Shown here piece after piece: positions 1 through 64,000 of a DNA stretch of 64,000 nucleotides. The translations under genes were made by a program, and so were the position numbers. How positions within the stretch are numbered: position 1 is the stretch's first letter; each line of letters opens with the position of its first letter. This DNA is from an uncultured delta proteobacterium (GTDB lineage: Bacteria; Desulfobacterota; Desulfobacteria; Desulfobacterales; JAFDCJ01): assembly GCA_963769935.1 (NCBI GenBank), contig CAVYNY010000020.1, forward strand, positions 32,001 to 96,000, in the 5' to 3' direction. The notes below the pieces were generated by a model. The model had not been told where the DNA came from. It did no database searches and saw only the letters and a list, made by a program, of their open reading frames with translations.

Positions 1-360
1 CCCGATACCGAAGGGATCAAATTTCACGAATGCATCAAGCCCCTGGCCGGGGAACTCGTTATCCAAAAAAATTACCCCAACAGCTTCAGGGAAACTTCCC
101 TTTTGCAGGAACTTGAAAGACATGCTGTAAAAAGTTTGGTCATCTGCGGTGCCATGAGCCACATGTGCATTGATGCAACCACCCGCGCAGCTTTTGACCA
201 CCGTTTTGAGTGCACGGTGATTCAGGATGCATGTGCCACCCGGGATCTTGAATTCGGCGGGAAAAAAATTGCCGCCGACGATGTTCACGGCTCCTTTATG
301 GCCGCTTTGGGATCGGCCTATGCGAAGGTTTTAAGTTTAGATGAATTCAAGCAAAAATAG
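1..360 (+). CDS. Isochorismatase/cysteine hydrolase family protein, 5'-truncated by window edge
   Basis: Frame 1 is open from base 1 (KNYPNSFRET...GAMSHMCIDATTRAAFD...DACATRD). Confidence 0.9.
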   Translation, partial: PDTEGIKFHECIKPLAGELVIQKNYPNSFRETSLLQELERHAVKSLVICGAMSHMCIDATTRAAFDHRFECTVIQDACATRDLEFGGKKIAADDVHGSFMAALGSAYAKVLSLDEFKQK

Positions 361-439
361 AATCGGAAACCGTGAAAAAATCCAAATCATCCTGTCAGAT
401 AAAAACAACTTAAAAAAGAATCCATTCCTTTTCGCTCCC

Positions 440-1087
440 TTACCGTGATTTGCCGACTCCCACCCGATCACAGTAGCGCTGAATTTTGCATTGGCTGCAA
501 AAGGGCGAGATCGGTTTGCAGATATTCTGCCCGTATGTGACCAAAAGATCGTTAATTATCAACCAGTAGCGTTTTGGCAGCTTGTCGCGCAGTGCCGTCT
601 CCGTTTTTTCCGGGGTTTTGGTCTGAACGTAGCCCCAGCGGTTGGTGATGCGGTGCACGTGGGTATCAACACAGATTCCCGGCTTGTTGTAGCCCATTGT
701 GACTACCAAATTGGCCGTCTTGCGCCCGACTCCCGGCAATTTCAGCAACGCATCAATGTCATCCGGCACCCGTCCATTGTATTCCGATAGTAGAATCAGG
801 CAAATCTTTTGGATATTCTTCGCCTTGGTTTTATAAAAGCCCACCGGATAAATCGCCTTTTCAATCGTCGGCGTGAGCAGCTTTGCCATCGTCCGCGGCG
901 TTTCGGCCAGCCGGAACAGCCTGGCACTTGCCTCACCGGTGGTCTTATCCTGAGTGCGCAGCGACAGCAGGCAGGAAATTAGAACGGTAAAGGGACTCCG
1001 GGAATAGTGCCCCACGACGGGGACCTCCCACTTTTGAACTTCTTTCTTCAGGATTTGAATTATCTTATGAATATCTTGATCGCGCAT
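440..1087 (-). CDS. nth: Endonuclease III (HhH-GPD glycosylase with 4Fe-4S cluster)
   Basis: LPGVGRKTAN HhH motif, VDTHV, C-terminal CKPISPFCSQCKIQRYC. Confidence 0.95.
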   Translation of the reverse strand: MRDQDIHKIIQILKKEVQKWEVPVVGHYSRSPFTVLISCLLSLRTQDKTTGEASARLFRLAETPRTMAKLLTPTIEKAIYPVGFYKTKAKNIQKICLILLSEYNGRVPDDIDALLKLPGVGRKTANLVVTMGYNKPGICVDTHVHRITNRWGYVQTKTPEKTETALRDKLPKRYWLIINDLLVTYGQNICKPISPFCSQCKIQRYCDRVGVGKSR

Positions 1088-1180
1088 GAATGCCTTCTAT
1101 AAATGAAAGCCGGTTGAATCGCAAGTTGTCTTTGATGCTCGGAAGTCGGGATGCATGGAGGCTGGAAAAACCTAAGACTG

Positions 1181-1280
1181 TCAGTTGTCCGTCGTCCGTG
1201 GTCCGTTGTTATCGTACAACGACATAAATCATTTAAATATTTTTCCAATGAACCACGGACAGCATTCAACTGACCCAATG
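1181..1280. repeat. Inverted 7-bp tandem array pair (GTyGTCC)n
   Basis: gttgtcc gtcgtcc gtggtcc gttgtta, then degenerate inverse ccacggac...caactga. Confidence 0.6.
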
Positions 1281-1560
1281 AGCGCCGGCTCAATTATTCC
1301 TTGACATTATAGACCAATCCGGTATTAACGATTCTTGACTGGCGGATTTATTGCTGTTGTTGAAATCTATACCACTTTGTCAGATCGGCCTATCACGTAT
1401 CTTATCGAGATTTGATCCTGCGAAAAGAGGTATTCGCTTTTTGCCGAATATATTTTAACTGCGGGTCATACCGGGCATTCATCCTCTCATATGTTGGAAA
1501 TAATCTGGTTGATCAGAAAAAGGATCAACACTTGAATTGACAATTCAATGGGAGCACGCC

Positions 1561-2685
1561 ATGCCGTCATACCTCGTAAAGCCGGGTGATACCCTGTCAA
1601 AAATTGCCACCGGCACCTTGGGCTCGGCCGGGAAATGGCGCATCATCGCCGAGATGAACGGCATTGTCAATCCGAGCAAAATTCGGATCGGGCAGCGCCT
1701 GCAGTTACCGGGCGAGGTGATGGAAGTGCCCGGTGTTGTCAACACGGCCGAAGGTGTAAAGCGAGTCGGCAAGGAACGGGTTCGAATATGTACCGAACAT
1801 AATGTGGTTTACGCAACTCCTCTGGTAAAACCGGAAAAGATCTTTGTCGGCCGGCTGTATCGCAAGGGGTTGCATCGGATGGGCGTGCAGGAACCGGAAG
1901 CATTTATTGTCAATCATCACGAGAAGCTGCAGGAGGTCGGCCTGACCGATTCGGAAGTAAATGTGATCCTGGCGACTTCTGAAAATGCCGTTAATATGGA
2001 CGCCGTCGATACCTGGGAAAATCAATTTATCAGTTTCGGCATGTTCCAGTGGACGGCCGGCCTGCCCGGAAAGCCTGGTGAACTCCCCGCGCTGCTGCAG
2101 CTTATAAAGATCGGCTATCCGGATAATTTTCAACATTACTGGGCCCAGTTCGGTTTGGATGTGGCTGAGGTGGGTCACAAATTAGGCTGGTTCACCTATC
2201 GCGGGAAGAAATTAGTCTCAACTGCCGATAAGGCCTTGCTGCGGGAGCATATCTGGGCCTATCGTTTTGCACGGGCAGGTGCTGATATCGAAGTCCAGGC
2301 GGCCCAGATCCAGCACGCTGTTAACCGCATTCACCAGTTTTATTTCGTTAAGTCTTCCAAACTATATGGTTATGCCTTAGCCGACCTGATCTCCTCTGAA
2401 TACGGTGTTGCCCTGCTGTTGGACAATCACGTCAACTGCCCCGGTTATGTCCGCCGCTGTGTGGCCGAAGCTTTGAAATTGAGCAGCTTGACGGCGGCAG
2501 ATCCGACCGGGTGGGAGGACGAGGAAGAGCAACTGGTAATAAAAAATTATTTGGAAATTAGGGAAACCTATGGCAAGCGGCCCATGAGCAATGCCAGACA
2601 ACGGGCCGCAGTCATCCGGGGATATGTGGCCGATGGGATCATTTCGGCCGGCAGAGGATCCTTTGTTTCCAGTTGGCAGGGGTGA
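1561..2685 (+). CDS. LysM domain protein with putative lysozyme-like C-terminal domain
   Basis: YLVKPGDTLSKIA...NGIVNPSKIRIGQRL LysM; SFGMFQWTAG motif; GGGAG before ATG 1561. Confidence 0.75.
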   Translation: MPSYLVKPGDTLSKIATGTLGSAGKWRIIAEMNGIVNPSKIRIGQRLQLPGEVMEVPGVVNTAEGVKRVGKERVRICTEHNVVYATPLVKPEKIFVGRLYRKGLHRMGVQEPEAFIVNHHEKLQEVGLTDSEVNVILATSENAVNMDAVDTWENQFISFGMFQWTAGLPGKPGELPALLQLIKIGYPDNFQHYWAQFGLDVAEVGHKLGWFTYRGKKLVSTADKALLREHIWAYRFARAGADIEVQAAQIQHAVNRIHQFYFVKSSKLYGYALADLISSEYGVALLLDNHVNCPGYVRRCVAEALKLSSLTAADPTGWEDEEEQLVIKNYLEIRETYGKRPMSNARQRAAVIRGYVADGIISAGRGSFVSSWQG

Positions 2686-2833
2686 CTCCCGGGGCGATTA
2701 CGATCGAATACCGTTGAATTGAAATATTCTGAAATTTTATCCTTTTCGCTTTGAATAATCCTCTTTCATGATTATGCTTTCCTTATTCGGATTGGCCGGA
2801 TTCAGCTGAATATTCAGAAAAGCAGGAGGTGCT

Positions 2834-3307
2834 ATGAGTGATCAAGTTGTTTACACATCGAAGGCTAGAATTGAACGGGTAAAAGGACCTTTACGCCGGG
2901 CCTATTTGCCGTTGGTGAAAGACCCGGTTAAATTTGGCGTGCATTCCGAAATAGCCGAGCATTACGGTGTGGATCCAAATGTTCACGAGCCACACGCCAC
3001 AACCCTGGACTATGTGGTTGCCGCGGCCGCCGGCTGACTGACCGGCACGTTTGGCGGCGCGCTGGAAGCGCGCAAGATTCCGGCCGGTGAAGGATATCTC
3101 AGCTCAGAAGCACGCGGCGAAATCGAGAAAGACGGCAATGTCCTGGTAATTAAAAGAATCCGCGTAACCTATCATCTTAAATTAAAACCGGATCAGCGAG
3201 AAACCGCCGAGAGGGTGCATGGTTTTCACGCCGAAAAATGTCCCGTGGCGCGTACGATCAAGGACTGTGTGGATATCGCCACCGAATTGGTCATGGAAGA
3301 CGTATGA
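2834..3307 (+). CDS. OsmC/Ohr-family peroxiredoxin-like selenoprotein (UGA 3035-3037 read as Sec), 157 aa
   Basis: AGGAGG RBS; LDYVVAAAAG-UGA-LTGTFGGAL continues open to TGA 3305-3307 with second OsmC Cys motif HAEKCPVARTI; hairpin follows the UGA. Confidence 0.88.
3041..3088 (+). promoter_or_regulatory. Bacterial SECIS-like stem-loop
   Basis: Outer stem ACCGGC 3041-3046/GCCGGT 3083-3088; inner stem GCGCGCT 3057-3063/AGCGCGC 3067-3073; G-led loop GGA 27 nt after the UGA. Confidence 0.75.
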
Positions 3308-3311
3308 TGCC

Positions 3312-3402
3312 GGTTAAGATGGTTAAGATCGTGTTGATCGCTGGGATCGTTCGGATCGTTGAGATGGTAGGGTTGGTTGAGATTGTTTGGATGGCTGGGG
3401 TA
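3312..3402. repeat. Degenerate 9-bp tandem repeat, about 10 units
   Basis: gttaagatg gttaagatc gtgttgatc gctgggatc gttcggatc gttgagatg gtagggttg gttgagatt gtttggatg gctggggta. Confidence 0.75.
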
Positions 3403-3456
3403 AGGATTTATTACCCGTCATATCGTTGACTTTAAAAACCAAAGGAGGGCTAAAAA

Positions 3457-4038
3457 ATGGCTGCTAAGAAAATACTAATGATTGTCGGAGACTTTGCGGA
3501 GGACTATGAAACGATGGTTCCTTTTCAGGCGCTGCAAATGGTCGGGCACACGGTCCATGCGGTATGTGCCGGCAAAAAGGCCGGCGAGACCATCAAAACC
3601 GCTGTCCATGACTTTGAAGGAGATCAGACTTACACCGAAAAACCAGGGCATAATTTCGCACTCAATGCTACTTTTGATGAAATTAGGGCGGAAGATTATG
3701 ATGCTTTGGTGATTCCCGGGGGACGAGCGCCGGAATATATTCGCCTGGACAAAAAGGTGTTGAGCATGGTGAGCCATTTTGCCCAGGCCAATAAGCCGAT
3801 TGCATCAGTATGCCACGGCGCGCAGGTCCTGGCAGCTGCCGGGGTGCTTAAGGGAAGGCGCTGCTCGGCCTATCCGGCAGTCGGCCCGGATGTAAAAATT
3901 GCCGGCGGGGAATACATGGACATTGCAGTGGATCAGTCTCACGTAGACGGCAATTTGGTCACCGCACCGGCCTGGCCCGCCCATCCGGCCTGGCTGGCAA
4001 ATTTTCTGAAAGTACTGGGGACCAAGATTGAACCCTGA
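3457..4038 (+). CDS. DJ-1/PfpI family protein
   Basis: [17 protein letters not shown], nucleophile [14 protein letters not shown]. Confidence 0.93.
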
Positions 4039-4262
4039 TGATTGCAGACGTTCCGCCATTCTGAGCGCCAATGCTTTTGGCGGACAATGGAGCCTGGAAA
4101 AAGCTGCCGGCACGAATCGGCGACCGTGTAACTGCTGCGAATCAACCGGGGGCCGACGGTCATTCTTCGATCCATTCATTACCCCGGAGGGATCTAATTC
4201 ACCCGGAAGCGAGCATTTGCGGCGGTTATTTACTGTGCCGCGAAGTTTTACGGGAGGAAAAA

Positions 4263-4460
4263 ATGAGCGAACTGATCGAAGTCACGCTGGAAAGACAGAT
4301 CGCGCAAGTCGTTTTAAATCGGCCGGCAGCGTACAATGCCTTTGAAACCCAAATTGAAAAAGAGCGGGCGGCACTTGAAGCCTGCGCCGATCATCCTGAC
4401 GGTCTGGAAGGATTGGCGGCCTTCTCGGAAAAGCGCAAACCGCAATACGGCGTCCACTAA
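4263..4460 (+). pseudogene. Enoyl-CoA hydratase remnant (N- and C-termini fused in frame)
   Basis: GGAGG RBS; IAQVVLNRPAAYNAF (crotonase N-terminus) joined directly to ETQIEKER...DGLEGLAAFSEKRKP (C-terminus); 65 aa. Confidence 0.8.
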
Positions 4461-4616
4461 GGGTTCACGAAAAAATTAGTTCACAATTTTAGGCGTTGCG
4501 GCGCCCGTCTGGCAAGGCGCGAAAACGCAGGAATATCTGGATATTCCGAGCTTTCGCAACGCAGCCGGGCGGGATGCATCGGCGTATAAAATGTGAAGTT
4601 ATTTTTGAGTGAGCCC
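4461..4616. mobile_element. 156-bp palindromic MITE-like element, copy 1
   Basis: Ends GGGTTCAC/GTGAGCCC; centre GGAATATC-tg-GATATTCC; near-identical to 55179-55334. Confidence 0.85.
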
Positions 4617-4660
4617 TATACGCATCTGATTCCTTTCAGGTGACGTGCTGATCTAAAGGA

Positions 4661-5407
4661 ATGCGAATTATGCAGGCCCCTTACCGGGAAATTGCCGAGC
4701 TGCTGCAAAAGCGAAGAGAATGTGTGGCGCTGACCGGTGCCGGCATATCGGCCGAAAGCGGGATACCGACGTTTCGATCAAAAGGCGGATTGTGGGAAAA
4801 ATATGATCCCATGGTGTATGCCTCGGCCGAGGTTTTCAGACGCGATCCTTCAAAATACTGGATGATCCGGGGGGAATTTATTCGCAATTACGGCAAATAC
4901 AAACCGAATCCCGGCCATCTTGCCTTGGTGGAACTTGAAAACATGAACATCCTGCGGCATGTCATTACCCAAAACATTGACGGTTTGCACAAAGACGCCG
5001 GCAGCCGGAGCGTGACCGAAATTCATGGGAGTCTCAGGGAAATTAATTGTCTGAGCTGCGGTAAAGCCTACCTGGCACCCCATGTGCCCGCAGGCGATCC
5101 GCCGTATTGTGATTGCGGCGGGGTGCTCAAACCCAATACCGTTTTATTTGGTGAGCAGCTGCCCCCGGGCGAGCTGGAAAGGGCCTATCATGAATCCTCG
5201 ACCTGCAAATCCATGCTGGTAGTCGGAACCTCGGCGGTTGTTCAACCGGCGGCCTCATTACCCTACCTGGCCAAGCAAAGCGGGGCTGCGGTGATAGAAA
5301 TAAACCCTGAAAATGCTTTCCCCGGGGCGGACTATTACGTTAAGGACAAAGCCGGGACGGCACTTCCAAGAATCGTCGAAGAATTAAAAATGATGTCTGC
5401 CGGCTAA
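4661..5407 (+). CDS. cobB: NAD-dependent protein deacylase (sirtuin)
   Basis: GAGISAESGIPTFR, TQNIDGLH, IHG, Zn-binding Cys pairs, GTSAVVQPAA. Confidence 0.93.
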   Translation: MRIMQAPYREIAELLQKRRECVALTGAGISAESGIPTFRSKGGLWEKYDPMVYASAEVFRRDPSKYWMIRGEFIRNYGKYKPNPGHLALVELENMNILRHVITQNIDGLHKDAGSRSVTEIHGSLREINCLSCGKAYLAPHVPAGDPPYCDCGGVLKPNTVLFGEQLPPGELERAYHESSTCKSMLVVGTSAVVQPAASLPYLAKQSGAAVIEINPENAFPGADYYVKDKAGTALPRIVEELKMMSAG

Positions 5408-5922
5408 TGTGGCGTCAGATGGTCCAAAACCAGGCGCTTCAGCTCCCGGACTTCTTGGGCGATGCTTTTTTGATCCGTCGTGTAAACAATGTCCGCCGCC
5501 CGGAAATATTTGTCGCGGGATTTTTCCCATATCATCCGGATATCTTCTTCAACGCTGGTGCCGACGTTCACGCGGGGCCGATCGGCCTTTTTGACGCGCC
5601 GGATCAATTCCTCCAAAGATGCCGTCAACAGGATGACCAGTCCGCTTCCCGCGATGACATCCATGTTCCACTCATAGCGCACAGTTCCGCCCCCGAGACA
5701 GATGATCGCACTGTCAAGTTCGGCAAAACGTTTGCAGATCGAGTATTCCAGTTCACGAAAAGCCAGCCAGCCTTTCTGCTGCACCAATTCGTGAAAGGAG
5801 TACCCCAGGATCCGATCCATTTCCCGGTCAAGGTCGTAAAATTCCAGCTGAAGTTGCTGCGCCAGATGCTGTCCAATGGTCGTCTTGCCGGAACCAATCA
5901 TGCCGCAAAAGTAGATATTCAA
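5404..5922 (-). CDS. aroK: Shikimate kinase-like P-loop kinase
   Basis: GMIGSGKTT, DLD, FRELE, GGG, RP lid motif. Confidence 0.75.
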   Translation of the reverse strand: MNIYFCGMIGSGKTTIGQHLAQQLQLEFYDLDREMDRILGYSFHELVQQKGWLAFRELEYSICKRFAELDSAIICLGGGTVRYEWNMDVIAGSGLVILLTASLEELIRRVKKADRPRVNVGTSVEEDIRMIWEKSRDKYFRAADIVYTTDQKSIAQEVRELKRLVLDHLTPH

Positions 5923-5937
5923 TGGAAATGCCTAAAA

Positions 5938-7443
5938 TTATGGTGACTTATCCGTTTTTATCTGCCGCTTGAATTCGTTTAACCCCTGATATACATCGCG
6001 ATTGGCTTCAATGTAGTTTTCAAACAGCCGGGCCAGTTTTGTATATGTCCGGGTGCGTTCGGGATTGGGCGTGAATCGTTTGGCCACTTTTATCCATTCA
6101 CCGGCGATTTCCGGCAGCGATCGGGTATTATCCAGTCCGGCCTGACAGAAAATGGCCGTCCCCAGGCACGAAGCCTCGGTGATCGACAGCTTTTGGACTT
6201 CCAGACCGGTTACATCCGATCGAATTTGGTTCCAAACATCTATATTTGCACCACCGCCCGCAATGTTCAACTTGCGGGGGTCCAATCGGCTTTGGGATAA
6301 GATGTCGAGCAATTTCAAAATGCGCAGCGCACAACCTTCCATGACGGCCCGCAGCAGGTGGCGCCGTTTGTGTTCGGGCGTCAGTCCGATAATTCCGCCG
6401 GTCAGATATTCCTGCCAATAGGGAGATCGCTCGCCGGTCAACCCCGGCAACACCAACAGGCCGTTTGAACCGGGGGGCAGGGCGTCTATTTTTTCTTCAA
6501 GTGCGCCGACGGAAGTCTGCAGCAGTTGCTCAAAATATTGCAGGGCGCCGCCGGATAAGCCCAGGGGGCCGCCAACCAGATAGGTTCCCGGCAGCATGCC
6601 GGAATTGATACTGAGCGCTTGGTCGGGGTCGGCCGGTGCCGACGTACAGCACATCATAAACACATCCGTTGTACCGGACACCAACACGGCGTGGCCCTGG
6701 TCAAGGACGCCGGCGCCGTACATGGCCGTGGTGCCATCGGAGCTGCCGGTAATTACAGGGGTGCCGGCGAGCAGGCCCAGTTGTTCGGACGCCTTGACGC
6801 TGAGCGTGCCGGCGATGGTCGCGGCCGGCGCAAATGCCGGAAAGAGGGTCTCTTTTAGGTTGACGGCATCCAAAACATCAGCTGCCAATTTGCCTTGGTA
6901 TAGGTTGTATACTCCGGAATAATCAAGATGGGTGACGTCCGTCCGGATGCTATCGGTCAGGCGCCGAATGATGTCATCTTTTAAGCCTATTATGCAGTTC
7001 AGCTTTTTGGCCGTGTCCGGTCTGTGTTTGGCAAGCCACATAAGCTTGGGTGCCAGGAGCAGCGGACTGGGTTTGCGCCCGGTTATCGCAAAGAATTTCT
7101 CATCGGAGAAAAGTCGCCGGATTTCTTCCGTCTCGGCCGTCGCCCGGTTATCCGCATAGATGATGGCCGGCATCAGCGGGCTGCCCGCTTTGTCCAGAAA
7201 AACATAACCGAGCATCGCACTGGCACCCACGGCATCGAAAGTGATGCCGGGATGCTTTTCAATTTCGGCCCTAATTACCTTGCAAACTTGTTGCCAGAGT
7301 CGGTCGGTATCTATTTCAGCAAATGACGGCAGCGGATGAGCTATGCTGATTTGACATCGGCTCTGAGATACAATTTCTCCGTTGTCTGAAACAACCGCCG
7401 CCCGGCAGCCTGAAGTACCGACATCGATTACCAGATAACTCAT
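5938..7443 (-). CDS. FGGY-family carbohydrate kinase (xylulokinase-like)
   Basis: IDVGTSG, DNRA, GERSPYW, RAVMEG, GGGA; start at MSYL because the upstream extension runs into a repeat. Confidence 0.9.
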   Translation of the reverse strand: MSYLVIDVGTSGCRAAVVSDNGEIVSQSRCQISIAHPLPSFAEIDTDRLWQQVCKVIRAEIEKHPGITFDAVGASAMLGYVFLDKAGSPLMPAIIYADNRATAETEEIRRLFSDEKFFAITGRKPSPLLLAPKLMWLAKHRPDTAKKLNCIIGLKDDIIRRLTDSIRTDVTHLDYSGVYNLYQGKLAADVLDAVNLKETLFPAFAPAATIAGTLSVKASEQLGLLAGTPVITGSSDGTTAMYGAGVLDQGHAVLVSGTTDVFMMCCTSAPADPDQALSINSGMLPGTYLVGGPLGLSGGALQYFEQLLQTSVGALEEKIDALPPGSNGLLVLPGLTGERSPYWQEYLTGGIIGLTPEHKRRHLLRAVMEGCALRILKLLDILSQSRLDPRKLNIAGGGANIDVWNQIRSDVTGLEVQKLSITEASCLGTAIFCQAGLDNTRSLPEIAGEWIKVAKRFTPNPERTRTYTKLARLFENYIEANRDVYQGLNEFKRQIKTDKSP

Positions 7444-7489
7444 AGGCATAGATCCGTTAAGGCCATGGACCGATTTAGCGAAAATCATG

Positions 7490-7706
7490 AAAATTCCAAG
7501 CACCAAAAATCAAATTTCAAAAAAATCCCAATGACCCAAATTCAAAATTCCAAACAAATGAACCGTCAAATATTGTGATCAATGGCTTAACCGAATGTTC
7601 AACAGGGTTTCAAAAGCGATGCGCCACAATTGGGGTGAATGTTTTGGTCATTGGCTATTGAAAATTGAGATTTATTTGGAATTTGGTGCTTGAGATTTGA
7701 GATTTT
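7490..7706. repeat. About 220-bp dispersed element with AT-rich inverted arms (family B, copy 1)
   Basis: 39-bp block 7523-7561 identical to 51784-51822; right arm GTTTTGGTCATTG...TTTGGTGCTTGAGATTTG. Confidence 0.85.
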
Positions 7707-7748
7707 ATAGCTTCCGAATTTTATCCGGCATCCAGTATCCAAAATTTC

Positions 7749-8684
7749 TCATTTCGCGCCCGTCCTGGCAGCTTCCACGATGGTTTTCATAGAGGGCGGG
7801 TAGCCCCAGGTGTCGCTGCTGCATCCATTGGCCAGAAAAAAGCGCGTTGCACCGCCGAGGGCAACGCCTTCCTTAACATGGTTTTTTAAAAATTGCCGGG
7901 TGGTGCGGGCGACGATTTTTTGGTTGATGCCGCCCATCACGCAGCCTGAAATGCGCTCTTTGACCCATTGCAGGGACGGGCCCTTGGGGCCCCGGTCCCA
8001 CCAGTTGAAGATGTTAACCGGAAAATCCAGTACATCTTCGAAAAACAAATCTTCGCCGTGGATATGGGCGGTATTCATTTTGCCCAGCCCGGCTACAGCC
8101 GAAAACACTTTCATGGCCGGCGGTTTTACAAACCGCAGAAAATTTTCCCGGCTGATCAAATCCCTGCCGGCATACAGCGACATGAAAATGCCCGCCGTTC
8201 CGATTGCCAGTGATTTTTGGCAATAGGCAATGAGGTTGTCGGCAATCACGTCCAGTGCCGCCAGCATTGCATCCGGTTCAGCGGCCATCAAGGCTTCGAT
8301 GTTTTCGCCCGCCATATTGCGGCGCAGGCTTTGCCAGGGATCAAAGACCGTATCGAGAAAATACGCTTGGCCTCGCAGCTCTGTGTTGATGTATTTAAGG
8401 GCTTTGAACTGTTCCTGCCAGTCGCATTGCTCCACATCAAAGTGGGTGATGCGTTTGAGGTCTTCTTTGGTCTTGACCGCCTCCAGGCCCTTTGGGGGCG
8501 GATAAAAATAGTCGTTCATCACCTTCAGGTAGTCAAAGTCATAATAATTAAAGAACTCCAATGTCAACTTGGCAAATTGGTCGCCGCCGGCATGCTGAAC
8601 CCCGAAATGATACCAGAGTGTAACCGGCGGACGATCCACTTCTTCACCGTTTAGAACACGATCGACTCTTTCAATTTTGTCCAT
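7749..8684 (-). CDS. Uroporphyrinogen decarboxylase/MtaA-fold family protein
   Basis: VDRPPVTLWYHF, HIHG, MGGI, LANGCS. Confidence 0.8.
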   Translation of the reverse strand: MDKIERVDRVLNGEEVDRPPVTLWYHFGVQHAGGDQFAKLTLEFFNYYDFDYLKVMNDYFYPPPKGLEAVKTKEDLKRITHFDVEQCDWQEQFKALKYINTELRGQAYFLDTVFDPWQSLRRNMAGENIEALMAAEPDAMLAALDVIADNLIAYCQKSLAIGTAGIFMSLYAGRDLISRENFLRFVKPPAMKVFSAVAGLGKMNTAHIHGEDLFFEDVLDFPVNIFNWWDRGPKGPSLQWVKERISGCVMGGINQKIVARTTRQFLKNHVKEGVALGGATRFFLANGCSSDTWGYPPSMKTIVEAARTGAK

Positions 8685-8704
8685 TACTTCTATCCTTTCA
8701 TTGG

Positions 8705-9415
8705 TTATGCCACTCCCAGATACGCCTTTTGCATCAGCGGATTGTCCAGCAGATTTTGGGCGGTGTCATGCAACACAATTTCGCCTGTCTGAAGAACATA
8801 TCCCCGTCCGGCGATCGACAAGGCCATGTTGGCGTTCTGTTCGACCAGAAGCACGGATACCTTCTGGGCTTGGTTGATTTGTTGAATAATTTCAAAGATT
8901 TTATCTACAAACAGCGGCGACAGCCCCATCGAGGGTTCGTCCATTATCAGCAGTTTGGGGCGGGCCATCAGGGCTCTGGCCATGGCCACCATTTGCTGTT
9001 CTCCGCCGCTGAGGGTGGAGGCCAGCTGATTGTAGCGATTTTTGACGACCGGGAAGAGATCGCAGACGCGTGCGATGTCCTGCAGGATCTCTTTCTTATC
9101 TTTCCGAACATAGGCGCCCATGCGCAAATTTTCATGAACCGTCAGGTAAGGGAAAAGACGCCGTGCTTCGAGCACCGGTGAAATGCCCGCCCGCACAATC
9201 GCAGAGGGCGATTGCTTTTCGATCCGCTGTCCCAGAAATTCGATGGTGCCCCGCCGCGGCCTGACCAAGCCCAGAATAGTCTTCATCGTCGTGGACTTTC
9301 CGCAGGCATTGCCGCCCAGCAGCGAGACGATTTCACCGGCTTCAACACTCAGTGAGACGTTGCGCAATGCCTGGATGGGGCCGTAAAACGTGTCGATGTT
9401 ACTCAGTTTGAGCAC
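8705..9415 (-). CDS. livF: Branched-chain amino acid-type ABC ATPase
   Basis: GGNACGKST, LSGGEQQM, MDEPSMGL, AYLG; GTG start 9415. Confidence 0.9.
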   Translation of the reverse strand: MLKLSNIDTFYGPIQALRNVSLSVEAGEIVSLLGGNACGKSTTMKTILGLVRPRRGTIEFLGQRIEKQSPSAIVRAGISPVLEARRLFPYLTVHENLRMGAYVRKDKKEILQDIARVCDLFPVVKNRYNQLASTLSGGEQQMVAMARALMARPKLLIMDEPSMGLSPLFVDKIFEIIQQINQAQKVSVLLVEQNANMALSIAGRGYVLQTGEIVLHDTAQNLLDNPLMQKAYLGVA

Positions 9416-10182
9416 GGTGACGCCCTCCCATATAGGCTTCAATGACATTCTGGTCGGCAGCAATTTGAGCCGGTGGGCCCTCGGCGATCTTCTCACCGTG
9501 GTCCAGCACGACAATGCGATCGGATAGCGTCATGACGACCTTCATTTTATGCTCAATGACCACTACGGTATGCCCGCGATTCCGGATCAAGCGGATCAGA
9601 TCGACGATACCCTGGGTTTCATGGGGATTCATTCCGGCGGTCGGTTCATCCAGTAAAATCAGACGGGGTTCGGATACCAGCGCCCGGGCAATTTCAAGAC
9701 GCCGGCGATTCGCGTAGGAAAGCATATCGGCATCCTGCGTCAACCGCGGCAGAAGTCTTTCACCGAACAAGTGAAATCACCTCCCGACATTTTTCCCTTG
9801 AAGCCATCTCCTCCCGGCCGACCCGGGGAGGACGAAAAAGGGCGCTGAAAATCCCCGTGCGGCCTTTATAATCGTTGCCCACCATGACATTGTCCATGAC
9901 CGTCATGCGATTAAACAGGCGGATGTGCTGGAAGGTGCGCGCTATTCCGCAGCGGGCCACTTCATGGGGCTGCAGGCCGACCAACTCGTTCCCCTGAAAT
10001 TTAATTGAGCCGGTGTTCGGCGGCATGGTTCCCGTAATGCAGTTAAACAGGGTCGTCTTGCCGGCGCCATTGGGCCCGATCAGGCTGATGATATCCCCCG
10101 CATTAATTTGCACGGAAACATTGTGAAGCGCCGCAAGTCCCCCGAATTCCTTGGTTACATTTGTGATTTCCAGCAAAGCCAT
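9399..10182 (-). CDS. livG: Liv-type ABC ATPase, one apparent +1 indel near 9770
   Basis: GPNGAGKTT, RTFQ in ORF 9760-10182; LDEPTAGMN in ORF 9399-9770. Confidence 0.85.
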
Positions 10183-10225
10183 CGAAACGCTTCCGAGTTT
10201 TCAGGTTTATAATGACCCCGGCAAA

Positions 10226-10268
10226 GAATTGCCTAAATTGCCTAAAATGCACTAAAATGCCTAAAATT
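10226..10268. repeat. About 9-bp tandem repeat (TGCCTAAAW) x4 inside the liv operon
   Basis: ttgcctaaa ttgcctaaa atgcactaaa atgcctaaa. Confidence 0.75.
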
Positions 10269-10321
10269 AATGCTGTTAATCGTTTAATGGGTTTATTGAA
10301 TTCAGCTCCAACTCAATCAAC

Positions 10322-11342
10322 TTATTCAGCGTCATCGTCAGGCAGGAATTTATCCCCCCTGGTGTAGACCGTCTTTTGTCGATCGTCAAACCAGGGCAGC
10401 CTCAGGCTGTAGTTTTTACCGCCCAGCAGACCCTGGCGGCGTACCAGCATCATAACGACCAAAATACCGCCGTAAACCAGCATGCGGTATTCCTGCATAA
10501 AGCGAAACACTTCCGGAATAATAACCAGCACAGCGGCACCGACCACCGGGCCGATCAGGTTGCCCTGCCCGCCAAAAGCCAGCATGGCAAGCAGAATGAA
10601 CGACTCGTATATATAAAAGCTGTCCGGGCTGACAAATTTGACGAAATGAGCATAGTAACTGCCGGCAATCCCGGCATAAAATGCCGCCAGCACAAAGGCC
10701 TGAATCTTATATCTGGTTGTGTTCACCCCCATGGCTTCGGCGGCCAGCTCGTTTTCACGGATTCTCACCAGCGCCCGGCCGAATCGGCAGGACATGAGGC
10801 GCTGCATGCTGCCGATGGTCAGCAGCACCAGAAAAAAGATCAGGTAGTAGTATTGCACCCGGGATTCAATCGCGTAGCCGAAAATACTGGGCGATGGAAT
10901 ATCCATGATGCCCAACGGACCGTTGGTAAAGCTCATCCAATTTTGCAGCACCAGAAAAAAGATCATGTTAAAGCCCAGGGTAGCCATCGTCATGTAAATC
11001 CCCGAAAGTCGCAAGCGTGGGTTTGGCGATCAGGTATCCGCAAACACCGGCCACCGACCCCCGCGCCCAGCATGGCCAGGGGAAACGGCAGCCCCGCCTC
11101 CATGACTAATTTGGCCGACGCATAGGCGCCGATGCCGTAAAACGCGGCATGGCCGATGGAAAGCAGACCCACGTACCCGTTTAACAGGTTTAAGCTCAGG
11201 GTCAGGATAGATATAGATGCCGATGAAAATCAGTACCTGAATGTAGTACTGATTGCTGATAAACAGGGGCATGAGTGCCATTATCGCGACAATGGCGAGA
11301 TAGGGCAAGATTGGCCAGGATCTGTCGCAAGGCGTGTGTCAT
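10322..11342 (-). CDS. livM: Liv-type ABC permease, about four apparent +1 indels
   Basis: Reconstructs as SLNLLNGYVGLLSIGHAAFYGIGAY, RLSGIYMTMATLGF, IRENELAAEAMG. Confidence 0.8.
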
Positions 11343-12250
11343 CAATCCCCCCGGGCCTGAATAAGCTCCCTGCCGCCGAACAATCCTCCCGGCCGGAAGA
11401 GCAGGATCAGAATCATAAACAGGAAGGAAAATAAATGACGAAAATTGGAGGCGCCAAATTCCACCGAAAACGTTTCGACAATACCGATGATGCAGGCCGG
11501 CCACCACCGCTCCGGGCAAGCTGGTGAGCCCGCCGACGACGCTTGCGCTGAATGCTTTCAGACCATAAAGCCCACCCATCGTTGGATAGAATAAATTGTA
11601 ATAAACACCGACCAGAACGCCGGCCACGCCGCCCAGCATGGAGCCGATGGCAAAAGCGACCATAAAGATACCGTTTACGCCGACGCCCATGGCATAGGCG
11701 GCTTCATAATCCTGGGCGGTTGCCCTGATCACCATTCCGAGCTTGGTTTTGTTGATCAGGAGATACAGCAGCGCCATCAGCAGCACGGTCACTCCGAGAA
11801 CCGTCATTTGCAGGTAACTGAAATATAGATGCCGCCGATTTCGATTTCGCCATAATCCATTTTGTCCAGAAGGGAATAGGGAATAGCTTGCGTTTCGGGA
11901 CCCCAGATCAGCTGGGCCAGGTTGACCAGCAGGATGGAAATGCCGATGGTGACCAGCAAAGAGGTGGCATGCGGGGCATCCCGCAGAAAGTGAAAAGCCA
12001 GAATTTCGATGATAACGCCCAACAGGGCGGTGGCGGCCATGGCCACCGCCAGCGCCAGAAAAAAACTGGGGTGCAGCAGCCTTATCACTTCAAAGCCGAC
12101 ATAAGCCCCGATCATGTAAACTTCCCCATGGGCAAAGGTCACCATGCGCAGCGTTCCGAATATCATGGTAAATCCCAACGCCAGCAGGGCGTATACACTG
12201 CCCTGGGTGATTCCATTGATCAACTGCTCAAAGAGGATTTGAATGTCCAT
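11342..12250 (-). CDS. livH: Liv-type ABC permease, apparent indels near 11815 and 11492
   Basis: QLINGITQGSVYALLALGFT, FAHGE, IRATAQD, reconstructed LLFRPGGLFG. Confidence 0.8.
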
Positions 12251-12344
12251 CGGGGTTCTGACACATTCAAAATGCGAAAGCACGAAATTTTTTACATCGT
12301 CTTCGTGCTTCCGCGATGAATTCCGTTAGGATGCGGGTGGTCAT

Positions 12345-13478
12345 CTACGGCTGATACAGGACCCACTCGCCGTTTTTGATTGTGATCCTGACCAGCTCTT
12401 TTTCCGGATCATGACCGTTGGCGTATGAAATGGATCCGGTAGCACCTTGAAACCCCCGCAGGGACTCCAGGCCATATTTGACTTGGGAGCGATCCTCGAC
12501 GCCCACTTTATGCAGCGCAGCAACCATCAGATTGGCGGCATCATAGGCCAGAGCGGCGAACTGATTCGGCTCGGTACCGTAATGAGCCTGATATTCCCGG
12601 GTAAATTCCTGGGCCGCGGGCCTGGGATCCGCACTGAAATAATTGGCCGGAATAATAATGCCTTCAACGGCATCGCCGCCCAGTTCGATCGTCTTCTGGG
12701 AGAAAAGCGAACTGTTGGCCATCACCATGGGTTGAAATCGCATGCGTTTGGCCTGATTCAAAATGGCAGCGGCATCCGCATAAAAAGTGGGCAGATATAT
12801 CAGATCCGGCTTGAGGCCTTTCAATTTCGTCAAAATTGCCGTAAAGTCTTTTTCACCGGGCACAAATGCCTCTTCGGCGACAATCTCGGCGCCGAGGTTG
12901 CGTGCCTCCTGGGTGAAGTATTTATTGGCGTCCACTCCCCAGTCATTGTTGATATAAATTGTGGCGAGTCTCTTTTTGCCGAGATCTTTTACCGCCCACC
13001 TGGCATTATAAGGCCCTTCATATCCCTGGGTGGCCACGACGCGGAACATGTTGCGGCCCTTCTTGGTAAAGTCCATATGGGAAGCTGTGGGTGAGAGCTG
13101 GGTCATGTCGGCCTTTTCATAAATCGGGGCGGCCGCCATGCAGCTGGAGCTGCTGAAGTCCCCGATTTCGGCAATAACATCGGGATCGGAAACAAATTTT
13201 TCCGCGATCAGCACGGATTCTTTGGGATCGCCGCGGCTGTCTGAAACTACCAGCTCGACCATTTTGCCGTGAATGCCGCCCATGCGGTTGACCCGGTCGA
13301 GGACCATCGTGACCGACCGTTTGAAATCATTGCCGTATTCGGCCCAGTCTCCGGTCAGCGGTGCCGACAAACCGATTTTTACGACATCCTGGGCTGCCGA
13401 CGCGTGGAAGGCCCCCGCTGTTGATAGGCTCAGTGCCAACAGACCAAGTCCGAGGTATAATAAAGTCTTTCTGATCAT
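12345..13478 (-). CDS. Liv-type ABC substrate-binding protein
   Basis: Signal peptide; KIGLSAPLTG, DSRGDP, AYDA. Confidence 0.9.
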   Translation of the reverse strand: MIRKTLLYLGLGLLALSLSTAGAFHASAAQDVVKIGLSAPLTGDWAEYGNDFKRSVTMVLDRVNRMGGIHGKMVELVVSDSRGDPKESVLIAEKFVSDPDVIAEIGDFSSSSCMAAAPIYEKADMTQLSPTASHMDFTKKGRNMFRVVATQGYEGPYNARWAVKDLGKKRLATIYINNDWGVDANKYFTQEARNLGAEIVAEEAFVPGEKDFTAILTKLKGLKPDLIYLPTFYADAAAILNQAKRMRFQPMVMANSSLFSQKTIELGGDAVEGIIIPANYFSADPRPAAQEFTREYQAHYGTEPNQFAALAYDAANLMVAALHKVGVEDRSQVKYGLESLRGFQGATGSISYANGHDPEKELVRITIKNGEWVLYQP

Positions 13479-13796
13479 AACTGCCTCCTTTGCTAGAATT
13501 TTATCTGTAATTTTCTGATATTTTTATTATTTATATGAGCGGACAGATGTCAAGCAGATTTTCATTAAAAGTGTTTTTCCTCACTTTTTCACTACCCTGC
13601 CAATTCCGTTGCAATATATTCAATTTTTGATATAAAAAGTCTTCGTATATTCCAATATCCCATGGAATTTATTTACGGCATCCGCTTTCGGATTATCTGT
13701 GACCTGGCGCAGAGGACCAGGGTTTTCAATGCCAGAAAAAAGGGCGGTGCCGAAATTGGCTAAATAATAGTTTCTTCAACTCGGAATAAATCAAAT

Positions 13797-14840
13797 ATGG
13801 TGGATTTCGATCGCAATAAAATCACCCAGGTCTTTCTGGGGATCCTGGTGCTGGTGGCCGTCGGTGTTGTGCTGAAATATGCTGCTACCGTCATATTGCC
13901 GTTGATTATAGCCTGGCTGCTGTCCTTTGTAATTGCACCGGTGGTAAATTTCATGACAGCCAGAAAGGTTCCGACAACCTTGGCGGTCTTTATCGTCCTG
14001 ATTGTCCTGCTGGGGATTATTTATTTGTCGGGGACCTTTCTGTATACCCGAATCTCGGCTTTTGCGGCGGCCTATCCCCGATATCATTCACGGATGACGG
14101 AATTGATCGGCGCTGTATCGAGTCGATTGAATTTAAGCTTCGATCCGCTGGCCGGCTTTAACTGGGGACAGAGTATCGGCCAATTTTTGATGACATTGTC
14201 CGGGTCCATTTTTGCATTCGTTTCCAAGCTGGTGCTGGTGGTCATATTTCTTTTTTTTATTCTGCTCGGCAAGCCCTTTTTTAAATACAAAATATTAAAA
14301 TCGTTTTCGGATGACAAAGCCAACCAGTTCAGCCAGATCACATTTTCGATTACGGCCCAGATTCGACGCTATTTATCGCTGCAATTTTTAATCAGTTTTG
14401 TAACCGGGTGTCTGGTGTGGTTGGCGCTGGTAATGATCGGTGTGGATTTTGCGGTGACCTGGGGGGCGCTGGCTTTTTTTCTAAATTTTATTCCGACCGT
14501 CGGGTCTATCGCCGCATCCCTGCCTCCTATTCTTTTAGCCCTGGTTCAATTTTATCCGAGCATCTGGCCCGGCGTCCTGACGCTGCTGTCGATTTTGACG
14601 ATCCAGCTGGGTATGGGCAACGGCATTGCCCCTAAAGTTTTGGGGGATCAATTAAATCTCAGTCCGGTGGTGATTCTGCTGTCTTTGTTATTCTGGGGTT
14701 GGCTTTGGGGAATTGTCGGCGCCCTGCTTTCGGTCCCGATTACAGCGGCCTTGAAAATCGTGTGTGAAAATATTGAACCCCTCCAGCCGATCAGCGTGAT
14801 GATGGGTTCCGGGAAAAGTTACCGGCCTAAATTCAGGTGA
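13797..14840 (+). CDS. AI-2E family transporter
   Basis: FLNFIPTVG, LNLSPVVILLSLLFWGWLWGIVGALLSVP. Confidence 0.92.
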   Translation: MVDFDRNKITQVFLGILVLVAVGVVLKYAATVILPLIIAWLLSFVIAPVVNFMTARKVPTTLAVFIVLIVLLGIIYLSGTFLYTRISAFAAAYPRYHSRMTELIGAVSSRLNLSFDPLAGFNWGQSIGQFLMTLSGSIFAFVSKLVLVVIFLFFILLGKPFFKYKILKSFSDDKANQFSQITFSITAQIRRYLSLQFLISFVTGCLVWLALVMIGVDFAVTWGALAFFLNFIPTVGSIAASLPPILLALVQFYPSIWPGVLTLLSILTIQLGMGNGIAPKVLGDQLNLSPVVILLSLLFWGWLWGIVGALLSVPITAALKIVCENIEPLQPISVMMGSGKSYRPKFR

Positions 14841-14912
14841 GAAGTCGAAGATATTCTTGTAAGGATAACATCAAACTCTATGCGCATTGCTCCATGCGCT
14901 TTGCTTTTTCGC

Positions 14913-15524
14913 CTATTCCCAGCCGGCTTCCTTTTTCAATGATTTCAGTGTCAAAATAAGGCAGGCTTTCAGCGTGTCGTTGACCCCATGGCCGCTTACG
15001 GCGCTGGCCGAAAAAGCAGGGGCTTTAAGCTGTCGGTTGTACGCATGCTGCATCTCCTCGACCGACATCAGAGGTACCCCCTCTTTGGCCAGATCTCTTT
15101 TATTCCACTGCATGACCAGCGGAAGCTTCATAATATTCAGACCATAGCCTTTTATATTTTCGGCCAGATTTTTTAAGGATAGGATGTTTTTTTCATGACG
15201 GATTTTAAGGGAGTCGGCAACAAAGACGACGCCATCCACACCTTTTAAGACGAGTTTGCGGGTCGAATTGTATTTCACCTGGCCGGGTACCGTATAAAGC
15301 TGAATTCGGACATCACACCCTTTGATTTTACCGGCTTCCATGGGGACAAAGTCAAAAAAGATCGTCAGATCTCCTTTGGTTTTGATGGAAACCATTTCAT
15401 CGGTCATTAATTTGCGGCTGTTTTTGAATACATATTCCAGGTTGGTCGTTTTGCCGCATCTACCCGGTCCATAGTAGACGATCTTGCACTCAACTTCTCT
15501 TTTTTTCAGATTAATTATCGCCAT
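14913..15524 (-). CDS. mglA: MglA-family small GTPase, Arg53-to-Leu variant, no adjacent mglB
   Basis: KIVYYGPGRCGKTTNL, TIFFDF, LYTVPGQV, GVDGVVFVADS, NKRD. Confidence 0.9.
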   Translation of the reverse strand: MAIINLKKREVECKIVYYGPGRCGKTTNLEYVFKNSRKLMTDEMVSIKTKGDLTIFFDFVPMEAGKIKGCDVRIQLYTVPGQVKYNSTRKLVLKGVDGVVFVADSLKIRHEKNILSLKNLAENIKGYGLNIMKLPLVMQWNKRDLAKEGVPLMSVEEMQHAYNRQLKAPAFSASAVSGHGVNDTLKACLILTLKSLKKEAGWE

Positions 15525-15573
15525 AATTGGTGCAGTTCCGGGTATATTTGTTGTAATTTATCATAATTAGCCC

Positions 15574-15602
15574 ATTATAGAAAGCTGAAAATGATGTGTC
15601 AA
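15574..15602 (-). promoter_or_regulatory. Consensus sigma70 promoter of mglA
   Basis: TTGACA (15602-15597), 17-bp spacer, TATAAT (15579-15574). Confidence 0.85.
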
Positions 15603-15834
15603 GCTGCAAGACTATTTCACTGGTAAAAATTGCCGAATATTTCTACCAATCTGAAATAATTTATATATTTCTGTATTATGGCCAGGCTTTGGTCAGCGCT
15701 CCGCAGATAGCTGAGGCGCCGTCCAATCCTTGCCATGTCGCATGAAACTGCAGCGGGAGCCCTTCATTCAGCTGTTAAGTAATTATCGGCAACTTTGATG
15801 TTGACATTAACTTTTAATTTGCAGATTTTTTAAG

Positions 15835-15871
15835 AAAAAAGGGAGACAAGGTCTACGCTCATCTCCCTTTT
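15835..15871 (-). terminator. Intrinsic terminator of the aminotransferase operon
   Basis: AAGGGAGA/TCTCCCTT stem with T-run on the minus strand. Confidence 0.6.
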
Positions 15872-15934
15872 AGGGAAGCCGGCTTCAGAGTGTTTCAAAA
15901 TGCGGCCCGGGGGGTGGGTTTGGCTTAAAAACGC

Positions 15935-17323
15935 TTAATTTTTCTTATATTCACAACTTCTGGCTGCCGGCACATCGGTTTCGACAGCTTCTTTGTCGCC
16001 GATTTCCAGTGATTTATCCAGGATGTGGATCGCTTCATCGATTTGGTCTTCGGTTATGATCAGCGGCGGGGTGATCACAAGCGTATCATACCAGGAGGAC
16101 AGATACAGTCCGTTTTTCATGGCATCGCCGGATATTTTACCGGTCATCAGGGCTTTGCCGCTGAACTTTTCGGCTTTGGTGTCAAAGGGTTCTTTGGTCT
16201 TGCGGTTCTTTACGATCTCAAGGGCCCAGAAGTGACCGACTCCTCTGACGTCTCCAATGCAAATGTGCCTGTCGGCCAGTTCATATAGTTTTTGCTTTAA
16301 ATGTTCACTGGCTTTTTGAGGCATCCCGGAGTCAAATAATTTGACGTGTTCGGAAATAGCGGCTGGAATGGCGGAGGCCGCCAGCGCATGATAGGCAAAG
16401 GTGTGACCATGGCAGAAGACTTCTTCTTCAAAGAAGTCTGCCACTTTCTGCGTAGAGGCTGTGATCGCTACCGGGGTATACGCCGCGCTGGCGCCTTTGG
16501 CCGTTGTCAGAATGTCAGGCAGAACATCCCAGTGCTGAATGGCAAAGGTTTTGCCGGTGCGGAACCAACCGGACATGACCTCGTCGCAGACAAATAGCAC
16601 ATCGTGTTCATCACAAATCCGGCGTATGATCGGATAGTATTCCGGCGGCGGTATCATGCGGCCGTTGGTGCCCACAATCGGCTCCACGATAATAGCGGCC
16701 ACATTGCCCTCTTCTTTGATCATATAATCAAGGTAGCGGGCACATTGTACATTGCATTCCGGATACGTAATGCCGAACGGGCATCGGTAACAGTAATTGT
16801 CCGGTGCAAATACAACTCCATCCACGACGGTGCGGGCCAGCTCTGCATACCAGCGGCGCGGGTCGCCGGTAATGGACTGCCCCACCGCGGTAGCCCCATG
16901 GTAGGAATGGTAGCGGGAAATTACCTTATAAGCCGGAAATTTGAATTGTCTTAACATTTTCATGGCCGCTTCGTTGGCCGCGGTTCCACTGGTGGAAAAA
17001 AAGAATTTGCTGAGTTCTTTCGGAAAAACGGATCGCAAAGCCTCGACGGCCTCAATAATGATCTCCGTGGCAAAACCCGGCGCAACATAGGGCAGTTTTT
17101 CAGCCTGCTTGACGATGGCTTCGATTACAACCTTATTTTTGTGACCGAGGTTCGAACACATCAGCTGGGATGAGAAGTCAAGATAGCGTTTGCCGGTGTG
17201 ATCATAAAAATACACGCCTTCGGCGTCGGTGATCAGCAATGGGGTCGACCATGCTTTCTGACGATTCCAGGTGCCATAGGTATGGGCCGTCATTTCTTTG
17301 ATTCTGTCCTTAATGTCAGTCAT
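15935..17323 (-). CDS. Class III PLP aminotransferase (probably beta-alanine/omega-amino acid)
   Basis: SYHG, EPIVG, DEVMSGWFRTG, TTAKG, HGHT; RBS before ATG 17323. Confidence 0.9.
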   Translation of the reverse strand: MTDIKDRIKEMTAHTYGTWNRQKAWSTPLLITDAEGVYFYDHTGKRYLDFSSQLMCSNLGHKNKVVIEAIVKQAEKLPYVAPGFATEIIIEAVEALRSVFPKELSKFFFSTSGTAANEAAMKMLRQFKFPAYKVISRYHSYHGATAVGQSITGDPRRWYAELARTVVDGVVFAPDNYCYRCPFGITYPECNVQCARYLDYMIKEEGNVAAIIVEPIVGTNGRMIPPPEYYPIIRRICDEHDVLFVCDEVMSGWFRTGKTFAIQHWDVLPDILTTAKGASAAYTPVAITASTQKVADFFEEEVFCHGHTFAYHALAASAIPAAISEHVKLFDSGMPQKASEHLKQKLYELADRHICIGDVRGVGHFWALEIVKNRKTKEPFDTKAEKFSGKALMTGKISGDAMKNGLYLSSWYDTLVITPPLIITEDQIDEAIHILDKSLEIGDKEAVETDVPAARSCEYKKN

Positions 17324-17366
17324 ATTTTTTGCTCCTTGTTGATTTCGGTTATCCGGCCGCCGCGGT

Positions 17367-17795
17367 TCATAGAGCCGCGAGCTTTTCACGGTGAGCTTTA
17401 TGTTTTTTGCCGATTGTTTTTAAAGCGCGGGACACCTCCGGCTGCGCTTTGATTTTTTCAGCGGCCTCGGTATAATAGCGTTCGGCTCTGTCTGCCAGCC
17501 GCCTGGCCGTCGCCAGAGCATCCTTCACACCCATGCGGCCTGCCTCGCCGCATTCCTCGCAATAAGGCGCACGCGTAAAATCTTTTATAGGTTCTAAAAT
17601 CATTTCGGTGACGTTTTCCCGTCGGGTGCGTTCCACAGCTTTTATATTCTTACCGGCGTCGGATGCAAATTGCTCAAACATCTCTTTGTATTCGGCGCAG
17701 GCCGGATTGCCGGCGATCGCTGCAAAGAAAGTCTGATCCTGTTTTTCCAGCTCTGCGGCGAAATTGAGTACACTTCCAAAGTTCTCAAGAGGCAT
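17367..17795 (-). CDS. Ferritin/rubrerythrin-like helical protein
   Basis: FAAELEKQDQTFF...AERYYTEAAEK pattern; AAGGAG before ATG 17795. Confidence 0.65.
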   Translation of the reverse strand: MPLENFGSVLNFAAELEKQDQTFFAAIAGNPACAEYKEMFEQFASDAGKNIKAVERTRRENVTEMILEPIKDFTRAPYCEECGEAGRMGVKDALATARRLADRAERYYTEAAEKIKAQPEVSRALKTIGKKHKAHREKLAAL

Positions 17796-17811
17796 GGTTG
17801 TCTCCTTTGCA

Positions 17812-18003
17812 AGAGTTGCGTGTTCGTTACGTGTTGCGAGTTGCGTGTTACGAGGTGCGAGTTGCGTGTTGCACGGTGCTGTGTTACGCATTGCGCATAA
17901 GGGTTGCAGGAATATTACGGGTTTCCAGATTGCTCGCTTAGCAATATAAGTGTAAAAGAAGTCGTCCTTTAACCCGTAACCCAAAGCCGTAGACCCGTAA
18001 CGC
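17812..18003. repeat. 7-bp tandem array (GTTRCGW), about 11 units, with degenerate inverse array
   Basis: gttgcgt gttcgt tacgt gttgcga gttgcgt gttacga ggtgcga gttgcgt; inverse cccgtaac units at 17971-18003. Confidence 0.8.
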
Positions 18004-18007
18004 GTTC

Positions 18008-19489
18008 TTAAAACCAGCGCTGAATGACCACCTTGGTATCCGTAAAGAAATTAAAAATTTCCTGACCATGGGCTTTGGTGTCGCCAAAAAAAGAGTTGCC
18101 GGCACCGCCAAAGGGAAAGAAACTCATCGGGGCCGCAATGCCGATATTTATGCCGACCATGCTGGGCAAAACCCGATATTTAAATTCACGCGCGGTCGCA
18201 CCATCACTGGTATAGATACAGGCTGCGTTGGCAAAGCCGCGGGTATTAATCAGATCGATAACCTCGTCCAGATTTTTGGCTCGAACCACGCTCACGACGG
18301 GTCCAAAGATTTCTTCTCTGGCAATGGTCATGTCCGGTTTGACGTTATCAAAAATGGTCGGCCCGACGAAAAACCCGTTTGGGAATTCCGGCACCGTAAA
18401 ATTCCGGCCGTCCATTACCAGATCGGCACCTTCTTCGATTCCCTTTTCAATGTAGCCCAGAACTCTTTTTTTGTGCGCGGCGCTGACCACGGGTCCCATT
18501 GCCGTTTTTTCATCCAGCCCGCTGCCGACTTTCATATTTTTCGCGGCGGCACTGAATTTTTCAAGCAGTTCATCGGCAACGTCTCCCACCGGCACCAGCA
18601 CCGAACCGGAAAGGCAGCGTTGCCCGCTGCAGCCATAAAAAGAGGTAATCAAAGAGGGCATGCCGGCTTCCAGATCGGCGTCGGGCGTAACCGCCACGAT
18701 GTTTTTGGCGCCGCCCAGAGCCTGAACTCTTTTGCCGGTCGCACCACAGCGCTCATAGATATATTTTGCCGTGGGTGATGATCCGACGAAAGAGATGCCT
18801 TCGATATCGGGATGATCCAATAAGGCCGTTGACGACATCCCGGGAACCGTGCACCATGTTGACAACGCCTTCCGGGAAGCCGATTTCATCCATAATCTCA
18901 AAAATTTTGGTCTGGGTCATGGGAACCTGTTCGGACGGTTTAACGATATAGGTATTGCCGGTTACAAGGGCATAGGGCAAAAACCACCAGGCCACCATGC
19001 CCGGGAAGTTGTAGGGAACGATTGCAGGCGAAGACGCCCATGGGTTGACGGTGACCCATAGCAGTCAATGTCTTTGGCGATATCTTCAAGGGTATACCCG
19101 CACATCAAGGTGGTGACACCGGTGGCATGCTCTACATTCTCGATCATGCGCCGCACTTCCCCCCGCGCTTCGTCGATGCATTTGCCCTGCTCGGTAGTCA
19201 GAACCCGGGCGATGTCTTCAAAATTTTCTTCAAAAGCATCTTTGAGCCGGAACAGGTAGCGGGCACGGGATAGTGGCGGTGTGGTGCGCCAATTCCAGTA
19301 AGCATCCCTGGCAGCCTTGACCGCTTTGTTCACATCGTTTGCCGTTCCATAGGCTACCTGGGCTATTTTTTCACCCAGGGCCGGATTCCATACGTCACCG
19401 ATTGTTGTGGAATCGGATTCAACCCATTCACCGTTAATGTAGTTTTTCATTAACGGCAGTGATTTTTCTTTGATTGCTGGCAGCGACAT
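18008..19489 (-). CDS. mmsA: CoA-acylating (methyl)malonate-semialdehyde dehydrogenase, three apparent +1 indels
   Basis: PYNFP (reconstructed), KPSE, SFVGS, ALGGAKN, GQRC, EEIFGPV, FPFGG. Confidence 0.88.
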
Positions 19490-19599
19490 ATCGTTTCCTC
19501 CTTTGTCGGTTTGGTTTAGTTGGTAAGTGGTAATGATATATTCTGTTTTCAAGGGGCGCAGGTGAATGAACAGACTGCTGACATTACCAATTTTGAGTC

Positions 19600-19668
19600 A
19601 CTTTAGGCAATTGAAATTTCCGTGTCAAGATAATTTTTGTATTTTTCTGCGAAAAATACAAAAATTAT
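19600..19668 (-). promoter_or_regulatory. mmsA sigma70 promoter with adjoining perfect 18-bp inverted repeat (candidate operator)
   Basis: TTGACA 19628-19623, 17-bp spacer, TAAAGT; ATAATTTTTGTATTTTTC-tgc-GAAAAATACAAAAATTAT at 19630-19668. Confidence 0.7.
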
Positions 19669-19817
19669 GTAATAATTATTCGAAAAAAATTAAATCATGA
19701 TTTAATAAAAACGGTATCGGGCAAATAATGGTTGAAATATTTTTTTCTCGATGGTAGAAAATTAGAAATGACAAATGTTGAATCATTCGTCAATCATCAT
19801 TCCAAAGAGGGTGTAGA

Positions 19818-20303
19818 ATGAAACGCAATAACTCAATCGGCAAAAAGAAAATGCTGGATCAACTCGATTGTCAGATGATCGAATTGCTGCAAAAGGACGG
19901 CCGTGTTTCGAACACCGAAATTGCCAAAAAAATAGGCATTTCAGAAGCAACCGTCCGGACGCGTCTGAACCGCTTGATAGATGAAGGATATATTCAGATC
20001 GTGGCGGTGAGCAATCCGATAAAGCTGGGTTTTAAAATTGTGGGGAATATTCGCATTCATGTTGAAATCAAAAAAATGGGTTTGATCATAAAGGAGCTGA
20101 AAAAATTAAAGCCCTTGTGGTTTATTGTCCAAACCACCGGCGGGACGGGAATCGATACGGAATTTGTGGCAAAATCCCTGGATGAGCTAAATGAGCTGAT
20201 TTTTGACAAGATCAACAAAATCGATGGGGTCATCAAGACGGAAACATCTTTGTTCCTGAATTATATCAAAAGGCAGTACGACTGGGGGACGGCGCTGTAT
20301 TAG
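19818..20303 (+). CDS. Lrp/AsnC transcriptional regulator
   Basis: LDQLD..IELLQKDGR.SNTEIAKKIGISEATVRTR; C-terminal RAM domain. Confidence 0.93.
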   Translation: MKRNNSIGKKKMLDQLDCQMIELLQKDGRVSNTEIAKKIGISEATVRTRLNRLIDEGYIQIVAVSNPIKLGFKIVGNIRIHVEIKKMGLIIKELKKLKPLWFIVQTTGGTGIDTEFVAKSLDELNELIFDKINKIDGVIKTETSLFLNYIKRQYDWGTALY

Positions 20304-20363
20304 GAACAGGGGTTGCATTTACCCCTTATTATCCGACGAACACATAAGAGACACTATCGTCAA

Positions 20364-20456
20364 ATGGCAAAGCGCAGAGAGCAAAGCGCATAGCGTTTGA
20401 AAAACGGATTTTTTTACTTTTCTTTACCCGGTGCCCCATGCCCTGTGCGCTCTGCC
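20364..20456. repeat. Inverted 7/14-bp array pair (GCAAAGCGCAKAG)
   Basis: gcaaagcgcagagagcaaagcgcatagcg, then ccatgccctgtgcgctctgcc; related to 14876-14904 and 44615-44650. Confidence 0.65.
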
Positions 20457-20527
20457 TTTTCGCATGCTAAGAATTTTATCGACTCTGAGCGGTATCAGGT
20501 AAAGGTTTATTTTTTCACTATTTCGCG

Positions 20528-20839
20528 TCAGGCGCCTCCGATCCCGTATTCCGGCTCCCCCATCGCACCCCAGACCTCTTTCCATTTGCCTCGCATTTGA
20601 GTCATCGTATCATCAATCGCGGCTTCATCGGAAGACCATTCGGACGGGCACGCCTTTTCAAGGGACTTTATCCGTGCATTGAGTTCATCCACCATCGAAT
20701 TCAATTCCCGTACCATCGGGGCAACTCTATATTTTTCACTGTCCGGCAGCGACTCGGTTTTGCGAATCACGTCGTACAATTTGGCTTTCCAGCCGTTCAG
20801 CTCTATTCCAATGCTGTCACAATAGGATTTGACATCCAT
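20528..20839 (-). CDS. Hypothetical helical protein, 103 aa
   Basis: AAGGAG RBS before MDVKSYCD; coiled-coil-like composition. Confidence 0.75.
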   Translation of the reverse strand: MDVKSYCDSIGIELNGWKAKLYDVIRKTESLPDSEKYRVAPMVRELNSMVDELNARIKSLEKACPSEWSSDEAAIDDTMTQMRGKWKEVWGAMGEPEYGIGGA

Positions 20840-21036
20840 AGTTTTCTCCTTTTGAGAAAAGTCAGTTATTATCTGCCGGTTTTCAACGGGCGATTCGGCC
20901 GCCGGCAGATTTTTACTTAACTTAATTCTTCCAGGGGGTATGTCAATCATGGACGAATATGACAATTGGTTAATTGGTTGAGCATACCCGGCAATACCGC
21001 AATTAACAGCTTCAAGTCCGGGCAAAGTCAGAAGCA

Positions 21037-21090
21037 TTCCGACAGAACTTGGAATTCCGACAGAACTCGGAATTCTGATAGTGCTTGAAG
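21037..21090. promoter_or_regulatory. Three tandem 18-bp palindromes (TTCCGA-N6-TCGGAA), candidate enhancer-binding sites
   Basis: ttccgacagaacttggaa ttccgacagaactcggaa ttctgatagtgcttgaag. Confidence 0.6.
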
Positions 21091-21254
21091 GGTGACCAAA
21101 ATAGAGGTTTTGTCCTTCCTATCATATTGTTTCATATTAGTAATATTATAGATGGCTTAGTTGCCTTGAACCCAGTGAGAAACCCGTAAAAGCGATTGCG
21201 GGCAGGAACTTGCAATTCCTATAACGCCTGCTGAAATTTCCTAATTTTATTAAA

Positions 21255-21289
21255 TATCAACAGGTTATAAGATTGGCAATCTCTTTGCA
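21255..21289 (+). promoter_or_regulatory. IHF site plus sigma54 -24/-12 promoter
   Basis: TATCAAcaggTTA matches WATCAANNNNTTR; TTGGCAATCTCTTTGCA has GG-N10-GC. Confidence 0.75.
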
Positions 21290-21386
21290 TCATACACGCT
21301 AAGATCATTTAATCGGCCCGGTGCCCGGGATCCGATAGTTTCAAAACTTGATCTCAAAAACAATTCAAAAGCAAGGAGAAGTTAAG

Positions 21387-21671
21387 ATGAGAAAAAAGAG
21401 CATTATCGGGATGAGTATATTGGTCGTATTCATGGCAGCGCTGTTTGTCGGCGCCGTTTGGGCCGCCGATTCCATGACGATTGTTGGAACCGTCAGTGAC
21501 GACGGCAATATTGTCGATGAAAGCGGGAAGGTCTATGCGATCGGCGAAAATGACAAATCAGCTGAAGTTTCCGAACAGTCGGGCAAAAAGGTTGAGGTGA
21601 AAGGCACGGTGGAAGAGGGCACCGGCGGAAACCAGACGATAATGATCGAAAGTTATAAAGTCGTCGAATAA
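21387..21671 (+). CDS. Small secreted beta-rich (OB-fold-like) protein
   Basis: AAGGAG RBS; signal peptide ending VWA; GKKVEVKGTVEE. Confidence 0.8.
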   Translation: MRKKSIIGMSILVVFMAALFVGAVWAADSMTIVGTVSDDGNIVDESGKVYAIGENDKSAEVSEQSGKKVEVKGTVEEGTGGNQTIMIESYKVVE

Positions 21672-21697
21672 CGCTGCGTTTTAAGTGCGTTAGGATT

Positions 21698-21728
21698 ATG
21701 GGGGGGTTAAATTCCCCCCATTTTTTTT
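21698..21728 (+). terminator. Intrinsic terminator
   Basis: ATGGGGGG/CCCCCCAT stem followed by T-run. Confidence 0.85.
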
Positions 21729-21769
21729 GCTCCTATTTTCCCCAACTCGGATCCGCCAGAGGCGGAGAA

Positions 21770-21908
21770 CCAAAAAAGAAATTAATCACGAAAGCACGAA
21801 GGGACGAAAACACGAAAAGGAAAGAAGATAATTTTCGTGCTTTTTTATAGATTTCGTATTTTCGTGATAAAAATATTTTTTCATAAAATGCAAATAAGTC
21901 ACAATTGA
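21770..21908. repeat. ACGAAA-unit dispersed element (family C, copy 1)
   Basis: aattaatcacgaaagcacgaa...tttcgtgataaaaatatttt; inverted homolog at 41221-41350. Confidence 0.8.
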
Positions 21909-21960
21909 GAAATTAATTCGCTATGAGGGTGCACGGAAATTGCATTCAGCGGTCGAGGCC

Positions 21961-23070
21961 TCATAGGGTGAACGGACGGTCGGCTCCCGCGACCACCATA
22001 TCCCGAAATGTTTCAGGATTCCGTCGGTAGATTCCGATAGCGGTCTTAAACCCCATGGTTCTGACAGCGTCGATTCCCTTTTGTAGATAGCGGTACCTTG
22101 GCAGGCTGCACTTGGCGTGAACGGATCTTTTAATTTCGGCCGGGGGAAAACCGGCTATGTATCTGGACACTACCCGCGGGAAGAAAATTTCGACCAACCC
22201 CCCAACCATGGCCTCTTCAACTGAGATCCAGTCGTCGACAATCTGTTCAACTTCCCGGTGTGATTTTTTTTTAAGAGCGTACAATTGTTTCCGGATAGCC
22301 GCTTCCGTGTTGCGGCGGAGGGCAATGTGCAGGGTCTCTTCGATGGGGACGGTCAGGGCATTGTAGGGCAGCTCCGCACTGTTCTGCCAAATGGTATACC
22401 GATTCGGCGTAAATTTTACCGTTCCGTCATCTTGAATTTCCAACATCGATGAATACGATCCGATTTCACCAATATATTTCCTGCCGCGCAGGGAGACTTT
22501 GACTTCTTTCTCGTGTTTTTCGTTGAAAAATGAATAGGTCCCAACATATTCTCGCGCCAGATTATGTACCAGAAAGACCGTCACGCCCTTGTCATGAGGG
22601 ATTTCGGGCTTGGGATGATCCAAGGTTTCGATGTTCGTATAGGGATTATCGAGTTTGGTTTCACCCAATATGAAATCAATCACATCATGACAGTATTCTT
22701 CGTATAAAGCTGCATATTCTTCCCGGGTTTCCGGTACGTACAGCAGCCGCTGTTCAAAATCATCCAGCTTCCACTGCAAATGCTTCCCGCCGAGGTCCTT
22801 TCGAATTTTTTTGATCAATTCCCTGCGGTTATTGAAATATGCCAGAGTGCTTTGGTGGTCGACCTGATCAAATCGTTTCACAAAATCATTAAAAGGGTAT
22901 ACCGGGGTGGAGCGGTCCTCCAGCCGCATGAGTTCGACCAGGCGGGAATAGTCTGCACAAGGCTGGCGGGGGGACAACAGGTTGCAGGAAAATAAAAATA
23001 GGGCACCCAAAAGGATGGCCGCAATCTGAAAAATAATTTTTTGATTAAACCGTTTCCGATCTCCGTTCAT
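21961..23070 (-). CDS. Hypothetical lipoprotein
   Basis: 369-aa ORF with lipobox-like LFSC. Confidence 0.75.
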   Translation of the reverse strand: MNGDRKRFNQKIIFQIAAILLGALFLFSCNLLSPRQPCADYSRLVELMRLEDRSTPVYPFNDFVKRFDQVDHQSTLAYFNNRRELIKKIRKDLGGKHLQWKLDDFEQRLLYVPETREEYAALYEEYCHDVIDFILGETKLDNPYTNIETLDHPKPEIPHDKGVTVFLVHNLAREYVGTYSFFNEKHEKEVKVSLRGRKYIGEIGSYSSMLEIQDDGTVKFTPNRYTIWQNSAELPYNALTVPIEETLHIALRRNTEAAIRKQLYALKKKSHREVEQIVDDWISVEEAMVGGLVEIFFPRVVSRYIAGFPPAEIKRSVHAKCSLPRYRYLQKGIDAVRTMGFKTAIGIYRRNPETFRDMVVAGADRPFTL

Positions 23071-23670
23071 GCGAATGCGCGAAAAACAACCTCCACTGGA
23101 ATAATTTCAGTCCCCAAACTATCTTCGTCCATATTCGTCGAAAACTTAATTTAATTTTAACGAAATTTTGATAAAAATTAAAGCTTCCGGCTCTCCCGTC
23201 TTTATTCCAATATTTCATGGGTTCTCTGGCGGCCAATACCACCCTTCTCTCCGAGCTGCGGGCTTGCGAGCCGGAAGCTGGGGTGAAGTCAAAGCCTGGC
23301 CCTTTGGGCCAGGCTTGCCGGAAATTTCTTAACCTGTCCATCTGCAGCCGGCTTCTCATCCGGACCTATACCATTTTCGCCGGCCAGTAGGTCCTGAGAT
23401 TCATTTTTGCTTGACTTTCATATGATACCTCCCATATATAGCCAGGTTATTAAGAAAGCTGCTGCAAGGACGCCAGCGAAATATTTTCTCTCATTCCAAG
23501 AGCTTTCATCATAGCCGTCAACGTTTTTCTTGTCCGGATCGAACGCACAACTGGCGGTCCGGTGAGAAAAGATGCAGAAATTATACTAAATCCTACTACC
23601 GGCGCTTTTGCCAACGATTTATTTTTCAATTGCTTTTGCCCATAAAATTGAGGAGGAAGGAGAAGAGCAC

Positions 23671-25311
23671 ATGGACATTATCAGAGAGGTTGACGGCAGA
23701 TTTGAGCTGACTCAGGAGCTTCCACGGAGCCAGTTCTACAACAGGGACCTGGCGCCGGTTAGCTTGGAAAAGAGAACCTGGGGCTACTATGAGTATTTTT
23801 CCATGTGGGTGGGCATGAGCGTCTGCGTACCCACCTGGATGCTCGCCGCCAGCATGATCGCAGCAGGATTTGACTGGCTCACGTGCGTGTTCACCATTTT
23901 TCTGGGCAATGCCATCGTCCTGGGCCCCATGGTCCTGGATTCCTTTGCCGGGGCCAAGTACGGTATCCCCTTTCCGGTGTTCCTGAGGTCGAGCTTCGGA
24001 CTTTTCGGCGCCAACATTCCAGCCTTGATCAGGGGGGTCATCGCTTGCGGATGGTTCGGCATCCAGACAATGATTATGGCCTTTGCCATCGATGGAATTC
24101 TGGTGGCACTTTTCCCCTCCTACGCAAACATGAAGGGCATCGTTCCGTTCTTCAGCCTCCAATCCCATGTAGTGTTATCTTTTCTCGCGTCGTGGCTGAT
24201 GACGGTCGTTATTTGTTACGTTTCCCCGCCCCATAAAGCATCGCCGGGCATCAAATGGCTAAACGACCTGTCTTCACCGATTCTCATTGTGATCGGTGTC
24301 GGGCTGCTTATTTGGGCGGTTTCCAAGTCCGGAGGATGGGGACCCATTTTAACGCAGAAACGCACGGCCTCCTGGTCGGCGTGGCCTGCATTTCTGACGG
24401 CCATGGTTGCATACTGGTCGACGCTGGCCATCAACATCCCGGACCTGACGAGATTCGCAAAAAATCAGAAGGTGCAGTACCTAGGGCAGACATTCGGCTT
24501 ACCCCCGACCATGACGGCCTATTCGTTCATCGGCGTCGCAGTCACCTCCGCCACCGTCGTCATTTACGGATCGGCGATCTGGGATCCGGTGCAGCTTATG
24601 ATCAAGACGGGCATCCCCTTTTTCATTTTTGTCGGGCTCGTCTTTGTAATCCTGGCAACCCTTACCACCAACATTACCGCCAACATGGTCTCCCCCATAA
24701 ACGACTTCATGAATCTAATGCCCAAAATCCTTAATTGGGAACGGTCAACCATTGTGATCGCCCTGATCGGCGTGCTCATGCAGCCGTGGAGATTTTTAGC
24801 GGATCCCAAAGCCTACATATGGACATGGCTGCTTGGATATGGTGCCTTCACGGGAGGAATTGCCGGAGTCATCATTTGCGATTACTGGATTGTAAGAAAA
24901 CAGAACCTGAAGCTGCACGACATTTACATCAGGGAAGGCTACTACAATTTTGCCGGGGGCAAAACGAGCTGGATTGCGGTCATTTATGCGCTGATTCTGC
25001 TGGCAGCAACGATCGTTCTCTGGGCAAGCGGTGCTATCCTCGGGGAAGGCTGGCCTTCGACGCTTACCACACTGGTACTGGTGCTCGGCCTGATAGCCGG
25101 TATTGTCATGTATATCAGCAAAACCAAGGGAGTGAATTTTGCCGGAGTGCTGGCGCTGTTCTCAGGTGTGGTGGGCTCCCTCGTTCTTTCCCAGATCAGC
25201 ACCGTTTTATCCCAGTGGACGTGGTTTACGGGGGGGGGCATCGGTTTCATTGGCTATTATTTGCTGTACAAATACTGGTATGAAAAGCATTTTCCGGCCG
25301 TCCCCGATTGA
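23671..25311 (+). CDS. NCS1 nucleobase:cation symporter
   Basis: WVGMSVCVP, GAKYGIPFPV.LRSSFG, GWFGIQ, NIPDLTRF, QPW. Confidence 0.93.
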   Translation: MDIIREVDGRFELTQELPRSQFYNRDLAPVSLEKRTWGYYEYFSMWVGMSVCVPTWMLAASMIAAGFDWLTCVFTIFLGNAIVLGPMVLDSFAGAKYGIPFPVFLRSSFGLFGANIPALIRGVIACGWFGIQTMIMAFAIDGILVALFPSYANMKGIVPFFSLQSHVVLSFLASWLMTVVICYVSPPHKASPGIKWLNDLSSPILIVIGVGLLIWAVSKSGGWGPILTQKRTASWSAWPAFLTAMVAYWSTLAINIPDLTRFAKNQKVQYLGQTFGLPPTMTAYSFIGVAVTSATVVIYGSAIWDPVQLMIKTGIPFFIFVGLVFVILATLTTNITANMVSPINDFMNLMPKILNWERSTIVIALIGVLMQPWRFLADPKAYIWTWLLGYGAFTGGIAGVIICDYWIVRKQNLKLHDIYIREGYYNFAGGKTSWIAVIYALILLAATIVLWASGAILGEGWPSTLTTLVLVLGLIAGIVMYISKTKGVNFAGVLALFSGVVGSLVLSQISTVLSQWTWFTGGGIGFIGYYLLYKYWYEKHFPAVPD

Positions 25312-25961
25312 TTAACCCGATGGCCAATTTTTTTTTAATGAACCCATATGTGAGGATTTTCCTTATATTAGCGTGCTTTGGAATTTTTCACAGCCTCACG
25401 GCCAAAGAGAGAGTAAAGGAGGCGATTCGCTCGAAACTAGGCATGGGCGACCCGGCATACGCGGTTGCCCGTGCATCGATCTCACTGTCGGTGCTTGTTC
25501 TCTCGATTGTGGCTCTATTTAACGGTGCGAACACCACGAAGGCGCTTTTTAGCCCGATCCACGGCCTGCCGGCAATCGTTCCGACGATGTTTGCCTTTTG
25601 GATCGCGATGATGGCGCTAGGGCAGGTCGCCAAGGGGCGCTGCCTGCCCCAGTTTTTTGGTTTGCAAGAATACCCGAAGCTTTTTTTCTTTTCAGGTGCC
25701 TACAGCATATGCCGGCATCCCATGTATACAGGCTGGCTGATCGCAAGCTGGGGGATTGTCATGAGCAAGCCTTACCTGCTCACCCTGTTTTATAACATAC
25801 TTATTACCTTATTCGTCGTCCATGAATCTCGGCAGGAAGAAAAACGGATGACCGAGCTGTTCGGCGACAGGTACCTGGTCTACAAAAAGAAAATACCGTT
25901 TCTGCTCCCCTATGGCTTTCTTAAAAAGGAAATTCGGGAATATGGCGCTCCAAAATTTTAG
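25308..25961 (+). CDS. Isoprenylcysteine methyltransferase/NnrU-like membrane protein (start uncertain)
   Basis: GAYSICRHPMY, EEKRM..LFGDRY..Y...IP. Confidence 0.75.
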   Translation: MINPMANFFLMNPYVRIFLILACFGIFHSLTAKERVKEAIRSKLGMGDPAYAVARASISLSVLVLSIVALFNGANTTKALFSPIHGLPAIVPTMFAFWIAMMALGQVAKGRCLPQFFGLQEYPKLFFFSGAYSICRHPMYTGWLIASWGIVMSKPYLLTLFYNILITLFVVHESRQEEKRMTELFGDRYLVYKKKIPFLLPYGFLKKEIREYGAPKF

Positions 25962-26006
25962 ATAAAAGCGAATCCCCGCCGAATGGACAAACAGGCTGCA
26001 GGCATG

Positions 26007-26876
26007 TTAACCATGCGTTCGAGTCAATTCGGTATACATATCGGGGCGTAGATCCCGGAAAAACTGCCAGCCGTCCCGCACCTCCCGGATTTCTTCCAGA
26101 TTCAGATCGGCCATGACGACCTCATCCTTGTCCTCGCTGCCTTTGACAAGCATTTCCCCCCGGGGATTGACAAAATAGCTGGACCCGTAGAACCTTCCAA
26201 ATTCCCATGGCTTCTCAAGTCCGATGCGGTTGTTGGCTCCGATAAAGACACCGTTGGCTACGGCCTGGGCCGGCTGCTCCAGCTGCCATAAGTATTGGGA
26301 TTTTCCGGCGGTGGTGGCTGAAGGGTTAAATAAAATTTCAGCGCCCTTCAACGCCAGCAGCCGGGCACACTCCGGAAAGTGCCGATCATAGCAGATATAA
26401 ATGCCGATCTTGGCATAGGTGGTCTCAAAAACCGGAAATCCCAGATTGCCCGGTTTGAAATAAAACTTCTCCCAAAATCCCGGCCACGTATGCGGAATAT
26501 GAATCTTTCTGAATTTACCCAGATAAGTGCCGTCGGCATCAACGACGGCGGCTGTGTTGAAATAGACACCATCCATCTCCATCTCATAAACCGGTATAAT
26601 CATCACCATCTGGTATTTGCGGGCATATTCACTCAGTCGTTCTACGGTCGGTCCCGGAACGGTTTCGGCCGTCGCGTACCACTTGATGTCCTGTTCGGCG
26701 CAGAAATACGGTCCGTGAAAGATTTCCTGGAGACATAGAATTTGAACGCCTTTTTTTCCCGCTTCATCGATGAGCGGCAGGTGCTTTTGGATCATGGCCT
26801 CCTTGATTTCGGCGGGCGTACCTTCATGCCTGGCATTGGCGGCCTGGATATGGGCGCATTTTACGATTCTGGACAT
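26007..26876 (-). CDS. Nitrilase-family beta-ureidopropionase
   Basis: E-K-C triad (LQEIF, RKIHIP, ICYDRHFPE); FWEKFYF; pyrimidine gene context. Confidence 0.88.
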   Translation of the reverse strand: MSRIVKCAHIQAANARHEGTPAEIKEAMIQKHLPLIDEAGKKGVQILCLQEIFHGPYFCAEQDIKWYATAETVPGPTVERLSEYARKYQMVMIIPVYEMEMDGVYFNTAAVVDADGTYLGKFRKIHIPHTWPGFWEKFYFKPGNLGFPVFETTYAKIGIYICYDRHFPECARLLALKGAEILFNPSATTAGKSQYLWQLEQPAQAVANGVFIGANNRIGLEKPWEFGRFYGSSYFVNPRGEMLVKGSEDKDEVVMADLNLEEIREVRDGWQFFRDLRPDMYTELTRTHG

Positions 26877-27249
26877 ACATTCCCCCTTTCCCGAAATCCG
26901 CTGTCGTCATTTTTCCTTTTCGGGCCGGCAGCGGTTAAATTTTGCAATGATTTTTTAATTTTGAAGCAGTCAACGCTTTCAGTGTTTTACTACCTGTTAT
27001 GTCTTTTTATTTTCATGTGGCCGGTGTTAAATAAAATGATAAATATGCGCAGCATAAAGTAACTAAGCCGCCGAGCCTGCGGTCGAACGACTTTCTTCGA
27101 TTTTCAAAGAACCATTCACTATCCTGAATACACTATTTTTCAGGGCGGATTAATTAGCAGTCTTATATTGGCAACCATTAGATAGGTCAAGTCTTTTATG
27201 AGATCGCCGAAATTTTATGAACATGCATTATTATTCGAATTGTTAATAA

Positions 27250-27278
27250 TTGACAATTACCCCTGAAACGTCTAAACT
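27250..27278 (+). promoter_or_regulatory. Sigma70 promoter of preTA-hydA
   Basis: TTGACA, 17-bp spacer, TAAACT. Confidence 0.7.
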
Positions 27279-27317
27279 TTATGCCTTATTTAATGAAAGT
27301 CAAAAGGAGGAAAATCC

Positions 27318-28670
27318 GTGAGCAATGCTGAAAAGTTTAAGCAGATGCGAAAAGGGTTTGACCTGATCCAGGCGGTAGCCGAAGCCGATCGCTGTCTGCT
27401 CTGTCATGATGCCCCTTGTTCCCAAGGCTGCCCGGCTGATACCCGGCCGGCTGAATTCATCCGCAAATTGCGTTTTAAAAACATTACGGGGGCAATTCGC
27501 ACAATTAAACAAAACAACATCTTAGGGGGCGCCTGCGGTGTGCTTTGCCCGACTGCCCGCCTGTGCGAGGAAAAGTGCAGTGCGATGTTCAAAGCCCAAA
27601 ATCGTCCGGAAGGAGCCGACCGGCCCATCCAGATCGGCAAAATCCAGCGATTTTTAATTGAACATTCATGGCAACGGGGGGTTAAGGCTTTCAGCAAGCC
27701 GGCAGAGCGCGGCGAAAAAATCGCCGTGGTGGGCTCCGGACCCGGCGGATTGAGCTGTGCTGCCGAACTTGCCAAAGACGGGTATCAGGTCACAGTCTTT
27801 GAGGCCAAACCGGAACCCGGCGGGGTCCTGCGCTACGGCGTGGTCTCTTACCGCTTTGATAGGAATTTTCTCGAGCATGAGATGGCAGATATCAGGGAGC
27901 TGGGTGTTAAATTCAAATGCAATTCTGCTATCAGTGGGAAAGAGAGTGCGGAGGCCCTCTTAAAAGACGGCTTCGATGCTGTTTTCCTGGCGCCCGGTCT
28001 GTGGGCGGCCGCCAGCCTGAAGTCAAACGGAAGGGACATCGATGGATTGTTTTCCTCCGTGGACTATCTGTCGGCCCTGCGTGACGGGCGCTTTGAAGAA
28101 ATTGAAACGAAAATTCAGGGCAAAACCGTTGCCGTCATCGGCGGTGGGTCGGTGGCTATGGATTGTATCGAGTCAGCCGTGAGACTGGGAGCCAAAGACG
28201 TCTATTTGATCTACCGGCGCTCTTACTCGCAGATGCCGGCGGAATCCGATGAGCGCATCGAGGCCCTGGCAAGCGGGGTTCATTTTCTACTCCTCAATCA
28301 GCCGCTGGATTATTTAACCGATGACCAAAATCGTCTGACGGGATTGAAACTGGTACGCACCCGTCTGGGCGAGCCCGACAAGTCGGGCCGGAGACGGCCG
28401 GAAAATATTGACGGCTCCGAATGGATGATGGATGCGGATGTGGTCATCGAGGCCATCGGCAACATCGCAGCCGAGGAGTCATCCGAATGGTATCCCAATG
28501 TTAATATTGACGCCAAGAGACTTATTCAAGCAGACCCTGCGACCGGCAAAACATCGATTGACGGAATTTTTGCCGGCGGCGATATTGTGCGCGGCCCGGC
28601 CCTTGTGGTTCAAGCGGTTCAGGACGGCAAAGTGGCGGCTGCGGCGATCAAGGATTACCTACAGAAATAG
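27318..28670 (+). CDS. preT: Dihydropyrimidine dehydrogenase subunit (GltD-like)
   Basis: EADRCLLCHDAPC, GSGPGGL, GGGSVAMD; adjacent to preA. Confidence 0.88.
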   Translation: MSNAEKFKQMRKGFDLIQAVAEADRCLLCHDAPCSQGCPADTRPAEFIRKLRFKNITGAIRTIKQNNILGGACGVLCPTARLCEEKCSAMFKAQNRPEGADRPIQIGKIQRFLIEHSWQRGVKAFSKPAERGEKIAVVGSGPGGLSCAAELAKDGYQVTVFEAKPEPGGVLRYGVVSYRFDRNFLEHEMADIRELGVKFKCNSAISGKESAEALLKDGFDAVFLAPGLWAAASLKSNGRDIDGLFSSVDYLSALRDGRFEEIETKIQGKTVAVIGGGSVAMDCIESAVRLGAKDVYLIYRRSYSQMPAESDERIEALASGVHFLLLNQPLDYLTDDQNRLTGLKLVRTRLGEPDKSGRRRPENIDGSEWMMDADVVIEAIGNIAAEESSEWYPNVNIDAKRLIQADPATGKTSIDGIFAGGDIVRGPALVVQAVQDGKVAAAAIKDYLQK

Positions 28671-28880
28671 ATTGAATAGTGAATAATGAAGATTGAATAT
28701 TTGAGGTATCCTATCATTTTATTTTCAGGTGTATATTTAGTCATCCAACTTACAGCATGTGAAAATCGTAAAAGAAGCAAAGATTGCAATTTCTAATGGC
28801 TGCGACAAACAGCATGCAATATAAATAAGACAGACAGAATTCCATAAATATTCAATATACAATCGAAAATATTCAATTCA
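28670..28880. repeat. ATTGAA heptamer inverted-array element (family D) between preT and preA
   Basis: attgaat agtgaat aatgaag attgaat, then aaatattcaatatacaatcgaaaatattcaat. Confidence 0.8.
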
Positions 28881-28922
28881 TTGGCGTTTGCGAAGCAAAC
28901 TCATCAGATAGGAGGCAAACTC

Positions 28923-30233
28923 GTGACAAACCACGTTGATTTATCCATGGATTTTTGTGGGGTGAAATTTAAGAATCCGTTCCTGCTCTCATCCTCTCCG
29001 GTTTCAAACAGTGCCGAGATGGTGGCCAGGTCCTTCGACGCCGGCTGGGGCGGGGTGGTGTTTAAGACGCTGAATTCGGACCGCTTGCCGATTGTGCACC
29101 CTTCGCCGCGCATGCACTGCATCCATTACGGCGGTAAAAAGGAAATGGCGGTCCAGAATGTGGAGATGATATCCGATCGGCCTCTGAAAGATAACCTCAT
29201 GGATTTTCTCTATCTGAAAAAGAATTACCCGGACCACCCCATCATCGCCAGCATCATGGGTTTTTTTACTGATGAATGGGTGTATCTGGCGAAGACGGCC
29301 GAGGACAATGGGGCCGATATGTTGGAGCTGAACTTTTCCTGCCCGCATATGTGCATCGAGGGCGCGGGGCATAAGGTGGGGCAGGCCTTCAAGCTGCTGG
29401 AAGGATTTACCGAAGCCGTCAAAAAAGCAGTTTCCATCCCGGTGATGGCCAAGATGACCCCGAATATCACCGACATGAATGAACCGGCCATGTACGCGAA
29501 AGAGGGCGGTGCCGATGCGATCTCCGCCATTAATACCGTCAGAGGCATTTCCGGTATCGGCTTAAATGACCATGTTCCAACACCGAATGTATTCGGCAAA
29601 GGCGCCATCAGCGGGACCTCCGGTCCGGCCGTCCGGCCGATCGGCTTGAATTTTATTGCCTCCATGGCCCAAAATGAGCGGCTCGGACTCCCCCTGTCAG
29701 GGATCGGCGGCATCGAGACCTGGATTGACGCACTTGAATATATCCTGGTCGGCGCCTCAACCATTCAGGTCACCACCGGCATCATGCATTACGGGCACCG
29801 GATTGTCGAAGACTTGATCGAAGGTCTGAGCGACTACATGGTCGAACGCGGGATTAACAGGGTCTCTGATCTGGTAGGCAAGGCGTTGCCCCATCTGCAC
29901 GAGACCGAAGCGTTTGAGGTTGATCGGCAGGGAATTACCCAGTATGACCTGGATCTCTGTATCGGCTGCGGGCAGTGTTACATCGTATGCCGGGATGCCG
30001 CCGGCCAGGCGATTGAATGGGATGCTGCCAACCGGAGGCCGAAACTGATAGAGGATAAATGCTTAAGCTGTATGCTGTGCAAATTCGTATGTCCGGTGCC
30101 GGATTTGATTTCTTACAAGGAAATGCCTAAAGGATGGAGCCGACGGGAGACTGCGGTCATGGACCGCAGAATGGAAAAAGATGTAAAACTTGAGCCATTT
30201 ACAAAGGAGGGTCCAAATGAGTGTGTTATTTAA
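28923..30233 (+). CDS. preA: Dihydropyrimidine dehydrogenase catalytic subunit
   Basis: ELNFSCPH, KMTPNIT, INT, two C-terminal 4Fe-4S motifs; AGGAGG before GTG. Confidence 0.93.
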   Translation: MTNHVDLSMDFCGVKFKNPFLLSSSPVSNSAEMVARSFDAGWGGVVFKTLNSDRLPIVHPSPRMHCIHYGGKKEMAVQNVEMISDRPLKDNLMDFLYLKKNYPDHPIIASIMGFFTDEWVYLAKTAEDNGADMLELNFSCPHMCIEGAGHKVGQAFKLLEGFTEAVKKAVSIPVMAKMTPNITDMNEPAMYAKEGGADAISAINTVRGISGIGLNDHVPTPNVFGKGAISGTSGPAVRPIGLNFIASMAQNERLGLPLSGIGGIETWIDALEYILVGASTIQVTTGIMHYGHRIVEDLIEGLSDYMVERGINRVSDLVGKALPHLHETEAFEVDRQGITQYDLDLCIGCGQCYIVCRDAAGQAIEWDAANRRPKLIEDKCLSCMLCKFVCPVPDLISYKEMPKGWSRRETAVMDRRMEKDVKLEPFTKEGPNECVI

Positions 30234-31608
30234 ACGCGGAACCGTCGTAAATGCTACCGGCCGTTATCTGGCCGATGTGTTTGCCGATGGCGATAAAATT
30301 AAAGCGATCGGGACCGATCTGAATAATCCGGCGGATGAAGTCATCGATGCCAAGGGCAAATATATTCTTCCCGGGGCGATTGATCCCCACACCCATATTT
30401 CCATGCCTTTTATGGGAACCTATGCCCAGGATGACTATGAAACCGGCACCATCGCGGCGGCCTGCGGAGGTGTCACCTGCGTTGTGGATTTTGATTTGCA
30501 GCAAAAGGGCGAAAGCCTGCTGGAGGCCTTGGAGCGCAAAAAGGCTCTGGCAGAAGGCAAAGCCTGCATTGATTACTCCCTGCATCCGGCCATTATGGAT
30601 CCCAGGCCGGAAGTAATCGCGGAGGTTAAAAAGGCCTGCCGGGAGTACGGGACGCCGAGCTTTAAAATTTTCATGGTATATGACTTCCGGGTGGATGATG
30701 CCATCATGATTAAGCTGCTGGAAGAAACCAAGAAATACGGGGGACTGGTCCAGGTTCATGCCGAAAATGTCTACATCATACAGCACATGAACGAAGTCCT
30801 GGCAAAAGAGGGCAAGCTGGCGCCTTACTACCATGCTGTCAGCCGGCCGAACATCGCCGAGGAAGAAGCCATTTACCGGGCCTCAAAAATGGTTGAGCTG
30901 ACGGGTTCTCGCATTTATGTCGTGCACCTGTCTTCCAAGGAAGGACTCTGGGTAGTAAAGGAAGCGCGCAATCGCGGGGTGAATGTCTATGCCGAAACCT
31001 GCCCGCAGTACCTGCTGCTGGATGATGAACGCTACAAAGAGCCGGACTGGAACGGAGCCAAGTATGTCATGTCGCCGCCCCTGCGAACCAAAGAAAGCAA
31101 TGCGGCGCTCTGGGAAGGCCTGAGGGGCGGCGACCTGCAGGTGGTGGCCACCGATCATTGCCCGTTTGATTTCAAGGGCAAAAAGGATATGTTCGGCAAA
31201 GACGACTACAAGAAAATCCCCAACGGGGCACCGGGGATCGAGACCTTACTGCTCCTGTTGCATTCCGAAGGTGTGGCCAAAGGCCGCATCAGCTTGGAGC
31301 GCATGGTGGATGTGCTGTCTTCCGGCACGGCCCGGATGTTTGGCCTGAAAGACAAAGGCGAAATTGCCGTGGGCAAGGATGCGGATATCGTCGTTTTTGA
31401 TGCGGAACAGAAATTTACCGTTACCCAGAGCAAGCTGCATATGAACGTTGATTATACGCCCTATGAAGGGCTGGAGATCACCGGCATGCCCAGCCTGGTG
31501 TACTCCCGGGGCAGGAAAGTCTCCCAATGGAACGGCAAACAGATGGAGTTTGTGGGAGAAGTCGGCCGTGGCAGATTTGTCAAGCGAGAGCCTTTTGAAG
31601 ACTTTTAA
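30217..31608 (+). CDS. hydA: Dihydropyrimidinase
   Basis: PGAIDPHTH, SFKIFM, VHAEN, ETCPQY, SPPLR, TDHCPF, IPNG. Confidence 0.95.
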   Translation: MSVLFKRGTVVNATGRYLADVFADGDKIKAIGTDLNNPADEVIDAKGKYILPGAIDPHTHISMPFMGTYAQDDYETGTIAAACGGVTCVVDFDLQQKGESLLEALERKKALAEGKACIDYSLHPAIMDPRPEVIAEVKKACREYGTPSFKIFMVYDFRVDDAIMIKLLEETKKYGGLVQVHAENVYIIQHMNEVLAKEGKLAPYYHAVSRPNIAEEEAIYRASKMVELTGSRIYVVHLSSKEGLWVVKEARNRGVNVYAETCPQYLLLDDERYKEPDWNGAKYVMSPPLRTKESNAALWEGLRGGDLQVVATDHCPFDFKGKKDMFGKDDYKKIPNGAPGIETLLLLLHSEGVAKGRISLERMVDVLSSGTARMFGLKDKGEIAVGKDADIVVFDAEQKFTVTQSKLHMNVDYTPYEGLEITGMPSLVYSRGRKVSQWNGKQMEFVGEVGRGRFVKREPFEDF

Positions 31609-31821
31609 AGCAGAGGACAGAAGACAGATCCAACTAATTTAATCTGATTGTGCTCTCTGGGATCATAAATAGATCTATAAGAAAAAAGGTGCAGGAAATC
31701 TATATCCTGCACCTTTTTGTTTTTTCTGGTGGTGTTTTTTGCCATTTTTTTCAGATACTGCAAATTCAGCAGCTCAATAAGCTCTGGCATCTAACGTTGG
31801 TCATCTGCTATCTGTCTTATG

Positions 31822-33063
31822 TTATTTCTCATTCGCAGATTGCAGCATGGCATGCAGCAGCACGTTCGCACCGGCCTCGCAGTCTTCCCACCTGGTATTT
31901 TCGACTTCAACATGACTTCGGCCGCCGATACTGGGAACAAAAATCATGGCGGTCGGGCATACCTGGTTCATGTAGCTGGCGTCGTGTCCGGCGCCGCTGA
32001 CCATGTGCAGATAGGAATATCCCAGCCGGTCGGCACTATCCATAATCAGCTGGACCCTTTTCTCGTCAAACGGTGAGTGCTCAACCCGCCAGGTTTCCTC
32101 GATTCGAATCGGGCAGCCGCGCCGGGCGGCGATATCATCGAAGTCTTTGCGAACCAGCTGCCAGGCCTTAACGGCATGATCGTCGTCCCAGGAGCGGATA
32201 TCCACCGTGAAATGAACCTTGTCGGGAATGATGTTGCGAGAATTCGGATAATTTTGAATCTCGCCGACGGTGGCCACCATATTGCCTCCCATGCGGTCCG
32301 GAAGCTCATTGACCTTCAGGATCATTTCGGCAGCCGCGCAAAGGGCGTCGTGCCGGCCTTCCATGGGGGTCGGCCCCACCTGGTTGGCTTCGCCCTCCAG
32401 ATAAACGTCATACCAATGCAGGCACAGAATTCCTTTGGGAGCCCCGATCAGCTTGCCCTCTCTTTCCAGAATCGGTCCCTGTTCAATGTGGAACTCGTAA
32501 TAGCAGTGAACGGGCCACTTTTTGCAGGGAGCGGTGCCTTTGTATCCGATGCGGGTCAGTTCGTCTTCAAAGCGTTTCCCACTGATATCGGTGCGGCTAT
32601 AGACCCAGTCTTTTTCGAGCGCTCCGGCCCACACCCCGGAGGCCACCATGGCCGGCGCAAAGCGGGAGCCTTCCTCATTGGTCCAATCCACGATGATAAT
32701 GGGACGTTCGGTTTCAATGCTGTTGGCCTGCAATGTTCTTAAGACCTCCAAAGTGCCCATAACCCCTAAGATGCCGTCAAATCGCCCCCCCTTGGGCTGG
32801 GAATCGATATGCGAGCCGCTCATCACCGGCGGCAGATCGTTGTTGCGGCCCGCCCGCCGGCCGAAGATATTGCCCATTTCGTCGACAGTGATTTCAAGAT
32901 CCAGTTCTTTCAGCCACTTAACGAAAAGATCCCGGGCCTGCTTGTCTTGGTCGGTCAGGGTCAATCGCTGCACCCCGCCGCCCGGCGTGGCACCGATTCT
33001 GGCCATTTCTTCCAGCGTACTTTGCAGCCGCGCACCGTTTACACGTAAATCTTTCAAATCCAT
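31822..33063 (-). CDS. Zn-dependent N-carbamoyl amidohydrolase (PydC/allantoate amidohydrolase family)
   Basis: GSHIDSQPKGGRFDG, NEEGSRF, HIEQGP, SGAGHDA, GRSH. Confidence 0.9.
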   Translation of the reverse strand: MDLKDLRVNGARLQSTLEEMARIGATPGGGVQRLTLTDQDKQARDLFVKWLKELDLEITVDEMGNIFGRRAGRNNDLPPVMSGSHIDSQPKGGRFDGILGVMGTLEVLRTLQANSIETERPIIIVDWTNEEGSRFAPAMVASGVWAGALEKDWVYSRTDISGKRFEDELTRIGYKGTAPCKKWPVHCYYEFHIEQGPILEREGKLIGAPKGILCLHWYDVYLEGEANQVGPTPMEGRHDALCAAAEMILKVNELPDRMGGNMVATVGEIQNYPNSRNIIPDKVHFTVDIRSWDDDHAVKAWQLVRKDFDDIAARRGCPIRIEETWRVEHSPFDEKRVQLIMDSADRLGYSYLHMVSGAGHDASYMNQVCPTAMIFVPSIGGRSHVEVENTRWEDCEAGANVLLHAMLQSANEK

Positions 33064-33095
33064 TATTCTTCCTCCCTTACCCGGACGAGCCGGAA

Positions 33096-33220
33096 TTGAA
33101 AATTGAAGATTGCAAATTGAAGATTGATGGATGTTGCTTTGCGCCGTCTTTTTTAAAATAGATGCGCCGATGGCAGACCTTAAATATTCAATCTTCAATC
33201 GAAAATATTCAATATTAAAT
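33096..33220. repeat. ATTGAA heptamer inverted-array element (family D)
   Basis: attgaaa attgaag attgcaa attgaag; TTCAATCGAAAATATTCAAT at 33194-33213. Confidence 0.8.
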
Positions 33221-33236
33221 ATGTCGCTGTGTATAA

Positions 33237-33689
33237 TCAAAATAATCTTATCAGCACAACCCCCCCTACCAGCAGAACCACCCCCAGCATTCTAAATCCG
33301 TTAATTGGATGTATCGGATAGCCTATCCAACCAAAATGGTCCAACGCAATGGAGGACAGCATTTGGCCGGCGACAATCAGGGCTATCATTGATGCGGCTC
33401 CCAGCCTCGGTGCAAGCACCACGGTCGAGGCAACCAGAAACGCGCCCAGCAACCCTCCGCTCCATATCCACCAGGGATAGCGGACGATGTTGGCCCCCGC
33501 CGGCCAGGGAGTGCGTAAAATCAAGGCATAGACGGCGAGCCCGATGGTGCCGACCGCAAAGGAGATCGTGGCGGTCAAAATGGCCGAATTGCTCCAAAGA
33601 TTGAGTTGCGCATTGATGCCGGCCTGGGTCGGCAGGCAGAAACCGGCGACGACAGCAAGCAATATATAAGGCCACGCAGAGGTCATCAC
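33237..33689 (-). CDS. DMT superfamily (YdcZ-like) transporter
   Basis: Q.GIN..L, ISF.VG, PWW.W.GG.LGA, GQ...S...DHFG. Confidence 0.9.
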   Translation of the reverse strand: MMTSAWPYILLAVVAGFCLPTQAGINAQLNLWSNSAILTATISFAVGTIGLAVYALILRTPWPAGANIVRYPWWIWSGGLLGAFLVASTVVLAPRLGAASMIALIVAGQMLSSIALDHFGWIGYPIHPINGFRMLGVVLLVGGVVLIRLF

Positions 33690-33901
33690 AGTATCCTTTC
33701 ACATCAACGGTAGGCTATCTCGGTCATTGAAAATCCGGTCCTGGGAGCAGGTATTCCTTTCCCGTTTCAGGTTGAGATCATAGGTAAGAAAGATTCGGCT
33801 GTCAATCTTGAAGACGGAACTAATCCGCCTTGAAAAAAAGGCCATTCATGATTTATTTGCTCTTTACAACTGAAGCGGGTTGTAAATTATCCGCGGATTA
33901 T

Positions 33902-35086
33902 TTACGCAATGGTTCCGATCATAAGCACCGGCCTCAGCCCGCCGTGAAAGATAGGGTGTGCCTCCAGCCGGAAGGGGACTTTATTGGCGAGATGCCTGCT
34001 CGGAGATATGAGAATCACCTTCCAGCCTTTATATTCCTGCTTTAATCGGGCACAAATTTTCATAAACAGCTGTTCGCTCTGTGAACGGTTCTCCAGCCGC
34101 TTTCCATAGGGAGGATTAATGGCCACCAATCCCGCCTGATCGGTCAAAGCACGCGGCAGAAAATCAAAAAAGTCCTGATTGATAACCTTTATGACGTCGG
34201 CCAGCCGGTTTTCGGTCAGACCTTTCTCAAGGCGTCTGCAGGCGAACGGGTCTTTGTCCGATGCGAAAATTGTCGGCAGCCGGGGTTCGGTAAAATGCAC
34301 CTGGCACTGACGCTTGAGATACTCCCATTTCTTCGGACGAAAAGAGGGCCATCCCATAAAGGCAAACTCTCTGAACCACCCCGGCGGAATGTTTTTGGCC
34401 ATCAACGCTGCTTCCAGAGAGAAGGTTCCGGTTCCGCACATGGGATCTATAATGGGTTCGGCGCCGCGGTAGCCGGCCAGCAATAAGGCCGCCGCCGCAA
34501 TCGTTTCACGCAGGGGTGCTGTGCCGGGGTGTAATTTTAAACCGCGTTTGTGAAGGTGCTCACCACTGCTGTCAATGGAGATGGTAAACTGATCATCCAA
34601 ACCCCGCACAAAAATTTTTGGCTCCCATAATTTTTTTTCTTTTCGTTCCCCCTTGTCAGGATCAGTGATGGTATGCTGCGAAATACTGTTCACTAAGCGT
34701 TCGCAAATGGCATCGCTATGATACAGGCGGCAGTGTCTGGTGGTGGTGTGGATCTGCGGGGACGATCCAGCCGGAAGGTAGAGTTCCCATGGGATCTCGG
34801 CCGTTTTTGATTCCAACTGTTTGAAGCTGGATGCCCTGAAACTATGGATGCGCATGAGAATTCGGTTGGCGGTGCGCAAATGCAGGTTTGCCAAATAACA
34901 ATCCTGCAGCAACCCTTCAAATTCAACTCCGCCGTTAACGACGCGTGCATCCTGCTTCGAAAGCCCAAGCGCGGACAGCTCCCGGTAGCAAAGGGGTTCG
35001 GCACCGGGAGCTGTGGCGGCAAAATACGGGCGGCGGCGCCCGATGACATGGCGTTTGATGCGTTTTAATAAGGCGGTTTCGGTCAT
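33902..35086 (-). CDS. THUMP-domain RNA methyltransferase (RlmL-like)
   Basis: IDSSGEHLHKRG, APLRETIAA, DPMCGTGT, NPPYG. Confidence 0.88.
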   Translation of the reverse strand: MTETALLKRIKRHVIGRRRPYFAATAPGAEPLCYRELSALGLSKQDARVVNGGVEFEGLLQDCYLANLHLRTANRILMRIHSFRASSFKQLESKTAEIPWELYLPAGSSPQIHTTTRHCRLYHSDAICERLVNSISQHTITDPDKGERKEKKLWEPKIFVRGLDDQFTISIDSSGEHLHKRGLKLHPGTAPLRETIAAAALLLAGYRGAEPIIDPMCGTGTFSLEAALMAKNIPPGWFREFAFMGWPSFRPKKWEYLKRQCQVHFTEPRLPTIFASDKDPFACRRLEKGLTENRLADVIKVINQDFFDFLPRALTDQAGLVAINPPYGKRLENRSQSEQLFMKICARLKQEYKGWKVILISPSRHLANKVPFRLEAHPIFHGGLRPVLMIGTIA

Positions 35087-35141
35087 TGAATCTTGAAATT
35101 TGATATTTATTTGGAATTTGGTGCTTGAGATTTGGAATTTT
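35076..35141. repeat. Solo arm of family B element overlapping the methyltransferase start
   Basis: gtttcggtcattgaatcttgaaatttgatatttatttggaatttggtgcttgagatttg. Confidence 0.8.
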
Positions 35142-35298
35142 CTAAATTCATAAATCCTTACCAAAGCTACTGGTCTGGGAATTACTCTAATACTGTCCTG
35201 CAGAGCTCAGCAACCAGTTTGGAACTTCGATTGACATTACCATAGTATTGCTGTATCACAAACCAAATTTACATCGGTTAACTCACAAGGAGGTGGAG

Positions 35299-35727
35299 AT
35301 GGCTGGCATCAATAAGGTGATCTTGATTGGTCGATTAGGAAACGATCCCGAGGTTCGCTATACACCCAGTGGCGCTGCGGTCGCCAATTTCAGCATCGCA
35401 ACATCCGAAGAATGGAAGGATAAGGATACGGGAGAAAAAAAGGAGCGCACTGAATGGCATCGCATAGTAGCTTGGAGAAAGCTTGGTGAAATTTGCGGGG
35501 AGTATCTTTCCAAGGGTCGGCAGGTATACATTGAGGGGCGTATCCAAACTCGTTCCTGGGATGATCAAAGCGGCAACAAAAAATATACTACCGAAATAAT
35601 CGCTACGGATGTTCAGTTTCTTGGCGGGAGGGATACTGCCGATACGGCACGGCCTCAAGGCGCCCCTGTTCCGGATTATCCGGGAACTCCCGCGTCCGGG
35701 CCCAACGATGATGATATTCCGTTTTAA
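35299..35727 (+). CDS. ssb: Single-stranded DNA-binding protein
   Basis: [24 protein letters not shown] tail. Confidence 0.97.
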
Positions 35728-35811
35728 TTGAAGGGTTAATATTTCAACGGGTTATCCATCGCAGTCGGCTGCGTGAAGCGGAATACGAGCGACACTCGAA
35801 TTTATCAGTTA

Positions 35812-35848
35812 AAAAGGGCAGTCTGATTCCTCTTCAGTTACTGCCCTT
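35812..35848. terminator. Terminator-like hairpin between convergent ssb and tatA
   Basis: AAGGGCAGT/ACTGCCCTT stem with flanking A-run. Confidence 0.6.
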
Positions 35849-35898
35849 CAACTACTCGTCAAAAGATCATCCTTGAATGTTTGTTACCCCGAAGCTTT

Positions 35899-36081
35899 TC
35901 AGCTTTTTTTATCTTCTTCTATCTTTTCAGGTTCCTTTTTTTCTTCCTCATTGGATGCGCCTTTGAAGTTTCTTATGGCTTTCCCCATTCCGGCGCCTAT
36001 TTCCGGCAGCTTGCCTGCACCGAAGATTATTAGAATGATGACTAAGATTATAATTAGTTCCGGCATACCAATTCCAAACAT
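35899..36081 (-). CDS. tatA: Twin-arginine translocase subunit
   Basis: MFGIGMPEL...[20 protein letters not shown]. Confidence 0.95.
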
Positions 36082-36092
36082 AATACCTCCTA

Positions 36093-36503
36093 TTACTCCG
36101 GCCCGGTGTGTTTGAGTTCATTGAGAAGTCGCATGAACTCCTTTGATTTCAAATACCGATCGACGCTGCTTTGATATTCGATCCATTTCCCCCAGGCATC
36201 AATCCAGGCCTCATTGTGCCAGTAGCAGTCCGGGTCTCCGGCTCCCTTGAGCCGTTCGATATAGTCTATATATTCATCGGAGCACGCTTCGCAAAAATTA
36301 TAAGGTACATTGAGCTTGCGACGGTATTGCGCACCGCCGCTCGAATCGCTGTCAATCTGAGTGCCGCATTTTTCACATTTAAAGGCACAGTGGGTGCACT
36401 GAAAGACTTTGCGAACAGCCAGAACCTTGCGTTTTTTTAATACTCCGGCCTGTTTTTCATCTGCCAGGCCTTTTTTATCTTTAAACGAAATGATATTCGT
36501 CAC
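36093..36503 (-). CDS. Hypothetical Cys-rich (putative Zn-binding) protein
   Basis: CTHC, CEKC, CEAC motifs; directly upstream of tatA. Confidence 0.75.
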
Positions 36504-36886
36504 CGGGCACTCCGGATACGCAGCTCGTGAAAAAATTACCTAATTGTTATACACAGCGTCGCAATTAATGCTGCATTCGCCTTTTTATGGTTGATTTTCA
36601 AACTACGGTCTATAGCCAACTAGCGGTCCATCTTCGTGCAATGATCTATGCCGATATGCACAGCAGTCGATTATCGAACGCAACGAAATATACCACCCGG
36701 CTATAACCGTGTCAATCCTTTCAATTTGCTATTTGCATGTTTTGAATTGCGGGGGGGGGGGGAAAAATTGTTTTACCGCCATGTGGCACTCTATCTAAAT
36801 CTTGCCAATCAAATTTGTCCGTGTTAATTTAAAAATTTTCGCAATCATATTTTGCCGATGACGTCCTGCCGCAAGGAGTTTCAAAA

Positions 36887-37954
36887 ATGACTAAATTGTT
36901 TCAGGCCAATGGTATGGCCACCATGATCGGCAGTCTCCCGCTGACGGACCACGGGGAAGCCATCGACCTGATTTGGGAACATACACCCGAAATTCCGTTC
37001 TGGGCGCAGCTTACGGCGCATCAGGAAGAGGGGATGATGGCCCAATTTACCCGGGGTCTGCCGGGTATCTGCCGTGAAAACGGCGCCATCTATATCAATA
37101 CGGACAGCGGAACTTTCGACGAGGAACTGCTTCAATTCTTTGAAGAATATATGCGAGTGAGTGACGGCGAAATCGACTTGGAAGCTTCACGCTTTATCCT
37201 GACCGAGGATACCGCCCGAGGCTTTTTTTTCCTGTTGAAGCGTCTTGCGAGCCTGCCCGCAGCCCCCATAGCAGTTAAAGGGCAAATTACCGGTCCCTTC
37301 ACACTGGGGACGGGCATCGCTGATCAGAACAAACGGGCAATCTTTTATGATGTGCAGTTAAGAGATGCCGTGGTTAAACTTTTAGCCATGAAAGCCCGTT
37401 GGCAGGTGCGCCGGTTGTCTCGATACGTGCAGCCGGTCCTTATTTTTATTGATGAACCCGGTCTGGCCGGTTTCGGATCATCGGAGTTTACCAGCATTTC
37501 CCGCAATGATATCAGTCAATGCCTTGAGGAAGTCTGCGAAGCCGTACACGGGGAAGGCGGATTAGCCGGTGTCCACGTGTGTGCCAATACCGACTGGTCA
37601 CTGGTACTTGAATCTTCGGCCGATATTATCAGTTTTGATGCCTATGGCTATTTTGACCGATTCATCCTTTATCCCGCTCAGATTAAGAAATTTCTTGAAT
37701 CCGGCAAAATATTGGCCTGGGGTATCGTGCCGACTTTAAACGCACAGCAGATTGGACGGGAAACCGGCGGCTCCCTTTTCGAACAATGGCGGGAGAAAGC
37801 CAAACAACTGGAAGCACTTGGGACGAATATGCCGAAGTTGATAAGCCAGTCCCTAGTTACGCCAAGCTGCGGCGTTGGATCCTTGGATCTTGCATCTGCT
37901 GAAAAGGTTTTAAAATTAACCGGAGCGGTTTCCCGGCAGATAAGGAGCCTGTGA
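36887..37954 (+). CDS. Core (single-barrel) MetE-like methionine synthase family protein
   Basis: IGSLP, KGQITGP, IDEP, HVC, SFDAY, TPSCG. Confidence 0.75.
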   Translation: MTKLFQANGMATMIGSLPLTDHGEAIDLIWEHTPEIPFWAQLTAHQEEGMMAQFTRGLPGICRENGAIYINTDSGTFDEELLQFFEEYMRVSDGEIDLEASRFILTEDTARGFFFLLKRLASLPAAPIAVKGQITGPFTLGTGIADQNKRAIFYDVQLRDAVVKLLAMKARWQVRRLSRYVQPVLIFIDEPGLAGFGSSEFTSISRNDISQCLEEVCEAVHGEGGLAGVHVCANTDWSLVLESSADIISFDAYGYFDRFILYPAQIKKFLESGKILAWGIVPTLNAQQIGRETGGSLFEQWREKAKQLEALGTNMPKLISQSLVTPSCGVGSLDLASAEKVLKLTGAVSRQIRSL

Positions 37955-38029
37955 TTTTCTGGCAGGGTGTCTATCGAAATGAGCATAGCGTTTAAAGCTA
38001 AAATTTAAACCGAAAGGACAAAGGATCCG

Positions 38030-38884
38030 ATGGTGGACAATTACAGAGTAAACCCGTTTGCAGGGGCGACCCGCTACGTTTTAGATGAAGAATTGGCTAA
38101 GATTGTGAATATATCGATGGCACTGGAAATGCCGCTGCTTTTGAAAGGCGAGCCCGGCACCGGCAAAACCATGCTGGCGCATGCAATTGCGGAAAGTCTG
38201 AAAATGCCCTTGATCGTGCTCAACGTTAAGTCAAGTATGAAGCTGGTCGAAGCCTTGTACCAGTATGATACCTTGACACGGCTGAACGACAGCCGTTTTG
38301 GAGACTCCCAACGCAATGTCAGCAACATTGAGGACTATATAAAAATGGGCAAGATCGGCCAGGCGTTTACGGCGCCGCATAGAACCGTGCTCCTGATCGA
38401 TGAAATCGACAAAGCGGATACTGATTTTCAAGATGACATGCTGGATGTGCTGGACCAGATGGAGTTTGATATCATAGAAATCGATAAAACCGTCTCGGCC
38501 AAATTCCGACCGGTGATCATCATAACCTCCAATGCCAAAAAAGATTTGTCCGACCCTTTCTTAGGGCGCTGCAATTTCCACCACATTGCCTTTCCCGACG
38601 CGGATATGATGCGCAGAATAATCGGGGTGCATTTCCCGGCTTTGGATTCCGTGCTCATGGAAAACGCCGTTGCTGCGTTTTATCGGATGCGCAAAGTGGA
38701 GGCCGTCGAGAAGAAGCCCGCTACCCGCGAACTGATAAATTGGATCAGGGCGTTGCAGGCCGACCCCGACTTTAATCCAAAGCAGCTGGTGAAAGGGGAA
38801 CTGCCGTATCTGGGGGTGTTGTTCAAGAAGAGCCAGGACTATGTCCGGGCCCAGCATGCGGTCAACGGGCGGCGGATAAATTAA
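38030..38884 (+). CDS. MoxR-family AAA+ ATPase
   Basis: GEPGTGKT, LLIDEIDKAD, ITSN. Confidence 0.92.
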   Translation: MVDNYRVNPFAGATRYVLDEELAKIVNISMALEMPLLLKGEPGTGKTMLAHAIAESLKMPLIVLNVKSSMKLVEALYQYDTLTRLNDSRFGDSQRNVSNIEDYIKMGKIGQAFTAPHRTVLLIDEIDKADTDFQDDMLDVLDQMEFDIIEIDKTVSAKFRPVIIITSNAKKDLSDPFLGRCNFHHIAFPDADMMRRIIGVHFPALDSVLMENAVAAFYRMRKVEAVEKKPATRELINWIRALQADPDFNPKQLVKGELPYLGVLFKKSQDYVRAQHAVNGRRIN

Positions 38885-38886
38885 AT

Positions 38887-38970
38887 AAGCTCAACGTTCA
38901 AGGCTGAAGGCTCAAAGTAAAGCGACTTTTTCTTTTTAACTATGAACTATCAGCTATGAGCTATCAGCTT
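38887..38970. repeat. Inverted 7-bp array pair
   Basis: agctcaa cgttcaa ggctgaa ggctcaa, then ctatgaa ctatcag ctatgag ctatcag. Confidence 0.75.
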
Positions 38971-38988
38971 TAAAGCGAAGCTTTAACC

Positions 38989-40179
38989 ATGTTTATCGAT
39001 TATTTTTATAAATTAAAGAACGTCGGAATACCGGTCAGCCCTACCGCTTTTCTGACCCTTCAGCGGGCGCTCAGCAGTGGTCTGGTCGCTACGCTGGATG
39101 ATTTTTATACGGTTTCGCGGGCGATTCTTGTTAAAAGCGAGCGCTATTTTGATCTGTTCGACCAGGTTTTTGCGCATTATTTCCGGGGCGCTGAATTGCC
39201 CGATTCGGAGGGCATCGAACTCGATGAACTGGCGCGAACCATGCTGGCAGCCTGGCTGCAAAATCCTGAGGAACTTTCCAAACTGCTGGGCGTGGACGAG
39301 TCGGCTCTGGCCAAGCTTACCCCCGAGGAATTGATCGAATATTTTAAAGAGCGTCTGAAGGAGCAGACCGAGGCGCATCACGGCGGCGGGAAATGGATCG
39401 GCACGCGGGGATACTCCCCGGTAGGTCATTCCGGCTACCACCCCGGAGGGATGCGGGTGAGCGGTGTTTCCAGAAATAAATCAGCCGTAAAAGTGGCCAT
39501 GGACAGGCGCTACAAAGACTATTCGCTCAGCGGACCGCTTACCCATGCCCTGGTGGGAGAGGCCTTGAAAAGGCTGCGGAATATGATCCCCGTGGGTCCC
39601 AAAGACCAGGTAAATATTGATAAAACAATTTACCAGACGATGAAAAATGCCGGGGAGATCGAGATTATCTTTGACAGGCGGCTAAAGGATCGCTTGAAAA
39701 TAATGCTTGCCATTGACAACGGCGGCTGGTCCATGGATCCGTATATCCCGGTCGTCCAGACCATTTTTGATTATGCCAAGGCCCAATTCAAGGATATAAA
39801 AACCTATTTTTTTCACAATACGATTTATTCCAACCTGTGGGAAGATACGGCGCGGTATAAAAAACCGCAGCGGATCGAAGAGTTTGCCCGTCTCGACCCC
39901 CAGACCCGGTTGATCATTGTCGGAGACGCCAGCATGGCCCCGTACGAGCTGATGGCCAGCGACGGTTCCATCCACATTGAAGAGCGCAGCGGCCTGCCAA
40001 GTATTGAATGTCTGAATCTTCTTGCCAAAACTTTCCCCCACTCGGTCTGGTTGAATCCCGTGCCTGCCGGCATGTGGCATTACACCCGCACGATCAGCGC
40101 CATCCGTGAAATTTTTCCCATGTTTGAGTTGACCATTGACGGACTGGAGCAGGCGGTGATGCAGCTTATGATGAAATAG
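38989..40179 (+). CDS. VWA-domain (CoxE-like) MoxR partner
   Basis: DNGGWSM MIDAS-like motif, FFHN, VGDASMAPYE, WLNP. Confidence 0.88.
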   Translation: MFIDYFYKLKNVGIPVSPTAFLTLQRALSSGLVATLDDFYTVSRAILVKSERYFDLFDQVFAHYFRGAELPDSEGIELDELARTMLAAWLQNPEELSKLLGVDESALAKLTPEELIEYFKERLKEQTEAHHGGGKWIGTRGYSPVGHSGYHPGGMRVSGVSRNKSAVKVAMDRRYKDYSLSGPLTHALVGEALKRLRNMIPVGPKDQVNIDKTIYQTMKNAGEIEIIFDRRLKDRLKIMLAIDNGGWSMDPYIPVVQTIFDYAKAQFKDIKTYFFHNTIYSNLWEDTARYKKPQRIEEFARLDPQTRLIIVGDASMAPYELMASDGSIHIEERSGLPSIECLNLLAKTFPHSVWLNPVPAGMWHYTRTISAIREIFPMFELTIDGLEQAVMQLMMK

Positions 40180-40392
40180 GATAGAAGCTTGAATGCCGGA
40201 AGGTCGGGAAGGTTTATTATAGCATTGAAAACCTTGTTCTCTGGGTCAGGTCAGAGAAGATTGGCTTTGCCGTGAATGAATGTCTTGGAGTATTGGCCCG
40301 CCCTGGCGCGACGTACTGAGAATTTAAAGCATGGTTTTACCGTTCTTTACTTGCCTTCCAATACTGTCAACCCCGGTGTAGGTCAGGACAAT

Positions 40393-41175
40393 TCAACCAT
40401 TCAATCCATACAATTGACATGTATTCTGCCAGACAATTTGAGCCAGTTCAGCCGGGTCCTCTTTTCGCACTTCAGCCAACTTCATAAGGACCGATTTTAC
40501 AAAGGCGGGTTCATTGCGTCGGTTGTGTTTTTTTTCCGCTGCCGGAACCAGATACGGTGCATCGGTTTCCACCAGCAGACGGTCGGCCGGTATGGTGGGG
40601 ACGAGTTGGCGCAGTTGAGCCCCGCGGCTTTCCATGGTTAAAATACCGGTAATGCCGATGTGAAGCCCCAAAGCAAGGTATTGATCGAGTTCGTCCAGAT
40701 CGCCGCTGAAACAGTGGACAACCCCGTTTATTTCAGCAAGCCCCTGACCTTTAAGGATTTCAAGAAAGCGGCCGTTGCTGTCCCGCTCGTGAAATATCAT
40801 CGGCATTCCCAATCCGCCGGCAATTTCGAGTTGTCTTTCAAACCATTTTTCCTGATCCTTCCTGGGTGAGTGCATGCGGTTGAAATCCAGGCCGATTTCC
40901 CCCCAGGCGCGAACCTGTTCGGTTTTGGCGAGACCGGTAAGATAGCGGAGTACGGGTTCGCTGCAATTTTTTACATCGTGCGGATGGACCCCTACCGAGG
41001 CATAGACGCCTTTGAGGGATTGGGCCAGTGAAACCGCCTTACCGGAGGTTCTCGCGTCAACGCCGACGGTCATCATGCGCATAACCCCGGCCTCGTGTGC
41101 ACGATCCAAAACAGCGTTGAAATCTTTAGCATAGGATTTGTCATCAAGATGACAGTGACTGTCGAAAATTTTCAT
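40393..41175 (-). CDS. tatD: TatD family nuclease
   Basis: DSHCH, GVHPH, GEIGLD, VHCF, ETDAPY. Confidence 0.95.
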   Translation of the reverse strand: MKIFDSHCHLDDKSYAKDFNAVLDRAHEAGVMRMMTVGVDARTSGKAVSLAQSLKGVYASVGVHPHDVKNCSEPVLRYLTGLAKTEQVRAWGEIGLDFNRMHSPRKDQEKWFERQLEIAGGLGMPMIFHERDSNGRFLEILKGQGLAEINGVVHCFSGDLDELDQYLALGLHIGITGILTMESRGAQLRQLVPTIPADRLLVETDAPYLVPAAEKKHNRRNEPAFVKSVLMKLAEVRKEDPAELAQIVWQNTCQLYGLNG

Positions 41176-41220
41176 AATAATTAATCCGCCTGCGCTTCGG
41201 TCTAACTCCTTTTTAGGCCC

Positions 41221-41350
41221 TTAGTTGTGGTTTCTTTGCGTTTTATGGAAAAATATTTTTATCACGAAAACACGGAACCTTGAAAGTACGAAATTTATCT
41301 TGTCCGCTTTTCGTGGTTTCGTCCTTTCGTGCTTTCGTGATTAATTTGTC
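41221..41350. repeat. Family C element, copy 2 (inverted)
   Basis: Reverse complement aligns to 21770-21908. Confidence 0.8.
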
Positions 41351-41551
41351 CTTTTTGCTTCCGGCTTGTCCGGGTTAGGTTTTCAAAGAGCAAATTTCAA
41401 CCAGAATATGGTATATTTCGGAGCGGATTAATTATCCTTGATTTAATTCATGGCTTTTGAGAATATGCTCTTTTCAAATGGCTGATACCACGGCCCTCAC
41501 TCATCGGACGGTCGGCTGCAAAAATATCGAAATAAACGCTGGAGGTCTATA

Positions 41552-42382
41552 ATGTTTAAAGTTGTCAAACGCGAAGAGATGTCCGCGGGCAACGTCATTC
41601 TCAATGAGATCGAAGCCCCAAAGATAGCCCGCAAGGCCAAACCCGGTCAGTTCGTCATTCTGAAAGTGGGCGAAGACGGCGAGCGTATTCCATTAACCAT
41701 GGCGGAGGCGGATGCGGAAAAGGGTACCATAACGGTAATTTATATGGTCGTCGGCAAATCCACCGCCCTGTTTAAAACCCTGCAGGTGGGTGACAGCTTC
41801 CAGGATGTCATCGGGCCGCTGGGCAAACCCACCCACATTGAGAAGCTCGGAAAGATTGTGTGCGTGGGCGGCGGTACGGGAATTGCTGTTTTACATCCCA
41901 TTACGCGGGCCATGAAAGAAATCGGCAACCACGTTATCAGTATTATCGGTGCGCGCAGCAAGGATTTGCTGATATTGGAAGACAAAATGAGGGCCGCCTC
42001 AAATGACCTGCGGGTTTGCACAGACGACGGCTCCTACGGGCACCACGGATTTGTCACCGAGGTGCTGAAAGACATCCTCGAAAACGAGAAAATCGATCAG
42101 GTTGTAGCCATCGGACCGGTGCCGATGATGAAATTTGTGTCCTTAATCACTAAAGAATATAATGTACCGACCCTGGTCAGTTTGAATCCTATCATGGTAG
42201 ATGGCACCGGTATGTGCGGCGGGTGTCGCGTCACTGTGGGGGGCAAAACCAAATTTGCCTGCGTGGACGGTCCTGAATTTGACGGGCACCAGATCGATTA
42301 TGATGAGTTGATGCGCAGGCTCCAGGCCTACTGCGAGGATGAGAAAAAGTGTTATAATGAATTTTGCATTTTGGAGCGCTAG
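41552..42382 (+). CDS. nfnA: Electron-bifurcating transhydrogenase small subunit
   Basis: GERIPLT, GPLG, GGGTG, DGTGMCGGC, CVDGPEF; paired with a GltD-like gene. Confidence 0.88.
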   Translation: MFKVVKREEMSAGNVILNEIEAPKIARKAKPGQFVILKVGEDGERIPLTMAEADAEKGTITVIYMVVGKSTALFKTLQVGDSFQDVIGPLGKPTHIEKLGKIVCVGGGTGIAVLHPITRAMKEIGNHVISIIGARSKDLLILEDKMRAASNDLRVCTDDGSYGHHGFVTEVLKDILENEKIDQVVAIGPVPMMKFVSLITKEYNVPTLVSLNPIMVDGTGMCGGCRVTVGGKTKFACVDGPEFDGHQIDYDELMRRLQAYCEDEKKCYNEFCILER

Positions 42383-42387
42383 CTGAA

Positions 42388-42436
42388 ATTGAATATTGAA
42401 GATTGCATATTGAATATTCAATCGAAAATATTCAAT
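42388..42436. repeat. Family D element with no spacer, between nfnA and nfnB
   Basis: attgaat attgaag attgcat attgaat at TCAATCGAAAATATTCAAT. Confidence 0.8.
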
Positions 42437-42531
42437 GGTGGCAGGAAAGTGAAAATATTCCAATGCATTTTACTTGCCATCCAATGCCCAAAATTAACAA
42501 CTAAGAATCAATGTCCCGGGAGAATGAATTA

Positions 42532-43953
42532 ATGACCGAAGAAGACACGAAAAAAACTAAAAAGGAAAAAATTGCCCGAGTTGCGATGCCCGAACAGGAA
42601 CCTGCCGTCAGGGCCCGCAATTTTTTGGAAGTTCCGACGGGTTATACACCGGAAATGGCCAGGCGCGAGGCAGCCAGATGCCTGCAGTGTAAAAAGCCGG
42701 GATGTGCGGAAGGCTGTCCGGTGGGGATCGACATTCCGGGTTTTATCAAACTCATTGCTGAAGGGGAGTTCACCGGGGCCATCCGGCATATCTGGCAGCA
42801 AAACAGTCTTCCGGCTGTTTGCGGGCGGGTTTGTCCCCAGGAAATTCAATGTGAAGGACGCTGCATTGTCGGCAAGAAGGACGATCCGGTTGCCATCGGC
42901 AATCTGGAGCGGTTTGCGGCGGACTGGGAAAGAGCGAACGGCACCGGCGCCCTGCCGCCGAAAGCAGCGCCGACCGGCAAAAGGGTTGCAGTGGTGGGTT
43001 CGGGACCGTCCAGTCTGACCGTTGCCGGCGATTTGATCGTTAAAGGCCATGATGTCTCCGTGTTGGAAGCGTTCCATAAACCCGGCGGTGTGCTGGTATA
43101 CGGAATTCCTGAATTCAGACTGCCCAAAGCCATCGTGGCCCAGGAAGTGAACTTTCTGGAGAGATTGGGTGTAAAGGTGGAGTGCAATGCCGTGGTGGGT
43201 CGCACGGTATCTTTGGATGAGCTTTTCGAAGAAGGCTATGATGCCGTTTACATAGGGGTCGGTGCCGGGTTGCCGCGGTTTATGAATATTCCGGGTGAAA
43301 ATTTAATCGGCATTCTTTCCGCCAACGAGTATCTGACCCGGGCCAATCTGATGAAGGCCTATCTTTTCCCGAAGGTCGATACCCCGATCCCGCGTGCCAA
43401 AAACGTAATCGTGCTGGGTGCCGGAAACGTGGCCATGGATTCGGCCCGGACCGCCATGCGTCTGGGAGCGGAAACAGTACGGATCGTCTACCGCCGTTCC
43501 AGACAGGAAATGCCGGCCAGAACCGCCGAGATCCATCATGCCGAACAAGAAGGAATTGAATTTTTCCTTTTGACCAATCCCACCCGCTACATCGGCAATG
43601 ACAAAGGAAGGTTGACCGGTATGGAATGTCTGAAGATGGAATTGGGTGAGCCCGATCAGTCCGGCCGGCGCCGGCCGGTTCCGATCAAAGGTTCGGAATT
43701 TGAACTGGATTGCGATTTGTGCGTGGTTGCCGTCGGATCGGGAGCAAATCCCCTTCTGACCGCCTCGACACCGGATCTGAAGGTGAACAAATGGGGATAT
43801 ATCGAAGCGGACGAGGCCACCGGCAAAACCTTCAAAAAGGGCGTCTGGGCCGGCGGGGATATTGTGACCGGTGCGGCCACCGTTATTCTGGCCATGGGTG
43901 CCGGCCGCAAGGCGGCGGATTCGATCCATGAGTATTTGATGCGGGGATGGTAA
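42532..43953 (+). CDS. nfnB: Electron-bifurcating transhydrogenase large subunit
   Basis: EAARCLQC..PGC..GCP, CGRVCPQE, GAGNVAMD, GAATVILAMG. Confidence 0.88.
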   Translation: MTEEDTKKTKKEKIARVAMPEQEPAVRARNFLEVPTGYTPEMARREAARCLQCKKPGCAEGCPVGIDIPGFIKLIAEGEFTGAIRHIWQQNSLPAVCGRVCPQEIQCEGRCIVGKKDDPVAIGNLERFAADWERANGTGALPPKAAPTGKRVAVVGSGPSSLTVAGDLIVKGHDVSVLEAFHKPGGVLVYGIPEFRLPKAIVAQEVNFLERLGVKVECNAVVGRTVSLDELFEEGYDAVYIGVGAGLPRFMNIPGENLIGILSANEYLTRANLMKAYLFPKVDTPIPRAKNVIVLGAGNVAMDSARTAMRLGAETVRIVYRRSRQEMPARTAEIHHAEQEGIEFFLLTNPTRYIGNDKGRLTGMECLKMELGEPDQSGRRRPVPIKGSEFELDCDLCVVAVGSGANPLLTASTPDLKVNKWGYIEADEATGKTFKKGVWAGGDIVTGAATVILAMGAGRKAADSIHEYLMRGW

Positions 43954-44250
43954 AAAATCACACAACAGCAGACAGATGTGATGGAACAAACAACCCAATA
44001 AAGGTTGCAGGATTAAAATGCCGGGCCGATAAAACGTTATCGACCCGGCGAAGCTTCTAGAATTGAAAACCTGGTCCTCTGGGCCAGGATTCTCTTTACT
44101 ATTTTACTGGTGATCCCGCTTAATTCCCTTCTGCCCTGTTAATTAAAAGGAATCCTATATTTGTGTGGCCCAGCGGTCGGCGTGCAGATTTCGCAGCGAC
44201 CCAAATTCTGAAAATGCAATATACGGACTATTTTAGAGTAGGAGTTAATT

Positions 44251-44517
44251 ATGGCTGGTGGTTGGACCCGTGATGGTGGTGTGCAGGATCAAATCGAGGC
44301 CAGTGTGGAAGACGCAGTAAAGCTGGCTAGAAGTCGGTTGCCTGCTGGTGAAGGTTCAACTCATTGTGAGGAATGCGAGACTGTTATTCCAGACGCTCGT
44401 CGCAAAGCAATCCCCGGAGTTCGTTTATGCGTCAGCTGCCAGGCAGAACTGGAAAAACGGCAAACAACTCCCACTGGCTTCAATCGGCGCGGCAGCAAAG
44501 ATAGTCAGTTGCGGTGA
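44251..44517 (+). CDS. DksA/TraR C4 zinc-finger protein (YbiI-like)
   Basis: MAGGW...VQDQI, CEEC..IP..RR.A.PGVRLC..CQ, NRRGSKDSQLR. Confidence 0.9.
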   Translation: MAGGWTRDGGVQDQIEASVEDAVKLARSRLPAGEGSTHCEECETVIPDARRKAIPGVRLCVSCQAELEKRQTTPTGFNRRGSKDSQLR

Positions 44518-44604
44518 GCAGTTGTTTTTGATTCAGTGATTTTATCTAAACCCGGATTTTTTGCCACTAAGGGCTCTAATTCGTAACTACGGTCAGGTGT
44601 AGTT

Positions 44605-45195
44605 TTAGTTTATTCCTGTGCGCGCTGCCCTCTGCGCTTTGTCCTCTGCCTCAAACATTTCCACCCACTTTTGAAATCGCTCCACTTTATCCTGTCCGTA
44701 AGGTTGAAGGCTTTCTGCAATCTGTTCGATGGATTTTGTACCGTTTTTCATTTGATCTTTGCCGTTTTTGGAGAAAAATTTGTCGGCATAACAAATGATC
44801 TGCTCTTCAATGGAAACGGGCAGCATGTCCCGCTCAGGCAGCGGCAAATTGAAGTGTTTGATGTCATCGAGGCTGATGCCCACTCCTACGTGGCGCTCGC
44901 ATACAAGTCCGTATTCCGGCAACCCGATGCCATCCAATAATTCTTTTCCCAGAAAGCCGTGGCAGATATACGGATATTTTCCATGGCAGCCAAAACCCGG
45001 ACTTTCCGTACACAAAATCCCAATGTCATGCAGCATCGCGGCATTTTCTATAAAATTCAAATCCGGCTGCAGCTGGACGACCTTCTCGGCTGCACACAGA
45101 GCCTTTTGGGCTACCTGCCGGCCATGGGCCACCAGGATCTCGAATGCTTTCGAGCGCCGATCGTAGAATTTTTCAAGAATATCAAGAGGGTTCAT
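44605..45195 (-). CDS. HD-domain phosphohydrolase
   Basis: H...LHDIG, CHG, ERH, YADKF. Confidence 0.9.
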   Translation of the reverse strand: MNPLDILEKFYDRRSKAFEILVAHGRQVAQKALCAAEKVVQLQPDLNFIENAAMLHDIGILCTESPGFGCHGKYPYICHGFLGKELLDGIGLPEYGLVCERHVGVGISLDDIKHFNLPLPERDMLPVSIEEQIICYADKFFSKNGKDQMKNGTKSIEQIAESLQPYGQDKVERFQKWVEMFEAEDKAQRAARTGIN

Positions 45196-45221
45196 AAATA
45201 TTTTTCTTCGAAAAATATATA

Positions 45222-46329
45222 CTATTTTCTAACCTGCTTCTTTGCCAGCAGCACCCCTTCAATAAACGGATCGATGCCGCCATCCAGCACGTCGTTAACA
45301 TTGCCCACATCCAGGTTAATGCGGTGATCCTTTACCATCTGGTAGGGATGCAGGACGTATGAGCGGATCTGGCTGCCCCAGGCAATATCCTCCTTGCTGT
45401 CGTGGAGCTGCTGCATCTTTTCATCCTGTTTTTCCCGTTCGCGCTGGTATAGGCGGGCTCTGAGAACTTTCATAGCCAGATCCTTGTTGCGATGTTGAGA
45501 TTTTTCCTGCTGGCATTGCACCACAATTCCGGTCGGCAGATGGGTGATGCGCACCGCACTGCTGGTTTTGTTGACATGCTGTCCCCCCGCACCGCTGGCC
45601 CTGAAAACATCAATACGCAGATCTTTTTCATCTATGTCGACAACGATTTCGTTGTCCAGTTCAGGGTAGACAAAGACCGATGCAAAGGACGTATGCCGCT
45701 TACCGCTGGCGTTAAAAGGGGATATCCTTACCAGACGGTGGACGCCGATTTCCGATTTAAGATAGCCGAATGCATTTTCACCTGCGGCCGTAAATGTAGC
45801 GCTTTTGATCCCTGCTTCATCGCCCGGCTGAAAATCGATTAATTCAAATTTGAATCCCCTGCGCTCGATCCAACGCGCATACATTCTGAAAAGCATTTCA
45901 GCCCAATCCTGGGCTTCCGTGCCGCCGGCGCCGGCATTGATCGATACAATGGCATTTTTGGAATCATCTTCTCCGTCCAACATCAGATCGAGAGACAGCT
46001 GATCGATCAGCTCGTCAAGTGCATTTGCCTGTTGGGAGACTTCGTCAAGGGTGCCGGCATCGGATTCCTCCAGGGCCAGATCCAGCAGAATCCGGCTTTC
46101 CTCCAGGTCGTTCCACAGTTTCTTAAAGCGGTTGATTTTATGGGAAATTAAGCTTCTTTCTTGGAGAATCGATTTGGAATCTTCAGGATTGTCCCAGAAG
46201 CCGTTCCTGGCAATTGTGGCTTCAATTTCAGCCAGGCGTTTTTCCAGGCCATCTAAGTCAAAGATAGCTCCGCAGGTGTTCTAATTTTAATTTAAGCTCA
46301 TTTAAATTTTGCTTTAATTCTATCGACAT
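45222..46329 (-). CDS. prfB: Peptide chain release factor 2, +1 programmed frameshift, about 368 aa
   Basis: ATG 46329; CTT-TGA-C at 46263-46257 with upstream GGAG; SPF and GGQ motifs. Confidence 0.97.
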
Positions 46330-46346
46330 TTTAAATTCCCCCTTTT

Positions 46347-46432
46347 ATTGATTGAATATTTACGATTGAAGATTGAATATAATAGGATAGAATACCCTGA
46401 ATATTCAATAGACATTCTTCAATATTCAATTT
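46347..46432. repeat. Family D element (inverted) between lnt and prfB
   Basis: attgaatatttacgattgaagattgaatat is the reverse complement of the family D end motif. Confidence 0.8.
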
Positions 46433-46437
46433 TTGGT

Positions 46438-48002
46438 TCAACTCTTTCTTTTATTGGTTTTCCATCTTACAATTTCAATCAGCATGATCAATACCGCGAG
46501 CGCCAGGCAAACCTTGGCGAACAGGTCGCCGATGCGGGTATAGACGGATAGTTCTTTCATCAGCGGGACCGTTTTTATGGCCGCGGCTTCCTGCAGCAAT
46601 TCTGTGGATGCCAATACTCGGCCGACCGGGTCGATAAATCCGCTGATGCCGGTATTGGCCGACCTTACCAGGGCACGCCGGTTTTCCACCGCCCGGAAGA
46701 CGGTCATGGAAAAATGCTGATAGGGACCGCTGGTTTTGCCGAACCAGGCATCGTTGGTTATATTGATCAGTAAAGTTGCGCCGTTTCGGACCATGGCCCG
46801 GGAAAGCCAGGGGAATATGATTTCATAGCAAATTTGAATGCCTAGCTGCTGATCCCGCCAGGCTAACGTCCGGCCTTTCTTGCCCTCTCGGAAATCGCCG
46901 ACCTGTGCGACAATTTTTCCCAAAAATGGCAGCCATTTTTTAAACGGTACGTATTCGCCGAAAGGTACCAGATGGGTCTTGTCATATTTGACCATCGTTT
47001 TTGCTGTAGGGCTTATTAAGTAGGCGCTGTTGTAATATTCCACGCTGTTGGCGGTACGCACAAAAGAAGGACTGCCGATCAAATAGTCCGTCTTCGTCTG
47101 CTCAATGCCCTTAAACACCAGTTCGGTAGGCTTAATATCGTATAAAAAGTAAAATGGTGTCGCGGATTCCGGCCAGACAATAAGATCGGGCTTTTGTTGG
47201 CTGAGCGATGCAGACAGGCGATTGTATTTTTTAACAGTTGCAATTTGAAAGGCGGGATCCCACTTTACCAGCTGATCGACATTGCCCTGTATAACGGCGA
47301 TGCGGGCTTTGGGAGCCGCTGCAATCCAAGCATCGATATCTTGCATACGCCAGTGGCCGTATGACAAGGTTAAAGCAATGCCTACGAACACGGCAATGAT
47401 TGAAGCTGCTGCCAGCCGTTTTGATATCGCTGTGTTTTGCCATCTCCTTGCGGTGAAATATAGCAAGGCGATAAAAATGGCGCCATTGATCCCGGAAATT
47501 AAAGCCGAAAGGCCGTACACGCCGAATATATCCGAAATCTGTATGAGTTGTAAACGGTTATACTGGGAATAGCCCAATAATTCCCATGGAAATCCGGAAA
47601 ATAATAGAGAACGGATAAATTCCAACGAGACCCACAGCAGGGGTATCAATGGCAGGCACCGGGCAGGGTTTTGGCCAAGGACGGTTAAAGCTGCGGCAAA
47701 TACTGCGATAAAGAGCGCCAGAAATGCCGCAAGGACAAATAAAACCGATACACTTAAATAGGCCGGCAAATACCCGTAGGTCCGCATGACGGGAACCAGC
47801 CAATAAAGCAGCGAAAGAAAATGCACCAGCCCGGTGATGAAACCCGACGCGAAAGCCGCGGCCGGCGGGAAAGATCTTTGAGCGCATATAGAAGGGGGAC
47901 CAGTGCGACCCAGGCCAGCCAGTCCCATCCAATTTTGGGAAATGCGCAGGTCAGCAGCACGCCGCTTGCAATCGCCAACACAATATTTTTCTTTTCAGTC
48001 AT
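46438..48002 (-). CDS. lnt: Apolipoprotein N-acyltransferase, apparent indel near 47870
   Basis: GFPW..LGYSQ, WPE, KTHLVPFGEY, ICYE, TNDAWFG; N-terminus in ORF 47754-48005. Confidence 0.92.
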
Positions 48003-48249
48003 CAACTTGGACTGGACCTCACAAAAAAACCCCGATCCGGCGGGGTCAACGCTAATTTAATATGAGATTGCATTAAATGCAATAGGTTATATGAGAATTT
48101 ATGTTAAAGTTTGGATAACAAAGGGCGATAAAAACATGTGGCTTAGATTTCAAAATTAAACTAATATGTTATCAGTATGAAAGAACCGAATCCGGCATTT
48201 AAACGGCGAGTATCCAGCATCCAGTCGCCGGCAAAGGGAGATTGATCGC

Positions 48250-49830
48250 ATGCTCATAACATTTTACGGCGCAGTTCGGGAAGTAACCGGTTCCATGCAT
48301 CTTGTAACCACGCAGCACAACCGTATTCTGCTGGATTGCGGGATGTTTCAGGGACGACGCCGGGAGGCGGTTGAAAAAAACAGGGTCATGCCGATTGATC
48401 CGCGAATATTGACCAATGTGGTCCTGTCCCACGCCCACATCGACCATTCCGGCCGTCTGCCCTTATTGGTCAAGCAAAATTTTACCGGAAGAATTATTTG
48501 CACCCGGTCGACAGCGGCGGCCTGTGAATACCTGTTGCCGGATGCCGCCCACATCCAGGAGTCGGATGCCAATTACCTGAATTATAAAACCGTGCGTTCC
48601 GCCCTGTCGCAGATGAAATTTTCACCACATGCCAGGAAGCGCTCCAAAAAAGGGGCGGCCGACCTTAAAAAGATTTTGAAAAAAAACGGTCATGGTCTCA
48701 ATGTTGAAGCCATCAACGACCTGATCGCCGCCTACCGCCTGGAAAGCGTCAACGCGCTGTATACCGTTGACGATGCCCGGCAGGCCGTGACATGTTTTGA
48801 CGGCTATCCCTACCGGCATCCGATTACCGTCGGGCGCGAGATGACCTGCCGGTTGTATGATGCCGGACATATACTGGGCTCGGCTTTCACCATGATCCGT
48901 GCCCGCGATAACGGCCGCAGTTTTACCATCTGCTATACCGGCGACATCGGAAGATTTGACAAACCGATTATAAAAGATCCGACCCTCGTCTTTGAGGAGG
49001 AGGACCGCGAGGTCGATTTGCTGATCATGGAGAGCACCTATGGAGACCGGGTTCATGAACCGGTGGCGGATCTGAAACCGCAGCTCAAACAGGTGCTGGT
49101 GGATACCTATGACCGGGGAGGAGCACTTCTCATACCTTCATTTGCCTTCGGCCGCACCCAGGAACTTCTGTACGTGCTGCACGAACTTTACAATGAGAAC
49201 GAGGTCCCCCGATTCCCGGTGTATGTTGACAGTCCGCTGGCTTCAAATATCACACGGGTTTTCGCGGAGCATCCCGAAGTCTATGACAAAGCCACTCATG
49301 AAACATTTCTCAAGCAGGGCGAAAACCCGTTTCAGTTCGATCAGGTTCGTTTTGTCGGATCGGTAGAGGAGTCCATGGCACTTAACCGGGATAAAACGCC
49401 CCATATTGTGGTGGCGGCATCGGGCATGTGTGAGGCCGGCCGTATTCTTCATCACCTGCGGCATAAAATCCATAATTCGAACAATACCATTCTGATCGTC
49501 GGTTATATGGCACAACACACGCTGGGACGTCGCATTCTCGAGCAGGGTCTTGCCTATCAGGCATCCGGCCGCCAAGGAAACCCCCCGCTGTTGAAATTCA
49601 TGAACAAAGAGTATCCGCTCAAGGCGCGGGTGATTCAGTTGGGCGGCTTCAGCGCGCATGCCGATAAGATTGAAATGCGCCGGTTCTTGAAGGAATCTAA
49701 TTTGAGAATCAAAAGGATCGCCCTGGTCCACGGTGAAGAAGACCAGACCCTTGCCTTTGCCGAAGACTTGAAGAGCAGCGGTTTTGAAGTCGCCGTGCCC
49801 AGACTGGGAGAGACAATAGAAGTTAATTAA
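48250..49830 (+). CDS. MBL-fold beta-CASP ribonuclease
   Basis: SHAHIDHSG, AGHILGS, MESTYG, SGM..AGR, FSAHAD, VHGE. Confidence 0.92.
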   Translation: MLITFYGAVREVTGSMHLVTTQHNRILLDCGMFQGRRREAVEKNRVMPIDPRILTNVVLSHAHIDHSGRLPLLVKQNFTGRIICTRSTAAACEYLLPDAAHIQESDANYLNYKTVRSALSQMKFSPHARKRSKKGAADLKKILKKNGHGLNVEAINDLIAAYRLESVNALYTVDDARQAVTCFDGYPYRHPITVGREMTCRLYDAGHILGSAFTMIRARDNGRSFTICYTGDIGRFDKPIIKDPTLVFEEEDREVDLLIMESTYGDRVHEPVADLKPQLKQVLVDTYDRGGALLIPSFAFGRTQELLYVLHELYNENEVPRFPVYVDSPLASNITRVFAEHPEVYDKATHETFLKQGENPFQFDQVRFVGSVEESMALNRDKTPHIVVAASGMCEAGRILHHLRHKIHNSNNTILIVGYMAQHTLGRRILEQGLAYQASGRQGNPPLLKFMNKEYPLKARVIQLGGFSAHADKIEMRRFLKESNLRIKRIALVHGEEDQTLAFAEDLKSSGFEVAVPRLGETIEVN

Positions 49831-49913
49831 TCCGCCGGGCCGTGGATTTAACAACTTTCTTCAGTTGTCAAAGCGCACATTAGAAACCTGAATGGTCAAT
49901 TTTTCAGGGTGGA

Positions 49914-51569
49914 TTAATTAGGGAATCCCAGCGAATTAATAAATGTTTCCTGAAAAGCAGGATGACTTGAAAGATCCAGCACCCGGGTGATCCGGGTCAG
50001 CTCAGCGGCCCGGGTTGATGCGTTTTCGTCAAAAAGCGCCAGGATTGCGCCTGCTCCGGCCGCATTGCCCACCACTTCAATCCTAGTTGCGGAAATTTCA
50101 GGAAACATCCCGATTTTTATGGCATCTTCTTTATTAATATAGCTGCCGAATGCGCCGGCTACCAGTATTTTTGCCGGGTCCGTCGTACCCGCTTCCCGGC
50201 ACAGCAAATCAATTCCGGTTCTCAGCGCACCTTTTGCCAGCTGGATAGCGCGTACGTCTTTTTGAGTGAATGTAATCGGACGCCCCTCTTGGGTGTCTTC
50301 AGGCGGCACCAGAACATATTCCGGAGAATCGTTGTCATTCAGCCGCAGGTTGGGTGTGTCGGCCTTGCGGTCGAAGGCACCGTCCTTTAAAATGAATCCG
50401 GCCCGATAAAGTTCGGCAACCGTACTGATCACACCGGTACCGCACAGGCCGGAGGCTTTTTTAGGTTTTGCCGGATTGTATTGAATTATCGAACAATCCG
50501 CTTTCCCGCTGGAGCGGTCGATTTTGACGGCGTCGATCGCACCCGACACGGCCTGCATGCCATGGCTGATGCAAGCGCCTTCGAAGGCCGGTCCTGTAGC
50601 ACATGACGTCGCCGACAAACCGTTGCGGCCCAGAAACATAATTTCGCCGTTGGTACCGACATCCACCAGCATGGTGCCCGGCTCGCAATGGGATAACTCA
50701 ACGGCCAAAGCGGCGCTCACAATATCCGCACCGATAAAACCGGTGATCAACGGCAGGGTTCGGATTTGGCAATCCGGATTGAAGCGAAGGCCGACCGATC
50801 CGGCAGGCAGGGTTTTGGCTTCCAAAAATACCGGCGTGTATGGAAACACCCCGATTGATGACGGATTTTCACCGCTAAAAATATGAATCATGGTGGAATT
50901 GCCGACGACCACCATCGTGCTGATTTTCACCGGATCGATTCTGGTTGACCGGCAAAGGTTTTTGATTCCCCATTCGATTGCGCTGACCGCCATTTTTTGT
51001 TGACGCGCCAGCAGACCCGGATCCAGACGAATCGCACTGATGCGGCTCATGACATCGTCGCCGAACAGGGTCTGGGGATTGCGGGTCGAAGTGGACGCCG
51101 TCACCTGGGCGGTGCCCAAGTCGCAAAGATAGACCGCAATCGTAGTGGTTCCCAGGTCGACCGCCAGGCCGTAGGCGCCGGGGATAGCGGTCCGCCGTGA
51201 TTTAAGTTCGGCCAATTTATCAAATAGCGTCGGAAGCCCTTTTTGGGCCACTTCAGGGCTGAGTCGGCTGGTTGTGAGTATTTTCAGGCTGATATCACCT
51301 GAAACTCTGATCCTGCAGGCCAGGCGCATGCCGGCCGACAATTCAGATCGCCCGAGGATTTTTTTTTCCGATTCGTCCGGCGCCGGGTCACTGTCTGTTG
51401 GAGATGAGAGAATTTTAATTCGGCACTTACCGCAGCTGCCCTTTCCGCCGCAGTCCGTCCGCAGAAAAATTCCCGCAGCGATCAGAGCCTCTAATACGGT
51501 TTGACCTGCTTCAGCTGGGATTTCAAGATTTTCAGATGCCAGTTTAATCGTATATTTGCCGGGTTGCAT
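49914..51569 (-). CDS. ASKHA ATPase with N-terminal 2Fe-2S (RACo/RamA-like corrinoid activator)
   Basis: CGGKGSCGKC, RLAC, DLGTTT, DVGTNGE, ATGPAFEG, AGAFG. Confidence 0.9.
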   Translation of the reverse strand: MQPGKYTIKLASENLEIPAEAGQTVLEALIAAGIFLRTDCGGKGSCGKCRIKILSSPTDSDPAPDESEKKILGRSELSAGMRLACRIRVSGDISLKILTTSRLSPEVAQKGLPTLFDKLAELKSRRTAIPGAYGLAVDLGTTTIAVYLCDLGTAQVTASTSTRNPQTLFGDDVMSRISAIRLDPGLLARQQKMAVSAIEWGIKNLCRSTRIDPVKISTMVVVGNSTMIHIFSGENPSSIGVFPYTPVFLEAKTLPAGSVGLRFNPDCQIRTLPLITGFIGADIVSAALAVELSHCEPGTMLVDVGTNGEIMFLGRNGLSATSCATGPAFEGACISHGMQAVSGAIDAVKIDRSSGKADCSIIQYNPAKPKKASGLCGTGVISTVAELYRAGFILKDGAFDRKADTPNLRLNDNDSPEYVLVPPEDTQEGRPITFTQKDVRAIQLAKGALRTGIDLLCREAGTTDPAKILVAGAFGSYINKEDAIKIGMFPEISATRIEVVGNAAGAGAILALFDENASTRAAELTRITRVLDLSSHPAFQETFINSLGFPN

Positions 51570-51728
51570 AGTAAAATACCATCATTTCAAAAAATTAAAT
51601 CTATCTATCGCACATGTAAGAAACCAAGTCAAAAAATAAAGCCTTAATTTCAATCCTGTTGCATCCTTAATTCATTTAGACAAGTAGTTGGCTGATGTAA
51701 TGAATTTTACCGGCTTAGTGAAATCATT

Positions 51729-51967
51729 AAAATACCAAGCACCAAATTTGTAAATCCCAAAACACAAAACACAAATATCAAACAAATCCCAATGACCCAA
51801 ATTCAAAATTCCAAACAAATGATCCGCCTCCAGTTATGCTCAATGCCATCATCACAGGTAGACCTGGGTTTGTGAAGCGAATCGATACCACGGTGGTAAC
51901 TGTTTTGGTCATTGAATATTGAAATTTGTTATTTATTTGTAATTTGGTGCTTGAGATTTGTGATTTT
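51729..51967. repeat. Family B element, copy 2
   Basis: Arms match 7490-7706; core colinear but diverged. Confidence 0.85.
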
Positions 51968-52096
51968 ACCATTCGTTAGGTTCCTCTGATTCAAGTTGTA
52001 TAGGAGTTACTTTCGCACTACCGTGTATCCTGTTGATATTATCTTGATATTTGAATGTGAAAAAGTGTAAATCCTTCTTAATCTTTACCAGAGGGG

Positions 52097-52447
52097 GTGT
52101 TGCGGGCGGCAGCCAAACGAAGTTTGCACTGGGCTTGGGTAATTCCGGCAATCTGCTTTGTCGATCTTTTTATCAATTATTCGGTTCGTCTGGGTTACGG
52201 CGTGGTTTTGCCGGAAATGATTCGCAACCTCGGGTTCGGCCGGGCCGCCGGCGATTACTTCCCCCGGGCAGTCATGGGAACCGTCATCGGCGCCTGGACG
52301 CCTTTTTACGGGCTCGGCGCTATTTTAACTCATTGGGTAACGGGTATCCTGCGGGATGCCACCGGGGTTTATGATCATGCTTTTGTGCTTAATATTCTGA
52401 TGGGCGCAGTGGCCGTCGTGTTGATGGCCCTGGTGCGTAAAAGATAG
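52097..52447 (+). pseudogene. MFS transporter remnant (first TM fused in frame to last two TMs)
   Basis: HWAWV...RLGYGVVLPEMIRNLG joined to AGDYFP...GILRDATGVYDHAF; 116 aa. Confidence 0.75.
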
Positions 52448-52550
52448 TGAATAGTGAAGATTGAAAATTGAACATTTGAGGTATACTGTCAATATTATAT
52501 AAATCGAAATGCATTGATTTTAGGCATTTCCATCATCGGGACATCGATAA

Positions 52551-53628
52551 ATGGGCAGATTCTTAATGGTAGACATCGGCGCGGGTACCATGGATGTTTT
52601 GTGGTATGACTCGGAGACGAAACTGCATTACAAAGCGGCGGTTAAATCACCGGTGAGATATATCGCTGAGCAGGCAGCCGAATTGACCGGAAGGCTGCTG
52701 GTTACCGGCACTGAAATGGGCGGCGGGCCTGTGACCGGCATACTGCAGCGAGCGGGCCCGGCAGGCAGGGGTTGTGATGTCGGCCTCGGCTGCCGCTACG
52801 CTGCACCACAATCCGGAAAGGGTACGGTCCTGGGGTATCGATATCGTTGATGATGCAAGCGCCGAGGATTTGCAGCAGGATCCAAATTATTCGCACCTGG
52901 TACTTGGTGATATTGACGCCGGGCGACTGCGCAATATCGTGGAAGGTTTTGGGGTGCCGTTTGCATTTGATGCCGTCGTCATCTGCGCCCAGGACCATGG
53001 CGTGCCGCCCGCGGGGGTTTCGCATCTGGATTATCGCCACAACATGTTCCTGGAACGGCTGGAAAAAACCCCCTTTCCTCACGTGATGCTCTATCAATGG
53101 AACGAAGTTCCGGTCGAGATGAATCGTCTGTCTTCCATCGCCCGGACCGCCCGCAGCATTCCTGCTGAAGAAATCTATGTCATGGACAGCGGCATGGCCG
53201 CCATTCTCGGCGGATCAATGGATATTCTTGCGCGCGGAATGGAGCGCATCGTCATTCTGGATGTGGCCACTTCCCATACCGTCGGTGCTGCCATGCTGGG
53301 TGAGGAAATCGCCGGTTTTTTCGAATATCATACCGCCGACATCACCCTTGAACGCCTTGAGGAATTGCTGGTTGAATTGGGCAATGGCAAAATAGAGCAC
53401 CGCCGTATCCTGGCCGAAGGCGGTCACGGGGCCTATTTGCGCAAAACCATTGGATTTGAGGACATTGACATTATCATTGCAACCGGGCCCAAGCGAAGCC
53501 TGCTGGCCCAATCGAAATTTCAGATCGCCTTCGGGGCGCCCCTGGGAGACAATATGATGACGGGAACCGTGGGACTGCTGGAAGCCTTACGCCGGCGCAA
53601 AGGGTTGGCGCCGATCAGTTACCTATGA
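52551..53628 (+). CDS. DUF1786-like (ASKHA-type) protein, apparent +1 indel near 52748
   Basis: VDIGAGTMD, GTEMGGGP, QDHG, FEYHT, GGHGA, GDNMMTG. Confidence 0.7.
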
Positions 53629-53785
53629 CCTAAGCTAATGGTTCCATCTTAATCCAACGGGCGCTTGGTATTATTAAATTGATACTGCTATTTTTTAGAA
53701 CGGCCTAATTAGAATCAAAGACCAATAATGATCCACGAAACTCAGCGCAAGACGAGGATTCGGGTCAGGGAAAGGAGGATGAACC

Positions 53786-53980
53786 ATGATTAAAGTTAAA
53801 ACCTTTGCCAGTCCGTTAAAAATCTTTCAGGCCAGAAAAGAACTCGAGGAACTTGATGCTATGGTCAACAAGTTCATCGAAGAAAATAAAGTTCAAAAGG
53901 TCATTTCAGTCAGCGATGCCTGTACAACCGATGATACCGGCGCTACCATCGGCATGATCCGGGTGATCGCGTATGAGTAG
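53786..53980 (+). CDS. Small hypothetical protein, 64 aa
   Basis: AGGAGG RBS; IKVKTF...LDAMVNKFI...VISVS pattern. Confidence 0.75.
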   Translation: MIKVKTFASPLKIFQARKELEELDAMVNKFIEENKVQKVISVSDACTTDDTGATIGMIRVIAYE

Positions 53981-54280
53981 GAACCAGGTGTCAGCGCCGC
54001 CGCCGGCCAAAACAACGGCCGGTCTGATCATAAAAGAAACTTTTGGAAATCGGACACAGTTGGATTTAATATCACGCCCACTTCGTTAGAGCTCACAGAG
54101 ACCGCAGAGAACATTTTTCTTTCGCCGCAGGCGCCTGTAAACCCAGACCTCTGTGATCTCCGAGCGCTCTGTGTGAGATGAAGTTTCATATGAGCGCCGC
54201 CTCCGGCCGCAAGCCTGAATAGCGGATAGTTCGATCAAGGATGAAGCTTTTTTGGTACGTGGACGAATTTTAAAGATGTT

Positions 54281-54353
54281 GTGGGAGCGGTTTCCATCCG
54301 CGATTAATTTGGTCGGGCCAACACGTGTAATCGTGGTTAAAACCCACTCCCAC
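54281..54353. repeat. GTGG-type REP doublet (REPIN-like)
   Basis: GTGGGAGCGGtttccatCCGCGAT, spacer, inverted ATCGTGGttaaaacCCACTCCCAC. Confidence 0.7.
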
Positions 54354-54511
54354 CAGGAATTAACTTCAACCCTCAAAATAGCCATAGATTGCGTCGAATT
54401 TCATACGCCCACCGCTTCTGGCTGGCAGCGTTCCGTCTGATCTTAGATAAAACTTAATATAGCCTCACACGAGGTGTCAGAGCCACTATTGGACGCTAAA
54501 GTGTCCATCCC

Positions 54512-54580
54512 ACCAGCCGCCGGCATCCAGAATCCAGCACCCAGTATCCAATATCAAGTATCCAGTATCCAGCGACCGGA
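54512..54580. repeat. 7-bp tandem array (ATCCAGY)
   Basis: atccaga atccagc acccagt atccaat atcaagt atccagt atccagc; short copies near 7722 and 48210. Confidence 0.8.
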
Positions 54581-54583
54581 AAC

Positions 54584-55165
54584 CTATTGAACTCCCAGCT
54601 GTTTTTGAAAATCTTTGCGCAAATTTTCACGCCAGAGCTTATATTCGGACTGGATGGCTTCATGGAACGGGCCCGAATCGGTGTCTGTGGCTTCTCCGGC
54701 CACCATAACGGTAAAGCCGGCGTGCAGATTCCTGGCATGAATGTTTTTAAGCGGCCTTAAATCGATCTGCATACCGTCTTTGAGCCGGTAATTTTTCCTT
54801 TGAAAGTATTCGTCTGCACCGATTGCATGCGGGTCCATCAAGAAGATGTCCCGGCTGCTCCAGCATATGTAGCCGGTTTTGTATACCCCCAGGACATATT
54901 TTTTATCCGGATATTCGGGGATTTGAAAAAAGCCCTTATCATCGGATAACTCCTGGACGGCATCCAGGGTTTCCGGCCCGGCAGACAGCGGCGCGGAATT
55001 TTCGGTATACCACCTGATAGCCACAGCGGCGCCATTTATGGGCTGCCGGGTTTCAGCATCCACAACACGGCCTCTGACCACACACTTTGGACTGCAGGAA
55101 ATGAGAAAAATGAATACAACCAGACAGGTGAGGATGAACACACCTTTGGCAGGATAGTTCCTCAT
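54584..55165 (-). CDS. Lipoprotein with carboxypeptidase regulatory-like beta-sandwich
   Basis: LISC lipobox; VRGRVVDAETRQPI.GA, SDDKGFF, YKTGY. Confidence 0.75.
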   Translation of the reverse strand: MRNYPAKGVFILTCLVVFIFLISCSPKCVVRGRVVDAETRQPINGAAVAIRWYTENSAPLSAGPETLDAVQELSDDKGFFQIPEYPDKKYVLGVYKTGYICWSSRDIFLMDPHAIGADEYFQRKNYRLKDGMQIDLRPLKNIHARNLHAGFTVMVAGEATDTDSGPFHEAIQSEYKLWRENLRKDFQKQLGVQ

Positions 55166-55178
55166 TTGCACCCCCTTA

Positions 55179-55334
55179 GGGTTCACGAAAAAATTAGTTC
55201 ACAGTTTTAGGCGTTGCGGCGCCCGTCCGGCAAGGCGCGAAAACGCAGGAATATCTGGATATTCCGAGCTTTCGCAACGCAGTCGGGCGGGATGCATCGG
55301 CGTATAAAATGTGAAGCTATTTTTGAGTGAGCCC
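55179..55334. mobile_element. 156-bp palindromic MITE-like element, copy 2, flanked by TTA
   Basis: Four substitutions versus 4461-4616; TTA at 55176-55178 and 55335-55337. Confidence 0.85.
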
Positions 55335-55804
55335 TTAGCTTACCCGTTACATTTTAGATGGATCCGGCTGAACTTGTGCCCCAATTCAGCCGCCGTAGCT
55401 CTCAGATTTCATGACCGAGCCCGGCGTTCTAATTGCAACGAATTCCATAAGCGAAAAATGCCCCAAAGCAGCACCGACTTCAGTGCTGCCCATCGCCGGA
55501 AATTTCCTCCAAACCTCCGGGCGAATGCGGGACGGTATCACCGTGCGTATTTATCGAACAGTGATTTCCTCCGAAATCAAGAACTTCTCCCGAAAAAATT
55601 GGCAACTTGATGACATCAATTGTGGACGCGGCAAAAAATTCACGCCAAAAACGGATGCCTGTTCGGGAAAGTTCCTGATAGCTATTATCGGGATCTTTAA
55701 AATAAAGTTTAGCATTAATTTTTTGCTTGACAGCTCCGGTTTCATATTATATCGGACCAATATCATCTTATTTATCTTATTTTTTAAATTAACCAGGAGG
55801 GCTC

Positions 55805-56260
55805 ATGCGACTCATCCGGGCGGGAGAATACGCGGTTCGTTGTATGCTGTATCTTGCATCGCAGGGTGTGGGGGTTGTGTGCAGCCGTAAACAAATTGCG
55901 GCCGAAATGGACATCCCCGATCAGTTTCTGAGCAAAATTGCCCAGCAGCTGGCACGCTCCGGTTTTCTCGAAATTATTCAAGGTGCCAAAGGGGGGTTGA
56001 AGCTGGTGGTTCCCCCCGAGTTTTTATCGCTGTTGGATGTGGTTGAGGCCGTAATCGGTGAAATTTTTTTAAACGACTGCGTGATGCGGCCCGAATCCTG
56101 CCGGCGCAGCCGGGCCTGTTCAGTGCATCAAATTTGGGAAAAAGCCCGCAATCAACTGAGGGATACCTTGCGTCAGGCCACCTTCGCCAGTCTGCTGGAA
56201 AATGACAGTTGTCTTATTCCTTTTGACCAGGCGGGTGAAAAAAGCGAACAGGCGTGTTAA
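55805..56260 (+). CDS. Rrf2-family regulator with three Cys (Fe-S type)
   Basis: EYAVR, FL.KI.QQL, GAKGG, CxxxxxxCxxxxxC. Confidence 0.92.
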   Translation: MRLIRAGEYAVRCMLYLASQGVGVVCSRKQIAAEMDIPDQFLSKIAQQLARSGFLEIIQGAKGGLKLVVPPEFLSLLDVVEAVIGEIFLNDCVMRPESCRRSRACSVHQIWEKARNQLRDTLRQATFASLLENDSCLIPFDQAGEKSEQAC

Positions 56261-56372
56261 AGGTTAAAGGGGTTCAAAGCTCTTCTTTCAATGTCGAAGA
56301 AAATATGCGAGAACCGATTCAATCAACCTGTCAATTATTCACCGCTTATCCATACAGCAAGGAGGGTAATTA

Positions 56373-57680
56373 ATGGATGTTTTATTGCTTTCAAGGCTGC
56401 AGTTTACCGCCACCACGCTTTTCCACTTTTTGTTTGTCCCCTTAACTTTGGGGCTTTCCATCCTGGTGGCCATCATGGAAACCCAGTATGTCAGAACCGG
56501 GGATGAAACCTATCTGAAAATGACTAAATTCTGGGGCAAACTGTTTTTAATTAATTTTGCCGTCGGCGTTGTTACCGGCATCACGCTCGAATTTCAGTTT
56601 GGCACCAACTGGTCCCGCTATTCGGCCTACGTGGGTGATGTCTTCGGTTCGCTGCTGGCCATTGAAGCCACGGCCGCATTCTTTCTGGAATCGACCCTGA
56701 TCGGTGTCTGGGTGTTCGGATGGAATAAACTCTCTGCCAAAGCGCATGCTGCCGTAATGTGGTTTGTTGCCGGCGCCAGTAACTTATCAGCCCTTTGGAT
56801 TTTGACTGCCAACGGTTGGATGCAGCAACCGGTCGGCTACGCTTTCAAAAATGGGCGGGCCGAATTGCAGGATTTTGCCGCGGTGATCTTCAACACATTC
56901 AGCATCCTGCAGATTCTGCATGTAATTCCAGCCGCCCTGCTGGCAAGCGCCTTTTTTGTCATGGGAATCAGCGCCTATCATCTTCTCAAAAAACGGAATG
57001 TCGAGTTTTTCACCAAATCGTTTCGTCTCGCTCTGGTGTTCGGATTCATTTTTTCTTTCGTTGTGGTCCTCGAGGGTGATTTTCACGCCCGCCATGTCGC
57101 CGAATCGCAGCCCGCCAAACTGGCGGCCATGGAATCCCTGTGGGAAACAACCGAAAGTGCTCCCATTTACCTGCTCGCCCTGCCCGACGAGAAAAATGAA
57201 AAAAATGACATTCAGCTGGGTGCCATACCCGGACTTCTCAGTTTTCTGGGGTACCATGATTTTAATGCCGAAGTCAAAGGCTTAAAGGATTTCCCCAAAG
57301 ATGAAAGACCGCCCGTGCTGCCCACATTTGTCTCCTTCAGGATCATGATAGCTCTGGGAATGTATTTTCCGGTGGTGGCTTTAATCGGCGTTTATTTCCG
57401 CAATCGTCTCATGGAAAATTCCTGGTTCCTGAAACTGATGCTGTTTTCGATTCCGCTGCCTTTTATTGCCATCGAGATGGGTTGGCTGGTGGCCGAATTG
57501 GGAAGGCAGCCGTGGATTGTTTACGGGTTGATGAAAACTGCGGCCGGGGTCTCGTCAATAGCTGTATCCCAGGTAGCCGTTTCACTGGCAGCATTCATCG
57601 GGGTATATGGACTGCTCGGTGCTCTCGGGTATTTCCTGATATTCAAATATGCGATGAAAGGACCCGAAGCGGTTGCCTAG
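56373..57680 (+). CDS. cydA: Cytochrome bd oxidase subunit I
   Basis: SRLQF...FHFLF, EFQFGTNW, QPAKLAAME, ELGRQPW. Confidence 0.97.
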   Translation: MDVLLLSRLQFTATTLFHFLFVPLTLGLSILVAIMETQYVRTGDETYLKMTKFWGKLFLINFAVGVVTGITLEFQFGTNWSRYSAYVGDVFGSLLAIEATAAFFLESTLIGVWVFGWNKLSAKAHAAVMWFVAGASNLSALWILTANGWMQQPVGYAFKNGRAELQDFAAVIFNTFSILQILHVIPAALLASAFFVMGISAYHLLKKRNVEFFTKSFRLALVFGFIFSFVVVLEGDFHARHVAESQPAKLAAMESLWETTESAPIYLLALPDEKNEKNDIQLGAIPGLLSFLGYHDFNAEVKGLKDFPKDERPPVLPTFVSFRIMIALGMYFPVVALIGVYFRNRLMENSWFLKLMLFSIPLPFIAIEMGWLVAELGRQPWIVYGLMKTAAGVSSIAVSQVAVSLAAFIGVYGLLGALGYFLIFKYAMKGPEAVA

Positions 57681-57742
57681 ACGATTACCCAGGGTAGCCC
57701 ATGGGGCAAAGAAGGCCAAATTGCAAATAAAGGGAGGTAAAA

Positions 57743-58759
57743 ATGGTTTTAGAAACTATATGGTTTTTTCTCTGGGGACTTTTATGGGCCGTTTATTTTA
57801 TGACCGACGGATTTGATCTGGGCATCGGCAGCCTGCTGCCGATTCTTGGGAAAAGTGAAGCAGATAAAAGAGTCCTGGTTAATTCCACGGGACCGCTGTG
57901 GGACGGCAACGAGGTCTGGCTGCTGACCGCCGGCGGGGTAACCTTTGCCGCCTTTCCCAAAGTGTATGCCGTGATGTTTTCATCCCTGTATTCCGCCCTG
58001 ATGCTGATCCTTTTTGCGTTGATTGTGCGTGGGGTGGCGTTTGAATTTCGCAGCAAAGTCGACAGTCCGCAGTGGCGCAAAATCTGGGATGCGTGCATTT
58101 TCGTCGGCAGCATTGCACCCGCCATTTTGTTCGGGGTAGCGTTTGCCAACATTTTCCGGGGAATTCCCATTGATGCCGACGGTGTATACCAGGGCAGCCT
58201 GTTCACACTGCTAAATCCATATGGACTGCTGGGCGGCATTCTGTTTTTGCTCTTGTTCCTGGTGCACGGCGGCCTGTGGCTGTCGATCAAATCAGAAGGC
58301 GACCTTCAGCAGCGGGCGATGGCAACTGTCCATAAACTATGGCCGGTGGAGCTTGGTTTTGCCGTCATTTTTCTGATTGCGAGCCTGTTTGCCACCCGGC
58401 TGTATGACAACTATCTGGCCTATCCGGTATTATTTATTATCATTTTGCTGGCCGTAGCGGGTTTGCTGGGGATTAAGTTTTTCCTGGTAAAGCAAGCATT
58501 GTTTAAAGCCTGGTTTTCATCGGCGCTGACAATCGTTGCCGCAACCTTTTATGGGGTCATCGGATTATATCCCAATATGTTTCCTTCCAATATTGATGCC
58601 GCGTACAGCCTGACGGCCCACAACTCCGCCTCCAGCGGTCTGACGCTGAAGATTATGCTGGTCGTGGTGATCCTGTTTCTCCCGGTCGTGCTGCTGTATC
58701 AGGCCTGGACTTACCATCTCTTCAAAGACAAGGTCAAGCAGGACGACATGGCTTATTGA
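57743..58759 (+). CDS. cydB: Cytochrome bd oxidase subunit II
   Basis: DGFDLG, GPLWDGNEVWL, AFEFR. Confidence 0.97.
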   Translation: MVLETIWFFLWGLLWAVYFMTDGFDLGIGSLLPILGKSEADKRVLVNSTGPLWDGNEVWLLTAGGVTFAAFPKVYAVMFSSLYSALMLILFALIVRGVAFEFRSKVDSPQWRKIWDACIFVGSIAPAILFGVAFANIFRGIPIDADGVYQGSLFTLLNPYGLLGGILFLLLFLVHGGLWLSIKSEGDLQQRAMATVHKLWPVELGFAVIFLIASLFATRLYDNYLAYPVLFIIILLAVAGLLGIKFFLVKQALFKAWFSSALTIVAATFYGVIGLYPNMFPSNIDAAYSLTAHNSASSGLTLKIMLVVVILFLPVVLLYQAWTYHLFKDKVKQDDMAY

Positions 58760-58766
58760 GACTTGA

Positions 58767-58797
58767 CGGCAGGGCCGGGATTTTTCCGGCCCTGCCG
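58767..58797 (+). terminator. Strong hairpin after cydB (no U-tract)
   Basis: CGGCAGGGCCGG/CCGGCCCTGCCG 12-bp stem. Confidence 0.55.
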
Positions 58798-59043
58798 GGG
58801 CCGCCGATTTATCTCCTATCCGCATTTGACCCCTAAAATTCCATTTTTCTCCCCGATCCGTAGGCTCTCCAAGCCGGAGGCCATCATTCCATTTAAAGCT
58901 CGCTGTAAACTTCCGTCTGACCGCGCCTGATTCCGCCTCCCAATGATCTCTTGACCCTAATTTTAATTTTTCGTTGCTATAAATAGAAAACATGCTACAA
59001 GTATGACCTTACCCAGCGAATCGAAATTAAAGGAGAGACTGCC

Positions 59044-59673
59044 GTGGGAATTTTAGAAGATGCTTACAAGGCTGTCCTGGAGGGCAAAGTGGAGGAGGCT
59101 GCGGCCGCTGTGGAGAAAGGTCTGAGCGCCGGCCTGGATACGGATGAGATTTTGAAAAAGGGCCTTTTGGCTGCCATGGATTTGGTGGGGGAAAGGTTTG
59201 GGGAAGGGGAGATCTTCATTCCCCAGGTGCTGTGGTCGGCCAAGGCCATGCAGGCGGGGGTGGCCCTGCTCAAACCGCATTTCACCGAAGCGCAGCAGGA
59301 AAAAAGTGCGCGCATTGTAATCGGGACGGCGAAGGGTGATATCCATGATATTGGAAAGCAGCTGGTCGCCATGATGCTGGAAGGCGCCGGTTTTGAGGTC
59401 ATTGATTTGGGTGTGGACGTAGCTCCGGCTGCCTTTGTTGAAACCGCGGCTGAAAAGGCAGCCGACATCATCGCCATCTCCGCCCTTCTGACCACCACGA
59501 TGACCGGCATGGCGGAGGTGGTGGCCCTGAAAAATGAAAGGGCTTTGTCATCAAGAATTTTAATCGGCGGCGCCCCCTTATCCCTGGAATACTGCCGCGA
59601 AATCGGTGCCGACGGCTACGGCGTGGATGCCCGCGCAGCCGTTGCCAGGGCCCGGGAACTTATCGGGAGCTGA
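59044..59673 (+). CDS. Stand-alone corrinoid (B12-binding) protein
   Basis: Cap domain; GDIHDIGK, SALLTTT, GGAP. Confidence 0.93.
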   Translation: MGILEDAYKAVLEGKVEEAAAAVEKGLSAGLDTDEILKKGLLAAMDLVGERFGEGEIFIPQVLWSAKAMQAGVALLKPHFTEAQQEKSARIVIGTAKGDIHDIGKQLVAMMLEGAGFEVIDLGVDVAPAAFVETAAEKAADIIAISALLTTTMTGMAEVVALKNERALSSRILIGGAPLSLEYCREIGADGYGVDARAAVARARELIGS

Positions 59674-59679
59674 AACGCA

Positions 59680-60558
59680 TTGCCAAAAGATTTTTTGAAT
59701 AAACTCAAGCAGAAGACCCTCATCCTTGATGGAGCCATGGGAACCATGCTGATGGAAGCCGGTCAGGCTTCCGTCAGGAGTCCGATACTGCTCAATGCCG
59801 AGCAGCCGGATCTGGTAGCCGATATTCACAGGCGCTACTATGCGGCAGGTGCAGATGTTGTCATCGCTAATACTTTCGGCGGCAATCCCTTGAAGCTGGC
59901 CGCCGACGGACTTGAGCAACAAATGGAACTGCTGAACCGGCAGGGCGTTTTACTGGCCTGCCGAGCCCGTCCCGATGGTAAGTTTGTCGCCGGTGATATC
60001 GGGCCGTGCGGGAAAATGCTCACGCCGCTTGGCGATATCTCACCGGAAGCCATGGAAAACAATTTTTTTCTACAGACCAGGGTGCTGATTGACAGCGGGG
60101 TCGATCTGATCACTATCGAAACCATGTATTCGCTTGAAGAGGCGCTGCTGGCGGTTAATGGCGTAAGACGGGCCGGCGATATTCCGCTGCTGGCTTCCAT
60201 GACGTTTACGCAAACCAAAAATGGTTTTTTTACCATGATGGGAGAAAGTGTAAACCAGTGCACCGCCTCCCTGGAAAAAGCCGGCGCGGATATGATCGGA
60301 GCAAACTGTACGCTTAACAGCAGGGACATGGTCGGCTTGACCGAAGAACTCCGCGCGGCTACCCGCAAGCCGATATTAATCCAGCCCAATGCCGGCAAAC
60401 CGGTTACGCGCAAGGGAGTCACTTACTATGAGCAGTCACCGTCCGATTTTGCGGCGGATGCTGTGAAGATCAAAGCGGCCGGGGCGGATATGATCGGCGG
60501 ATGCTGCGGCACGACGCCTGGGTTCATTCAGGCTTTAATAGGGAAGTTAGCTGATTAA
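59680..60558 (+). CDS. Homocysteine S-methyltransferase domain (split MetH type)
   Basis: LDGAMGT, NTFG, GANC, PNAG, GGCCGTTP. Confidence 0.92.
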   Translation: MPKDFLNKLKQKTLILDGAMGTMLMEAGQASVRSPILLNAEQPDLVADIHRRYYAAGADVVIANTFGGNPLKLAADGLEQQMELLNRQGVLLACRARPDGKFVAGDIGPCGKMLTPLGDISPEAMENNFFLQTRVLIDSGVDLITIETMYSLEEALLAVNGVRRAGDIPLLASMTFTQTKNGFFTMMGESVNQCTASLEKAGADMIGANCTLNSRDMVGLTEELRAATRKPILIQPNAGKPVTRKGVTYYEQSPSDFAADAVKIKAAGADMIGGCCGTTPGFIQALIGKLAD

Positions 60559-60605
60559 CCTCCTAATCCATCAACCATTCAACGAAACCGAAAGGAGATT
60601 TGGCT

Positions 60606-61601
60606 ATGAAAAGAGTGATGATGGTTTTAGCTTTACTTTTGTCGTTCGGGCTTGTCTTTGGCAGCGGGCTCTCAGCCAAAATGATTCGCATCGGCGAACA
60701 CCAGATCGTCTCCCATCCGGCCCTGGACAACGATTCCAAGGGCTTTAAGGTGGCCCTGGAAGAAGAAGGATTCATTGAAGGCAAAAATATCGAAATTGAG
60801 CGCCTGAATGCCCAGGGCGATCAGGCCAACTGCGCGATTATCGCCCGCAAATTCGTAGATGATCAGGTGGACCTGATCCACGCGATCAGCACACCCAACG
60901 CTCAGGCGACGGTCAAACTCACCAAGACAATACCGATCGTCTTTTCATCGGTGACGGACCCGGTCGCAACCGGGATCATACCCAAAATGGGAGAAACCGG
61001 GACCAATGTCACCGGTGTGAGCGACCGCTGGCCGATTGCGCTGCAATGCAAGATGTACCAGGACCTGGTGCCCACCGCCAAAAGATGGGGTACCATCTAC
61101 AACCCCGGTGACGTCAATGTCACCTTTCACATCAAGCTGATGAAAGAGGCTGTTGAAGCTCTGGGCGGACAGCTCATCGAAGCCCATATCTCAAACAGCT
61201 CCGAAGTAATGCAGGCCGCTCAGAGCCTGGTCGGCCGGGTGGATGCCATTCATATTACTTCCGACAACAACGTGGTTTCGGCCTTCGAAGCCCTCGTCAA
61301 AGTCTGCGATGAAAACAAGATCCCCCTGTTTGCGGGCGACCGCGACAGTGTGCCGCGCGGGGCCATAGCCGCCTATGGCCTGGACTATTTCATGGTCGGT
61401 TACACCGCCGGCAAAAAAGCAGCTCTGATTTTAAAAGGTGCCGATCCCGGTAAAGTCCCCGCGGGCCTGGCATCCGGCTACAGTCTGTGGGTCAATTTGA
61501 AAGCCGCCGATGCACAGGGCGTCCACCTGCCCTTAACGTTGGTGGAAAAAGCGGCCGACAAACTCTGGGATCAGGACGGCAATGTAGTCAAGGGCAGATA
61601 A
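60606..61601 (+). CDS. ABC substrate-binding protein (putative aromatic amino acid type)
   Basis: QIVSHPALD, NAQGD, PIVFSSVTDP, NVTGVSD. Confidence 0.9.
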   Translation: MKRVMMVLALLLSFGLVFGSGLSAKMIRIGEHQIVSHPALDNDSKGFKVALEEEGFIEGKNIEIERLNAQGDQANCAIIARKFVDDQVDLIHAISTPNAQATVKLTKTIPIVFSSVTDPVATGIIPKMGETGTNVTGVSDRWPIALQCKMYQDLVPTAKRWGTIYNPGDVNVTFHIKLMKEAVEALGGQLIEAHISNSSEVMQAAQSLVGRVDAIHITSDNNVVSAFEALVKVCDENKIPLFAGDRDSVPRGAIAAYGLDYFMVGYTAGKKAALILKGADPGKVPAGLASGYSLWVNLKAADAQGVHLPLTLVEKAADKLWDQDGNVVKGR

Positions 61602-61671
61602 GCCTGATGTCGAAAAGATCGGGGCAGGGGGCGGATAAATTCCCCTTCCCCGACCAATTTAGGTGATTCTA

Positions 61672-62574
61672 ATGATGCTGTATGGACTTTGGCGAACCAT
61701 TCCCGTCTCCCTGGAGCAGGGCTTGGCCTATGCCCTGGTGGCGGTGGGAATTGTTATCAGTTTCCGCATCCTGGCGTTTCCCGATCTGACCGTTGACGGC
61801 AGTTTTGCCCTGGGCGGTGCCGTGCTGGCTCGCCTGATTTCCGATGGCGTCCCGCCCATATACGGCATCCTGCTGGCGGTGCTGTGCGGGTTTCTGGCCG
61901 GATGCTGCACGGGGTATTTGAATACGCGCTTGAAGATCAACAGCCTGCTGGCCGGCATTTTAGTGATGACCATCCTGTATTCGGTCAACCTGCGGATCAT
62001 GGGACGATCCAATATCCAGCTGTTGACAGTGGATACGATTCTGACGCCCCTGGAGAACATGCACGTCAGCCGCTTTATTCCTATTATTGCGTTTTTTTTC
62101 CTGGTAACGTTCGTTATCAAGTTTTTAACGGATATGTTTTTTCGCACCCAGATAGGATTTGCGATGCGGGCGACCGGCGACAACGAGCAGATGATTCGAA
62201 CCCTGGGGGTCAACACCGATCGCATGACCGTCTTGGGACTCGGCATTTCCAACGCTTTCGTGGCGCTGTCCGGGGCTCTGGTTGCCCAGGATCAGGGGTT
62301 TTCCGATATCGGGATGGGCATCGGCATGATCGTCGCCGGCCTGGCGGCCATTATTATCGGCGAAACCCTTGTCGGCAAACGCTCGGTGCCGCAGATGACC
62401 CTGGCTGCGATCGTCGGGTCAATCATCTACAAGTTCATTATCTCCCTCGGACTCAGACTGGGTCTGGCACCTACCGATTTGAAACTGGCCACCGGGATAA
62501 TGGTCATTTTGGCGCTCGGATTCCCGGCCCTCAAAAAGAAGAAAGAAGGCAAACTGCATTTGCGGGGCGTATAA
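61672..62574 (+). CDS. ABC permease
   Basis: FRIL.FPDLTVDGSF, RATGDN, GLAAIIIGE. Confidence 0.92.
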   Translation: MMLYGLWRTIPVSLEQGLAYALVAVGIVISFRILAFPDLTVDGSFALGGAVLARLISDGVPPIYGILLAVLCGFLAGCCTGYLNTRLKINSLLAGILVMTILYSVNLRIMGRSNIQLLTVDTILTPLENMHVSRFIPIIAFFFLVTFVIKFLTDMFFRTQIGFAMRATGDNEQMIRTLGVNTDRMTVLGLGISNAFVALSGALVAQDQGFSDIGMGIGMIVAGLAAIIIGETLVGKRSVPQMTLAAIVGSIIYKFIISLGLRLGLAPTDLKLATGIMVILALGFPALKKKKEGKLHLRGV

Positions 62575-62581
62575 AATCAGC

Positions 62582-62670
62582 GTATTGGAGTACTGGAGCG
62601 TTGGAGTAATGGCTATAAGGTTGGATGTCTTTTTTTCAACACTCCAATACTCCATCACTCCAGTACTCCA
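62582..62670. repeat. Inverted 8-bp array pair (TGGAGTAY / ATACTCCA)
   Basis: gtattgga gtactgga gcgttgga gtaatgg, then acactcca atactcca tcactcca gtactcca. Confidence 0.85.
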
Positions 62671-62729
62671 AGGCCGACATTTTCCTGGTTTTTCTAAATA
62701 CCATTAAGGCGGACTTTGCGGGTTAACAT

Positions 62730-63509
62730 ATGATTAAGCTGGAGGGCATCCGAAAAACGTTCAAAGCCGGGACAATCGATGAAAAGATCGCCATCAATGG
62801 GATTGATCTGCACATTGCCGATGGAGACTTTGTTACCGTCATCGGAAGCAACGGCGCGGGCAAGAGCACCCTGCTCAACTTAATCTCCGGAACTGTCGAA
62901 CCGGATGCCGGTGAAATTTATGTGGCCGGCCACCAGGTAACCCGGCTCCCCGAACACAAGCGCGCCAAATACCTCGGCCGAATCTTTCAGGATCCCCTGC
63001 TGGGAACGGCCGCCGCCATGACCATCGAGGAAAATCTGGCCATGGCTGAACTGCGCGGCCGGCCCCGGGGCCTGCGCTGGGGGGTGGTCAAAGCGCGGCG
63101 GGATTTCTACCGGCAGCGGCTAAAAATGCTCGATCTTGGCCTCGAAACCCGTCTCAAGGAATCGGTCAGTCTCCTATCCGGCGGCCAGCGTCAATCATTG
63201 ACGCTTCTGATGGCCACCCTCTCACTGCCCAAACTGCTGCTTCTGGATGAGCACACCGCCGCCCTGGACCCGAAGACGGCCCAGCGGGTCATGGAGCTTA
63301 CCGATCGGATCATCAGCGAAAACAATTTGACCACCATTATGGTTACCCACAACATGAACCAGGCGATCCGCTTCGGCAACAGCATGATTATGCTGCATGA
63401 GGGCAAAGTCATCTATAAGGTCGAGGGCGCTGCCAAAAAGGCGCTTACCGTCGAGGAGGTTGTCCGAAAATTCGGCGCCGATCTCAAAGACGAAGCTTTG
63501 CTTGGTTGA
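62730..63509 (+). CDS. ABC ATPase
   Basis: GSNGAGKST, FQDP, LSGGQRQ, LDEHTAALDP. Confidence 0.93.
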   Translation: MIKLEGIRKTFKAGTIDEKIAINGIDLHIADGDFVTVIGSNGAGKSTLLNLISGTVEPDAGEIYVAGHQVTRLPEHKRAKYLGRIFQDPLLGTAAAMTIEENLAMAELRGRPRGLRWGVVKARRDFYRQRLKMLDLGLETRLKESVSLLSGGQRQSLTLLMATLSLPKLLLLDEHTAALDPKTAQRVMELTDRIISENNLTTIMVTHNMNQAIRFGNSMIMLHEGKVIYKVEGAAKKALTVEEVVRKFGADLKDEALLG

Positions 63510-63539
63510 GTTTTACGGAGCAAGCTTATAATTCATCTA

Positions 63540-63956
63540 ATGGTAATTTGCATGATTCGTCCAACGATTGTTGCGGCATTAATATTCGGTCTGGCGGCCG
63601 GCTGCAGTTTTCTGCAGATCCGGGATCCCATGCAAGATTTTGAGGACGTCAACCGGGCCTATGCCCGGGCCATCACCTGGTCGGAGTATGGTGTCGCAGC
63701 CACATTTCTCAAAACCGAGGATCAAAACAAGGTGGCCGCAGACATTGAGCATCTGAACCAATTTCGGGTGACCGCCTATGAACCACGCCTATTGACGGTC
63801 CTGGAAAAGGATGTCCGCATTCGTCAGATCGTGAAAATATCTTATTTCAGAAAAGATGCTCTGGTGGTCAAAAGTGCTTCGGATGATCAGCTTTGGGAAT
63901 ATGACCCGGAAAAACGCAGCTGGCTTCTTGCCACGGGCTTTCCCAAGCTTAATTAA
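63540..63956 (+). CDS. Hypothetical lipoprotein
   Basis: LAAGC lipobox. Confidence 0.7.
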   Translation: MVICMIRPTIVAALIFGLAAGCSFLQIRDPMQDFEDVNRAYARAITWSEYGVAATFLKTEDQNKVAADIEHLNQFRVTAYEPRLLTVLEKDVRIRQIVKISYFRKDALVVKSASDDQLWEYDPEKRSWLLATGFPKLN

Positions 63957-64000
63957 TCCGCGCTCAAAAAAGCGCTTTCAGGGATGTACCTTATTCTTTG

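Follow-up and report, generated by a model that had tools for sequence, protein, structure and literature searches.

The short tandem arrays scattered between the genes of this genome are probably the decaying leftover arms of small, mobile, IVS-like gene cassettes, each of which would comprise a four-helix-bundle (PF05635) or GxxExxY gene between two inward-facing tandem arrays. Such a cassette would land co-directionally immediately after the stop codon of a host gene and would probably lose its interior by deletion afterwards. We favour this reading because the repeat units match the arms found around four-helix-bundle and GxxExxY genes, and for one unit family a carrier was found. The analysis starts from a stretch of 64 kb (the window, Table 1) and extends to the rest of the genome and to its congeners.

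Abundance, placement and pairing of the arrays

Genome-wide, TRF reports 1,133, 500 and 265 arrays of period 7, 8 and 9 with at least three copies, compared with 9, 8 and 2 in a locally shuffled genome, and the scan proposed in a preliminary description of this DNA thus places the arrays far above chance. A custom detector gave 2158 arrays, 1885 of them intergenic, against 108 in the shuffled control, and 1135 of the 3893 intergenic regions, about three in ten, hold an array. By gap type, array-bearing gaps amount to 31% for co-directional, 32% for convergent and 17% for divergent gaps, while the outer edge of an arm lies within 5 nt of a stop codon in 181 of 827 cases and of a start codon in 11 of 648. 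Most of the listed repeat units lack GGG. Unit copy number differs among close relatives, as at 31819, where a contig of run X4 has two extra units, and one arm (C11:329888) has 17 copies.

The window arrays named in the preliminary description are all present where it placed them. Further window loci noted here are those at 3312, 7490, 10227, 21784, 35085, 41260, 51735, 56250 and 58815. A blastn match to a cassette flank was obtained for 18 of 21 window loci (many such matches cover the arms alone), with 7490 and 51735 matching both ends, and every window array locus lies between protein genes, none in an rRNA gene helix.

Table 1 Array loci of the window (z, duplex or fold z-score; +, - and., strand)
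Position	Strand	Arms	Context and matches
1179..1275	.	GTCCGTT-type pair	left arm 1179-1209, degenerate right arm ~1250-1274, missed by periodic test, yet fold z -5.1; divergent gap; unit recurs at preT-preA junction of G016; no blastn match to cargo cassettes
3312..3390	+	GATCGTTGG-type 9-mer, solo left arm	matches arms of four-helix-bundle cassette L089
7490..7710	.	AAATTCC/AAATCCC pair	duplex z -4.5; ends match 5' end (start codon included) and 3' end of four-helix-bundle cassettes L191/L193/L195 (blastn E 1e-15 and 7e-13), interior missing
10227..10270	.	AAATGCCT 9-mer, solo arm	within frameshifted ABC operon; matches cassette L182
17812..18005	-	GTTGCG/GTTACGG pair	after aldehyde dehydrogenase, before next gene; weak complementarity, z -1.1; unit of cassettes L096/L124/L166/L168
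20358..20465	.	GCAAAGC/GCATAG pair	convergent gap; duplex z -3.3; same unit beside four-helix-bundle genes L159/L160/L174
21783..21872	.	CACGAAAA 8-mer pair, GxxExxY-type arms	fold z -7.2; matches GxxExxY cassettes L379/L386
28671..28885	+	ATTGAAT pair	begins at stop codon of 27318-28670 oxidoreductase (preT-like), within operon
31609..31822	.	GACAGA-type arms	each of two convergent genes has one at its stop codon; z -2.8; same unit around four-helix-bundle gene L082
33092..33225	-	ATTGAAG pair	between co-directional genes
35085..35145	.	AAATTCC-family arm	matches 3' end of cassettes L191/L195
38885..38972	+	GCTCAA/GCTGAAG left arm, CTATCAG right arm	AAA ATPase / 396-aa gene gap; z -4.7; unit of cassettes L088/L090
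41260..41345	.	CACGAAAA pair	z -6.0; 94% identical to copy on contig C10
42386..42440	+	ATTGAAT pair, zero spacer	3 bases past stop codon of 41552-42382
46345..46435	-	ATTGAAT pair	between lnt and prfB
51735..51968	.	AAATTCC pair	matches both four-helix-bundle cassette ends (blastn E 3e-17 and 1e-16), interior missing; z -4.7
52444..52490	+	ATTGAA solo left arm	overlaps upstream stop codon
54086..54185	.	CACAGAG 9-mer pair, GxxExxY-type arms	same unit around GxxExxY genes L377/L378/L388/L392
54512..54575	.	ATCCAGT solo right-type arm	at stop codon of minus-strand gene; unit flanks the genome's own four-helix-bundle gene C20:251449
56250..56280	+	short GGTTAAA solo left arm	overlaps stop codon of Rrf2 gene
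58815..58895	.	degenerate TTCCAT right arm	broken by small hairpin also present inside IS91-type element
62580..62672	+	TGGAGTAY pair	between ABC permease and ATPase; duplex z -5.6, fold z -8.2; unit flanks four-helix-bundle gene C9:239289, of the protein clade of the IS91-borne gene

A reverse-complement partner within 300 bp was found for 435 of 1766 non-self-complementary intergenic arrays, compared with 48, 66 and 76 when the unit was reversed, complemented or taken from another array. The inverted pairing described earlier as usual is thus far above controls, but at this strict threshold only about one quarter of arrays are paired and about three quarters have no partner. Polarity is fixed, a given unit keeping to one side in 246 of 247 one-sided cases from 20 families, and inward partners within 300 bp were found for 484 of 1487 arrays, outward ones for 2. 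In the window, 13 of 14 pairs gave duplex z-scores of -2.6 to -6.0, the exception being the 17812 pair. Some window arrays are solo arms: a 600-bp search around those at 54512, 52444, 10227, 3312 and 56250 showed no partner, and the GACAGA-type arms at 31609..31822 could be read as a single pair or as two left arms that each stand alone. Pairing shows no strand bias (39:25, p 0.11; 119:129, p 0.47), and an RNA-stem step thus has no support of its own.

Genes enclosed by the arms

Of the genome's own seven four-helix-bundle genes, six have inward arrays on both sides, three of these with units of the window; the seventh, at a contig end, has arrays in the same direction. Across the genus, inward arms surround 70 of 83 four-helix-bundle genes, compared with 6 when the flanks were swapped, the 83 comprising one IS91-borne gene, six of the genome's own and 76 congener loci (used out of 83 loci taken from 157 matches). 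For GxxExxY genes the count is 12 of 23, with 1 in the swapped control. The link to these two gene types, which the preliminary description had raised, is borne out by these numbers. The layout of arms plus gene is thus seen directly, as is the match between arm unit and clade on the four-helix-bundle protein tree, although the clades partly represent one inherited site and are therefore not independent; one clade, of six loci, has no clear arms. The units, once described as unrelated, are not all so: several share an inner stem motif, and they are not independent of each other, since they track cargo-protein clades and several come from one element.

The cargo gene is co-directional with the upstream gene in all 65 of 65 cases. 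Its four-helix-bundle product matches PDB 2gsc (E 3e-7), and we know of no function for PF05635 proteins. The window holds no four-helix-bundle or GxxExxY open reading frame, in line with the preliminary description, only cassette-end remnants. Genome-wide, 7 four-helix-bundle genes and 1-2 GxxExxY genes face about 1,900 arrays, and a protein-level search of 3893 intergenic regions matched cargo in 9 (E<=0.01), six of them known genes. Most empty arm pairs gave no detectable coding remnant in this search and thus cannot be tied to a lost gene.

Turnover at orthologous junctions

The comparison of orthologous sites suggested earlier revealed empty, filled and deleted states among congeners, junctions being either empty or occupied by other unit families. 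At the lnt/prfB junction, 17 genomes display three unit families and 3 genomes are array-free; at 38885..38972, 4 of 22 genomes are empty and the rest hold at least five families. The closest ortholog of the 62580..62672 junction (88-91% aa identity) has a 2-bp gap and another genome a different unit, while 4 of 9 genomes have a gap of 22-61 bp at the site of the 42386..42440 pair, 42386-42483 being cleanly missing in a contig of run X4. A contig of that run has 30 other letters in place of the 33092..33225 pair, where G020 has a short empty gap. All 4 congener blocks compared lack the 31609..31822 arms at this gap, and other families occupy the 28671..28885 junction in congeners and the 52444..52490 gap in G015.

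Filled and empty states are connected by internally deleted cassettes. At one orthologous site a congener keeps the whole gene (L096) where G000 has a deleted remnant with the same arms (C16:272195-272472), two further such site pairs are L193 / C2 and L197 / C1, and at a window junction G020 holds arms with a deleted four-helix-bundle gene, as judged by eye. The earlier idea that a cassette system leaves its arms behind when the cargo goes is upheld by these cases. Dispersed copies are also directly observed: a homolog elsewhere exists for 154 of 249 spacers, 301 of 498 homologous spacer pairs share their unit (7% expected), and 153 of 291 arm pairs of at least 80 bp have a full-length homolog elsewhere, 5 of them at 98% or more. 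No insertion was found together with its empty site.

We infer that each cassette lineage would have its own unit, drifting by slippage and arm-to-arm correction, so that one form could take many sequences. Left-arm stop codons, together with a stem folding the insert away from the mRNA, would render a landing in an operon nearly harmless. Once the gene is lost, the pairs of arms would persist, stack and decay to solo arms.

An IS91-type element carrying one arm family

The carrier belongs to the TGGAATAA family and does not extend to most others; of the single mobilising process proposed earlier, cassette arms outlasting their cargo are supported, but only this family yielded a transposon. 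The family sits inside an IS91-type transposon of ~2.15 kb, in the order arm, four-helix-bundle gene, Y2 transposase, small open reading frame, arm, with the arms just inside both element ends, which are conserved and unlike each other. The transposase matches PF04986 (E 3e-42) and PF14319 (E 5e-23), and the best PDB matches of its model are mostly HUH relaxase/nickase domains, none reaching E 0.001. G007 carries six copies, 99.2-100% identical, at different sites, plus a seventh; recent movement is inferred from this near-identity, and rolling-circle movement is predicted from family membership. Among 47 metagenome loci whose flank was long enough, 43 have the four-helix-bundle gene directly upstream of the transposase. 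The gene lies 2-7 bases ahead of the transposase start, is intact and shows purifying selection, with a dN/dS of 0.03-0.08 that resembles that of the transposase. The left-end tetranucleotide at 30 loci is GAAC in 13 and CAAG in 6. Inspection by eye of 25 elements with both flanks showed no target-site duplication, and no empty site was found.

The end-plus-arm motif occurs in 31 of 301 genomes (controls, 0); at 11 of 30 such loci the opposite end follows within 50-392 bp, with neither gene in between. Gene-less derivatives with both ends, 96-392 bp long, occur across the order, and G000 holds remnants of the element. The only IS91-related match in the window is the small hairpin at ~58.9 kb. 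We found no earlier paper on this element.

For the other families we can offer only a rather doubtful guess, namely single-stranded DNA movement by HUH enzymes in trans or through hitch-hiking on other elements. A broader reading, which we think unlikely, would make the four-helix-bundle proteins HUH accessory factors, each protein clade recognising its own unit, and the arrays panhandles closing the moving strand and folding the insert out of host mRNA, with bacterial 7-9-base repeats as debris of widespread single-strand cassettes. If true, the IS91-type element would be its first intact autonomous member open to assay.

Alternative origins of the arrays

One could also speculate that all families are MITE-like derivatives of IS91 or other HUH transposons, with arms forming a panhandle that draws both ends together and the four-helix-bundle protein as accessory factor. 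The layout holds for the TGGAATAA family, whose intact, selected gene takes the position of orf121 in IS91. The conserved right end, however, occurs at only 16 sites in G000, none of them in the window, which has no IS91 end. Outer flanks are mostly unconserved (2 of 116 outer vs 73 of 116 inner in the ATTGAAG family; 100 outer vs 216 inner of 868 over all families), transposase relatives at 50-56% identity keep both ends with neither arms nor gene, and among the 30 IS91 loci of the genus the gene is present at those of G007 and G010 alone. Also, 0 of 11 Y1 transposase genes have an array within 1.2 kb, a result that equally sets aside REP/BIME elements with TnpA-REP. This origin is in our judgement quite unlikely as a general one, and the window arm pairs were rejected as IS91-derived non-autonomous elements, having no IS91-type ends outside the arms.

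The preference for transcribed gaps, the closeness to stop codons and the good folding of pairs would suit hairpins selected by the host as regulatory RNA structures (RNase III sites, stabilisers or terminators) tuning operon expression, and RNase III does cut the Coxiella IVS stem (PMC4990558). We nevertheless consider this very unlikely: congeners have either no array or a different family at the same junction, there is no sense-strand bias, and an Rfam search of the window gave no match. Expression effects may be a by-product of the arrays. Local origin of the arrays, through slippage of the polymerase on words of 7-9 bases together with local template switching and with cargo incidental, could account for the varying unit counts, the many solo arms and the few coding remnants, and heptamer slippage is proposed in literature cited by PMC4679880. 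It is already weakened by the spacer homology, these spacers being non-repeat sequence at unlinked sites; the fixed polarity of each family and the 98-100% identical copies at different loci also speak against it, and the matching of units to clades is not expected of local origin, which we consider highly improbable.

Comparison with known systems

Similar intergenic heptamer arrays are found in cyanobacteria as STRR. The closest likeness to leftover cassettes is the 23S rRNA IVS of Coxiella burnetii and Leptospira with its S23p / PF05635 open reading frame, which shares with the gene-bearing forms here a four-helix-bundle gene enclosed by complementary ends, as well as unit-number variation and gene deletions, and whose tandem heptamers GACAGAT in Coxiella resemble the window's 31611 arms (as described in PMC4990558). 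Complementary ends forming a stem were found here in the 13 of 14 tested window pairs. In contrast to the IVS, the cassettes lie between protein genes, which excludes the window loci as true 23S rRNA IVS, and mostly have no gene, with dozens of unit families and ~1,900 arrays per genome.

Inverted GGGAATC heptamer pairs in Xanthomonas, GGGGA(C/T)T in Nostoc (PMC4692102) and TAACTGA repeats in Beggiatoaceae (PMC4679880) are likewise intergenic, near stops, between aligned genes and with units giving stop codons in all frames, and Xanthomonas has convergent pairs (70 and 75 cases; PMC4692102). This genome also has intergenic tandem heptamers near stops, partly as inverted pairs. The accessible parts of both papers describe one unit per genome and name no cargo or carrier, whereas many units coexist here, each tied to a cargo clade. 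REP/BIME palindromes, thought to be spread by the HUH enzyme TnpA-REP, are similarly numerous, intergenic and at gene 3' ends (PMC3333891), but here the arms consist of tandem arrays and are associated with cargo genes, and Y1 genes have no arrays nearby.

In the IS91 family (IS91, IS801, IS1294) a small gene, orf121 in IS91, is coupled upstream of the transposase (bioRxiv 10.1101/2025.01.24.634351). The TGGAATAA element shares with that account the PF14319 and PF04986 transposase, a pair of ends that differ from each other, one of them with GAAC/CAAG (the complements of GTTC/CTTG), and a small gene coupled upstream. It differs in that this gene encodes a four-helix-bundle protein, with no kinship to orf121 implied, in a second small open reading frame after the transposase, in tandem arms inside both ends and in a deletion series down to ~100 bp; most window pairs lack IS91 ends. 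Many bacteria have an excess of heptamer repeats, for which the papers cited here give no known origin. The present genome ties many units to cargo-gene clades, with fast turnover at operon junctions, and since one arm family lies inside a predicted rolling-circle transposon there is a testable route for array spread: the 2.15-kb IS91-type element makes both the origin of the repeats and the role of the four-helix-bundle protein directly testable.

Inverted arrays and their placement

The genome (8.0 Mb in 41 contigs, with a completeness of 96.7% and a contamination of 5.4%) carries many more short tandem arrays than its composition would predict, and the window, whose gene content is ordinary metabolism and transport, holds at their places all of the arrays named in the preliminary description. 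For arrays of three or more copies, TRF gave counts of 1133 (period 7), 500 (period 8) and 265 (period 9), where local shuffling of the genome left 9, 8 and 2, and our in-house detector returned 2158 arrays (1885 intergenic) against 108 in the control. Among the 1766 intergenic arrays that are not self-complementary, 435 are matched by a reverse-complement array no more than 300 bp away. With three control units in place of the true one, this number falls to 48, 66 and 76. A second array in the same direction accompanies 208. Both the arrays and their inverted pairing, first noticed in the window, thus exceed chance across the genome. The polarity of the pairs is fixed, with the same unit on the left in 246 of 247 one-sided cases (20 families), and with 484 inward and 2 outward partners within 300 bp among 1487. 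The two arms of a pair are separated by a spacer with a median of 74 bp (335 distinct pairs). Against shuffled sequences, 13 of the 14 window pairs tested form the more stable duplex (z −2.6 to −6.0); the pair at 17812 does not (z −1.1), and five arrays are unpaired.

Arrays occupy 1135 of the 3893 gaps of at least 60 bp: 863 of 2754 co-directional, 161 of 502 convergent and 111 of 637 divergent ones. Of 827 outer arm edges, 181 come to within 5 nt of a stop codon, and for start codons the figure is 11 of 648; the start-codon distances are approximate, since gene calls outside the window come from a simple in-house caller (6469 genes, 76% coding). Left arms more often contain stops in every frame (59 of 335, and 21 right ones). 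We looked for a bias of RNA strand in the arm pairing and found none (133:112, 39:25 and 119:129).

Positions of features, in window coordinates unless a contig of the genome is named
Position	Feature	Observation
~4461-4618; 55180-55338	Two palindromic elements of 160 bp, near-identical and with no tandem units	The left flank of cassette L189 contains a relative; the 55180-55338 copy has high depth in public runs
7490; 51735	Array loci	Match the cassettes of one clade at both ends, 5' (start codon included) and 3'
7520; 51790	AAATTCC clade, with cassettes L191, L193 and L195	Four-helix-bundle start and first codons lie within the left-arm repeats
8705-12283; 18008-19552	ABC ATPase, two permeases and aldehyde dehydrogenase, split by frameshifts	Decay or assembly error
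~27100-27156; 41175-41195; 41415-41432	Dispersed element ending in GGCGGATTAATT	Several congeners have it at operon junctions too
31819	Public RNA run X4 against window	Two extra units
33065-33238	Public RNA run X4 against window	Replaced by 30 letters
42386-42483	Public RNA run X4 against window	Cleanly absent
40215-40335; 44045-44100	Remnants of a tail found behind TTCCAT right arms in many copies in the genome	The tail precedes the IS91-type right end at contig C7
~46255-46330	prfB	CTTTGA, the programmed frameshift site, conserved in 17 genomes
54275-54355	Imperfect palindrome GTGGGAG...CTCCCAC between the 54092 and 54512 arrays	REP-like in look
58850-58885	Hairpin of 30-40 bp	Also at loci L107-L112 of congener G007 and at many sites in the genome
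62574-62730	ABC junction	
C11:192203; C11:463309; C17:221555; C13:597130	Four group II intron-like reverse transcriptase elements, 98-99% identical	A Y1 transposase gene directly follows two of them; none has arrays in its vicinity

Cargo genes between the arms

The genome has seven TIGR02436 four-helix-bundle genes, one intact and one broken GxxExxY match, and none of these in the window. Six of the seven four-helix-bundle genes sit between inward arrays, three of them with window units (ATCCAGC, TGGAGTA and ATTGAAG); the seventh, at a contig end, has arrays in the same direction, and the intact GxxExxY gene lies outside any arms. PF05635 genes, whose products resemble Avd, are present in all 23 genomes of the genus (164 matches), and of the 157 congener matches we fetched 83, mostly the best scoring. 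With the genome's own unit list, 38 of 76 congener loci have inward and 13 outward arms. When units were instead found de novo, inward arms were observed at 70 of 83 genes (the 76 congener loci with enough flank, six of the genome's own and one IS91-borne), against 6 with swapped flanks. GxxExxY genes have inward arms in 12 of 23 cases, against 1 with swapped flanks, their units including CACAGAG and CACGAAAA from the window. These counts confirm the association of arrays with the two gene types that the preliminary description had put forward. Cargo genes lie on the strand of their upstream neighbour in 65 of 65 cases and on that of their downstream neighbour in 53 of 60.

In a tree of 80 cargo proteins, well-supported clades have arm units of their own (among them CGGGTTG, AAGATTG, AAAGCTC, ATGCTGG, AATGGAGT and AAATTCC), a pattern that in part reflects single inherited sites and that comes from a short alignment in which long branches meet. 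One clade of six four-helix-bundle loci (L095, L106, L161, L162, L164 and L175) has no clear arms; a conserved cysteine-containing ORF of 116-135 aa follows the gene in five of the six. Eighteen of 21 window loci match the flank of a cassette, that is, of arms with their cargo, often through the arms alone. A search for other cargo in 58 enclosed intervals of 200-1500 bp in the genome found only four-helix-bundle genes recurring, the remaining intervals being nested repeats or host genes.

Kinship also extends across units and spacers. A homolog at another locus exists for 154 of 249 spacers, homologous spacer pairs have a common unit in 301 of 498 cases (7% expected), and of 291 arm pairs of at least 80 bp, 153 are homologous over their full length to sequence at another site, five of them at 98-100%. 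An inner stem motif is common to the ATTGAAG, AAAATGCCT, AATGTCG and AATGACG arms, and units, even periods, therefore diverge from one ancestor. The spacers of two short IS91-type derivatives, L440 and L442, hold the inner stem motif of this ATTGAAG superfamily.

Empty, filled and decayed junctions

A comparison of orthologous sites, as the preliminary description had proposed, revealed empty, filled, cargo-bearing and deleted-cargo states alike. At the ABC junction, where both genes are present at 23 of 26 loci, the gap is 2 bp in the closest ortholog (88-91% aa) and −4 to 16 bp in 20 others, and one genome has a different 7-mer pair. Judged by eye, the AAA junction is empty in 4 of 22 genomes and holds at least five unit families in the rest, some stacked, and the lnt-prfB junction of 17 genomes has ATTGAAT in 3, a CCGGTT type in 9, AAGCTGGT in 2 and no array in 3. 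The preT-preA and 42384 junctions display the same turnover among congeners. Seen from the cargo, and among the matches listed, the two neighbours are adjacent in the genome at 47 of 58 loci with both neighbours mapped, and the orthologous gaps are empty, hold another family or the same cassette, or retain the same arms with a deleted gene, as at the sites of cargo loci L096, L193 and L197. Remnants of this deleted kind are rare, since a protein-level match to cargo (E≤0.01) was found in 9 of 3893 gaps, six of which are the known genes.

Contigs from the public RNA run X4 are ~98-99.6% identical to the window and depart from it at array sites listed in the table. Since they derive from an RNA library with no matching DNA, the simplest reading of these differences is one of strain. 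The clean join at 42385-42484 could in principle reflect RNA processing, but a deletion is more likely, because congener G018 shares the arms and tail.

An IS91-type carrier of one family

Six identical PF05635 scores in congener G007 led to six copies of an element that stand at different sites and match one another at 99.2-100% across 1.3 kb, and to a seventh. Its order is a left end, a TGGAATAA arm, a four-helix-bundle gene, a Y2 transposase (PF14319 and PF04986), a small ORF, a right arm and a conserved right end. A metagenome scan found 80 loci, which count as fewer independent cases because many are near-identical; the four-helix-bundle gene lies directly upstream of the transposase in 43 of 47 with 450 nt of flank, ending 2-7 bases before its start, the transposase is whole (415-419 aa) at 19, and whole elements measure 2.1-2.2 kb. 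Element-bearing records include Desulfobacterales or deltaproteobacteria among others. Purifying selection acts on the element-borne four-helix-bundle gene (dN/dS 0.03-0.08 in the 8 of 15 pairs that had unsaturated dS) as it does on the transposase (0.03-0.07). Its protein matches XCC0516 (PDB 2gsc).

The element also leaves shortened forms. Four G007 copies are 1.6-kb internal deletions, which appear to have been made by recombination between two copies of a 30-40 bp hairpin that is inserted in the transposase, its four-helix-bundle gene and the TGGAATAA arms. Of 301 genomes of the order, 31 contain the left end joined to the start of the arm (at most 24 per genome; none in reversed controls). 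GAAC or CAAG precedes 19 of 30 such loci, and 11 of the 30 are derivatives without either gene, their right end following within 50-392 bp. The short derivatives align as a deletion series holding scraps of all three genes; in seven of them, a term of −0.3 kcal/mol gave no support for covariation. The genome under study has 16 right-end sites (none when reversed), a remnant on contig C13 in which a deleted four-helix-bundle gene is accompanied by the first transposase codons, and on C24 an empty arm pair that retains the left end together with part of the small ORF. No empty target sites were found among 25 elements. One G007 copy (L108, contig C17) is nested in the spacer of another family's arm pair. 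The genome's TGGAGTA-armed four-helix-bundle gene clusters with the IS91-borne protein clade (support 100/99), a kinship, and the only link, by which the window pair at 62582 may be tied to that lineage.

Mechanism and mobilisers

The reach of this element as a carrier is limited. In a GTDB scan of 77 transposase loci only four, among the matches listed, have a four-helix-bundle gene upstream, two being near-identical to copies already counted. Transposase relatives of 50-56% identity still have the two ends and the small ORF, with neither the gene nor the arms (among the matches listed), so that one lineage acquired both. Within the element, all of the genes, and not just the four-helix-bundle one, lie between the arms, the right arm standing behind the transposase. 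Other IS91 genes of the genus have neither arms nor a four-helix-bundle gene; the genome's two own Y2 genes, by eye, have no arms and no cargo gene; the N-half of the transposase was found in 0 of 401 genomes of the order at E 1e-40, in a sample without G007 and congener G010; and Rep_1 had no match anywhere, which is uninformative. No arm pairs surround the 11 Y1, 9 reverse transcriptase and 5 GIY-YIG genes, which we therefore rejected as carriers, and GCTTCGC as a common outer end was also rejected (11 of 1487, near background). Outer flanks are conserved for AATAATGG (14 of 20), AAAACACG (24 of 42) and AACATCG (11 of 17) and unconserved in most families (AAGATTG 2 of 116; overall 100 of 868 outer against 216 inner), and for most families the arms themselves are therefore the ends. 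An enzyme is thus identified for the TGGAATAA family, for which rolling-circle transposition is predicted, and for the others one could tentatively suggest single-strand HUH movement in trans, or hitch-hiking, a guess that we rate as less likely than not.

The layout, the match of unit to clade, the landing behind stops in the direction of the host genes, the deletion intermediates, the dispersal and the turnover are direct observations. Cassettes would land behind host stop codons, where they may be tolerated thanks to the stops in their arms and to arms that would fold the insert out; they would then lose their genes and leave arm pairs, which may stack and later decay, while units drift within cassette lineages. 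We consider it probable that the arrays are genome-wide footprints of IVS-like gene cassettes, explained in outline. The cassette system with arms persisting after cargo loss, as originally suggested, is supported by the deletion remnants and the armed cargo, whereas the single mobiliser is not, the enzyme being found for one family only. The intact candidate carrier makes both the origin of the repeats and the role of the four-helix-bundle protein testable.

Relation to known systems

In the open literature we found no paper on arms around these genes outside rRNA, nor on an IS91 element with a four-helix-bundle gene. Related arrangements are described in several papers: heptamers of Xanthomonas that stand in convergent pairs close to stop codons (PMC4692102), TAACTGA repeats with stops in all frames, for which no evident transfer mechanism is reported (PMC4679880), and REP and TnpA-REP (PMC3333891). 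The Coxiella IVS combines an S23p gene, complementary ends, GACAGAT heptamers and RNase III cleavage (PMC4990558); our pairs work alike as cassettes, but by location are not IVS. Set against the IS91 criteria in bioRxiv 2025.01.24.634351, the G007 element agrees with the family in those that can be tested, whereas the window pairs do not.
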